From: Opitutales bacterium
Lineage (GTDB): Bacteria; Verrucomicrobiota; Verrucomicrobiia; Opitutales; PNEW01
NCBI GenBank assembly: GCA_965219535.1
Contig: CBDCNV010000002.1
Coordinates: 690,001-722,000 of the forward strand
Reading direction: 5' to 3'
Length of the DNA stretch: 32,000 nucleotides
A program made the position numbers and the translations under genes. The first letter of the stretch is position 1. Each line of letters begins with the position of its first letter. The notes under the pieces are model-generated. The model was not told where the DNA came from and did not search any database. It worked only from the letters and a program-made list of their open reading frames with translations. Below are positions 1 through 32,000 of this stretch, piece after piece.

Positions 1-425
1 CCACTGGCCTTGACGCTGCGGTAAAGGCGTCCGCTTTTTTGAGCGCTTCTGCGCCGACGCTTTTGCACCAGTCCCGCACGTTCCAAGACCCGTTTCACGC
101 TCGAGTCTGAGGGGGCCTTCCCGTAACGCCTCTGGTAAAGCTCGCGGATCTTGTAGGGGCCCCACGTCGGGTGATGATGCTTGAGTTTGATCAGCGTACA
201 TACTACTGATTCGGATAGTTCCTGAACACTTCCATGCGGTCGGCGTGAGCGCTCGTGCAACCCCTCCATCCCTTCGCTCAGGAAGCGCTTCTTCCATTTA
301 TACCCTGTCGGTCGGCTGATCCCGTAGTCTTCACACAGCTCGTTCATCTTTACTCCCGGTTGCATCGATTCCAGGGCGAATTGGTATCTTTGGTCCATTT
401 TATTTGTTTCCTTCCATGACATCAT
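1..425 (-). CDS. DDE transposase, N-terminal part (partial, continues beyond window start)
   Basis: Identical to the first 425 nt of the 29425-30615 transposase gene. ATG (as CAT) at 423-425. Confidence 0.9.
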   Translation of the reverse strand, partial: MMSWKETNKMDQRYQFALESMQPGVKMNELCEDYGISRPTGYKWKKRFLSEGMEGLHERSRRPHGSVQELSESVVCTLIKLKHHHPTWGPYKIRELYQRRYGKAPSDSSVKRVLERAGLVQKRRRRSAQKSGRLYRSVKAS

Positions 426-511
426 ACCCCTTACTTAGCATCCTTCTTTCTTTGGCAATCTGTAAAGGATGTCCTGAACCTTTTGTGTAAAGAATGTCTT
501 GAACCTATACC
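1..511 (-). mobile_element. IS481-family insertion sequence, copy 1 (truncated by window edge; its left/5' terminus is at 511)
   Basis: By manual comparison, the reverse complement of 1-511 is base-for-base identical to 29339-29849 of copy 2. It carries the terminal motifs CAAGACATTCTTTACAC and CAGGACATCCTTTACAG. Confidence 0.9.
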
Positions 512-611
512 GTCCCAGCACGCTTCTTCACTTACAACACTCTCTAACGCGCTAGGGAACAGCCGTCGCTGTGCAATGTTAGGCTATGGCCGTCAGGCAG
601 CCCGTTCCACC
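512..611 (+). repeat. X-family nested-hairpin (REP/BIME-like) element, left arm cut or abutted by IS copy 1
   Basis: Reads CAGCACGCTTCTT, a spacer, then AACGCGCTAGGGAACAGCCGTCGCTGTGCAATGTTAGGCTATGGCCGTCAGGCAGCCCGTTCCACC. Homologous to 28139-28283 and 31825-31930. Confidence 0.75.
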
Positions 612-638
612 TTATTGCTTAACACTTAAAACTTATCA
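611..638 (+). repeat. Degenerate heptamer array (CTTANNN)x4, pyrimidine-type
   Basis: cttattg cttaaca cttaaaa cttatca, directly before the stop (651-653) of the minus-strand gene. Complement of the TTAAGTG/TTAGGTG family. Confidence 0.7.
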
Positions 639-650
639 CTAGATCACACC

Positions 651-2870
651 TCATTCAATCGTCAACTCTTCAATGGCAACAGTGATTTCATCCCCGTCTT
701 CATTGGCAAAGGTGGCAACGATGCTCAGTGTCGGCTGAGGCGTTTCGTCAGACTTGAAGTTGTTCTGTGTAATCAGGGTTTCAAACCCAGTCGTTCTCGA
801 ACCACTCTCCGCGACGACGATCGAAGCGCCGTTCGTCTGCAAGAGGTCGCCTCCAGTGATCCGCAACCCAGGGTTGCCGGCGGCTACAGTGAAGGAACCT
901 TCTCCGAATAATAGGTGCGGCACCGCATCGCCATCGGCATCGATGTCGCCTACTGTTAAGCGTACCGCGATCGGCACGCCGCGCGCGTCCACACCCACTC
1001 TTCCGGTGCTTCCGCTGAAGACGGTGTTTGAAAGCTGTACCCCTCCCAGTCCCGTGGAGTTGACTACTTCCACGAGGGCCACGTCGGCCTGGGCGTCATA
1101 GACCTGTCCTTCGGGGAACAGCGCCTGGTTAAAGGCGTTGATCTTGCCCACTGTGAAGATGCTGAAGAAGGTATTGGCGTCCGCTCCATCGATGACCACG
1201 CTGGGCTTGCCCGTCACGTACTCAACCTGCTGGTTGTAGCGCGGGGGTATGGACGGGGGCAGGAAGGTGGCCGGATCCAGGGTTACAGTAAAGGTCCCGT
1301 TGCCTGAGAACTCTACCTGCACAATGTCTTCGGTTTCATCCATGAAGGAAACGCGGGTGATCTGTCCCGGTTTGGCCTGGAGTTGGACGGACTCTCCGGT
1401 GAGTAAAATCTGGTCGAAGATGTTACCGTTGGCATGCTGAATGTTTTCACCTGCGATATCGCCCGAGCCGTCGAGGACGAGGGGTACAGAGGGAGCTGCT
1501 ACGGTGATGACCGCGGTATCGCTGTCAGCGCTACCTCCGGCGTTAGTAATTTGTGCCCAGTAGTTCGTGCTCACAGTGAGAGCGCCGGTGGTTAAGGTGC
1601 CACTGGTGGCACCGGTTACGGGATTATTGGTGTCACCGCTGTTACCGGTATACCACTGGTAAGTAAGATCATCACCGCTCGCTGCTACGGTTAGAACGAC
1701 AGCGGTACCCGACTGTACTTCCTGGCTTGCCGGCTGCGTGGTGATGGATGGACCTGTTGCCGGGGGTGGTCCACCTCCACCATCGAACCCGGGTGCGCCA
1801 ATGGGGGTAAAGCCTAAGTCGTCGATGGCAACAGAGCTGAAAGTCGAATTTATGTTCGCATTATCGATTAAAAGAATCTTAGCAATGCCGCCCACCGCTC
1901 CCAATTCGCTGGCAACAAGTTTATACTGTGGAGCACCGGATGGCGGACGGATATTTGCCGGCAGTTCATTGTTTGTGAAAATTAAGTTATCTTCCGTGTC
2001 AAATGCCTGAATAGTCCCGTCGTTTTCGCCACCTGATGATGACTGGAGGGCTCCCGCAAAGAATTGAACCCGAGCCGCAGGCGTCTCAAAAGTGATCGTT
2101 CCCGTTTCACCATTTAATACTTTCCAATGTACTCGACCCGAACGGAGTTGAAAGAATGTTGGGTCTTCTCCAGCTATGAATATAAAGCCGTCGGTAAAAG
2201 TGGCCGTGAACGGAGATACACCAACAACATTGTCCTGAAATCCTTCAGGAAATTCTTCAAAAGTGGTGAATGCGGTGTTGTTTGTCGGCCCGTCTACGAG
2301 CGTATAACCCACATCGTCGATGACTAATTTGCCGGTAACATTGACAAACTTAAGCTCTCTCATCCCGTCAAAGAGATTGAGATCCGATTCGTCGAGGAAA
2401 GCTCCACTGAAGGCGACGAAACGTTGTGGCGAAGGATTGGTATCGGGATTTATACTTGTTGGCAACCCGTTTACAACTCCTTGCGGATTTACTAAGTAGA
2501 ATTCATCACGTCCCTGAGGTATATCTCGGGTATCGATAGTTCCACGGACCTCGATCTTACCGGCACCCGTGTTCTCGGCCACGTAAAATTCGATTTCAGC
2601 AATCCCTTTGTTCGTGAATATTTTCCCTTCCTCACCGGGCCCCAGGGTTATTGCTTTGCTCCCCGAGTGCAACAGATTGGGGTCTTCCAATGTCTCCACC
2701 GTGAAACCGATAAAACGGACATCATTAGGCGGATCACCGAGAGTAAAGTCGACCGAACCTTCAGCATCTTCAAAATCTAAAAATACTTCCTGGTCTTGCG
2801 GAAGCGCATAAATAAAAAACGGTGTGATTAATGAAATAAGTAGTACCGATACATTATTTTTATAATTCAT
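651..2870 (-). CDS. Secreted protein with bacterial Ig-like domain, function unknown
   Basis: Long ORF. The ATG at 2870 gives a signal-peptide-like MNYKNNVSVLLISLITPFFIYALP (the track start at 2906 is TTG). Ig-like module ITTQPASQEVQSGTAVVLTV..LTYQWY..AVITV. Confidence 0.7.
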   Translation of the reverse strand: MNYKNNVSVLLISLITPFFIYALPQDQEVFLDFEDAEGSVDFTLGDPPNDVRFIGFTVETLEDPNLLHSGSKAITLGPGEEGKIFTNKGIAEIEFYVAENTGAGKIEVRGTIDTRDIPQGRDEFYLVNPQGVVNGLPTSINPDTNPSPQRFVAFSGAFLDESDLNLFDGMRELKFVNVTGKLVIDDVGYTLVDGPTNNTAFTTFEEFPEGFQDNVVGVSPFTATFTDGFIFIAGEDPTFFQLRSGRVHWKVLNGETGTITFETPAARVQFFAGALQSSSGGENDGTIQAFDTEDNLIFTNNELPANIRPPSGAPQYKLVASELGAVGGIAKILLIDNANINSTFSSVAIDDLGFTPIGAPGFDGGGGPPPATGPSITTQPASQEVQSGTAVVLTVAASGDDLTYQWYTGNSGDTNNPVTGATSGTLTTGALTVSTNYWAQITNAGGSADSDTAVITVAAPSVPLVLDGSGDIAGENIQHANGNIFDQILLTGESVQLQAKPGQITRVSFMDETEDIVQVEFSGNGTFTVTLDPATFLPPSIPPRYNQQVEYVTGKPSVVIDGADANTFFSIFTVGKINAFNQALFPEGQVYDAQADVALVEVVNSTGLGGVQLSNTVFSGSTGRVGVDARGVPIAVRLTVGDIDADGDAVPHLLFGEGSFTVAAGNPGLRITGGDLLQTNGASIVVAESGSRTTGFETLITQNNFKSDETPQPTLSIVATFANEDGDEITVAIEELTIE

Positions 2871-3030
2871 ATTGACCCCAGTATTTGAATTAAACTTTAA
2901 TCCCAAGTAATTACGACTGCCTTAATTTTACAATTAATCATGCTAAAAATAGAGTTCAACTGTTAATTAAAATTTTTATATGTTTATTCCCCATCCACGT
3001 TTATTAGCATCACCGTTTTGACTAAGCACG

Positions 3031-6000
3031 ATGAATCGTGCTTTAAAATACCTCGGCCTTCTTCTCCTCACGGGCTGTTGTTTTTTCGGCTTCTTGTATT
3101 TCTGGAGTGATGTCTTAAAGCCGGTACTGGAGGAGGACCCCATTCGCTATAGTCCGGAGGTACTCGAGTATACGGATGAGTTAAGAGACGTTAGTTTTAC
3201 GGCGGAAGATACCTATAAAATACAGCGGGATGTCGATTACCGCGAGGGTGAATCCGGCCGTTGGTATCCCAAGAGTGAGTCGCCCATCCTGGCTGAACTC
3301 GTAGAGGAGGGTAAGCTTCCATCGGTGGCTGAGCGCGTGGGGACCGAGCCGGTTGTGCTTGAGGGGGTGGACGGTATCGGCAATTATGGGGGCACCTGGT
3401 TTCGCGCCGAATGGTCGCAGTACAATATAAGTCTCATCGAAAGCTTTCTCTCCGGGGCAACCCTTGTTCGCTGGTCACCGCTTGGCTACCCGATTGTTCC
3501 GCATGTGGCCAAAGGATGGGAATCCAGCCCTGATAAGAAGGAATGGACTGTCTCTCTACGCAAAGGAATGAAATGGTCGGATGGTCATCCTTTCACCGCT
3601 GACGACATACTCTTCTGGTACTACCAGGAAGTAAAACTTGATTATATCGAAGACACTTTACGGGGAGATTGGATGACCGTGGGTGGCGCGCAGGGAGAAA
3701 TTGTAAAAATAGATGATTACACCCTGAAATTTATTTTTCCAAAATCCTATGGGGTGTTCATCGAACAACTGGCGCGTGCCTGGTGGTTTTGTTCACCTCG
3801 TCACTACATGGAAAAGTATCATCCGGACCTCGGCAACGATGAACTCATTGAAAAGACGATGGATGCGAGAAGACTGCCATCACGTAAGAGTTTATATCTT
3901 TTACTGAAAAAGTGGTTCAACCCTGAACACCCGCGACTCTGGCCCTGGGTATATCGCAATTACAAAGCTAATCCCCCCCAGATTTTTGTGCGCAATCCCT
4001 ACTACTGGGCGGTCGACACTGTCGGTAACCAGCTTCCCTATGTAGATAGAATGCATTACGATATAAAAAGCCAGAAGTTCATACCTATCGTCGCCGCAAA
4101 TGGAGCCGTTACCTTTTCCATATATATCATGGATTTATATTACACCATGCTAATGACTGAACGCGAAGCGGGTGGATACGAAGTCTATCACTGGTTTCCC
4201 GCTTCCCGCTCGCGGTATCAGGTTTATCCAAATTTCAATTTCCGGATCGATCCCGATGATCCGGTGACCCAAATGAAGCATGACCTCATTAACGACAAAC
4301 GATTTCGCCAGGCACTGTCCCTCGCGATCAATCGACGACAGATAATCGACACGGTATACAATGGAGTGGGAGAGCCCGCGCAGTTATCGCCCGGAAGAGA
4401 ATCGTATTTTCACCATGAAAAACTTCACAAGAGCTTCACCGAATTTGCGCCCGAGAAGGCTGACATTTTACTTGATGCCCTCGGGTTGACATTCAGGGAT
4501 TCAGAGGGTTACCGCACATTCAAGGATGGAACACGCATGGTCTGGTATTATACCCTGTCACAGGGAGAAGACGAGGGGCCTACGGAACTCATCCTCGAGG
4601 ACTGGGGTCACGTAGGCGTTCGCTTTATCCTGCGACAACCATCGCATGCCCTCTTTAATCTTGAAGTAAAAACCGGCAAATTGGAGTTCTCCGTTGGACC
4701 AGGAAACAGTGAATACAGCCCCGTAATGGGTCCAATGTTTTTTGCCGGTTTAACGACAACTCAAGCTTACGGCTATTGGAGTTGGTATATGCGAGGTGGC
4801 CTCTATGGAAATCCTGAAGCTGTGGAATTAGGAGGTATCGAACCGCCGGAGGATCATCTTCTGCGAAGGGCCATGGAACTGGTCGAAGAATCATACGGCG
4901 CCATGAACCGTGAAGAGCAGCGGGATATTTTCAATAAACTGTTCGACATCGCGGCGGAGAATCTCTGGACGATAAATATAACTACTCCACCCCCACATCC
5001 AGTGGTCGTAAAAAACGGATTTAAAAACGTGCCCCGCAATGCTCTCTATGGAGCGCGTTTCAGTCCACCGGCTTTGACCGGTATCGAAACTTACTTTTTC
5101 GACGAACCTTATGATTCACCGGGTGCCATTGCCCAGATCAAAAATGAAATGATCGAAGTGACCCCCGCTCCTTACGGCACCGATGAAGACGAACTGCAAT
5201 TGAACAGTTACGAGCGATTGGTATGGTTAATAAAAAACCTATTACTGGGCATCGCGGTTTGTGGCATTATCATGGTCGGGGTACGGCATCCGTATGTAGG
5301 CAGGCGATTACTTATCATGATACCGACCCTTCTCATTATATCGGTGATCTCTTTTTTTATCATCCAGCTGCCACCGGGTAGTTACGTCGAGACCAAGATC
5401 TTTGAGCTGCAGTTAAGAGGGGGACCAATGGCTATCGATGAAGCTAAAGAACTGCGCGAGATTTATCATCTAGATAAACCCTTCCCCGAACGTTACTCCC
5501 GCTGGCTCGGATTGAACTGGTTTACTTCCTTTGGACGAAAAGACCAGGGTTTACTTCAAGGCTACATGGGGCTGTCGATGGAGAACCAGAGCACGGTTAA
5601 TGAGTTAGCAGGTAATCGTATTCTCCTCACCTTTCTTATATCGTTAGGAACTATTCTCTTCACTTGGACACTGGCGCTTCCAATTGGAATTTATTCGGCC
5701 GTGCGGCAGTATACTTTAAGTGATTATTTCTTTACCTTGATAGGTTTCATCGGGATGAGTATCCCCAGTTTTCTTCTCGCCTTGATCCTTCTTTACTGGA
5801 GCCGGGAGTACCTGGGGATAAACATTTCAGGATTGTTTTCGCCTGACTATGCGGCTCAACCTGAATGGACGCGGGGTAAGATTATTGATATGTTGAAACA
5901 TATCTGGGTGCCGATCGTTGTCCTTGGTGTCACGGGAACGGCAAGCATGATTCGCATCATGCGCGGGAACTTGCTCGATGAATTAAAAAAACCCTACGTT

Positions 6001-6318
6001 ATTACCGCGATGGCAAAAGGGGTGCGCCCTTTAAAATTGTTGCTTAAATATCCTGTGCGATTGGCGCTCAATCCCTTTATCTCGGGCATTGGAGTGCTCT
6101 TTCCTCAATTGATTTCCGGTGGCGCGATCGTCGCGATGGTTCTCAGCCTGCCCACCGTCGGACCCTTATTATTGGAATCACTTTTACTCGAGGATATGTA
6201 TGTAGCGGGATCAATGCTCATGGTGCTCAGCCTGCTCGGAGTTCTGGGCACCCTGGTCAGCGATCTCCTCCTCATCTGGCTCGATCCCCGAATACGGATG
6301 GAAAGTGGAGCACGATGA
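3031..6318 (+). CDS. Fused ABC transporter solute-binding protein (family 5, DppA/OppA-like) and DppB/OppB-type permease
   Basis: 1095 aa. N-terminal TM anchor, about 700 aa of SBP-like region, and a linker TM (LVWLIKNLLLGIAVCGIIMVGV). Then a permease N-terminus (RRLLIMIPTLLIISVISFFIIQLPPG) and an EAA-loop-like region (ITAMAKGVRPLKLLLKYPVRLALNP). Confidence 0.75.
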   Translation: MNRALKYLGLLLLTGCCFFGFLYFWSDVLKPVLEEDPIRYSPEVLEYTDELRDVSFTAEDTYKIQRDVDYREGESGRWYPKSESPILAELVEEGKLPSVAERVGTEPVVLEGVDGIGNYGGTWFRAEWSQYNISLIESFLSGATLVRWSPLGYPIVPHVAKGWESSPDKKEWTVSLRKGMKWSDGHPFTADDILFWYYQEVKLDYIEDTLRGDWMTVGGAQGEIVKIDDYTLKFIFPKSYGVFIEQLARAWWFCSPRHYMEKYHPDLGNDELIEKTMDARRLPSRKSLYLLLKKWFNPEHPRLWPWVYRNYKANPPQIFVRNPYYWAVDTVGNQLPYVDRMHYDIKSQKFIPIVAANGAVTFSIYIMDLYYTMLMTEREAGGYEVYHWFPASRSRYQVYPNFNFRIDPDDPVTQMKHDLINDKRFRQALSLAINRRQIIDTVYNGVGEPAQLSPGRESYFHHEKLHKSFTEFAPEKADILLDALGLTFRDSEGYRTFKDGTRMVWYYTLSQGEDEGPTELILEDWGHVGVRFILRQPSHALFNLEVKTGKLEFSVGPGNSEYSPVMGPMFFAGLTTTQAYGYWSWYMRGGLYGNPEAVELGGIEPPEDHLLRRAMELVEESYGAMNREEQRDIFNKLFDIAAENLWTINITTPPPHPVVVKNGFKNVPRNALYGARFSPPALTGIETYFFDEPYDSPGAIAQIKNEMIEVTPAPYGTDEDELQLNSYERLVWLIKNLLLGIAVCGIIMVGVRHPYVGRRLLIMIPTLLIISVISFFIIQLPPGSYVETKIFELQLRGGPMAIDEAKELREIYHLDKPFPERYSRWLGLNWFTSFGRKDQGLLQGYMGLSMENQSTVNELAGNRILLTFLISLGTILFTWTLALPIGIYSAVRQYTLSDYFFTLIGFIGMSIPSFLLALILLYWSREYLGINISGLFSPDYAAQPEWTRGKIIDMLKHIWVPIVVLGVTGTASMIRIMRGNLLDELKKPYVITAMAKGVRPLKLLLKYPVRLALNPFISGIGVLFPQLISGGAIVAMVLSLPTVGPLLLESLLLEDMYVAGSMLMVLSLLGVLGTLVSDLLLIWLDPRIRMESGAR

Positions 6319-6433
6319 GGCGCTTCCAGAAAGCCGGATAACCCGAAAACCAGAAGGCCAGACAACTGGACATCAGTACGAGGGTAATGCCTGACATCCC
6401 CAAACCGTTAGGAACAATCCGCAATTGCTTAAT

Positions 6434-6468
6434 CCCGAACCCTGAACCGTGAACCGTGAACCCCGAAC
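6434..6468 (+). repeat. Heptamer array (CNNGAAC)x5, complement of GGTTCAG family
   Basis: cccgaac cctgaac cgtgaac cgtgaac cccgaac. The last unit overlaps the stop codon (6468-6470) of the minus-strand PhyH gene. Confidence 0.85.
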
Positions 6469-7265
6469 TACTTAATCCTCATCACCTGTTGCGCATGATC
6501 GGAGAGACTGTCCCGGAGTTCGCAAGGTATCATATCTTCCGTAGGTTCAAGTGTCTTACCGCTGTAAAACCAGGGACGGCTGAAATGCATGATGAGATCA
6601 TCGCGTGGGTGATCGGAGACGTTGGGCGTTCCGCGGTGGAGAAGACGGAGGTCAAAGAGCCAGATGGATCCGCGTTTCACATTGAGACGAACCGGGTAGT
6701 AGTTGCCGATGCGAGTCGTGTCTTCGCCCAGAACGTGATCGAACCATTTTCCTCTTCTTCCATTGATTAGAGAATGACAAACTTCCCTGTCCGCGATGTA
6801 ATGACTGCCGGGCAGCACTTCAATGCTGCCATTCTCCTCCGTCGAATTGACGAGGGGAATGCGAAGGGCGAGCATGATCGGCGGAGTCATCAATCCCGGA
6901 AAGAGAGGTTCCACATCGCGATGCCACCGCTGATAGACGGCGCCGGGAAACGGCGTGAGCGAACTGTAATCTTGGAAGATATATTCTTCCCCGAGAAAAC
7001 TTTCAAAAAGTTTAACGAGGGTGGGATGATCAAAGATCGCCGCGTCGACAAAGGGACGCTCAAGAGGAATATCGATGGCGTAACGGTTCGGTCCCCGGTT
7101 GGGATTGTCCCCCTGCCTTTCAATTTCCCGGTCACGAATCGGCAACCACGCTGCGTTGATCCGATCGAGAATGTCAATGGGGATAAAGTCTTCAATTACG
7201 ATAAACCCGTTAATCTTTAATTCTTCAATCAGTTGATCGCTATTTATCTCTGCCACTTCGCGCAT
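6468..7265 (-). CDS. PhyH-family Fe(II)/2-oxoglutarate dioxygenase
   Basis: 265 aa with WHRDVEP (HxD), LPGSH and a distal LLHRGTPN. N-terminus typical of phytanoyl-CoA dioxygenase-like proteins. Confidence 0.8.
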   Translation of the reverse strand: MREVAEINSDQLIEELKINGFIVIEDFIPIDILDRINAAWLPIRDREIERQGDNPNRGPNRYAIDIPLERPFVDAAIFDHPTLVKLFESFLGEEYIFQDYSSLTPFPGAVYQRWHRDVEPLFPGLMTPPIMLALRIPLVNSTEENGSIEVLPGSHYIADREVCHSLINGRRGKWFDHVLGEDTTRIGNYYPVRLNVKRGSIWLFDLRLLHRGTPNVSDHPRDDLIMHFSRPWFYSGKTLEPTEDMIPCELRDSLSDHAQQVMRIK

Positions 7266-7274
7266 GAGTGATAA

Positions 7275-7298
7275 GTCAAAAGGTCAAAAAGTCAAAAG
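7275..7298 (+). repeat. Octamer array (GTCAAAAR)x3
   Basis: gtcaaaag gtcaaaaa gtcaaaag, 9 nt from the ATG of the minus-strand gene. It reads TTTTGAC in that gene's sense direction. Confidence 0.9.
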
Positions 7299-7403
7299 GG
7301 AATGCGCTTTTGCGCGAATAAGGAAAATGGTTCACGTTAACCGTTCATCCGTATTTTACTATTTCTTTTAACCGCATATTCAGGCATTCTCACTTCCATT
7401 TCC

Positions 7404-7419
7404 TTTTTGACTTTTTGAC
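7404..7419 (+). repeat. Octamer array (TTTTTGAC)x2
   Basis: tttttgac tttttgac, 7 nt upstream of ATG 7427. Inverted with respect to 7275-7298 across the divergent spacer. Confidence 0.9.
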
Positions 7420-7426
7420 TTTCCCC

Positions 7427-8188
7427 ATGAGTGGACTGGCAGCAATACTATACACGGTTAGGGATTTTACCCAGACTCCTGCCGCGATGGTTGAAACGCT
7501 CAATAAAGTTAGGTCTATCGGCTACAACCATATTGAGTTAGCAGGACAAGGCCCCATTGATCCGAAAGAATTAAAACAGATGGTGGATGGTGAAGGTTTG
7601 AGTATATGTTCAACCCATACGAACTTAAACCGATTGCGCGATGACCTCGATACCGTTATTGAGGAGCATCAACTCTGGGAGTGTAAGCATATTGCGATTG
7701 GAGGATTGCCAAAGGAAGACCATAATGAAGATGGTTATAAACGGTTCGCGAAAGAAGGTTCCGAGATTGGGCGAAAACTTAAAGAGCAGGGATTATCCTT
7801 CAGCTATCACAACCACTGGATGGAACTTGATAAATACAATTCCCGGACCGGAATGGAGATACTCGCTGAGGAGAGTGATCCTGAAACTTTTTTCTTTGAG
7901 ATTGATACCTGCTGGCTTCAGTTTGCCGGCGGAGATCCATCGACATCGATAAGAAAATTAAAAGGGAGACAACACCTGGTCCACTTCAAGGACATGATAT
8001 TACCTTCTACCGATAATAATGCGACTCTTGAAGTAGGTGAGGGCAGTCTGGACTTCCCATCGATTATTGAGGCATGTAAAGACGCCGGTGTTCAGTGGCA
8101 CATCATCGAACAGGATTTTTGTCCCGGTGATCCTTTCGAAAGCATAGCCAAAAGCTATCGCAATCTAAAAGAAATGGGGATGAATTAG
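7427..8188 (+). CDS. Sugar phosphate isomerase/epimerase (xylose isomerase-like TIM barrel)
   Basis: 253 aa from ATG 7427 (the track start at 7415 is TTG, inside the repeat). Motifs IELAGQG, FSYHNHWMEL, FEIDTCW and HFKD. Confidence 0.75.
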   Translation: MSGLAAILYTVRDFTQTPAAMVETLNKVRSIGYNHIELAGQGPIDPKELKQMVDGEGLSICSTHTNLNRLRDDLDTVIEEHQLWECKHIAIGGLPKEDHNEDGYKRFAKEGSEIGRKLKEQGLSFSYHNHWMELDKYNSRTGMEILAEESDPETFFFEIDTCWLQFAGGDPSTSIRKLKGRQHLVHFKDMILPSTDNNATLEVGEGSLDFPSIIEACKDAGVQWHIIEQDFCPGDPFESIAKSYRNLKEMGMN

Positions 8189-8328
8189 TCAAAAAGTCTA
8201 TTCCCCTTTTGTCATTGCGAGGGAGGCGTAGCCAACTGCGGCAAACCAGAAAGTCTTATCAATATAATTCTGAACTGTTAAACTTGAACCATCTTCACCT
8301 GACACTTGATTCCTTTTGACTTTTTGAC
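8188..8328 (+). repeat. MITE-like whole-spacer element with inverted GTCAAAAAGTC / GACTTTTTGAC termini and GTCATTGCGAG core
   Basis: gtcaaaaagtctattccccttttgtcattgcgag...ccagaaag...ccttttgactttttgac. Homologous in layout and sequence to 10555-10671. Its termini touch both flanking stop codons. Confidence 0.7.
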
Positions 8329-9149
8329 TAATCTTCAAACAGCGAGGGGAAGTGCCGGTAGGGGTCACCGGGTTCTGAGAAGAGGATCTTCTGACGCGGG
8401 GTCAGTTCCGTGTTCGTGGGCGGTTCTACCAGTTTTCCGGACCACGAAATATGTGACACACAATATTTATAGAGGAGGGTTCTTCGATCGTGCTTTCCGA
8501 TCCAGGGTGTAGTTCCATGGATTAATGCCTCGGTAAATAAAATAACGGAACCTGCGGGAGCGGAGGGGATTACTACACAAGGTGCTTTTTCTGGTGCATC
8601 AAATATCTCTTGTGGCAATCGGTAGTTACTCTTATGACTGCCGGGGATGCAATAAATCCCACCAGAATCGGGTCCAGTGTCAGTTAGATTCCAACTAACG
8701 ACGACAAACCCATTGAGAATTTCATTGTCACGAACATGATAATATTCTCCTGGCCGAGCCTCAGATTTTAAATAATGTCCGGGTAAACCTTTCTCACGCC
8801 CTACTGTCTTTGATGCGCCATAGTCTGCGTGTAGTTCACCACCTGGCGTCCCTTCACGTAATTGAAAGCCGAATAAACGATCAAGACGAAAGCAGTCACC
8901 CAATCTGGATTGAAGGATCGGCATGATCTTGGGATGATCGAGTAAATCACAGAATGGCTTCCCCCATTCTAAAAAACCAGATCCCCCTTCGGGTGCTCGA
9001 CCAAAGTTTTTTCTTTCTCCAGTCATTGGTATATCCTGCTTATCGAGCAGTGCATTTAAAGTGGCGACTTCCTCTTTGCTCAGGACATTTTCAAATACAA
9101 GGTAACCCTGCAAATCGAATAAGTACTGTTGCAATTCCAGATCGCTCAT
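8328..9149 (-). CDS. PhyH-family Fe(II)/2-oxoglutarate dioxygenase
   Basis: 273 aa. N-terminus LQQYLFDLQGYLVFENVLSKEEV, then LHADYG (HxD), CIPGSHKS and a distal ALIHGTTPW. Confidence 0.8.
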   Translation of the reverse strand: MSDLELQQYLFDLQGYLVFENVLSKEEVATLNALLDKQDIPMTGERKNFGRAPEGGSGFLEWGKPFCDLLDHPKIMPILQSRLGDCFRLDRLFGFQLREGTPGGELHADYGASKTVGREKGLPGHYLKSEARPGEYYHVRDNEILNGFVVVSWNLTDTGPDSGGIYCIPGSHKSNYRLPQEIFDAPEKAPCVVIPSAPAGSVILFTEALIHGTTPWIGKHDRRTLLYKYCVSHISWSGKLVEPPTNTELTPRQKILFSEPGDPYRHFPSLFED

Positions 9150-9152
9150 GAT

Positions 9153-9316
9153 CAGGGTTCAGGGTTCAGGGTTCAGGGTTCAGGGTTCAGGGTTCAGGGT
9201 TCAGGGTTCAGGGTTCAGGGTTCAGGGTTCAGGGTTCAGGGTTCAGGGTTCAGGGTTCAGGGTTCAGGGTTCAGGGTTCAGGGTTCAGGGTTCAGGGTTC
9301 AGGGTTCAGGGTTCAG
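9153..9316 (+). repeat. Perfect heptamer tandem array (CAGGGTT = GGTTCAG register), about 23.4 copies
   Basis: 164 nt with no substitution seen. It starts 3 nt from the ATG (9147-9149, minus strand) of the PhyH gene. Confidence 0.98.
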
Positions 9317-9453
9317 AAATTTTCTTTATTTCATGTAGTCTATAATTAGTAGAAGGTCAAAAGTGTAATACGCATTAGCGTTTCCCCCCTCTTGTGCCTT
9401 TGGAAGATCTCGCTACGCTCGGTAGTGGCTATCACTTTTCTTAATATCCTCGC

Positions 9454-9481
9454 CTTCGACTTTCGACCTTAGACTTTTGAC
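9454..9481 (+). repeat. Heptamer array (YTTNGAC)x4
   Basis: cttcgac tttcgac cttagac ttttgac. It contains the stop codon and the last four codons of the minus-strand lactonase gene. Confidence 0.9.
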
Positions 9482-10482
9482 TCCACAAATAATATCCACA
9501 ACGACTCTAACCCGATGTCATAGGTCTTTAGTGGGTCGAGTAGTCCGGACTCGAGGATTCGGTAGGAGGCGAGTTTACCGGAGGTCTGTCCGCCGGCGTA
9601 AAGAAATTTTCCTGTTGGATCGATATTGAAAGCGCGGGGAACGGACTCCGTCGGTTGCTGACCGAGTGCGGTCAGCTCACCTGAAGTCGGATCGATGGCA
9701 TAACAGGCGATGCTGTCATGCCCGCGATTACTGACGTAGACATGACTACCCGAGGGGGCGATATGGATCTGAGCGCAGGTGTTATCTATGTTGAATCCTT
9801 CGGGGAGAGTAGATAGAGTCCGGGATAAGGATAACGTTCCGTGTGTTGGGTCGAACTTGTAAGTGCTGATGCTGCTTCCCTGTTCGTTGGAGACGTAGAC
9901 CATGTCCAGCTTCGGGTGAAATTCAAAGTGGCGCGGACCGACCCCAGCCGGGGGGGAAACACTGGGAATGTCGTTTGGTGTGAGTAGTCCGGAATCGGAA
10001 TCGAAATGAAACTGAAAGATCGCGTTGCTCTCTCCAACATGGGGGACAAAGGCGTAGGTGTTTGAACTGTCCGTCTGGATGAAGTGCGCTTTTATCGCTG
10101 TGGATATCTGGCAGTTGGGTTTCTCAATTAGTGTCCCATCTTCATTGATTCGATGACTGGCGGTAAAACCTCCGCCGTAAGAGGCGGAGAGAAGATTTTT
10201 TCCCGACCGATCGACGAAGAGATAACAATGATCATCATCGATCGAAACACTGCTCGTCTCCGAAAGCGCACCGGTCTTGTGGTCAATAGCGAGGGAGGTC
10301 GTCCGCTTGATTCCTCTTCGGCACACGTAGATATGCTGCTCATCCGGAGCCATCGCGAGCGGTCCCGGAATACCGGAGAGGGGGAATGTGTCGAGCAGTT
10401 TTAGATCCCCGTTTGTGGGGTCCATATCAAAGATGAGAATTTTGTCTTCGGCGGAGACGGTGATATAACAATAGCAAGGCAT
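9469..10482 (-). CDS. Lactonase family protein (7-bladed beta-propeller, 6-phosphogluconolactonase Pgl/YbhE-like)
   Basis: 337 aa. N-terminus YITVSAEDKILIFDMDPTNGDLKLL with repeated blade-like segments (HIYV, YLFV, YAFV, VYVSN, VYVSNRG, LYAGG). Confidence 0.7.
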   Translation of the reverse strand: MPCYCYITVSAEDKILIFDMDPTNGDLKLLDTFPLSGIPGPLAMAPDEQHIYVCRRGIKRTTSLAIDHKTGALSETSSVSIDDDHCYLFVDRSGKNLLSASYGGGFTASHRINEDGTLIEKPNCQISTAIKAHFIQTDSSNTYAFVPHVGESNAIFQFHFDSDSGLLTPNDIPSVSPPAGVGPRHFEFHPKLDMVYVSNEQGSSISTYKFDPTHGTLSLSRTLSTLPEGFNIDNTCAQIHIAPSGSHVYVSNRGHDSIACYAIDPTSGELTALGQQPTESVPRAFNIDPTGKFLYAGGQTSGKLASYRILESGLLDPLKTYDIGLESLWILFVESKV

Positions 10483-10505
10483 GATGGGGAGAGCGCTGAC
10501 GCGCG

Positions 10506-10565
10506 TTTTAGGTGTTAGGTTTTAGGTGAAGAGATTCGAAAGTCGAAAGGCGAAAGTCAAAAGTC
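10506..10565 (+). repeat. In-register mixed heptamer array (TTTTAGG/TGTTAGG then NNTCGAA/AGTCAAA)
   Basis: ttttagg tgttagg ttttagg tgaagag attcgaa agtcgaa aggcgaa agtcaaa agtc. The 7-nt register is kept while the unit type changes. Preceded by GCGCTGACGCGCG (10493-10505). Confidence 0.85.
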
Positions 10566-10671
10566 TTTTTCCTTTTGTCATTGCGAGAAGCAACGCGACG
10601 AAGCAATCCAGAAAGATTGAAATAATCACTATATAGATTGTATGTATTATCTAAGGTTTTGACCTTTTGAC
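10555..10671 (+). repeat. MITE-like whole-spacer element (GTCAAAAGTC ... GACCTTTTGAC termini, GTCATTGCGAG core)
   Basis: gtcaaaagtctttttccttttgtcattgcgagaagcaacgcgacgaagcaatccagaaag...ggttttgaccttttgac. Paralog of 8188-8328. Confidence 0.7.
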
Positions 10672-10677
10672 TACCTT

Positions 10678-11526
10678 ATGCCACTTTCAGAGAAACAAAT
10701 TACCCAATACAAGGAGGATGGTTTCATTCACCTTCGAGGTGTTGTACCTGGAGATGTCATAGATTTGTCGCGAACGATTCTCAAACGCTGGGTCGATGAA
10801 ACGATTCAACAATGGGTTGACGAAGGTCTGCTCACTGACCCGTTTCATGACCTCGATTTTCATGTCCGATTATTACAGGCATGGGAGCAAGCCGGCCGAC
10901 CAAAGTATAGCCGAAGCCCAAGAAGAGATCTGGTCAGCCGAGAGACTTTTGACTTCTTGCGTCATTCAACACTCATCGATCTCGCTGAAGCGCTACTTGG
11001 CACATCGGAGATCTCCTTGCATGGGATATTTAATGCCCGTCCTAAACTTCCCGACCAGGTTTGGACGGACACGCCCTGGCACCAGGACGCGCAGTACTAT
11101 CAAGACGCGGAACACACCCATGTTGTGAGTATCTGGATTCCTATGCAGAGGGTGGCCGAAGAGAACAGTTGTCTGCAGGTCGCGCGTGGCCATCACAGGA
11201 GCCAATTGCATGAACGCTGGAATGACCCGGTTAGCGGGTTTGTTGGGCTCTCACTCGATATTCAAAAAACACTCGATGGCCAATCTGTTGAAATGAATGT
11301 CGGCGACGCATTCTGCTTCACGCAACTAACCCCGCATCGGGCACTCCCCAATAAGTCTAACGCCGTTCGCTGGGCAATGGATCTGCGTTTTGAGGCGACC
11401 GAACACGCTACCGAAATAGGAAAAGCGCGCGGCTTCATTGTTCGTAGCCCATCCAATCCCGCAAGCATCACATCCTTTGAAGACTGGATTAAGAAATGGG
11501 AGGGACAGCCGGCGGGAACGTACTGA
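10678..11526 (+). CDS. PhyH-family Fe(II)/2-oxoglutarate dioxygenase
   Basis: 282 aa. N-terminus QITQYKEDGFIHLRGVV, then PWHQDAQYY (HxD), VARGHH and a distal LTPHRALPNKS. Confidence 0.8.
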   Translation: MPLSEKQITQYKEDGFIHLRGVVPGDVIDLSRTILKRWVDETIQQWVDEGLLTDPFHDLDFHVRLLQAWEQAGRPKYSRSPRRDLVSRETFDFLRHSTLIDLAEALLGTSEISLHGIFNARPKLPDQVWTDTPWHQDAQYYQDAEHTHVVSIWIPMQRVAEENSCLQVARGHHRSQLHERWNDPVSGFVGLSLDIQKTLDGQSVEMNVGDAFCFTQLTPHRALPNKSNAVRWAMDLRFEATEHATEIGKARGFIVRSPSNPASITSFEDWIKKWEGQPAGTY

Positions 11527-11529
11527 GGG

Positions 11530-11578
11530 AATCAGTAATCAGTGGATAAGTGCTGACGCGAGAGTTGAGTTAGAAGTT
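11530..11578 (+). repeat. Degenerate heptamer array beginning (AATCAGT)x2
   Basis: aatcagt aatcagt ggataag tgctgac gcgagag ttgagtt agaagtt, starting 4 nt after the stop codon. Confidence 0.6.
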
Positions 11579-11898
11579 ATAATATTCTCTTAGTTTTCTC
11601 TCAGGGAGGGTAGGATATCTAGTTTTCCAGTCATCTGGTTTTCCAGTTTTTGGTTATTCCTGTAGCTCAATAGGTGGGTTTCATTTGTAAAATTGTGTAA
11701 GATTCTACCTATCAGTTAGATAAATGGGATGTAAAAATTGATTTTTTTTAAAAGTAATACTTTACATTTACACAAAATAGGGTAAATTATTCTATATATA
11801 TTAAGGTATTTACCTTATTATTAGTTGGGGTTAAGTATCTATTATTAATTATTTCTTTAGAAACAAAGGGTTAAAAAATCAAAGGCTTAGTAATTAAC

Positions 11899-12996
11899 AT
11901 GATTACCCATAATGTAAATATGCAGCGTTATTCAGAGCGTGGCATGGCGAGCTTAATGACTGTTTTTGCCATGCTAATTACGGCGTTTTTAGTCGTCAGT
12001 TATTTGAATGTATCAATGAGTGCATTAAATGTTACCGAGCGATCGGTATCGAATAGACTATCACTAAATAGTGTTGAAACAACGGTTGAAAAAACTGATT
12101 TCACATTGCACCCTCGGCTTGGCGCCGGAATGGTAGCTAAAGAGGAAATTCAAATTAGTGGTGCCGTTAGTATCGACAGTTTTGATTCTACTTTTGGACC
12201 CTATGATTTGTTTTATAATCGTGGGTCCCAAAACACTGTGGGATGCCTTTCCAAAATACCCGATTCACTAAAAATAGAGGGGGCCGATATTTACGGCTAT
12301 GTATCAACTGGGGGCGTCATGCCGACGATAGGAGCGAAAGTAAAAATAGTCGGCATTGATGGGCAATCAGAAAGAGCGATCGATTATGACAGGATCACTA
12401 CTGATTTTACTGGGGAATTTCCTCTCGTCAATCCGCCCGTGATGACCTCACCGATTACCTCTCTACCTGAACCTAAAATTGCTGGAGGGATAGAGAGGAT
12501 AGTTATTGGTAAAACGATGGCACGAGCGCCAACCGAGGAATACCACCTTAAAAAATTAAGTCTAAGTGGAGATGACTTACTTCTCATTGCCGGTCCAGTA
12601 GTTATTATAGTTGATGAGGGTGTTAAGGTAAGTGGAAATGCAGAAATCAAGGTAGCTACCAATGGCTCGGTAACGTTTTACACTCCGAAAAATTTTGAGA
12701 TATCTGAAAATGGTATAGTAAATGAAACGGAAGTAGCCTCACGTATGAAAATCTACGGCACATCAGCAATTGCGAAGGGTCAAGCGCTCACCCTGAGTGG
12801 CAATGCGACTTTGGTCGCGGTAGCCTACCTCCCCAATGCGCTAGTGTCTTTTAGTGAATATGCGAGTATGTGTGGGACAGTCATGGGCCACTCAATCAGT
12901 GCAACTGATAATTCATCTATTCACTATGATGAAGCGGTAAGAGATTTCAAAGTGGGAAGTTCAATTGAACTCACCAAGAATGAAAGAATTGATTAG
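11899..12996 (+). CDS. Hypothetical protein with PilX-like N-terminal hydrophobic segment (putative pilus/pseudopilus-associated)
   Basis: 365 aa. N-terminus ERGMASLMTVFAMLITAFLVVSYL resembles PilX_N-type segments. The C-terminus (LSGNATLVAVAYLPNALVSFS..GTVMGHSISATDNSSIHYDEAV) resembles PilX/TadG-like tails. The gene and its 370-nt upstream region are AT-rich. Confidence 0.4.
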   Translation: MITHNVNMQRYSERGMASLMTVFAMLITAFLVVSYLNVSMSALNVTERSVSNRLSLNSVETTVEKTDFTLHPRLGAGMVAKEEIQISGAVSIDSFDSTFGPYDLFYNRGSQNTVGCLSKIPDSLKIEGADIYGYVSTGGVMPTIGAKVKIVGIDGQSERAIDYDRITTDFTGEFPLVNPPVMTSPITSLPEPKIAGGIERIVIGKTMARAPTEEYHLKKLSLSGDDLLLIAGPVVIIVDEGVKVSGNAEIKVATNGSVTFYTPKNFEISENGIVNETEVASRMKIYGTSAIAKGQALTLSGNATLVAVAYLPNALVSFSEYASMCGTVMGHSISATDNSSIHYDEAVRDFKVGSSIELTKNERID

Positions 12997-13024
12997 AAGT
13001 GAACACGATTTTCTAAGACCCCTT

Positions 13025-14188
13025 TTATTCTGAGGGCTCAAACTTCAATCGCAGGATCTTGTCATCGTTAGGACGCAATTGGGCGCGGCCATCGGTATTG
13101 CCGGTTACGATGTAGAGATGACCGTCCGGTCCAACGGTTACGTCGCGTAGACGCCCATAGATCCCGTTCGCCAAATCGCGAGCGAACCAGCGTTCAATGC
13201 TGTTGATTTCGTAATCATTGCTATCTTTCTTAAACCGGATGCGAATCAGTGCCTCGTTACGCATCGTGGCGACAAAGAGATCGTCGCGGTAAAAAGTCAT
13301 GCCTCCAGGAGGAACGGAGAGTTTTTTCCACATCGCGATGGGATCGCGGTACTTGGCTATCCGTGGCGCGCCGACGACGAGGGGCCAGCCGAAGTTGCCC
13401 CCTTTCTCGACAATGTTAATCTCATCGCGCGCCTGGACGCCCGGCCACTCACCAGACGAGCCGTGTTCAGAGTTAAACATGACCCCGGTCTTCGGGTCCC
13501 AGGCCAGGCCCTGAACAACGCGGTGCCCATAGGAATAGATCGGTGAGCCGGGGAACGGGTTGTCATTCGGAATCTGTCCATTGGGTGTGATGCGGAGAAT
13601 TTTTCCGGCCCATGACTTGAGATCCTGAGAGATCGGCTGTACCCAGAGATCTCCCGTCCCCACGTAAAGCATCCCATCCGGACCAAAGGCGATCCTGCCA
13701 CCAATATGAACCTCGGCACCGGGGATTTTGTCCAAAATGACACGGTCGAATACAGCGGTATCACCATGATGGCGCAGGCGAATGACACGATTGAACAATG
13801 CCTTATCGATTTGATAGCTGTACAAAACGTAGACAAATGGGTGTTGTTTAAATTGAGGATGCAGGGCCATTCCCATGAGGCCGCCATCGCCGATGGGGGC
13901 TACTTCATCGATCTTAATATAAAGCTTTTGCTGGTTCTGCCCGCGGGGTATACGCAGAATTTGACCTGGTCGTTCCGTTACGAGGGCATCACCATTTGGC
14001 AGAAAAACCAGGGCCCACGGAATCATTAAATTCTGCACCCATACCTCGACCTCGACCCCTCCCACTTCAGGACGAAAAACATCGGCCACCCGCTGCGGTT
14101 CTTCCCCCATAATGGGTTGAGCGTAAACGCTGCTGGAAACGCAAAAGACGATAGCGATCGCCAAAACCTGTTGGAGCTGATTATTCAT
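13025..14188 (-). CDS. PQQ-dependent soluble sugar (glucose/sorbosone) dehydrogenase family, beta-propeller
   Basis: 387 aa with a signal peptide (AIVFCVSSSVYAQP). Motifs PWALVFLPNGDALVTER, GLMGMALHPQF, HIGGRIAFGPDGMLYVGTGD and EHGSSG..DEINIVEKGGNFGWP. Confidence 0.8.
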   Translation of the reverse strand: MNNQLQQVLAIAIVFCVSSSVYAQPIMGEEPQRVADVFRPEVGGVEVEVWVQNLMIPWALVFLPNGDALVTERPGQILRIPRGQNQQKLYIKIDEVAPIGDGGLMGMALHPQFKQHPFVYVLYSYQIDKALFNRVIRLRHHGDTAVFDRVILDKIPGAEVHIGGRIAFGPDGMLYVGTGDLWVQPISQDLKSWAGKILRITPNGQIPNDNPFPGSPIYSYGHRVVQGLAWDPKTGVMFNSEHGSSGEWPGVQARDEINIVEKGGNFGWPLVVGAPRIAKYRDPIAMWKKLSVPPGGMTFYRDDLFVATMRNEALIRIRFKKDSNDYEINSIERWFARDLANGIYGRLRDVTVGPDGHLYIVTGNTDGRAQLRPNDDKILRLKFEPSE

Positions 14189-14287
14189 GGTATGTGTCTG
14201 TCCATGGAAAGATCTTCACCTTCTTTTGCTTTTCCCAGTTTACTATAATAAGATAAAAGATGGATAATCAAATCACGACTTGGGAGA

Positions 14288-17122
14288 ATGAATAAAATGA
14301 AAAATATCACAGCAGCTACGCACACTTCACAAAACCTGATACGCTCGACAATAGCAACCATTGTCCTGCTATTCATCTTAAGCAACGCACTTTTTTCCAT
14401 GAGCAAAGCGCCGAAGGAAGCCGAAGAAATGAAAGTGCCGGAGGTCTGGGTGCATAGCGGGTTTGATGGTTTTTCCCAGGGTCATTTTGAAAACGCGGGT
14501 AACAATCTCTATGTGAACGCCAGGGGAGAGATTGAAATAATCAACCGTTTCGATGTCAACAGCGACGGCTATGTCGACCTCATTCTCGCTAATTCGCACG
14601 ACAGAGTCGAACGCGGTCCCACTTGGGTATTTACGCCGGAGAAAGGTCCGGGTGAGAATTGGGAGCGACACGTAATGTCCGCGGACAGTGGGTGGATGAG
14701 CCGTGTGGCCGATGTGGATGGTGACGGTCATAACGATCTGGTAACGGTGAACGCTCACAATGGAGTTACTTCGGAACTTCCTTGTTATATTTATTGGGGA
14801 GGGCCCGATGGGCCGGAAGCGAGCCGGACCGACCTTCCTACTATTGGGGCCTACGACGTATTGACGCTAGATCTTAACCGAGATAGCCGACTTGACCTTA
14901 TCATGCCCTCCGCTTGGAAAGACAGCCATAACCCGGCAAAACCACGGTTAGCTCACGTCTACATTCAAGGAGATAATCGCAGTTTTGAAGACAAGGGTAA
15001 GGACTATGGGATAGAAGCAACCGGCGCCTTGGGGATTGCAACTGAAGATCTGAACAATGATGGTTATTCGGATATTGTCCTAGCCAGTTACCGAACAGAT
15101 AGAGTCGAACTCAATACCGAATCGTTATTATACTGGGGAACTGAGGATGGAGTGAATGCCGAGGATCCATTTGTTTTACCAACTTATGGAGCGCGTCAGG
15201 TCATCCTTGCAGATCTGAACGGAGACGGAAGCAACGATATTACTTTCAGTGGCAGTGGTCAGGTTCGCGTTTACTGGAATGAAGGGGGTAACATTGATAT
15301 TGAGAGCTCGGTAGTTATTGAAGCGGCGGGGCACAGCGCGGAATTCAGTACGGAAGTGATTCGCGCCGCTATTTCCGACGTCAACGCCAATGGGACTCCG
15401 GACCTCCTCATTGCTACCTCAGAGGGCGTGCAGATTCGCTCTGGTGACAACCTGGAAAAAGTTAAAACAACGGTTAAGGTGAAAAACTCACGTTGGATAA
15501 CGGCAGCCGATCTCGACGGGGATGATCTTCCGGAACTGATAATCAGCAAGCACTATGAGGGGAATGAATTTAGAACGAAATCTCCTATCTATTGGAATAG
15601 CCCGGACGGTTATTCCGATGACAACACCAGCTGGGTGCCGACGATTGGGGTGGTAGGGAATACGGTTGGCGATCTCAATGGTGATGGAACACCAGAAGTA
15701 ATTTTTAACAATGTCGATGATGGTCATGTGCATGCCGTGCCTTCTTATATATATCTTGGGAACGCAGAAGCGGAGTATAGTGTTGAAAACCGTCTTGAAC
15801 TGGAAACCATTCATGGCAACAACTCCTTCGTTGCGGATCTGAACCTGGACGGTTATCCGGAAGTCGTGTTCGGTATCCCCGATGCCTTGCGCATCTACAA
15901 TGGGATGGCTGGTGGTATAAGCCCCGACAAGTTTACTGATATAAACACAGGGCACATCGCTTACGATCTTGAGATCGCCGATTTTAATCGCGACGGCTAC
16001 CTCGATATTCTCTCAGTAGCCTTAGTGAAAGTTTTCAAGGATGATCCTGATAAGACGTCGGTCATTTATTATGGATCGGCAGACGGTTTTTCAAATTCGC
16101 GCATCGATCGCATAAAGAATTACGGATTCGGCTCCACTATCGGGGATGTCAATAAAGACGGATTCATTGATATTGCCTTCCATGATTTGCGGAATCAGTC
16201 ATTGATTTACTTTGGTCAAGCTGATGGTTTTTCCGATCGCCATATGCAATACCTTCCATGCGCAGCTACGGGGGATGCAGTAAGACTCAATCTTGCCGAC
16301 TTGAATAATGATGGCTGGTTGGACCTGATTGCGGGTATCCTTGGAACCCGCCTCCGCCATAAAGATACCCTCCGGATTTTTTACGGTAGCCCCGAAGGAT
16401 ATAATACTGAGAATATCCAGGAATTGTTTGGCGGTTACAGCGCCAGGTATACCGGGGTAGCGGATTATAATAATGATGGCAATTTGGATCTCATGGTCTC
16501 TGCTTATGCAACACCTACGACACGAGTGCCACCCGCACAGTTATTTTGGGGTAACGGTAGTGGACTGGATCTTGAGAACCCCGTTAACTTTGAAGCTTAT
16601 GGGTCGGGTGATGTGACTCAAATAGATTTAAATAGAGACGGCTGGATCGATATCGTCCTCGCATGCCACCGTAATGATATCGGCCACCAGGTTGATTCAT
16701 TGATTTATTGGAATGGCCCCGACGGGTTCTTTGCAAAAGAACCGACACGACTCCCCGGTCTGGGCCCCCATGGAATGTATGCCAATAATCATGGCAATGC
16801 CTTCACGAGAAAGCCCGAAGAAAATTATTTTTCCCCTCCCTTCGCGCTGGGTAATCGAAGATCGAGCCGTATTCATTGGGAAAGTAAAGAGACAGAACTG
16901 TTAAAAATTAAATTCCAGCTCCGGTGGAGTGAAACAGAAAAGGACCTTGAGGCTGCCACCTGGTTGGGTCCGGATGGTGACAAGTCCTATTATGAAACTT
17001 CCGGCGAAGCCATTCAGGGAATTCCAAATGATGCCCAGTGGTTGCAATATAAAGCGACACTTGTTTCACCCTACGGGTGTGGTTCGCCAAAGCTTAAAGA
17101 AGTAAGGATTGAATATTTATAA
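14288..17122 (+). CDS. FG-GAP/VCBS repeat protein, probably secreted
   Basis: 944 aa with a hydrophobic N-terminal segment. More than ten repeats of the D-x-N/D-x-D-G-x-x-D type (DVNSDGYVDLILAN, DVDGDGHNDLVTVN, DLNGDGSNDITF, DFNRDGYLDIL, DYNNDGNLDLMV). Confidence 0.8.
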   Translation: MNKMKNITAATHTSQNLIRSTIATIVLLFILSNALFSMSKAPKEAEEMKVPEVWVHSGFDGFSQGHFENAGNNLYVNARGEIEIINRFDVNSDGYVDLILANSHDRVERGPTWVFTPEKGPGENWERHVMSADSGWMSRVADVDGDGHNDLVTVNAHNGVTSELPCYIYWGGPDGPEASRTDLPTIGAYDVLTLDLNRDSRLDLIMPSAWKDSHNPAKPRLAHVYIQGDNRSFEDKGKDYGIEATGALGIATEDLNNDGYSDIVLASYRTDRVELNTESLLYWGTEDGVNAEDPFVLPTYGARQVILADLNGDGSNDITFSGSGQVRVYWNEGGNIDIESSVVIEAAGHSAEFSTEVIRAAISDVNANGTPDLLIATSEGVQIRSGDNLEKVKTTVKVKNSRWITAADLDGDDLPELIISKHYEGNEFRTKSPIYWNSPDGYSDDNTSWVPTIGVVGNTVGDLNGDGTPEVIFNNVDDGHVHAVPSYIYLGNAEAEYSVENRLELETIHGNNSFVADLNLDGYPEVVFGIPDALRIYNGMAGGISPDKFTDINTGHIAYDLEIADFNRDGYLDILSVALVKVFKDDPDKTSVIYYGSADGFSNSRIDRIKNYGFGSTIGDVNKDGFIDIAFHDLRNQSLIYFGQADGFSDRHMQYLPCAATGDAVRLNLADLNNDGWLDLIAGILGTRLRHKDTLRIFYGSPEGYNTENIQELFGGYSARYTGVADYNNDGNLDLMVSAYATPTTRVPPAQLFWGNGSGLDLENPVNFEAYGSGDVTQIDLNRDGWIDIVLACHRNDIGHQVDSLIYWNGPDGFFAKEPTRLPGLGPHGMYANNHGNAFTRKPEENYFSPPFALGNRRSSRIHWESKETELLKIKFQLRWSETEKDLEAATWLGPDGDKSYYETSGEAIQGIPNDAQWLQYKATLVSPYGCGSPKLKEVRIEYL

Positions 17123-17146
17123 AACCATTTTTATTGGCTTTCCTTC

Positions 17147-17178
17147 ATTTTGACTTTTTGACCTTTTGACTGTTTGAC
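17147..17178 (+). repeat. Octamer array (NTTTTGAC)x4
   Basis: attttgac tttttgac cttttgac tgtttgac, ending 8 nt before ATG 17187. Confidence 0.9.
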
Positions 17179-17186
17179 TCACTTCC

Positions 17187-18800
17187 ATGAACGTTATCTT
17201 CATAATGAACGACACCGTGCGCCGGGACTACCTCGGCTGTTACGGTAACACCAGTATTCACACCCCGAATCTGGATCGATTCGCAGAGCGTTCCGCCATC
17301 TTCGATCAGTACTATGCCGCCTCCTATCCGACTGTTCCCGCGCGTTGGGATCTTACCACGGGTATGTTCGGCTTTCCCCTTCACGGTTGGCAGCCATTGA
17401 ATCCCGGTGACGCGACCTGGGGTCAGATTCTCTCCCGCCAAAACGTTCACACCCAGATGATCTGGGACACGCCCATGCTGGCTATGCATGACTACAACTA
17501 CACCCGGGGATTTGACGGTCTCCACTTTGTCCAGGGTCAAAAAGGCGATCCCTGGATAACCGATCTGCTTGACTTGAATCTCGGCGCCCAACCCCACAAA
17601 ATCAAAGACATCCCAAGCTTCATCGGCTACCTGCGCAATCACGCCGGTCGCAAATATGAACGCGAGTACTGTGTTGGCCGCTCGATCTCCACCGCCATGG
17701 ACTGGCTTGAAACTAACCATCGTCGCGATCCCTTTTTCCTCTGGATCGACATGTGGGATCCCCATGAACCTTTTGACTGTCCCTGGTATGACTACGAACG
17801 CTATGCGCCGGCCGGTTACACCGGTGATCTCATGCTCTATCCCCAATACGGTCGACCCAATTACATGAGTGAAAACGAGCGCGCCCACCTCAAAGCTCTC
17901 TACTCCGGTAACGTCACGCTCACCGATCGCTGGATCGGTAATTTCTTAGACTTGGCTGAACGCCTGGGCCTCTTCGAGAACACGCTCATCATCTGGCTCT
18001 CCGATCACGGTCACCTTTTTGGCGAACACGATCTTCAGGGCAAGCCCGGCGCCGAACTCGGCTGCCTCTATGAAATCACCAACCGCATCCCCTTCCTGAT
18101 GTCACACCCCGAGGGGTTGGGTGCAGGTAATCATATTCCCGGAATCGTTCAGCCACCTGACATTTTGCCTACCATCCTGGAATTTTTCGGTCTACCCATC
18201 CCGGAACAGATCCAGGGAAGTTCTGTTCTACCCCTGGTCGCTGATGGTAAAAAGATCCGAGACAAAGCTTTTACCAGCCGCTATCCTGTATCCGCCGGCC
18301 CCCCCGCGAACGCCGGGGCATTCGACGCCTGGGTCGGCTCCGACCGCAACGTTGAATCCAGTACCGTCACGACCGATGAATGGGCTTACCTGGCGGCCCC
18401 TCAAGGCATGCAGTCTGAACTCTACAATCTCAAAAGTGATCCCGACCAAAAGAATAACATCATAGCCGCTCACTCTGATGTTGCCGAATCCCTGCGAAAG
18501 GATTGGATCGAATTCTTGAAAGATCACAACGCAACTGAAACCCGTATTCGTCCTTTCTTAGACGCCAACGTCGATGTGCCGACACCTGTCGCCGGAACCC
18601 TTTATGCATTTCGCGACGACCATGGTTTGTGGATTGCGTTCCCCACTGAAAATGAAGCCCAAAGCCTCGCCTACCGAGACGACGCGCCGGGACCTAGACA
18701 CCAAGTGGAAACAATCACCTTCGGAGCACTGATGGAAGACAATCCCAAAAATCTCATCTACCTTTATGGCCAGTACTTCTGGGCTGAAGATCTGGCATGA
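17187..18800 (+). CDS. Sulfatase-fold (alkaline phosphatase superfamily) protein with Thr at the formylglycine position
   Basis: 537 aa, no signal peptide. N-terminus NVIFIMNDTVRRDYLGCYGNTSIHTPNLDRF...SYPTVPARWDLTTG aligns with the sulfatase signature C/S-x-P-x-R but reads T-V-P-A-R. Downstream DHGHLFGEH. Confidence 0.8.
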   Translation: MNVIFIMNDTVRRDYLGCYGNTSIHTPNLDRFAERSAIFDQYYAASYPTVPARWDLTTGMFGFPLHGWQPLNPGDATWGQILSRQNVHTQMIWDTPMLAMHDYNYTRGFDGLHFVQGQKGDPWITDLLDLNLGAQPHKIKDIPSFIGYLRNHAGRKYEREYCVGRSISTAMDWLETNHRRDPFFLWIDMWDPHEPFDCPWYDYERYAPAGYTGDLMLYPQYGRPNYMSENERAHLKALYSGNVTLTDRWIGNFLDLAERLGLFENTLIIWLSDHGHLFGEHDLQGKPGAELGCLYEITNRIPFLMSHPEGLGAGNHIPGIVQPPDILPTILEFFGLPIPEQIQGSSVLPLVADGKKIRDKAFTSRYPVSAGPPANAGAFDAWVGSDRNVESSTVTTDEWAYLAAPQGMQSELYNLKSDPDQKNNIIAAHSDVAESLRKDWIEFLKDHNATETRIRPFLDANVDVPTPVAGTLYAFRDDHGLWIAFPTENEAQSLAYRDDAPGPRHQVETITFGALMEDNPKNLIYLYGQYFWAEDLA

Positions 18801-18805
18801 GGAAT

Positions 18806-18896
18806 CAGTGAACAGTGAACAGTGAACAGTGAACAGTGAACAGTGAACAGTGAACAGTGAACAGTGAACAGTGAACAGTGAACAGTGAACAGTGAA
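18806..18896 (+). repeat. Perfect heptamer tandem array (CAGTGAA)x13
   Basis: 91 nt, exactly 13 units, starting 6 nt after the stop codon at 18798-18800. Confidence 0.98.
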
Positions 18897-18986
18897 AGCG
18901 CGGCAGACCTTACTCTCTGTGCCTCTGCGATTCAATCTTATTCACTGCTTCTGGCTATCTGGTTGTCAGGTCCTCCGTCTTCCCGC

Positions 18987-19014
18987 TTTCGACTTTCGAC
19001 CTTTGACTTTCGAC
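18987..19014 (+). repeat. Heptamer array (TTTCGAC/CTTTGAC)x4
   Basis: tttcgac tttcgac ctttgac tttcgac. The preceding cttcccgct is shared with 27265-27293. Confidence 0.9.
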
Positions 19015-19033
19015 GAGGCTTCTCCGAAGCCTC
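19015..19033 (-). terminator. Stem-loop immediately after the xylA stop (possible terminator, no U-tract)
   Basis: gaggcttc tcc gaagcctc is a perfect 8-bp inverted repeat abutting the stop at 19033-19035. It is followed in the xylA sense by GTCGAAA repeats rather than a T-run. Confidence 0.3.
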
Positions 19034-20343
19034 TAAAGATAACTATTGATTAAGTTCTCCAGCATCTCCTCGCGCCCGCTGATCTTCGGGGGTTCGCCGT
19101 TTTTATGGATGTATCTTTCTAATTCTCTAAAATTGGTCTCGCCCCGCATGACCTTGCGGCCAATACCACTTTTAAAAGACTTGTAGCGCTCCGACACAAA
19201 ATCGGCGAGAACACCGTCCTCTCTTATCTTGTGGGCTATCTTCAGACCGCGGGCAAAACTGTCCATACCGCCGATGTGGGCGTGAAAGAGATCCTCCTCG
19301 TCAAAAGACCCGCGCCGGACTTTCGCGTCAAAATTAATGCCGCCCGTGCCCAGACCTCGCTGTTCGAGAATCACCATCATCGCAAAGGTTGCACTGTAGA
19401 TGTCGGAGGGAAACAGGTCCGTGTCCCAACCTAAGAGATAATCCCCTCGATTCGCATCGATGCTGCCCAACCTGCCGTCAATAGAAGCTACAGTCAGGTC
19501 ATGTTCAAAGGTGTGACCAGCCAGGGTCGCGTGATTGGCTTCGACGTTGAGCTTAAATTCATCGTGCAGACCGTAATTCCGCAGAAAACTGAGCACCGTA
19601 GCAGCATCGTAGTCGTATTGGTGTTTAGTCGGCTCCTTGGGTTTCGGTTCGACGAGAAGCGTGCCCTTGAAACCAATCTTTTTCTTATGCTCAACGGCCA
19701 TTTCCAAAAAACGTGCCATCTGATCTTGCTCGTGTTTCATGTCCGTGTTCAAGAGGTTGGAATACCCTTCACGGCCGCCCCAGAAAACATAGTTAACGCC
19801 GCCCAACTCCTTGGTACACTCCATCGCCATCTTGATCTGTGACGCAGCATAGGCAAAAACATGAGCGTCCGGGTTAGTGCCGGCGCCGTGGGTAAAGCGG
19901 GGATGTGAAAAGCAATTCGAGGTGCCCCAGAGCAGCTTTACACCGGTATCGCGCTGCAGCTTCTTCGCCAAACTGACGATGCTTTTCAGGCGCTTGTTCG
20001 TCTCCTTGAGATTGTCCGCTTCCGGGGCGATATCGCGATCGTGCCAGCAATAAAATGGAACGCCCAACTTGGTGAAGAATTCAAAAGCCGCGCGCATCGT
20101 GTCCTCAGCCCGCTGCATACAATCGTCGGCCGCATCCCACGGCCTGTCGTAGACCGGACCCCCAAAAGGATCACTTCCCGTGCCTTTGAAGGTGTGCCAG
20201 AAGGCGACGGAGAAACGAAGATGTTCCTTCATCGTTTTCTTGCCGACCTTCTTGTTCGGATTGTAGTGTTTGAAAGCGAGAGGATTCTTTGAATCGGGTC
20301 CCTCGTAACGAATTTTTTTTATACCTGGAAAAAACTGTTTCAT
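19033..20343 (-). CDS. xylA: Xylose isomerase (class II)
   Basis: 436 aa. Motifs FFPGIKKIRYEGPDSKNPLAFKHYNP, FWGGREGY, LVEPKPKEPTKHQYD, NVEANHATLAGHTFEH and LGSIDANRGD. Confidence 0.95.
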   Translation of the reverse strand: MKQFFPGIKKIRYEGPDSKNPLAFKHYNPNKKVGKKTMKEHLRFSVAFWHTFKGTGSDPFGGPVYDRPWDAADDCMQRAEDTMRAAFEFFTKLGVPFYCWHDRDIAPEADNLKETNKRLKSIVSLAKKLQRDTGVKLLWGTSNCFSHPRFTHGAGTNPDAHVFAYAASQIKMAMECTKELGGVNYVFWGGREGYSNLLNTDMKHEQDQMARFLEMAVEHKKKIGFKGTLLVEPKPKEPTKHQYDYDAATVLSFLRNYGLHDEFKLNVEANHATLAGHTFEHDLTVASIDGRLGSIDANRGDYLLGWDTDLFPSDIYSATFAMMVILEQRGLGTGGINFDAKVRRGSFDEEDLFHAHIGGMDSFARGLKIAHKIREDGVLADFVSERYKSFKSGIGRKVMRGETNFRELERYIHKNGEPPKISGREEMLENLINSYL

Positions 20344-20420
20344 AATTTACATTCTTTCTTAGTAAGGATGATGCTTATGTAAAGGCCGAAAAGAAGCGCT
20401 GACGCGCGTGTTGAATATAA

Positions 20421-20474
20421 GTCTAAAGTCAAAGGTCGAAAGTCAAAGGTGGGGAGAATACAGTGAACAGTGGG
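20421..20474 (+). repeat. Heptamer arrays (GTCNAAR)x4 followed by (CAGTGAA)x2
   Basis: gtctaaa gtcaaag gtcgaaa gtcaaag ... cagtgaa cagtggg. Preceded by GCGCTGACGCGCG (20396-20408). Confidence 0.85.
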
Positions 20475-20517
20475 GGGGGGTGCCTTATCAATTATTAATT
20501 GTGGATTGATGCACCTT

Positions 20518-20643
20518 TGTCATTGCGAGGCTGCTTGTCAGCCGTGGCGATCCAGGGGAATGTCGGTAATGCAACGAATGCTACCTGGAATGGAAGATGT
20601 CGCTGCGTTCGGTAGCCACGAAACTTCGCTCCTCGCAATGACA
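20518..20643. repeat. Inverted pair of the GTCATTGCGAGG motif enclosing about 100 nt
   Basis: tgtcattgcgagg (20518-20530) pairs with cctcgcaatgaca (20631-20643). The loop contains the GGAAGATGTCGCTGCGTTCGGTAG motif, related to 9403-9428 and 23986-24012. Confidence 0.8.
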
Positions 20644-20680
20644 ATAGAAAAAGAAAGCAGAGCAAAAAAGATTGAATTTA

Positions 20681-20753
20681 GGCGGAACACGGTGTCCCTA
20701 CCGCGTTTAATTAATTAATAAAAAGAAGCGCGCTAGGGACAGCCCGCTCCACC
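20681..20753 (-). repeat. X-family element, minimal form (two hairpins around an AT-rich spacer)
   Basis: ggcggaacacggtgtccctaccgcgtt, then taattaattaataaaaa, then gaagcgcgctagggacagcccgctccacc. Ends 6 nt before ATG 20760. Confidence 0.8.
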
Positions 20754-20759
20754 TTTAAA

Positions 20760-21335
20760 ATGATAACAAAAAAGAGATGTTCCTGGGGTGAGCAGGATTC
20801 CATGATTGATTATCATGATAAGGAGTGGGGTGTTCCCGTCCACAATGATAGAAAATTGTTTGAGATGTTGACCCTGGAAGGAGCGCAAGCAGGTCTATCC
20901 TGGGCCACTATATTGAAAAGAAGAGCCGGGTATAAAAAAGCCTTCGCAAATTTTAATATAAAGAAAGTATCACAGTACGGGGAAAGAGAGATTGTGAAAC
21001 TGATGAGCGATACCGGGATAATCAGAAACCGATTGAAAATAATATCAACGATAGAAAATGCTAAGAGCGTTCTCGAAATAAAAAAAGAATTTGGCAGTTT
21101 TGATAAATATCTTTGGACTTTTGTAGGTAACAAACCGCGGGTAAATAAATATAAAAGTTTAAATCAAATTCCTGCTCAAACAGAGATCTCTGAAAAAATA
21201 AGTAACGATTTGAAAAAGAGAGGTTTTAAGTTTGTTGGACCGACAATCATTTATGCTTTCATGCAGGCAATCGGCATAGTAAATGATCACGAAGTGGGCT
21301 GTTTCAGATTTAAAGAAGTTCAGAAATATTACTGA
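20760..21335 (+). CDS. tag: DNA-3-methyladenine glycosylase I
   Basis: 191 aa. Motifs KRCSW, YHDKEWGVPVHNDRKLFEMLTLEGAQAGLSW and GPTIIYAFMQAIGIVNDH. Confidence 0.9.
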   Translation: MITKKRCSWGEQDSMIDYHDKEWGVPVHNDRKLFEMLTLEGAQAGLSWATILKRRAGYKKAFANFNIKKVSQYGEREIVKLMSDTGIIRNRLKIISTIENAKSVLEIKKEFGSFDKYLWTFVGNKPRVNKYKSLNQIPAQTEISEKISNDLKKRGFKFVGPTIIYAFMQAIGIVNDHEVGCFRFKEVQKYY

Positions 21336-21344
21336 TTATATGAT

Positions 21345-21504
21345 CTCGCGGACGCGATCAGCCGTCGTCCCGCCGTTAGCGGACTATGGCCGACAGGCAC
21401 CACGCGTTCCTCCAAAAGAATTTAAAACATGGAGGGTCACGCTCCGTCGTGACCGGTGAGTGAAAGGGTTATATTTTAACGCGGTAGGGACACCGCGTTC
21501 CACC
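21345..21504 (+). repeat. Cluster of X-family hairpin modules
   Basis: 21345-21413 is a divergent long-insert arm (gcggactatggccgacaggcaccacgcgttcctcc). 21431-21460 is the hairpin ggtcacg..cgtgacc. 21478-21504 is aacgcggtagggacaccgcgttccacc. Confidence 0.7.
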
Positions 21505-21564
21505 TTATCTCAATACTTTCCCGACACCCACCTGTCCTGAGCTCAGTCGAAGGGAACCCTGACT

Positions 21565-23835
21565 CTAATTACCAACACGACGAGCATGAGACTCGATATA
21601 TACGTCGTTGGACAATCCTTTCAAATAATCATAACCGTAATGATTAAGAAAAGCCAATGCACCGAGATCGGCGGGATCACGAATCGCGGTTGCCCATGCT
21701 GAAAGAGCGGTTTTTAAAAAATCTAATGACTGATTCAATAGCTTGTCAGCTTCCGCCATATTGCGGTCAAAGTCGGTTGCCTTATTGTCATTGCGCGCTT
21801 GTTGAGCGCTGTCATAATAAGTCCGCGCGCTTCTAATCGCTTGCACCGACTCGATGTATGCGACACTGAATTTTACCTGCCCCAGCAATTGCTCCACATA
21901 GCGCTTTCCCTCCGGTCGGCTTTTGGCGTATGCCGATTCCAATAGCGGAAGTGTTGTCCGGTACTGGTTGGCGAGCTCATTCCAATTTGGATCCGGTCCC
22001 GAAGAATCAGTCCAATGTTTACGAACCACCGCAGGAACAGGGAATATTAAACCGGATGCTAAGAGTTCTGCCTTGATCGTTGTTTCACCCAGTATCGAAT
22101 AAACATTAAGCATCTCCTGAACTACAGCCGCACCACAAACATTACTTACCTGGTCACGGTAAATCGCTTCCGGTGTAATGTCAGCTGACCAGGATGATTG
22201 GGCGAGATATGCCGTTCCCACTTCCAGCTTGGTGACGAGGAAATTCCGGCCGAAAAAACCGGTGACCTTATATTTTTTCATCGCCTCAAATATTCGGTGA
22301 AGTGAAGGCACCGTTACTTGCGGTAAAATCCCAATGTTATCGTCAGCCAGCGTGGTCATCGGCCCAACCCGCATCGATGACTTGGCGGCAAAAGCGAGCA
22401 TCTCGGTACGTTTAGCCGCTAATGAGGGAAAGTAATCCATCTGCATCTGAAGCATTATTCGACCGCCAAATATTTTTTCCATAACCGGGTAGAATTCGTC
22501 ACTGTGGGTGCTGGCAATGATCGTGGCATCGGGATTAGCGGTTCCTTCAAATACCTGCTCCTCATTGATGAGCTTATCTAAGAGATGAGCGTAGGCGATG
22601 GAGGCCTTTAGCTCTGCGACAGGTCGCTCACCCTGTCGAACGCCCTGAGGAAGCGTATTAGCTTTTGCAGACTCAATCATTTCCTCTAATTTGAAATCTG
22701 ACTCGAGTTCATACTTGCAGTTCAGTTCATGCCAAAAATCCAAATACTCCTCGCCCGTATTAGGCATCTCCTTCTGGTAGATACCATAGTAGTCGACTTC
22801 CGGATAGGTATTGATCGTGGTGCGGATTATTAACTTATTCAATTCTATGACGACAGGGTTTTCCGGGGAGAGGTAGGGAAATGCGATCGGGTCCACCCCA
22901 ACTTCTTCAACGCCAAGTCGTCCACTGTAAGTTCCTTTCATGTGTTCTTCAGGAACATAGGTGTGATCAGACCACTCCGGTAAGCGCCTGTTGAATTCAT
23001 CGGTGAACTGGTTAATAATGAACATGAGCCCGGTCTCCATGCCACGACTTTTAGCGTGCGTGAATATACGATGCAGCATTTCAGTAGCGACGCTGTTTCG
23101 CTCTTCATAATTCTCAGCCTTCTCCATGTCCGGGTTCATGTATTCAGATTTACCCTGAAATAATTCTTTGCCGATCGTCTGTGAGTGAATGGGAAGCTTC
23201 CAACCGTAGTGAATAACACCGGTAGTTTTCTTTTGCCCGCGATACTCGTAGTGAACAAAAGGCTGGAAGGGATATATTTGCAGGTAAAACACATTGAACT
23301 TCATTTTAGCCAGTTGATCTATCAAATGCCGATAATCGTCGATGCCGAAAAAGACTAACGATGTCGCGAGATCGTTAACGCCGCGATAGGAGCGAAAGTG
23401 TAGTTGTGGTTCTATTACCACATCCAGTTCATCCGGGGGAAAAGAGGGAGGATTTTCCGGCAGTACATCTTTCTCCAAGAGAAAGCAAACACCCAAGTGT
23501 TTTATGAAATCATAAACCGCCCAAAGCGTCGCCCTTGCGCTGCCGCCACCGAGAATAAAAATGGTTGTGCCATCAATTACTCCTCGCTTAAGGACGATTC
23601 CCTGTTCACTCACATCGGGCCATCCTGTTATGCCTGAAACGTCATTTACCGCTGGGTTCGACTTCGGATTCCCTATGAAGAAAGCAATTTTAGCGTTAGC
23701 TTCTATACCCGTTACCGGGTGAGTATTGATCCCGTAAATACTTTGCAGGTATCGACACAATTCATTGGCCGCATACACTTCCAATTCATCTGCCGCCGGA
23801 CCGGTTACGACCGATACGTTGTAATCGTTAGTCAT
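21565..23835 (-). CDS. Hypothetical 756-aa protein, possibly glycoside-hydrolase-like
   Basis: Long ORF with a clean ATG and no signal peptide. The N-terminal segment VVTGPAADELEVYAANELCRYLQSIYG resembles N-terminal domains of some carbohydrate-active enzyme families. I cannot assign a family by eye. Confidence 0.3.
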   Translation of the reverse strand: MTNDYNVSVVTGPAADELEVYAANELCRYLQSIYGINTHPVTGIEANAKIAFFIGNPKSNPAVNDVSGITGWPDVSEQGIVLKRGVIDGTTIFILGGGSARATLWAVYDFIKHLGVCFLLEKDVLPENPPSFPPDELDVVIEPQLHFRSYRGVNDLATSLVFFGIDDYRHLIDQLAKMKFNVFYLQIYPFQPFVHYEYRGQKKTTGVIHYGWKLPIHSQTIGKELFQGKSEYMNPDMEKAENYEERNSVATEMLHRIFTHAKSRGMETGLMFIINQFTDEFNRRLPEWSDHTYVPEEHMKGTYSGRLGVEEVGVDPIAFPYLSPENPVVIELNKLIIRTTINTYPEVDYYGIYQKEMPNTGEEYLDFWHELNCKYELESDFKLEEMIESAKANTLPQGVRQGERPVAELKASIAYAHLLDKLINEEQVFEGTANPDATIIASTHSDEFYPVMEKIFGGRIMLQMQMDYFPSLAAKRTEMLAFAAKSSMRVGPMTTLADDNIGILPQVTVPSLHRIFEAMKKYKVTGFFGRNFLVTKLEVGTAYLAQSSWSADITPEAIYRDQVSNVCGAAVVQEMLNVYSILGETTIKAELLASGLIFPVPAVVRKHWTDSSGPDPNWNELANQYRTTLPLLESAYAKSRPEGKRYVEQLLGQVKFSVAYIESVQAIRSARTYYDSAQQARNDNKATDFDRNMAEADKLLNQSLDFLKTALSAWATAIRDPADLGALAFLNHYGYDYLKGLSNDVYIESHARRVGN

Positions 23836-23840
23836 GCTTT

Positions 23841-23958
23841 GGTTCAGGGTTCAGGGAGAAAGATATACGATTTCTGATATCTGATATACGATGTAGATTC
23901 AATATCTCGCACATCAAACGTCGGATATCAAACGTCGGATATCAGATAGAATGATATA
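23841..23958 (+). repeat. Mixed 7/14-nt arrays: (GGTTCAG)x2.3, (GATATNN)x5, (ATCAAACGTCGGAT)x2
   Basis: ggttcag ggttcag gg, then gatatac gatttct gatatct gatatac gatgtag, then atcaaacgtcggat twice (23913-23940). Confidence 0.85.
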
Positions 23959-23968
23959 CGGATGACAT

Positions 23969-24022
23969 GGTTCAGGGTTCAGGGTGGAAGATGTCGAGCT
24001 ACGCTCTCGGTACAGGGTTCAG
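23969..24022 (+). repeat. F-element copy 1 (GGTTCAG x2 + GGTGGAAGATGTCGAGCTACGCTCTCGGTACAGGGTTCAG)
   Basis: 54 nt, identical to 26086-26139 by manual comparison. Confidence 0.9.
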
Positions 24023-24146
24023 GGAAAATTGTACCTTACGAAATTTCAATTAAACATTCCATCTAAAACCGTTACTGAGTCCTTCCATTCTCTTTTTCTC
24101 TTCCTACCGGGAAAATCAGTTATATATAATGAAAGATTAAAAAGAC

Positions 24147-24174
24147 GTTTGACCTTAGACTTTAAGCTTTCGAC
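24147..24174 (+). repeat. Heptamer array (NTTNGAC-like)x4
   Basis: gtttgac cttagac tttaagc tttcgac, ending 12 nt before ATG 24187. Confidence 0.8.
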
Positions 24175-24186
24175 CATGCATTTTCT

Positions 24187-25179
24187 ATGGACGCAAAAGC
24201 ACTAATCTGTGATGAAAAACAATCGTTCTCAATCGAAGACGTAGTGTTGCCGGATTGCGCTCCCGATCAAGTCGCGATTCGCACCTATTACACCGGTGTG
24301 AGTATCGGCACGGAGTTCTCGCTGATCCGCGGCAAACTTTCATGGAAATCTTATCCGTTATGCACCGGCTATCAGGGCACGGGAATCGTTGAGACCGTTG
24401 GCTCCGCGATCGACAATTTCTCAGTCGGTGACGAGGTTTACTTTCGGGGCAATGACAACATGGCCCTGGCCGACGGTACCGAAGTCGGCAGTGTCACCGG
24501 TGCTCATTGCAGCCACATTGTGACCAAACCTAACACGACACACGGTGTCGCCCATCTGCCCAAAGGTGCGCCGCCAGACGTGGCATGCATGTACGTGATG
24601 CCCGCCGTCGGTTTGAACGGTGTGGATATGGCAAATCCGAGAATGGGTCAGACCGCGGTTGTCTATGGTTGTGGTCTGATCGGGTTGGGCGTCATCGCCT
24701 TCTGCGCGCAGCGCGGCTGTACCGTGATCGCCGTTGACATCAACGAAAAACGGCTCGCTGTCGCCAAGGAGATGGGTGCTGATCAAACGATGAACGCGGC
24801 CGACGCTGAGAAGAAGATCGGACCGGAGGGAGCAGATATTGTTTTCGAAAGCACAGGCATACCCGAGTGCGTCGATCCGGCAATAGCCCTCTGTCGAAAA
24901 CACGGTAGCTTTGTCTGGCAGGGAAACTACGGTAAGAAGCCGATAACGATGGATTTTCTGCGCCCGCACGGCCGCCGCCTGCAGATGTTTTTTCCCTGTG
25001 ACGACGGACTGCAGCCTTGCCGTCGCGCCGTGGTTAAGAGTATGGCGAATGGATCACTTGATTGGGAGCCGTGCATCAGCCATCGCATTTCTTTTGCGGA
25101 AGCTCCCGCGATATTCCAACGAATTAACGATGGAGATACAGATGATATCATTGGCGTCGTCATCAATTGGCAGACCTGA
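24187..25179 (+). CDS. MDR-superfamily dehydrogenase (zinc-ADH-like fold; BchC-like subgroup without the GHE motif)
   Basis: 330 aa. Motifs GVSIGTEFSLIRGK, GYQGTGIVETVGSAIDNFSVGDEVYF and the Rossmann segment VVYGCGLIGLGVIAF. Confidence 0.7.
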   Translation: MDAKALICDEKQSFSIEDVVLPDCAPDQVAIRTYYTGVSIGTEFSLIRGKLSWKSYPLCTGYQGTGIVETVGSAIDNFSVGDEVYFRGNDNMALADGTEVGSVTGAHCSHIVTKPNTTHGVAHLPKGAPPDVACMYVMPAVGLNGVDMANPRMGQTAVVYGCGLIGLGVIAFCAQRGCTVIAVDINEKRLAVAKEMGADQTMNAADAEKKIGPEGADIVFESTGIPECVDPAIALCRKHGSFVWQGNYGKKPITMDFLRPHGRRLQMFFPCDDGLQPCRRAVVKSMANGSLDWEPCISHRISFAEAPAIFQRINDGDTDDIIGVVINWQT

Positions 25180-25200
25180 AGTCCGCTCTTTATTTAAGCG

Positions 25201-26037
25201 ATGAGCACAGTATTAATTACAGGGGCCAGTGGCTTTATCGGTCGGGCGCTTGCACCCGCGATGGCTGCAAATCACAACGTGCTTTGCATGAGTCGAAAGA
25301 ATCCAGAGTTAGATCTCCCGTGGGTTCAAGGTGACTTCGGTTCTTTCGAAGATCTGCGAAAACTCGATGGACATACTATCGATGTGGTCATTCACCTCGC
25401 CGCGGTAACCGGCGGTTGCACCGAGCGCGAGGGAATGCTTGTCAATGTCGAGGGCTCGCGCTGCCTGATGCGCTACCTGATGGACACAGGTTGCCAAAAG
25501 TTTGTTTTAGCCAGTTCAATTGCGGCAGTCGGTTTTCAGAATAAGGCTTTTAGACCATTGCAACTTCCCATGCTGGACGAACACCCCTGCCTCGACCGCG
25601 ATGGCTATGGGTTTTCAAAATTTATGATGGAAGAAATTACCAAGTACCACCAGCGCCAGAATGAATCAATTGATGTGATTAACCTGCGCCTGTCTTCCGT
25701 TGGTAGAGATGACATAATGCCCGACCTCAAAAAGCCGGCCCCGCTGACCGCGTGGGCCCTCGGTGGTATCTCGTACATGGTGCGCAGCGATGCCATCCGC
25801 GCCTTCGCCACCGCGGCCGAAGCGCCGTACAAATCGGGAGTGCGCACGCTGAATGCTACAGCACCACGGGCCTGGGCTGCGGTACCGGTCGCCGAATTAC
25901 TGGAGAACTGGTGGGGGAGTGAAGTCGACTTGTCCCATTTTAAACAGCCCGGCCACGAGTACGATGCCGTCTATGACGTCAGCCGCATCGCAAGTGAGCT
26001 CAGCTTCGTAGCCGAAAAAACGGAGAGCATGCACTGA
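25201..26037 (+). CDS. NAD-dependent epimerase/dehydratase (extended SDR)
   Basis: 278 aa with VLITGASGFIGRAL and the YxxxK motif YGFSK. The 21-nt gap after the dehydrogenase gene suggests a two-gene operon. Confidence 0.8.
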   Translation: MSTVLITGASGFIGRALAPAMAANHNVLCMSRKNPELDLPWVQGDFGSFEDLRKLDGHTIDVVIHLAAVTGGCTEREGMLVNVEGSRCLMRYLMDTGCQKFVLASSIAAVGFQNKAFRPLQLPMLDEHPCLDRDGYGFSKFMMEEITKYHQRQNESIDVINLRLSSVGRDDIMPDLKKPAPLTAWALGGISYMVRSDAIRAFATAAEAPYKSGVRTLNATAPRAWAAVPVAELLENWWGSEVDLSHFKQPGHEYDAVYDVSRIASELSFVAEKTESMH

Positions 26038-26043
26038 CGCACG

Positions 26044-26099
26044 TGTTAGTTTTTAAGTTAATAAGGTTCACGGTTCACAGTTCAGGGTTCAGGGTTCAG
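26044..26099 (+). repeat. In-register heptamer array (TTAAGT-type changing to GGTTCAC/GGTTCAG)
   Basis: tgttagt ttttaag ttaataa ggttcac ggttcac agttcag ggttcag ggttcag, beginning 7 nt after the stop. Confidence 0.85.
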
Positions 26100-26139
26100 G
26101 GTGGAAGATGTCGAGCTACGCTCTCGGTACAGGGTTCAG
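26086..26139 (+). repeat. F-element copy 2
   Basis: 54 nt, identical to 23969-24022. Confidence 0.9.
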
Positions 26140-26205
26140 AAAACATCGAGGCGGTATTCGATTGTCAAATGATCTAATCAGATACTGCTATCATTATTCC
26201 AAATT

Positions 26206-26297
26206 AAAACCTAAATCATAAAACCTAACACGCGCGTCGGCGCTTCCCCGTTCTTCCTTTTTGACCTTTTGACTTTTTGACATTTTGACATTTTGAC
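26206..26297 (+). repeat. Pyrimidine-type arrays: (AAAACCT-like)x3, junction box ACGCGCGTCGGCGC, (NTTTTGAC)x5
   Basis: aaaacct aaatcat aaaacct, then aacacgcgcgtcggcgc, then tttttgac cttttgac tttttgac attttgac attttgac. Ends 3 nt before the stop at 26301-26303. Confidence 0.9.
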
Positions 26298-26300
26298 CCC

Positions 26301-27020
26301 CTATTTCGTCACCATCGGAGAATTCAGCGGGTTCAAAATATATTCACTTTCACTAGCCAGGTGGCCGATTTGATTATGGTGAAGAATGCGTGTGCGTTCG
26401 GGGGTTTGATGGATCTTACTGAATGCTGCATTATAGTGTGTGAATCGATCCGCGTCATCATTTGGCGGTAAACCGAGTAAAGTACTAATAAGAGTAGATC
26501 CAAAAGCGCCATGTGAAACCGCGGCTACTTTTTCATCGTCTACGGGGTGGTATCGATTCAGATGGGCAATGAAGCTAAGGGCATTTTCGTAGGCAACCTG
26601 AACCCAGTTGTTTCCATGTGATGGATCGGGATCGATACTTTCCCATTCGATGAAACACCAGCCATCGTCTGTTACGTCTTCCGGCAATACAACATTGGCA
26701 CAGACTTCGCGCATTTCCGATCGCTTCAACCCGGGCAATACCGCTTTCTCTTCAAAATATGGACCACCCCAAACTCCGCCCCACTCATGGAGCCCAACAT
26801 AAACGTGAGGATCAAGGTTGAGAAACTCGCCTATGATTGTGGCGGTTTGTAAAGTTCTCAACATCGGGCTGCAGTAGAGCCGTGTTATACCCAGCCCACT
26901 GAGCGCTTCACCCGTTCTCCCTGCCTGTTCCACTCCCAGGTCTGTCAACGGAGGTTCAGTACTGCGTTCATCTCCCCGGTTATTGGTCGATTGTCCATGA
27001 CGTATGAAATAAAATTCCAT
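26301..27020 (-). CDS. Histidine phosphatase family protein (phosphoglycerate mutase-like)
   Basis: 239 aa with the N-terminal catalytic RHG motif (MEFYFIRHGQSTNN), LTDLGVEQA and a later SHG. Confidence 0.8.
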   Translation of the reverse strand: MEFYFIRHGQSTNNRGDERSTEPPLTDLGVEQAGRTGEALSGLGITRLYCSPMLRTLQTATIIGEFLNLDPHVYVGLHEWGGVWGGPYFEEKAVLPGLKRSEMREVCANVVLPEDVTDDGWCFIEWESIDPDPSHGNNWVQVAYENALSFIAHLNRYHPVDDEKVAAVSHGAFGSTLISTLLGLPPNDDADRFTHYNAAFSKIHQTPERTRILHHNQIGHLASESEYILNPLNSPMVTK

Positions 27021-27057
27021 GATGAGTAAAGTATAAGTTAAGAGGGTACAGGTGAAT

Positions 27058-27106
27058 CAGTGAACAGTGAACAGTGAACAGTGAACAGTGAACAGTGAAC
27101 AGTGAA
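27058..27106 (+). repeat. Perfect heptamer array (CAGTGAA)x7
   Basis: 49 nt, 38 nt from the ATG (27018-27020) of the minus-strand phosphatase gene. Confidence 0.95.
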
Positions 27107-27272
27107 CAGCAGTCTGTGTCGAGACAACGGGATCTGAAGAGTCTAGCTGGATTATAGGAAGAATGGAAGTTTGGATGAATGGGGATTAACTAAATACTTA
27201 ACCTGAATGTAACCGAAAGAGCTTTCCAGCATTCCACTATTCCAACGATCCATGCATCCAGTATCTTCCCGC

Positions 27273-27293
27273 TGTCGACCTTCGACGCTCGAC
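27273..27293 (+). repeat. Heptamer array (NNTCGAC)x3
   Basis: tgtcgac cttcgac gctcgac, preceded by cttcccgc as at 18979-18986. Ends 7 nt before the stop at 27301-27303. Confidence 0.8.
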
Positions 27294-27300
27294 TCCCCCT

Positions 27301-28059
27301 CTAGTATAAACTCATGAGTCCTTCTGTCTCCGGCGGTGCCTTCGACTCGAATGCTTCGGTGATCCAACGGGCTTCGGATGGTCTGCCCGGATTTCTGTAG
27401 GCATAGACCACCGCCCATCGCGTGTCGCTGTCCGGCTTTCGGGGTGTAACGCCATGGGCTGCATGTGTCCACATCACGATCACCGTTCCGGCAGGAGCAT
27501 TCAACGGTATTATTTCCAGCGGTCTCCCTGTCGCGGGATGTTTTTTACCCGCCATCCAGCAGCTTAACAGTTCTTCATCGCTCTGTGCCCTAATTGATTT
27601 GTCAAGGTAGAGATGACTGCCGGGCACTACCTTCAGGCCGGCATCATCCGCCGTAAATCCATTGACATAGAAAAATATTCGAATGAACCCCAGATCGGGA
27701 TTGTCTTCTCCGTATTCATGGCTGTGCCAAGTATTCGCCGCGGCACCTCCCCGACGGTTGAGTGTCACGCAGTGGTCAAACCGGATATCTTCTCCAAGGA
27801 TGGACCTGGCCATCGCGAGAATTTGTGGATGTGCAATCAAGCTAGCGAGATAATCGTTATACTCTGCAGCGTACATATTCGGTTGAGGTTGATATTCATT
27901 TTCATCAAACAGCGTCTGAACACAGGTTAATGCATCGGTCAGTTTTTCACACGCCTGTGGCGTTAGTAAACCGGGTAGCATGAGTTGTCCATCGCGATCG
28001 AGGAGTGCTTTTTCTTCCGCGGTAATGGTATGCGGGTGGAAAATAGGATCGGGGGGCAT
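27301..28059 (-). CDS. PhyH-family oxygenase-like protein with non-canonical WHSHE metal motif
   Basis: 252 aa with VVPGSHLY and a distal WTHAAHGVTP as in PhyH proteins. WHSH occupies the position of WHxD. Confidence 0.7.
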   Translation of the reverse strand: MPPDPIFHPHTITAEEKALLDRDGQLMLPGLLTPQACEKLTDALTCVQTLFDENEYQPQPNMYAAEYNDYLASLIAHPQILAMARSILGEDIRFDHCVTLNRRGGAAANTWHSHEYGEDNPDLGFIRIFFYVNGFTADDAGLKVVPGSHLYLDKSIRAQSDEELLSCWMAGKKHPATGRPLEIIPLNAPAGTVIVMWTHAAHGVTPRKPDSDTRWAVVYAYRNPGRPSEARWITEAFESKAPPETEGLMSLY

Positions 28060-28084
28060 GCTTAGGGAAAGGGGTCGTGGATAT

Positions 28085-28133
28085 TAGTGAACAGTGGAAA
28101 CTCAGTAGCAGTTTTAGGTTTTTGATTTTAAGT
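28085..28133 (+). repeat. Degenerate in-register heptamers (TAGTGAA CAGTGGA ... TTTAGGT TTTTGAT TTTAAGT)
   Basis: Begins 26 nt from ATG 28059 (minus strand). The same module order is seen at 31770-31824. Confidence 0.7.
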
Positions 28134-28138
28134 AGTGA

Positions 28139-28283
28139 GGTGGAGCGGGCTGCCTGACGGCCATAGCTTAACACTGCACAGCGACGGCTGTTCCCTAGCA
28201 CGCTTCTTTTTTTATAACTTATAACAAACGCGGTAGGGAACAACCTTCGCCAAGGCTATGGCTGTCAGGCATCGCGTTCCACC
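28139..28283 (+). repeat. X-family element, long form (both hairpin loops carry inserts)
   Basis: Reads ggtggagcgggctg[cctgacggccatagcttaacactgcacagcgacggctgt]tccctagcacgcttc. Then an AT-rich spacer and aacgcggtaggga[acaaccttcgccaaggctatggctgtcaggcat]cgcgttccacc. Confidence 0.85.
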
Positions 28284-28373
28284 ATTTTTAAATTATAAAT
28301 CTATATTATCTTTCTTGTGCTTCTTACCTGCCGGCTATCTCTTCTTTTTCTTACCCTTTTCTGCAATCCTAAT

Positions 28374-29246
28374 TTATAATTCAACATTTAATATGGTGGG
28401 TCCATCACCCGCAAGCGTGGTGCGGTGCATGATGCGTTTGTGACTTTTGGTGTCCCAAGGTCGGCCCCGGTGAAGACAGTAGCGATTGTCCCACATTACC
28501 AGGTCGTTCACGCGCCAGTGGTGTCGATAAACATACTTTGGCTGCGTCGACCACTCCAGTAGATCCTTCAACAATGAGCGTCCCTTCTCGATCGGCCACC
28601 CTACGATGTGTGAGGCATATGAACCAACGAAAAGAATCTTTTCGCCAGTATCCACTATCGTGCGAACGACAAGCTGCTTTACCGGAGGAATCTCGTCTTG
28701 AAATTCTTTGGTTAGCAGATTGGGTGCGATCTGGGCTCGTGAGTAAGCCATACTGTGTTCAGCAATCAGGCCTTCCAGCTCGAACTTCTTTGCGTCCGAC
28801 AGGGCGGCATAAGCGGCACGCAGGTTGGCGTACTCGGTTTCGCCTCCTGAAGGTGGTAAGACCTTCGCCGAGAGCAACGATGCTCGCAAAGGAACTTGCC
28901 GAAAGGAGCCGTCGGAGTGCCAGAGCAAGTTACCGGCCTGATACAGTGTCCTCTTGTCTTCCGGCGCTATGATACGGCCGTTTTCGTCAACATTGGAGAT
29001 ATAAAACACCGGTCGACCGTGACCGAAGGGGTCATTTGCCAGGCTCGGTTCGATCGTACCGAAACCTTCGCTGAAAGCTACCTGTTGTTTGTCGGTGATA
29101 TCCTGATCGTGAAAGACGAGCACAGCGTATTTTTGGAATGCGTCTCGAAGTAGCTGGAAGTTTTCCTCATCGACACCCGCGGCGATATCAACACCCTCAA
29201 CTTCGGCTCCGATGTGTTCGCTCAGTTTTTTGATCGTGATGGCCAT
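28374..29246 (-). CDS. TauD/TfdA-family Fe(II)/2-oxoglutarate dioxygenase
   Basis: 290 aa from MAITIKKLSEHIGAEVEGVDI. Motifs WHSDGSF (HxD), GGETEYAN and VMWDNRYCLHRG. The track start at 29351 runs into the IS terminus, so it is not used. Confidence 0.85.
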   Translation of the reverse strand: MAITIKKLSEHIGAEVEGVDIAAGVDEENFQLLRDAFQKYAVLVFHDQDITDKQQVAFSEGFGTIEPSLANDPFGHGRPVFYISNVDENGRIIAPEDKRTLYQAGNLLWHSDGSFRQVPLRASLLSAKVLPPSGGETEYANLRAAYAALSDAKKFELEGLIAEHSMAYSRAQIAPNLLTKEFQDEIPPVKQLVVRTIVDTGEKILFVGSYASHIVGWPIEKGRSLLKDLLEWSTQPKYVYRHHWRVNDLVMWDNRYCLHRGRPWDTKSHKRIMHRTTLAGDGPTILNVEL

Positions 29247-29288
29247 ATCAATTGTCGATTTGGAAGATGTCGGACTTTGCCCTCTGTA

Positions 29289-29309
29289 CGATTTTCGATT
29301 GTCGATTAA
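29289..29309 (+). repeat. Heptamer array (CGATTNN)x3
   Basis: cgatttt cgattgt cgattaa. The complement type (AATCGNN) occurs at 31981-32000. Confidence 0.75.
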
Positions 29310-29338
29310 CCCTATCTTTCTTTCAACCACTGAACCGT

Positions 29339-30713
29339 GGTATAGGTTCAAGACATTCTTTACACAAAAGGTTCAGGACATCCTTTACAGATTGCCAAAG
29401 AAAGAAGGATGCTAAGTAAGGGGTATGATGTCATGGAAGGAAACAAATAAAATGGACCAAAGATACCAATTCGCCCTGGAATCGATGCAACCGGGAGTAA
29501 AGATGAACGAGCTGTGTGAAGACTACGGGATCAGCCGACCGACAGGGTATAAATGGAAGAAGCGCTTCCTGAGCGAAGGGATGGAGGGGTTGCACGAGCG
29601 CTCACGCCGACCGCATGGAAGTGTTCAGGAACTATCCGAATCAGTAGTATGTACGCTGATCAAACTCAAGCATCATCACCCGACGTGGGGCCCCTACAAG
29701 ATCCGCGAGCTTTACCAGAGGCGTTACGGGAAGGCCCCCTCAGACTCGAGCGTGAAACGGGTCTTGGAACGTGCGGGACTGGTGCAAAAGCGTCGGCGCA
29801 GAAGCGCTCAAAAAAGCGGACGCCTTTACCGCAGCGTCAAGGCCAGTGGCTGTAACGAAGTGTGGAGCGTAGACTTCAAAGGGTGGTGGCACACCGTTGA
29901 TGGCAACCGTTGTGAACCTTTGACGGTACGGGATGAATGGAGCCGCTATGTATTAGAGGTGCGGGTGCTCAGTTCAGCCCGTAGCGAAGCGGTGCGTGAA
30001 TGCTTCACAAAACTCTTTGAACGCTATGGACTTCCCGCTTGCATCCGCAGCGACAACGGCAGTCCCTTTGCCAGTGCCAATGCGGTCCTGGGCCTGAGCA
30101 AACTGGCGGCCTGGTGGCTGGCCTTAGGGATCAATCTCGAGCGTGGACGTCCGGGTAAACCCCAGGATAACGGTGCCCATGAGCGTCTCCATCGCGATAT
30201 CAAAGAGGAGTTGCAAAAACATGCCCAGGACGATCTTCGCACCCAACAGGTGGCCTTCGATCTGTGGCGCAAGACCTTCAATGAAGAACGCCCCCATGCG
30301 GCTCTTGCCATGAGCACGCCCTCTGAAATCTATCAGCACAGCTCTCATCCTTACGGTGGCACTCCTGCCGATATCAGCTATGATTTGATGACTCGCCGGG
30401 TCTCAAAAAGCGGGTCTATCAAACTCGATGGCTTCCAGATTCCTATCTCCACCGCCCTCGCCGGTTGGAGCGTTGGACTAAAACCACTAGACACGGTACA
30501 CTTCGATGTTTACTTTGCCACTCTCAGAATCGGTCAGATTGACCTTTCAACGGCTGCTTTCATTGGGGCCGCTTGCGGCCCCAACAATGCCAGCCAAACC
30601 TCTAAAACCGCATAACATTAACTTAACTATATAACCCGATTACCGTTCAGCATCCCTCACAAAGTGTAAACCATGTCTTGATCTAAATCTGTAAACCATG
30701 TCCTGGTTGTACC
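29339..30713 (+). mobile_element. IS481-family insertion sequence, complete copy 2 (1375 bp) with 4-bp CCGT target duplication
   Basis: Ends are GGTATAGGTTCAAGACATTCTTTACAC...CAGGACATCCTTTACAG and, at the other terminus in inverted form, GTGTAAACCATGTCTTG...CTGTAAACCATGTCCTGGTTGTACC. CCGT lies at 29335-29338 and again at 30714-30717. Confidence 0.85.
29425..30615 (+). CDS. DDE transposase (HTH + rve integrase core; IS481-like)
   Basis: 396 aa. HTH region ELCEDYGISRPTGYKWKKRF. DDE candidates VWSVDFKG, IRSDNGSPF and PQDNGAHERLHRDIK. Confidence 0.9.
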   Translation: MMSWKETNKMDQRYQFALESMQPGVKMNELCEDYGISRPTGYKWKKRFLSEGMEGLHERSRRPHGSVQELSESVVCTLIKLKHHHPTWGPYKIRELYQRRYGKAPSDSSVKRVLERAGLVQKRRRRSAQKSGRLYRSVKASGCNEVWSVDFKGWWHTVDGNRCEPLTVRDEWSRYVLEVRVLSSARSEAVRECFTKLFERYGLPACIRSDNGSPFASANAVLGLSKLAAWWLALGINLERGRPGKPQDNGAHERLHRDIKEELQKHAQDDLRTQQVAFDLWRKTFNEERPHAALAMSTPSEIYQHSSHPYGGTPADISYDLMTRRVSKSGSIKLDGFQIPISTALAGWSVGLKPLDTVHFDVYFATLRIGQIDLSTAAFIGAACGPNNASQTSKTA

Positions 30714-30769
30714 CCGTGAACCCAGAACCCTCTTACCTAACACTTAAAACTTAACACCTAACACGCGCG
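30714..30769 (+). repeat. In-register pyrimidine-type heptamers (NNGAACC changing to ACCTAAC/ACTTAAA) ending in junction box
   Basis: ccgtgaa cccagaa ccctctt acctaac acttaaa acttaac acctaac acgcgcg, running up to the stop (30776-30778) of the minus-strand PhyH gene. Confidence 0.8.
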
Positions 30770-30775
30770 GAGGCG

Positions 30776-31687
30776 TCATCGCGCTGCCGCGCGCTTCGGT
30801 TTATCCGGATCGGTATCGAAATATTGATGAGCTGCATCCTTCTGCGCTTCGTAGATCCCGATCGCGCCACTTGGCGGTGGCAGTGGGATTCGGACCGGTA
30901 CCTTTTCAAGGCGCGGCTCGATCGTCGGTTCACCGGCTACGATGCGCGCGTTGTAGGTCTCAAGATCGGGAATCAATGGTCCGGTGTAGGTACCGGACAG
31001 CGGCCATGCGTCAGCGGCGGCAAGCTCATAGTAGAGCACGCGTCGGGGCCGCTGAGATCGATTGAGATCCGATCCGTGTACCATGCGAGCGGAAAAGAGA
31101 ATCAGGGAACCGGCTGATGCGGTCAGCTTCACTGCTTTCGAAAAGTCCAGGCCACATGTCTTCGGATTCAGGGCACCGGTAAAGCGGCCCTTGTGATGGT
31201 GATCAAACACGGGTCCCTTGTGCGTGCCTGGTAATACCAGCAGCGCTCCGTTGTCTTCGACAATGTCATCGATCAATACCGCGCTGACCAGGACGTCATC
31301 ATTTGTGTGCGGGTAAAAGGCCCAGTCCTGGTGCCACTGGACGGGTGCACCGAAACCTGCCATTTTCATATTGATTTTGGCAAAATGCAGTCGGATGTTC
31401 GGTCCGATAAGGCGGCTGACTACGTCGACATATTGGGGTTTGCGAACGAAATCCCGAAAGACCGGGTGTTGGTCATCAGGTTTGATGATCCGCCGGATGC
31501 GGGGCCGTTCCGTAGTATGCGACTCCTCCAACTCAACCACACCGTCGCTTTGTGTCATGGAACTGCCGCGTTCCACGAACGTGGCAATCACCTTTTTGAG
31601 TTCGCCGATCTCATCCTGCGAGAACAAGCCTTCAACCACGAGATAGCCTTCGGATTTGTAGAAGCCGACCTGCTCATTACTAATCAT
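30776..31687 (-). CDS. PhyH-family Fe(II)/2-oxoglutarate dioxygenase
   Basis: 303 aa. N-terminus QVGFYKSEGYLVVEGLFSQDEI, then WHQDWAFYPH (HxD), LPGTHKG and a distal MVHGSDLNRS. Confidence 0.85.
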   Translation of the reverse strand: MISNEQVGFYKSEGYLVVEGLFSQDEIGELKKVIATFVERGSSMTQSDGVVELEESHTTERPRIRRIIKPDDQHPVFRDFVRKPQYVDVVSRLIGPNIRLHFAKINMKMAGFGAPVQWHQDWAFYPHTNDDVLVSAVLIDDIVEDNGALLVLPGTHKGPVFDHHHKGRFTGALNPKTCGLDFSKAVKLTASAGSLILFSARMVHGSDLNRSQRPRRVLYYELAAADAWPLSGTYTGPLIPDLETYNARIVAGEPTIEPRLEKVPVRIPLPPPSGAIGIYEAQKDAAHQYFDTDPDKPKRAAAR

Positions 31688-31769
31688 GAATCTATCTCCC
31701 TAGTGACCACTCGATAATGCTTAGAGTCTCAATCACCTGCGAAAGTGCAACATAAAAGGGGCTGAAAAT

Positions 31770-31790
31770 CAGTGAACAGTGAACAGTGGA
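31770..31790 (+). repeat. Heptamer array (CAGTGAA)x2 + CAGTGGA
   Basis: cagtgaa cagtgaa cagtgga, upstream (in the minus sense) of the PhyH gene. Confidence 0.85.
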
Positions 31791-31824
31791 AAAGCCGAGA
31801 TAAGTTATAGGTCTTGAGTAGTGA

Positions 31825-31930
31825 GGTGGAGCGGGCTGCCTGCTGGCCATAGCCTTGGCGAAGGTTGGTCCCTAGCACGCTTCTTATTTAATAACTTATA
31901 ACAAACGCGGTAGGGACACCGCGTTCCACC
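31825..31930 (+). repeat. X-family element, intermediate form (insert only in first hairpin)
   Basis: Reads ggtggagcgggctg[cctgctggccatagccttggcgaaggttgg]tccctagcacgcttc. Then ttatttaataacttataacaa and aacgcggtagggacaccgcgttccacc. Confidence 0.85.
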
Positions 31931-31980
31931 CTTTTTTGAATTATAAATAATTTTGTGTTTCTTGTGGCTAACTTTTCTTC

Positions 31981-32000
31981 AATCGGCAATCGAAAATCGG
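31981..32000 (+). repeat. Heptamer array (AATCGNN), runs off window
   Basis: aatcggc aatcgaa aatcgg. Confidence 0.6.

Follow-up and report, generated by a model that had tools for sequence, protein, structure and literature searches.

Polarity-fixed short tandem repeat arrays at gene boundaries of an Opitutales bacterium and other PVC bacteria

Background

Several families of short tandem repeats have been described in the intergenic DNA of bacteria. The cyanobacterial STRR families, reportedly introduced by Mazel et al. in 1990, are said to comprise STRR1 (CCCCAGT), STRR2 (TTGGTCA) and STRR3 (CAACAGT). A rule of polarity has been published for the G-rich heptamer SSRs GGGAATC of Xanthomonas and GGGGA(C/T)T of Nostoc PCC 7120, which lie "almost exclusively" nearer the 5′-neighbouring ORF irrespective of ORF orientation (Rehm et al. 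2015, PMC4692102). Four units are preferred, the heptamers are under-represented between divergent genes and form inverted pairs in Xanthomonas, and no function was found for them (PMC4692102). The TAACTGA direct repeats of Beggiatoaceae, some cyanobacteria and Bacteroidetes end one to a few nucleotides upstream of start codons in the "forward" form, where they replace the Shine-Dalgarno (SD) sequence (MacGregor 2015, PMC4679880). In that study 132 + 15 of 170 sets point toward starts, reverse copies occur occasionally just past stop codons, stop codons abound in the forward form and the reverse form can be translated, and CspB is cited as binding with one protein per heptamer (PMC4679880).

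The 32-kb stretch of DNA analysed here (the window) carries tandem arrays of 7- or 8-nt units at its gene boundaries (Table 1). Its identity to an Opitutales (Verrucomicrobiota) MAG is 81-92%, and the cyanobacterial STRR framing offered by a sequence-only reading was mistaken: both systems are short intergenic tandem heptamers, and GAACAGT, a rotation of CAGTGAA, matches STRR3 at 6/7 positions, but the host is not a heterocystous cyanobacterium, the units are non-identical and the dominant family is an octamer. The suggestion that no such polarity rule had been described is not quite right, since Rehm et al. described a similar rule for one G-rich heptamer family. The two systems share the rule, the tandem and mostly intergenic arrangement and a highly variable copy number. 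They differ in that a single G4-forming family per genome is replaced here, in a different phylum (PVC), by at least five families, most of them unable to form G4, including the non-G4 units GTCAAAAG, CAGTGAA and TTAGGTG and an 8-nt unit; copy numbers span 2-23, and arrays are about as frequent in divergent spacers as elsewhere. The CAGT-core families share the polarity of TAACTGA (ACTG inward, CAGT outward), but TAACTGA is overwhelmingly a 5′ feature whereas start and stop boundaries are equally populated here, and the units are unlike, the closest being AATCAGT at 11528 with 6/7 positions against the reverse complement.

Table 1. Arrays and associated elements of the window, with right-of-gene sites and the mid-spacer element (+) preceding left-of-gene sites (-)
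Units	Position	Strand	Context	Detection
GTCAAAAG x3	7273..7299	+	right of gene 6468-7265 (-), start boundary	TRF + scans
TAGTCAAAAAGTC, ~1.3 units	8186..8200	+	overlaps stop codon of gene 7415-8188 (+)	scans
(GGTTCAG)x23.6, perfect	9150..9316	+	abuts start of gene 8328-9149 (-); G3N4 pattern could form a G-quadruplex	TRF
TTAGGTG x3, then GTCGAAAG/GTCAAAAG x4	10505..10566	+	right of start, gene 9469-10482 (-); preceded by GAGCGCTGACGCGCG motif	TRF + scans
AATCAGT x2	11528..11545	+	right of stop, gene 10678-11526 (+)	scans
(CAGTGAA)x13	18804..18896	+	3 nt past stop of gene 17187-18800 (+)	TRF
GTCTAAAG/GTCAAAGG/GTCGAAAG x4, then CAGTGAACAGTG	20419..20476	+	left part of spacer, 77 nt right of start, gene 19033-20343 (-); inverted match (86%) to 18978-19014	TRF + scan
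GGTTCAG x2.3	23841..23856	+	5 nt from start, gene 21565-23835 (-)	TRF + scan
64-nt dispersed element, GGTTCAG units at both ends	23966..24029	+	mid-spacer; second copy at 26083-26146	
Degenerate TTAGKTN units, then GGTTCAS x5.4	26044..26102	+	right of stop, gene 25201-26037 (+)	TRF + scan
(CAGTGAA)x8	27052..27109	+	right of start, gene 26301-27020 (-)	TRF
GGAAG/GGATG-type purine-rich units	27147..27180	+	R-Y +12, G-C +10; left arm of imperfect mirror, other arm 27222-27260	
TAGTGAACAGTGGA (CAGTGAA family, ~2 units)	28085..28098	+	right of start, gene 27301-28059 (-)	scan
CAGTGAA x3	31768..31790	+	80 nt right of start, gene 30776-31687 (-)	TRF + scan
CTTAACA/CTTAAAA units (TTAAGTG-family complement)	611..640	-	left of stop, gene 651-2906 (-)	TRF + scan
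GAACCNT x4.6 (complement of GGTTCAG/GGTTCAC)	6434..6468	-	abuts stop, gene 6468-7265 (-)	TRF + scan
CTTTTTGA x2.5	7403..7422	-	just upstream of start, gene 7415/7427-8188 (+)	TRF
CCTTTTGACTTTTTGACT	8312..8329	-	overlaps stop of gene 8328-9149 (-)	TRF
TTCGACT/TTAGACT/TTTGACT x4	9453..9482	-	at stop of gene 9469-10482 (-)	TRF + scan
GGTTTTGACCTTTTGAC	10655..10671	-	6 nt upstream of ATG, gene 10678-11526 (+)	scan
TTTTGACN x4	17146..17179	-	7 nt upstream of ATG, gene 17187-18800 (+)	TRF
CTTTCGAC x4	18986..19014	-	left of stop, gene 19033-20343 (-)	TRF
Degenerate TTTGACC/TTAGACT/TTCGACC units	24144..24174	-	upstream of ATG, gene 24187-25179 (+)	scan
CCTAA-type units + CACGCGCGTCGGCGC, then TTTTGACN x5	26205..26297	-	left of stop, gene 26301-27020 (-)	TRF + scan
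CTTCCA/ATTCCA-type units, then GTCGACC/TTCGACG/CTCGAC	27222..27292	-	left of stop, gene 27301-28059 (-)	scan
GTGAACCCAGAACCC, then ACCTAAC x4, then CACGCGCGGAGGCG	30716..30775	-	abuts stop, gene 30776-31687 (-)	TRF + scan

Polarity and distribution of the arrays

The arrays of the window are real and extend beyond it. TRF and separate scans confirmed each of the 24 sites listed earlier as a tandem array of 7- or 8-nt units, with weak or degenerate examples at 8188 (~1.3 units) and at 26044, 24147 and 611. At every one of these boundaries, starts and stops alike, the purine/G-rich form (GTCAAAAG, GGTTCAG, CAGTGAA, TTAGGTG) reads 5′ to 3′ away from the adjacent ORF (right-of-gene 12/12, left-of-gene 12/12; the two-sided binomial of ~1e-7 is arithmetic on 24 boundaries). 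By unit counts, the outward form on the + strand outnumbers its complement 68 to 2 in the left half of spacers, right of a gene, and is outnumbered 4 to 31 in the right half (Fisher p = 6e-20, with units of one array non-independent). A test blind to unit identity gives G>C on the + strand in 16/17 right-side arrays and C>G in 13/14 left-side arrays. The polarity is absolute relative to the adjacent ORF, whatever the neighbouring gene does, with the T/C-rich strand running into the ORF. The exceptions are isolated single units at 9356 and 21546, a mid-spacer unit at 24016 within the 64-nt dispersed element, and the sequence at an IS end at 30620. The window ORFs are real genes with Pfam domains in nearly all, and those at arrays are ordinary metabolic genes (PhyH, sulfatase, TauD).

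The rule reaches well past the window and so proves stronger than first claimed. Within 50 nt of an ORF end, GTCAAAAN arrays at independent loci obey it in 34/34 cases in Opitutales, 14/14 in Phycisphaerae and 7/7 in Planctomycetes; in Bacteroidota it is not followed (11:6). Two tallies pooling all unit families give 45 versus 5 and 44/45 in its favour, and apparent exceptions at independent loci resolved when inspected. In Phycisphaerae and Planctomycetes the same array family as in Opitutales (GTCAAAAC) keeps the polarity unchanged though its inward RNA has G>=C; the inward unit is GUUUUGAC, the outward form has C>G in 9/10 arrays and G>C in one, and CAACAA-type tracts often come after the outward-form array. 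The GC skew is reversed between Opitutales and Phycisphaerae while the A/T polarity is kept, and no one known factor (Rho, G4) suits every lineage.

The arrays have 2-23 copies and lie in strand-asymmetric tracts of 60-100 nt. Their extent was overstated as bracketing almost every gene: an array is present at ~60% of window boundaries and, across 170 kb of DNA from related Opitutales, at ~40%. A distance of 0-12 nt from start or stop codons applies to most arrays, but those at 20421, 27058 and 31770 lie at 35-80 nt. The first GTC follows the stop codon by -1 to 7 nt in 17/21 cases, and where an ATG lies downstream (23 cases) the last GAC precedes it by 6-14 nt in 15. Arrays are carried by 34% of starts and 42% of stops in a smaller sample and by 33-45% of boundaries across start/stop and neighbour-orientation classes in a larger one, in which no effect of neighbour orientation was seen. 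Boundaries lacking an array (~60%) show little skew (purine 0.50 and 0.55), and the arrays are therefore dispensable.

Turnover of the arrays

The arrays are hypermutable and microsatellite-like: whole units are gained and lost by slippage, and array families are swapped at one boundary. The 99.9%-identical contig L115 differs from the window over 18.6 kb by five SNPs and by four whole-unit indels inside arrays, with one unit fewer at 9150..9316, three fewer at 18804..18896, two more at 11528..11545 and three more at 7403..7422; L115 is a low-coverage long-read contig whose copy-number differences could partly be assembly error, but independent JGI contigs differ too, which argues that they are real. 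Orthologous boundaries in relatives show another copy number or another unit family, always with identical polarity. At the 5′ end of the PhyH orthologue, (CTGAACC)23 in the window corresponds to TTTTGAC x3-4 in three relatives, and at its 3′ end GTCAAAAG is present in 2, 9, 2 and 1 copies. The copy-number polymorphism anticipated by the sequence-only reading is thereby confirmed. Phase-variation (contingency) SSRs show similar slippage-type gain and loss of whole units between near-identical genomes, but the present arrays lie outside ORFs and not between -35 and -10 boxes, adjoin ordinary metabolic genes and are as frequent at 3′ as at 5′ ends.

The idea that inverted arrays make every gene a cassette, flipped or shuffled singly by recombination with the rule preserved, is not supported and is very improbable. 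Gene 19033-20343 is flanked by a 37-nt inverted pair (86%), and a gene in L021 has a 48-nt inverted duplication plus the same array on its flanks. The neighbourhood is mosaic, with two gene-block indels (4 and 5 genes) relative to L117 whose breakpoints fall in array-bearing spacers, and window genes that adjoin one another have orthologues separated by up to 240 kb in the MAG; any whole-gene indel, however, has to break in a spacer anyway. The predicted flips were absent from all 10 orthologue placements in relatives (78-96% aa identity). A gene's two flanking arrays occur independently of each other (OR = 1.8, p = 0.29), often belong to different families unable to recombine together, and are no more complementary than random pairs (-15.6 versus -14.8, p = 0.89). 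Recombination would also be unable to set one absolute polarity for unrelated families.

It is also highly improbable that the arrays are the decayed terminal inverted repeats, with internal sub-repeats, of MITE-like elements filling the spacers, or oriented binding sites at which a polar factor acts on DNA, for instance as a roadblock, Chi-like signal or telomere-like cap. Such an origin would accord with the conserved array frames (TA|GTCAAAA proximal in at least 27 of 65 arrays, AGGA/GGAA distal), the recurrent GAGCGCTGRCGCGCG motif beside arrays, the abundance of other dispersed palindromic elements in spacers and the sharing of one octamer among PVC phyla, and an element with terminal inverted repeats looks identical in either orientation. 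Paired ends are not needed, however, internal sequence between arrays is not conserved, different families occupy the same orthologous boundary, and whole-unit copy-number change is typical of slippage. Several families would demand several factors, and a genome-wide Chi-like signal is at odds with units inside genes, which show no strand bias (GTCRAAA 10:10).

Composition and expression signals

Over 80 nt in Opitutales, the outward strand contains A at.33-.37, G at.25-.28 and C at.14-.16. The 36 nt beyond arrays are purine-rich (0.61 versus 0.48), fold less than controls and are strand-asymmetric for GGAGG (8:0) and GGAA (24:3). GTGAACA occurs outward and CTGAACC inward despite 5/7 bases in common on one strand, and we think that composition, not motif, sets the rule. 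Array leaders lack an SD (anti-SD duplex energy -0.05 versus -1.48 kcal/mol, p = 0.001). Neither sigma-70 promoters nor intrinsic terminators were found to be enriched, and canonical terminators are absent.

The lack of intrinsic terminators and an inward RNA in Opitutales with C ~26%, G ~15% and pyrimidine ~62% over 80 nt, poorly structured, are compatible with the suggestion of the sequence-only reading that inward arrays are Rho-utilisation (rut) sites halting read-in transcription on both strands, a logic symmetric for starts and stops. The idea does not generalize and is quite unlikely. The dominant unit UUUUGACN has just 1-2 C per 8 nt, arrays of 16-40 nt fall short of rut-site length, and the rut-like strand faces outward in Phycisphaerae and Planctomycetes with polarity unchanged. 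The same rule is moreover reported for Nostoc, and cyanobacteria are not known to possess Rho.

The absence of canonical terminators also speaks for the reading in which the whole spacer is the unit, with an A/G-rich 5′ array and a U/C-rich 3′ array forming a long hairpin on either strand that would serve as a bidirectional terminator or RNase III processing site; polarity would follow, as a weak rU:dA hybrid would be left by the 3′ arm in both directions only with the A-left/U-right arrangement. In MFE folds, 29/78 spacers form 10 or more end-to-end pairs, with z-scores reaching -5 to -8 in some, perfect 25-nt inverted arms exist (e.g., L047 4390-4537 and window 7266-7414), and paired inverted repeats in Xanthomonas were noted by Rehm et al. 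Like bidirectional intrinsic terminators and REP/BIME elements, the spacers lie between genes, are strand-symmetric, have arms that are A-rich (5′) and U-rich (3′), occupy the terminator position and can pair end to end in about one third of cases; they differ by lacking a short GC stem with an immediate U run, by loops of 60-250 nt that are far from intrinsic-terminator geometry, and by arms that are single, mutually independent direct-repeat arrays. Arrays at the two ends of a spacer are independent (OR = 1.3, p = 0.65), 39/53 array-bearing spacers have a single array that still keeps the rule, and the arms often belong to different families (GGTTCAG versus TTCGAC; CAGTGAA versus TTTCGAC). 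Arm-to-arm duplexes are barely better within than between spacers (-15.5 versus -14.0 kcal/mol, p = 0.09; outward form against itself -13.0), and the hairpin reading is unlikely.

A more serious, if doubtful, alternative regards the arrays as functionless slippage microsatellites whose polarity is set passively, filtered by coding potential and spurious signals. In most families the inward form has stops in all three frames and would not be absorbable into an ORF, whereas the outward form can be translated and may run over ORF ends, and purine-rich forms in leaders would create SD-like or start signals. The extreme instability and dispensability of the arrays fit this filter, as do three MAG ORFs that run into the array and the 8:0 bias of GGAGG/AGGAG in outward flanks. 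By direct reading, no frame of GTCAAAAN has a stop, TGA occurs in every frame of TTTTGACN, and MacGregor made the same argument for TAACTGA. The stop-codon rule nevertheless fails for CAGTGAA, with a stop in the outward form only, for TTTCGAC and CCGACAC and, also by direct reading, for the published GGGGATT and GGGAATC families. It predicts the stop-rich form as the safe one past a stop codon, the opposite of what is seen, and leaves unexplained both the fixed polarity of one octamer across three PVC lineages and the hugging of ORF ends, with 34/45 arrays of the larger Opitutales sample within 20 nt.

A possible role at gene boundaries

Taken together, the data tentatively favour slippage-driven microsatellites, present at ~40-60% of ORF ends, whose orientation is selected on the transcript so that they become polar gene-boundary insulators or leaders. 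That orientation never changes suggests that wrong-way arrays are removed by selection, and the equal treatment of starts and stops together with the precedence of composition over motif points to selection on the nascent transcript or the transcription bubble. Several observations sit poorly with this selected-orientation reading. A pyrimidine leader is expected, if anything, to pair with purine-rich coding RNA, and the sole rationale for A/G-rich RNA past stops is that its complement faces inward. Array dispensability at ~60% of boundaries and the reversal of GC skew between Opitutales and Phycisphaerae also count against it, as does the clustering at ORF ends, which does not follow from purifying selection on orientation alone.

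On this reading, a polymerase entering an ORF from either side would produce U/C-rich, G-poor, unstructured RNA with a 7-8-nt period, close to the length covered by a single OB-fold domain (S1, cold-shock or Rho N-terminal), and a polymerase exiting the ORF would produce A/G-rich RNA. In sense RNA the pyrimidine platform 6-14 nt ahead of SD-less start codons could act as an SD-independent ribosome-loading leader, and in untranslated read-in or antisense RNA it may promote pausing or termination. The outcome would be insulation of genes one by one, in a genome nearly devoid of operons and lacking canonical terminators.

Polarity of the arrays at gene boundaries

The polarity rule proposed for the tandem arrays in the spacers of the window holds up: it departs strongly from chance and reaches further than the sequence-only reading had recognized. 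The array units (in RNA spelling CUUUUGAC, GUCAAAAG, CUGAACC and GGUUCAG, among others) have an outward form X, the purine/G-rich strand that reads 5′ to 3′ away from the adjacent ORF, and an inward form X′, its complement, and an array is concordant when the outward form points away from the nearest ORF end, whether start or stop. Reading of every spacer, together with a scan for the four unit families, gave concordance at 12/12 right-of-gene and 12/12 left-of-gene boundaries (about 1e-7, two-sided), and the rule claimed earlier is thus borne out at 24/24 array-bearing boundaries of the window. Counted by unit, the left half of the spacers, lying right of a gene, contains 68 forward forms and 2 complements, and the right half, lying left of a gene, contains 4 forward forms and 31 complements (Fisher p = 6e-20, with units within one array not independent of each other). 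A test blind to unit identity gives G>C on the + strand in 16/17 right-side arrays and C>G in 13/14 left-side arrays. What departs from the rule is limited to single units, one 64-nt dispersed element and IS-end sequence. Restated, every spacer runs X...X′ when read on either strand, and every mRNA would run 5′-pyrimidine form, ORF, purine form-3′. The earlier statement that arrays bracket almost every gene is overstated, as an array is found at about 60% of the window boundaries.

Family usage on the + strand of the window differs by side, with left-of-gene arrays being mostly TTTTGAC/TTCGAC (9/12) and right-of-gene arrays mostly GGTTCAG, CAGTGAA or TTAGGTG (8/12). As this imbalance is unexpected under a strictly strand-symmetric process, a replication-strand effect on family usage is possible.

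Genomic context of the window

The window has 49% G+C and contains 21 long ORFs and one truncated transposase ORF. Pfam domains are found on nearly all of these (PhyH x5, sulfatase, SBP_bac_5/BPD_transp_1, TauD, ADH, epimerase, adenine glycosylase and IS481-type transposase), and the segment with the five PhyH-family dioxygenase paralogues, TauD, the sulfatase and xylose-isomerase-like TIM barrels is almost entirely monocistronic (Table). Spacers are mostly 100-400 nt long and fall below 30 nt in just two cases. An Rfam scan of the window returned no matches at gathering score, and a tRNA and tmRNA scan found none. TRF reports 39 rows, mainly of periods 7 and 8 and their multiples, including about a dozen TTTTGACN / GTCAAAAN arrays. 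By alignment the window shares 81-92% nucleotide identity with the complete Opitutales chromosome OY829953.1 (hereafter the MAG), and an ENA metagenome contig, L115, is 99.9% identical to window positions 1-19163; the source of the relatives is marine or environmental metagenomes. Since the window aligns to the Opitutales MAG, a cyanobacterial origin is ruled out, and the STRR framing suggested earlier was wrong.

Several other elements are present in the window. An IS481-family insertion sequence (rve, LZ_Tnp_IS481) occurs as two inverted copies, 100% identical to each other, that enclose about 28.8 kb; the left copy is truncated by the window edge, and the only differences from L115 outside arrays are grouped at the IS junction. 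Several spacers carry dispersed palindromic elements of high GC content (GGTGGAGCGGGCTGCC...GGCCATAGC..., CGCGGTAGGGACACCGCG), REP- or MITE-like in look, which are found in spacers of the MAG as well. A conserved, recurrent spacer element of roughly 45 nt, TTTGTCATTGCGAG...GCAATCC, is kept at orthologous positions in relatives while the surrounding arrays change. A 64-nt repeat, with 94% identical copies, carries GGTTCAG units at both ends around GGTGGAAGATGTCGAGCTACGCTCTCGGTAC and is the origin of the mid-spacer GGTTCAG unit that had been regarded as a borderline case.

Coordinates of arrays, genes and other elements in the window and in related sequences
Feature	Sequence	Position	Remarks
(GGTTCAG)23.6 array	Window	9152-9316	TRF
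(CAGTGAA)13 array	Window	18806-18896	TRF
(CAGTGAA)8 array	Window	27052-27109	TRF
L115 indel, +24 nt (3 x 8)	Window	7403	
L115 indel, -7 nt	Window	9152	
L115 indel, +14 nt	Window	11533	
L115 indel, -21 nt	Window	18806	
PhyH gene compared with orthologues	Window	8328-9149	
Second gene compared with an orthologue	Window	19033-20343	
PhyH, TauD, sulfatase and TIM-barrel segment	Window	6468-31687	
IS481-family copy, left	Window	1-511	Truncated by window edge
IS481-family copy, right	Window	29339-29849	ORF 29425-30615
Cluster of differences to L115 at IS junction	Window	512-554	
GC-rich palindromic elements	Window	548-640, 28110-28290, 31825-31916, 20666-20713 / 21472-21519	
TTTGTCATTGCGAG...GCAATCC element	Window	8205, 10570, 20518	
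TTTGTCATTGCGAG...GCAATCC element	L116	1295-1488	
TTTGTCATTGCGAG...GCAATCC element	L117	4122-4354, 5384-5538	
64-nt repeat	Window	23966-24029, 26083-26146	
Third copy of 64-nt repeat core	Window	Inside gene 28374-29351	79%
GAGCGCTGRCGCGCG(TG) sites, + strand	Window	10493, 20410, 11555	
GAGCGCTGRCGCGCG(TG) sites, complement	Window	26228, 30760	
GAGCGCTGRCGCGCG(TG) sites	L047, L104, L111, L112, L117		
TTG start called within TTTTGAC array	Window	7415	
AATCAGT array	Window	11528	
ORF running into array	MAG, L056	4919-4941	
ORF running into array	MAG, L084	7131-7161	
ORF running into array	MAG, L111	5145-5175	
HU-like gene	MAG, L056	4117-4909	

The rule at independent loci

A scan for TTTTGACNTTTTGACNTTTTGAC, with one genome per species, gave at least 114 loci, and the matches listed are mainly from Opitutales, Phycisphaerae, Planctomycetaceae, Isosphaeraceae, Thermoguttaceae and Bacteroidales, with no cyanobacterial loci among them; the MAG, a single complete genome, contributes at least 15. 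When ORFs were called by one crude but uniform procedure, the GTCAAAA-family arrays lying no more than 50 nt from an ORF end at the listed loci are concordant in 34 cases and discordant in 0 in Opitutales, with corresponding counts of 14 and 0 in Phycisphaerae, 7 and 0 in Planctomycetes, 11 and 6 in Bacteroidota and 6 and 4 in other phyla. Start and stop boundaries contribute equally to the concordant arrays. Pooling of all families gives 45 concordant arrays vs 5 for Opitutales and the window together, or 44/45 with regex assignment, and when unit identity is ignored, 55 of the 63 arrays with skew have G>C on the outward strand and the other 8 have C>G. Genomes of Bacteroidales and Prevotella contain TTTTGACN arrays too, and there the rule fails at gene boundaries (11:6 at the listed loci), and the commonest layout in Bacteroidota at these loci is the T-rich form upstream of start codons.

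As X lacks stop codons, it is conceivable that wrong-way arrays are hidden within over-extended ORFs. This artefact was rejected by inspection of every genic, far and discordant case, two of them distant and discordant and four of them genic cases in Opitutales, all of which (6/6) proved concordant once explained by an unannotated small gene, a start called too far upstream or an ORF reading into a stop-free array. The unannotated gene is an HU gene with a canonical terminator. A small HU-like gene of the MAG combines a textbook intrinsic terminator with a strong SD, AAGGAG, and a GTCAAAAG array follows only after the terminator, indicating that the lineage does have classical signals, which appear to be those of housekeeping genes.

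All three reading frames of the outward form GTCAAAAN are free of stop codons, and three ORFs of the MAG consequently run on into an array, which would result in Lys-rich tails; ORF callers also place TTG starts within TTTTGAC arrays. Such run-on ORFs and the stop-free outward form lend support to the view that the arrays are neutral microsatellites, with coding potential or spurious signals acting as the filter. This explanation is nevertheless unlikely, as the stop-codon logic is inconsistent among families and the wrong orientation is predicted past stop codons. Direct reading of the units likewise led to rejection of stop-codon content as the rule, with about 5 families fitting, 1 contradicting and 4 silent.

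Array anatomy and flanking sequence

The ORF-to-array distance is 20 nt or less for 34/45 arrays, and the array often shares its first base with the end of the stop codon (TAG|TCAAAAG); the range of 0-12 nt given in the sequence-only reading is overstated, with three arrays sitting 35-80 nt off. Upstream arrays end in TTTTGACTA, and the last GAC typically lies 6-14 nt before ATG. The frame is conserved, with GTCAAAA preceded by TA in at least 27/65 arrays and followed by AGGA, GGAA or AGTT. Arrays are found at 34% of starts and 42% of stops in a smaller sample, and in a larger sample at 41% of starts in tandem pairs and 33% in divergent pairs, and at 35% of stops in tandem pairs and 45% in convergent pairs.

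Whether one end of a spacer carries an array is independent of the other end (OR = 1.3, p = 0.65), and the same holds for the flanks on either side of a gene (OR = 1.8, p = 0.29). The conserved frames and the presence of a common octamer in several phyla would suit MITE ends or a polar factor acting at the DNA level, but the ends are unpaired, the cores are unrelated instead of conserved between two inverted ends, and unit families turn over, all of which makes this reading highly improbable. The possibility that the whole spacer acts as a hairpin, terminator or RNase III site draws on end-to-end pairing in 29/78 spacers and is decidedly unlikely given that the arms are independent and often unrelated. 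Duplex energies of matched arms within a spacer are just slightly more favourable than those of mismatched spacers, and no signal was found for an mRNA panhandle formed by 5′-3′ pairing of the two flanks of one gene.

The 36 nt past the arrays are purine-rich in the outward direction (0.61 vs 0.48 in controls), with strand counts of 8:0 for GGAGG, 24:3 for GGAA and 14:2 for ATGCG, and the flank beyond the arrays folds more weakly than controls. Measured over 80 nt, base composition in the outward direction is A.33-.37, G.25-.28, T.23-.24 and C.14-.16. A general skew of all intergenic flanks was ruled out, since in array-free flanks the outward excess of G over C is only mild (+0.01 to +0.12) and the purine content is 0.50-0.55. 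The GAGCGCTGRCGCGCG motif recurs near arrays, and as GAGCGCTGRCGCGCG(TG) it is a potential 4-bp GC hairpin that lies alongside TTAGGTG and GTCAAAA arrays with the same polarity; in the related contig L117 this module is at the other end of an orthologous spacer in reversed orientation.

Classical expression signals are scarce at the arrays. Shine-Dalgarno sites are rare in the lineage and absent from array leaders, where the anti-SD duplex energy is -0.05 kcal/mol, and sigma-70-like promoters show no enrichment, with none coinciding with an array. Intrinsic terminators are not enriched either: terminator-like sites, defined by a GC-rich stem of 5 bp or more with a 3-8 nt loop and a U run at 0-2 nt, number 24 vs 21.4 expected, none at arrays. 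The arrays were rejected as sigma-70 -35 boxes (TTGACA) or leaderless promoters, as promoters are not in excess and no -10 box recurs at a constant distance, and a GC hairpin with a U-rich array acting as a terminator just upstream of ORFs was rejected because distal flanks are less structured than controls.

Determinants of polarity

A shared core motif does not set the polarity, as GTGAACA is outward and CTGAACC inward and the two share 5/7 bases on the same strand. GC skew fails as a universal invariant in Phycisphaerae and Planctomycetes, where the unit GTCAAAAC, often next to CAACAA-type tracts, has C>G with polarity unchanged. Purine or A-richness is a better, imperfect fit, with GGTTCAC and TCAGTTA as exceptions, and the best common denominator of the outward strand is that it is A/G-rich and poor in the complementary pyrimidines. 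Recombination between inverted copies cannot give one absolute polarity to families that do not cross-recombine, and a palindromic element cannot account for solitary arrays that always lie at the correct end. With core motif, GC skew alone, recombination and palindrome ruled out, a strand-specific read-out is left, either of the transcript or of transcription-bubble ssDNA. The equivalence of starts and stops makes entry into or exit from the ORF, by polymerase or RNA, the natural variable.

Rho rut sites, which take 60-80 nt or more of unstructured RNA rich in C and poor in G, would alone offer one such read-out and are compatible with the Opitutales arrays, in which the inward RNA over 80 nt is about C 26% and G 15% and is weakly folded. 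They appear contradicted in Phycisphaerae, which share with Planctomycetes an inward unit GUUUUGAC with G>=C, and by the published Nostoc case of the polarity rule, and are thus very unlikely to suffice. The insulator part of the earlier Rho proposal is plausible in spirit, and Rho alone is insufficient.

Turnover of arrays at orthologous boundaries

Copy-number variation, proposed earlier as a check, was found between L115 and the window and among PhyH orthologues. Outside the IS junction, 5 SNPs and 4 indels separate L115 from the window, and all four indels are whole units within arrays. For one PhyH gene with orthologues at 92% (L116), 89% (L117) and 82% (L118) amino acid identity in related contigs, the 5′ boundary carries (CTGAACC)23 in the window vs TTTTGAC x3-4 in the three relatives, and the 3′ boundary carries 2 GTCAAAAG copies in the window vs 9, 2 and 1. 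At the 3′ boundary of a second gene, a TTAGGTG-type array in L117 corresponds to a GTCGAAAG array in the window. These differences indicate that copy number and even unit family turn over, with position and polarity remaining fixed.

Gene order is mosaic. Compared with L117 (89% amino acid identity), the window is larger by two gene blocks, one of 4 and one of 5 genes, and in the more distant MAG the window neighbours are spread over 240 kb. Inversion of genes as cassettes between their flanking arrays, as suggested in the sequence-only reading, is unsupported and hardly probable, since 0/10 orthologue placements among relatives, a small sample, are inverted.

Relation to known repeat systems

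The units differ from the cyanobacterial STRR1-3 consensus, in which CAACAGT is the closest match (6/7, to GAACAGT), and the host here is a member of the Opitutales instead of a heterocystous cyanobacterium. A full-text literature search for the array strings gave no relevant match. The sequence-only reading knew of no described polarity rule, but the same rule was reported for heptamer SSRs, with no function found, by Rehm et al. 2015 (PMC4692102). As in that system, the arrays lie closer to the ORF 5′ of the G-rich strand whatever the ORF orientation (24/24 in the window, 34/34 at Opitutales loci), with extensive copy-number variation at conserved loci. Unlike it, runs of at least 3 G, with which four or more units can form a G-quadruplex, are absent save in the GGGTTCA (GGTTCAG) family, with none in GTCAAAAG, CAGTGAA or TTAGGTG. 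TAACTGA heptamers directly upstream of start codons, replacing SD, have been described with S1, Csp or CsrA suggested as readers, and B. subtilis CspB is noted to bind heptamer repeats with one protein per heptamer (MacGregor 2015, PMC4679880). The forward arrays here similarly end a few nt before the start without an SD, whereas no TAACTGA array is in the TRF output of the window, the nearest being AATCAGT.

The arrays are a variant of an already known but obscure and unexplained phenomenon. What appears new is the occurrence in PVC lineages, with an 8-nt unit common to Opitutales, Phycisphaerae and Planctomycetes at one polarity, the presence of several unrelated families under one rule within a single genome, the equal use of starts and stops with independence of the two ends, and the exchange of unit families at an orthologous boundary while polarity stays the same.

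Proposed mechanism and implications

The mechanism favoured here, tentatively, is that arrays are made by slippage and selected on their inward transcript, with insulation of single genes as the outcome. Slippage would create arrays, and selection would retain only those with a U/C-rich, G-poor and unstructured inward transcript. In sense RNA this would place a pyrimidine platform in the SD position for ribosome loading via S1 or cold-shock-type OB folds, and the binding of one CspB protein per heptamer would make sense of the 7-8-nt period. In untranslated read-in or antisense RNA the same platform may favour pausing or termination, through Rho where present, weak rU:dA hybrids or a T-rich non-template strand, and each gene would thereby be insulated singly. 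The weak points are that we know of no positive role of purine-rich RNA past stop codons, that the arrays are dispensable and that no single known factor fits all lineages. An unlikely, more speculative reading is that the GTCAAAAN arrays and the other rule-obeying families form a conserved polar gene-boundary code of PVC bacteria, read by a dedicated strand-specific factor that would bind ssRNA or ssDNA with one domain per 7-8-nt unit, marking every ORF end and making each gene its own insulated transcription and translation unit. If true, it would represent a bacterial insulator system and would explain the heptamer excess long noted in other phyla (Xanthomonas, Nostoc, Beggiatoaceae).

In practical terms, the arrays are hypervariable strain markers, break short-read assemblies and mislead ORF callers, which put starts inside arrays and extend ORFs into stop-free arrays. 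If functional, they would be a family-agnostic, orientation-coded signal marking both gene ends, a way to insulate single genes where operons and Shine-Dalgarno sites are few and classical terminators are lacking, and one common explanation of why several bacterial phyla have a so far unexplained excess of 7-nt repeats. Should the arrays prove neutral, their strict polarity is still a sensitive indicator of a constraint, strand-specific and located at ORF boundaries, that is unpredicted by current models of bacterial gene expression.

Follow-up and report, generated by a model that had tools for sequence, protein, structure and literature searches.

A hypermutable heptamer array adjoining the start codon of a PhyH-family gene, and its place among bacterial gene-boundary repeats

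In the window (the whole 32,000-nt stretch of DNA analysed here), positions 9152-9316 form one perfect tandem array of a heptamer, which adjoins the start codon of a PhyH-family Fe(II)/2OG dioxygenase gene. Comparisons between near-identical genomes reveal that the array is a slippage-driven, hypermutable simple-sequence repeat (SSR) with length polymorphism, and its position and orientation place it within a class of gene-boundary heptamers. With moderate confidence, we propose that the array is a gene-boundary heptamer resized by slippage, which is transcribed from upstream as an unstructured leader lacking a Shine-Dalgarno (SD) sequence, and which exerts a graded effect on PhyH at most, and is no dedicated ON/OFF switch.

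TRF delineates the array as 165 nt with 23.6 copies, 100 % matches, no indels, and a score of 330. The first-pass annotation had described a perfect GGTTCAG array at 9153-9316 (164 nt, 23.4 copies), which is the same array less one base, and had placed it 3 nt from the PhyH ATG (9147-9149). The gap is 2 nt by the TRF edges, and the array indeed adjoins the start codon. The two-unit 14-mer has 30 matches in the window, as compared to 0.01 expected from shuffles. On the plus strand, the unit can be read as GGGTTCA, a heptamer with a G3 run, as in the class described by Rehm et al. (see below). In the PhyH sense, the unit CTGAACC holds TGA, and a period of 7 brings this stop into every one of the three frames across the array. 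Consistently, the ORF scan of the window found no minus-strand ORF crossing the array, and the earlier statement that it is not an N-terminal coding extension therefore holds. The Rfam scan of the window, at the gathering threshold, found no RNA families. The features discussed below are collected in Table 1.

Table 1. Features of the window around the array and at other repeat sites, and indels relative to the near-identical assembly L165.
Feature	Position in the window	Strand	Description	Basis
Heptamer array	9152..9316	-	(CTGAACC)23.6 on the PhyH sense strand; (GGTTCAG)/(GGGTTCA)n on the plus strand	TRF
PhyH-family Fe(II)/2OG dioxygenase gene	8328..9149	-	273 aa; profile positions 1-212	Pfam PF05721, E=3.8e-13
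Distal intergenic part	9317..9468	-	Unique sequence from lactonase stop to array; identical in L165; not alignable to the sister lineage	
Single TTTTGACC unit	9355..9362	-	38 nt upstream of the array	Sequence
Lactonase gene	9469..10482	-	Upstream of PhyH, same strand	Pfam Lactonase, E=2e-68
Degenerate (CTGAACC)-family tract	6434..6468	+	Adjoins the stop of the PhyH paralogue 6468-7265	TRF; motif matches
(TTTTGACN)2.5 octamer tract	7403..7422	+	Adjoins the ATG (7427) of a TIM-barrel gene	
Perfect (CAGTGAA)13 array	18806..18896	+	Directly past a sulfatase stop; sister heptamer family, length-variable	
(CTGAACC)2.3 tract	23841..23856	-	5 nt upstream of the ATG of gene 21565-23835; second start-proximal copy	
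(GGTTCAG)-family tract	26065..26102	+	5.4 copies, 27 nt past the stop of gene 25201-26037	
(TTCACTG)8 tract	27052..27109	-	31 nt upstream of the ATG of gene 26301-27020	
Indel, window vs L165	7403		24 nt; three octamer units, extra in L165	
Indel, window vs L165	Heptamer array		7 nt; one heptamer unit	
Indel, window vs L165	11533		14 nt; two heptamer units	
Indel, window vs L165	18806		21 nt; three CAGTGAA units (10 in L165)	
Indel, window vs L165	20472		1 nt; G9/G10 run	

The copy number of the array differs between genomes that are otherwise almost the same. An independent assembly from another sample (L165) was found via the DUF7305 protein of the window, and the close relatives were found via cluster members; exact-protein look-ups of the window PhyH, lactonase, and third PhyH gave no match. 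L165 is collinear with window positions 1930-23016 and differs from them by 4 SNPs in 21.1 kb. In this 5x-coverage long-read assembly, where a consensus error in the count is possible, the array has 22 full units as compared to 23 in the window, and the flanks are identical. The difference is unlike a consensus error, because it has the exact unit size and is paralleled by unit-sized differences at four other repeats. Altogether, five indels separate the two sequences, all of them in 7- or 8-nt repeats or in a G-run. The first-pass annotation had suggested recent or ongoing slippage and had named a fixed copy number across isolates as the observation that would speak against it. The loss or gain of one unit between assemblies with so few SNPs demonstrates such slippage, and the copy number is not fixed.

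The other repeats of these genomes behave in the same manner. Over 19.9 kb, a further genome of the same lineage (L162) shows 2 SNPs relative to the window and indels of 14, 30, and 7 nt, the indels all inside or at the edge of heptamer tracts; its (CAGTGAA) array at 18806 is shorter by 30 nt (~4 units), and its (TTCACTG) tract at 27052 is shorter by one unit. The sister-lineage genomes L158 and L159, separated by 12 SNPs in 20.8 kb, carry ~17 and ~9 units of (CTGAACC), respectively, a difference of 56 nt (8 units), in the sulfatase/FG-GAP intergenic region, where the window has no array. The TTCACTG repeat past the sulfatase stop has ~6 copies in L158 and ~10 in L159. In addition, the contigs L148-L151 display a one-unit polymorphism at the tract orthologous to 6434..6468. 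One pair of 92 % relatives (L001 and L002) differs by 1 SNP and has no repeat indel, and is therefore uninformative on this point. Among the near-identical genomes, repeat-unit indels thus equal or exceed SNPs in frequency, at 5′ and 3′ sites alike, and the lengths vary between close relatives at conserved positions (23 vs 22 units, ~17 vs ~9 units, and the one-unit changes).

The array belongs to a large set of similar repeats. Tandem repeats of 7 and 8 nt are abundant in the intergenic regions of the window, where they flank genes on the 5′ as well as the 3′ side and also separate convergent genes. The GGTTCAG family alone has five sites in the 32 kb (6434-6468, in reverse orientation, 9152, 23841, 23969, and 26065), all intergenic and located at both 5′ and 3′ gene ends, and further ones are present in the relatives. 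The CAGTGAA family has an additional short tract at 31770, the TTTTGACN octamers lie at 7275, 7403, 8314, 17148, and 26259, and CTTTCGA and TTAGGTG tracts also occur in the intergenic regions. When the plus strand is read, the intergenic regions open with GGTTCAG, CAGTGAA, or GTCAAAAG, and close with their reverse complements. Accordingly, CTGAACC, TTCACTG, or TTTTGAC leads into each gene, on either strand, and the complements lead out of it. The window sites 9152, 23841, 26065, and 6434 all obey this orientation, with the C-rich strand running into the gene. The genes that adjoin the repeats are functionally unrelated, and comprise the PhyH paralogues, a TIM barrel, a sulfatase, an ADH, a phosphatase, and one unknown.

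The same heptamer recurs at gene boundaries far beyond this lineage. A scan for (GGTTCAG)4 in one genome per species, which required at least 4 units, yielded at least 119 loci, in genomes labelled as at least 12 phyla by the record titles among the matches listed; this phylum count is approximate, because MAG bins can be contaminated. The taxa among the matches listed include Acidobacteriota, Planctomycetota, Lentisphaerae/Victivallales, Verrucomicrobiota/Kiritimatiellae, Desulfobacterota, Gamma- and Betaproteobacteria, Gemmatimonadota, Chlorobiaceae, Chloroflexota, Omnitrophota, Bacillota, Actinomycetota, and Bacteroidota. In a tblastx comparison of the window with the 119 loci listed, the array itself was the only match. 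By its gene content, the window resembles marine bacteria of the PVC group. Among the matches listed, most arrays have 4-6 units, and the commonest length is 4 (61 of 134), which is the minimum of the scan. The longest arrays among them have 33.7 units (a ‘Candidatus Moanabacter’ MAG), followed by 17, 15.9, and 13.4, and the 23.6 copies in the window lie in the extreme tail of this distribution.

The boundary rule of the window also reappears at these loci. We oriented 95 GGTTCAG tracts among the matches listed with the G-rich strand on top, and took ORFs of at least 100 aa, as crude proxies, for genes. A gene boundary within 30 nt was present only on the 5′ side of the G-rich strand in 42 tracts and only on the other side in 9 (binomial p=3e-6). 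The 5′-side boundaries include 35 start codons of antisense genes and 25 stops of sense genes. A start codon lies within 60 nt of 49 tracts, at a distance of 0-4 nt in 13 of them and 0-9 nt in 19, and an array followed by its own inverted copy fills many intergenic regions (all among the matches listed). Moreover, the 848 kb of listed loci contain, besides 129 seed arrays, 39 other perfect heptamer arrays, whereas the remaining periods from 4 to 12 together account for 6 arrays, indicating that period 7 is strongly favored.

How could a gene with such an array at its start codon be expressed? The Pfam PhyH match spans residues 11-223 of the protein and begins at profile position 1. The start codon at 9147-9149 is sound, because the identical ATG is present in all of the orthologues and the DNA similarity to the relatives ends there. 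The sigma70-like promoter scan of the lactonase-PhyH intergenic region of the window, including the array, predicted nothing, and no sense-strand terminator is predicted between the two genes; read-through from the lactonase gene could thus be a route for transcribing the array and PhyH. The PhyH start lacks an SD-like motif, and several other genes of the window also have repeats adjoining their start codons. As an SD-like 4-mer (lenient, -20 to -4) precedes only 5 of the 21 window genes, a missing ribosome-binding site is the norm for this genome. The first-pass annotation had stressed that the array leaves no room for a promoter or a ribosome-binding site. As a special feature of this gene, the point falls; the leader of repeats that it deduced would most probably still follow, if the gene is expressed.

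Two initiation sites within the array were considered and rejected. A leaderless start from inside the array would place TGAACC at -12 to -7, which matches TATAAT at only 2 of 6 positions. An ECF-sigma promoter was considered since TGAACC resembles an ECF -35 element, and no unit spacing gives a plausible -10.

The relatives of this strain have a different element at the same start codon. Five orthologues with 82-92 % protein identity (L001, L003, L123, L124, and L125) lack the GGTTCAG array, and have 3-4 TTTTGACN octamers, then 12-14 nt, and then the ATG. The array is also absent from ten contigs with 97.8-98.7 % PhyH identity (L148-L157), which instead carry (TTTTGACN)4-TTTTAAATTCCCCC-ATG. 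Compared with L148, the window shows 91-98 % identity in its coding DNA, the PhyH genes differing at 9 synonymous and 5 nonsynonymous codons, and the interiors of the intergenic regions are not alignable. The gene-proximal edges of the repeats are kept at all boundaries but one: at the 5′ end of PhyH, the alignment breaks off at 9150. Since the alignment breaks solely at this boundary, the array and the distal 150 nt represent the derived state of this strain lineage. The array therefore arose in this strain lineage only, where it replaced an ancestral (TTTTGACN)4 element. The single TTTTGACC unit upstream of the array may represent what is left of the octamer element that adjoins the ATG in the relatives, or a weak -35 of that element. 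A metagenome scan for the ATG/array junction returned 0 matches.

In the upstream region of the L148-L157 type, the promoter scan predicted TTGACT-18-TAAATT, which ends 5 nt before the ATG in a leaderless-type geometry and is a single weak consensus match (9 of 12 positions; 1 found vs 0.4 expected). By our reading, this spacing recurs in the other orthologues.

The first-pass annotation had interpreted the array as a phase-variable promoter of the contingency-locus type, in which each gain or loss of a unit shifts the upstream elements by 7 bp on the helix. Our analysis does not support this interpretation. With only 2 nt downstream of it, the array cannot separate a -35 from a -10, or an activator site from the core promoter, and the helical phasing is therefore irrelevant. 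No promoter is predicted, and the same heptamers are found at 3′ ends. With contingency loci, the array shares a hypermutable SSR with a unit number that changes between close relatives. It lies neither in a reading frame nor between a -35 and a -10 or a regulator site and the core promoter, and the adjoining gene is not a surface, host-interaction, or restriction-modification gene, as PhyH is a metabolic dioxygenase. Furthermore, GGTTCAG-type and similar heptamers that lie past stops and between convergent genes vary as much as those at starts.

We infer that the array is transcribed, that it is a functional leader, and that its effect on expression is small or absent. In the mechanism that we propose, the transcription of PhyH would begin further upstream, either at a weak promoter within 9317-9468 or in the lactonase gene, with read-through into PhyH. 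The PhyH mRNA would then have a leader of ~165 nt of CUGAACC repeats, G-poor, predicted to lack secondary structure, and with stops in all three frames. This leader would end 2 nt before the AUG with no SD sequence, as would be normal for an SD-poor genome. Gains and losses of units would change the leader length, and thereby tune PhyH expression gradually at most. The same slippage process would act at numerous gene edges in this genome, both 5′ and 3′.

Could the copy number nevertheless set the expression of PhyH, heritably and reversibly? The array would then be a contingency locus or rheostat in a transcribed 5′-UTR, like that of hmw1A, which we consider unlikely. In favor of this possibility, the array is a heptamer SSR immediately before the start codon with a polymorphic copy number, and its perfect copies reach the extreme tail of the length distribution described above. 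In hmw1A, a precedent for such control, the expression is inversely proportional to the repeat number (PMC12721329, PMC8262952). However, the hmw mechanism needs a hairpin and RNase III, while the array has no hairpin partner: the sense-strand array RNA has an MFE of 0.0 kcal/mol, and together with 50 nt of the CDS it forms only a 7-bp helix, between the repeat and codons 13-15 (z=-2.3). The equal variability of the same families at 3′ ends and at unrelated genes also argues against a rheostat, as does the nature of PhyH, a metabolic enzyme with three paralogues nearby. For the analogous class, phase variation was judged unlikely by Rehm et al. (PMC4692102).

A G-quadruplex (G4) function of the array is, in our estimation, quite unlikely. 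On this view, the template strand of PhyH, (GGGTTCA)n, would adopt as many as five G4s in tandem, opposite an i-motif on the other strand, and these structures would block or modulate RNA polymerase or recruit G4-binding proteins; the effect would be the insulation of PhyH from lactonase read-through, or regulation. The G3 tracts are set at 7-nt intervals, separated by 4-nt loops, and ViennaRNA with G4 energies predicts five tandem quadruplexes on the G-rich strand, at -45 kcal/mol. In addition, the Plasmodium telomere repeat (GGGTTYA)3GGG folds as a G4 with a Tm of 64 C in KCl (PMC3082875), and GGGAATC and GGGGAYT repeats, which follow the same orientation rule, form G4s and i-motifs in vitro (PMC4692102). 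However, the sister families CAGTGAA, TTTTGACN, and CTTTCGA occupy like positions without G-runs, and G4 formation therefore cannot account for the general pattern of the genome. Duplex DNA also needs to be opened first, and the discussion of the class by Rehm et al. gives no in vivo support for a bacterial G4 function (PMC4692102).

The recurrence of CTGAACC/GGGTTCA across phyla invites another interpretation, which we regard as a long shot: a conserved, sequence-specific gene-boundary system, in which the copy number is an evolvable rheostat and not slippage debris. Such a system could take the form of an SD-independent element for ribosome loading or reinitiation, or of a mark for an RNA- or DNA-binding protein or a G4/i-motif. 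If it were real, the heptamer and TTTTGACN octamer families would be interchangeable modules.

The array might also have displaced a start-proximal promoter, in which case PhyH would be silent or poorly expressed and heading to decay, and the array would be neutral or mildly deleterious. We hold this to be decidedly improbable. It is consistent with the sigma70-like element of leaderless geometry that adjoins the ATG in the relatives and is absent from the window, with the alignment break exactly at the ATG and solely at the PhyH boundary, and with the availability of paralogues; PhyH might indeed be silent in the array-bearing lineage, where no recognisable promoter was found upstream. However, both array-bearing assemblies have an intact PhyH ORF of the same sequence, and the promoter call in the relatives is weak, as described above. 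The position of arrays 0-4 nt from many start codons in other phyla would also be odd if such arrays abolished expression.

Finally, it is scarcely credible that the array results from misassembly or codes for a (GSGFRVQ)n peptide on the plus strand, which is open in all three frames across it (ORFs 9129-9338 and 9148-9345, 65-69 aa), because L165, an independent assembly, contains the array between identical flanks and related arrays are present in several high-coverage assemblies, while the ORFs are short, overlap the PhyH start in antisense, lack upstream signals, and would have their exit frame shifted by any copy change that is not a multiple of three units; these ORFs are probably spurious.

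This locus is a clean natural experiment, with three alleles in close relatives: the octamer promoter-like element, 22 units, and 23 units. Both the role of such arrays, be it as SD-less leaders, as G4 elements, or as neutral products of slippage, and the reason for the strong preference for period 7 can be tested here. The cross-phylum recurrence with an orientation rule, the dominance of period 7, and the exchange of an octamer for a heptamer element at one gene are worth following. The locus also holds a warning for annotation, in that a long start-proximal SSR need not be a phase-variation switch.

Several known repeats resemble the array in part. The closest are the GGGAATC heptamers of Xanthomonas and the GGGGAYT heptamers of Nostoc, which are dispersed genome-wide in intergenic regions with 2-26 units, four being preferred, form G4s and i-motifs in vitro, vary extensively in length between close relatives, and adjoin genes of no functional class, and for which phase variation was judged unlikely (Rehm et al. 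2015; PMC4692102). The array shares with them the heptamer unit with a run of at least three G residues, an intergenic location (as do all five sites of its family in the 32 kb), the length variation, the position and orientation rule, and the unclassed neighbor genes. It differs in its unit, GGGTTCA, in its taxon, in its location 2 nt from a start codon, and in its length near the top of the range. Moreover, the genome of the window also has G-poor sister families (CAGTGAA and TTTTGACN) that are placed alike.

The TAACTGA repeats of marine Beggiatoaceae, cyanobacteria, and Bacteroidetes point at start codons (MacGregor 2015; PMC4679880). Their largest class ends 1 nt upstream of the start, and most of them lack a canonical ribosome-binding site; all of their forward frames are stopped, while the reverse frames are open, no RNA structure is predicted, and a translational role was proposed (PMC4679880). 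They reach up to 43 copies in some taxa, with a patchy, cross-phylum distribution (PMC4679880). The array is likewise oriented at its start codon, with a 2-nt gap and no ribosome-binding site. However, its unit is CTGAACC, whereas TAACTGA contains no G-run and therefore cannot form a G4. In addition, TAACTGA is mostly start-proximal, while the GGTTCAG family is also common past stops.

The (ATCTTTC)n repeats of hmw1A/hmw2A in Haemophilus influenzae form a 5′-UTR heptamer rheostat with a copy number that changes by slippage (PMC12721329, PMC8262952). In nature, hmw1A has copy numbers of at least 11 (PMC12721329), to which the 23.6 copies here are comparable. In contrast to the array, which belongs to a family that is not locus-specific, adjoins the gene for a metabolic dioxygenase, and forms no such hairpin, the hmw repeat is a locus-specific adhesin switch that needs a long 5′-UTR hairpin with a G-rich region as well as RNase III.

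The cyanobacterial STRR heptamers (Calothrix and Nostoc; cited in PMC4692102) similarly comprise several intergenic heptamer families in one genome. They belong, however, to another phylum. From sequence comparison, we take the Nostoc GGGGA(C/T)T unit to be STRR1, and STRR3, presumably CAACAGT, is one base off the CAGTGAA family of the window in one rotation. The telomere repeat of Plasmodium, GGGTT(T/C)A, includes the identical unit GGGTTCA, with a G-quadruplex shown in vitro (PMC3082875), and a literature search for the CTGAACC/GGGTTCA unit in bacteria returned only eukaryotic telomere papers. The resemblance is chemical only, as the telomere repeats are made by telomerase at chromosome ends, while the window arrays are internal, intergenic, and bacterial. 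Records of gene-edge heptamers in bacteria go back to the STRRs of cyanobacteria, and a survey appeared in 2015. The class of gene-edge heptamer repeats is thus already known, and what is new here is the unit, the taxa, and the extreme length of the array.

Arrays of the GGTTCAG heptamer extend well beyond the window. Among the matches listed from the species genomes (loci L004–L122, found by a scan for this unit), arrays with 4 or more units are present in genomes whose labels span at least 12 phyla; they follow the same orientation rule as in the window, with the C-rich strand reading into the neighbouring gene and the G-rich strand reading away from it. The longest array among these matches, with 33.7 copies, lies in a Candidatus Moanabacter MAG (L091, 6632–6867). 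Many intergenic regions are made up of an array and its own inverted copy (e.g. L004, L020, L030, L066, and L119), thereby producing long potential hairpins between genes. Period 7 is dominant among the arrays of these loci: within the 848 kb, we found 39 non-seed perfect heptamer arrays from at least 24 unit families, as compared to 6 arrays for the remaining periods in the 4–12 range taken together.

Copy numbers differ among closely related genomes. The CAGTGAA array (see the table) has 13 units in the window and 10 in L165, an assembly of the same lineage, while the copy in L162, another such assembly, is shorter than that of the window by 30 nt (~4 units), and the two sister-lineage genomes contain ~6 (L158) and ~10 units (L159). 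L165 also departs from the window by 3 units of the octamer TTTTGACN, and the G homopolymer at 20464–20472 is G9 in the window and G10 in L165. The tracts of this octamer adjoin start codons, and its reverse complement adjoins stop codons.

Repeats and transposase gene in the window and related loci
Feature	Window positions	Other loci	Remarks
(TTTTGACN) octamer tracts	7275-7299, 7403-7422, 10655-10675, 17148-17179, 26259-26297	L148 2950-3000	
Perfect (CAGTGAA)13 array	18806-18896		immediately 3′ of sulfatase stop codon
Conserved element GGTTCAGGGTGGAAGATGTCGAGCTACGCTCTCGGTACAGGGTTCAG	23969-24032, 26080-26139	L148 ~5750-5820	~60 nt
MITE-like repeat TTTGTCATTGCGAGG...CCTCGCAATGACAA	8205-8250, 10570-10615, 20520-20645	L124 upstream region	
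REP-like palindromic elements GGTGGAGCGGGCTGCC...GCGGTAGGGA.A...GTTCCACC	540-600, 20700-20755, 21336-21530, 28130-28290, 31830-31935		scattered, intergenic
IS481-family transposase gene	29425-30615		

The conserved GGTTCAGGGTGGAAGATGTCGAGCTACGCTCTCGGTACAGGGTTCAG element, found in several intergenic regions, consists of a short unique core between flanking heptamer units, and a related core, GGAAGATCTCGCTACGCTCGGTAG, is present in the PhyH intergenic region at ~9395–9420. The MITE-like repeat also occupies several intergenic regions; because relatives carry it at different loci, we suggest that it is mobile intergenic filler. A second copy of the IS481-family transposase, partial and inverted, is located at the window start (1–511). 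In the L164/L162 contig of the window's lineage, the stretch left of the DUF7305 gene (L164, 1–9000) contains IS3-type transposases and other genes where the window has the PhyH cluster, which is a rearrangement.

Four PhyH paralogues and one TauD dioxygenase (6468–11526 and 27301–29351), together with the neighbouring lactonase, TIM-barrel enzymes, sulfatase, GSDH, and fused peptide-type ABC binding-protein/permease, form a dense catabolic cluster. PhyH orthologues that are more distant (60% identity) are preceded by a tandem array of the 8-nt unit CTCACT(A/G)T (L128, 1–110; L129, 95–200), and therefore repeat-rich upstream regions recur at the PhyH family in other taxa. In the PhyH orthologues with TTTTGACN octamers at the start codon, the upstream geometry, TTGACN-17/18-(T-rich hexamer)-5/6-ATG, looks like that of a leaderless-mRNA promoter.
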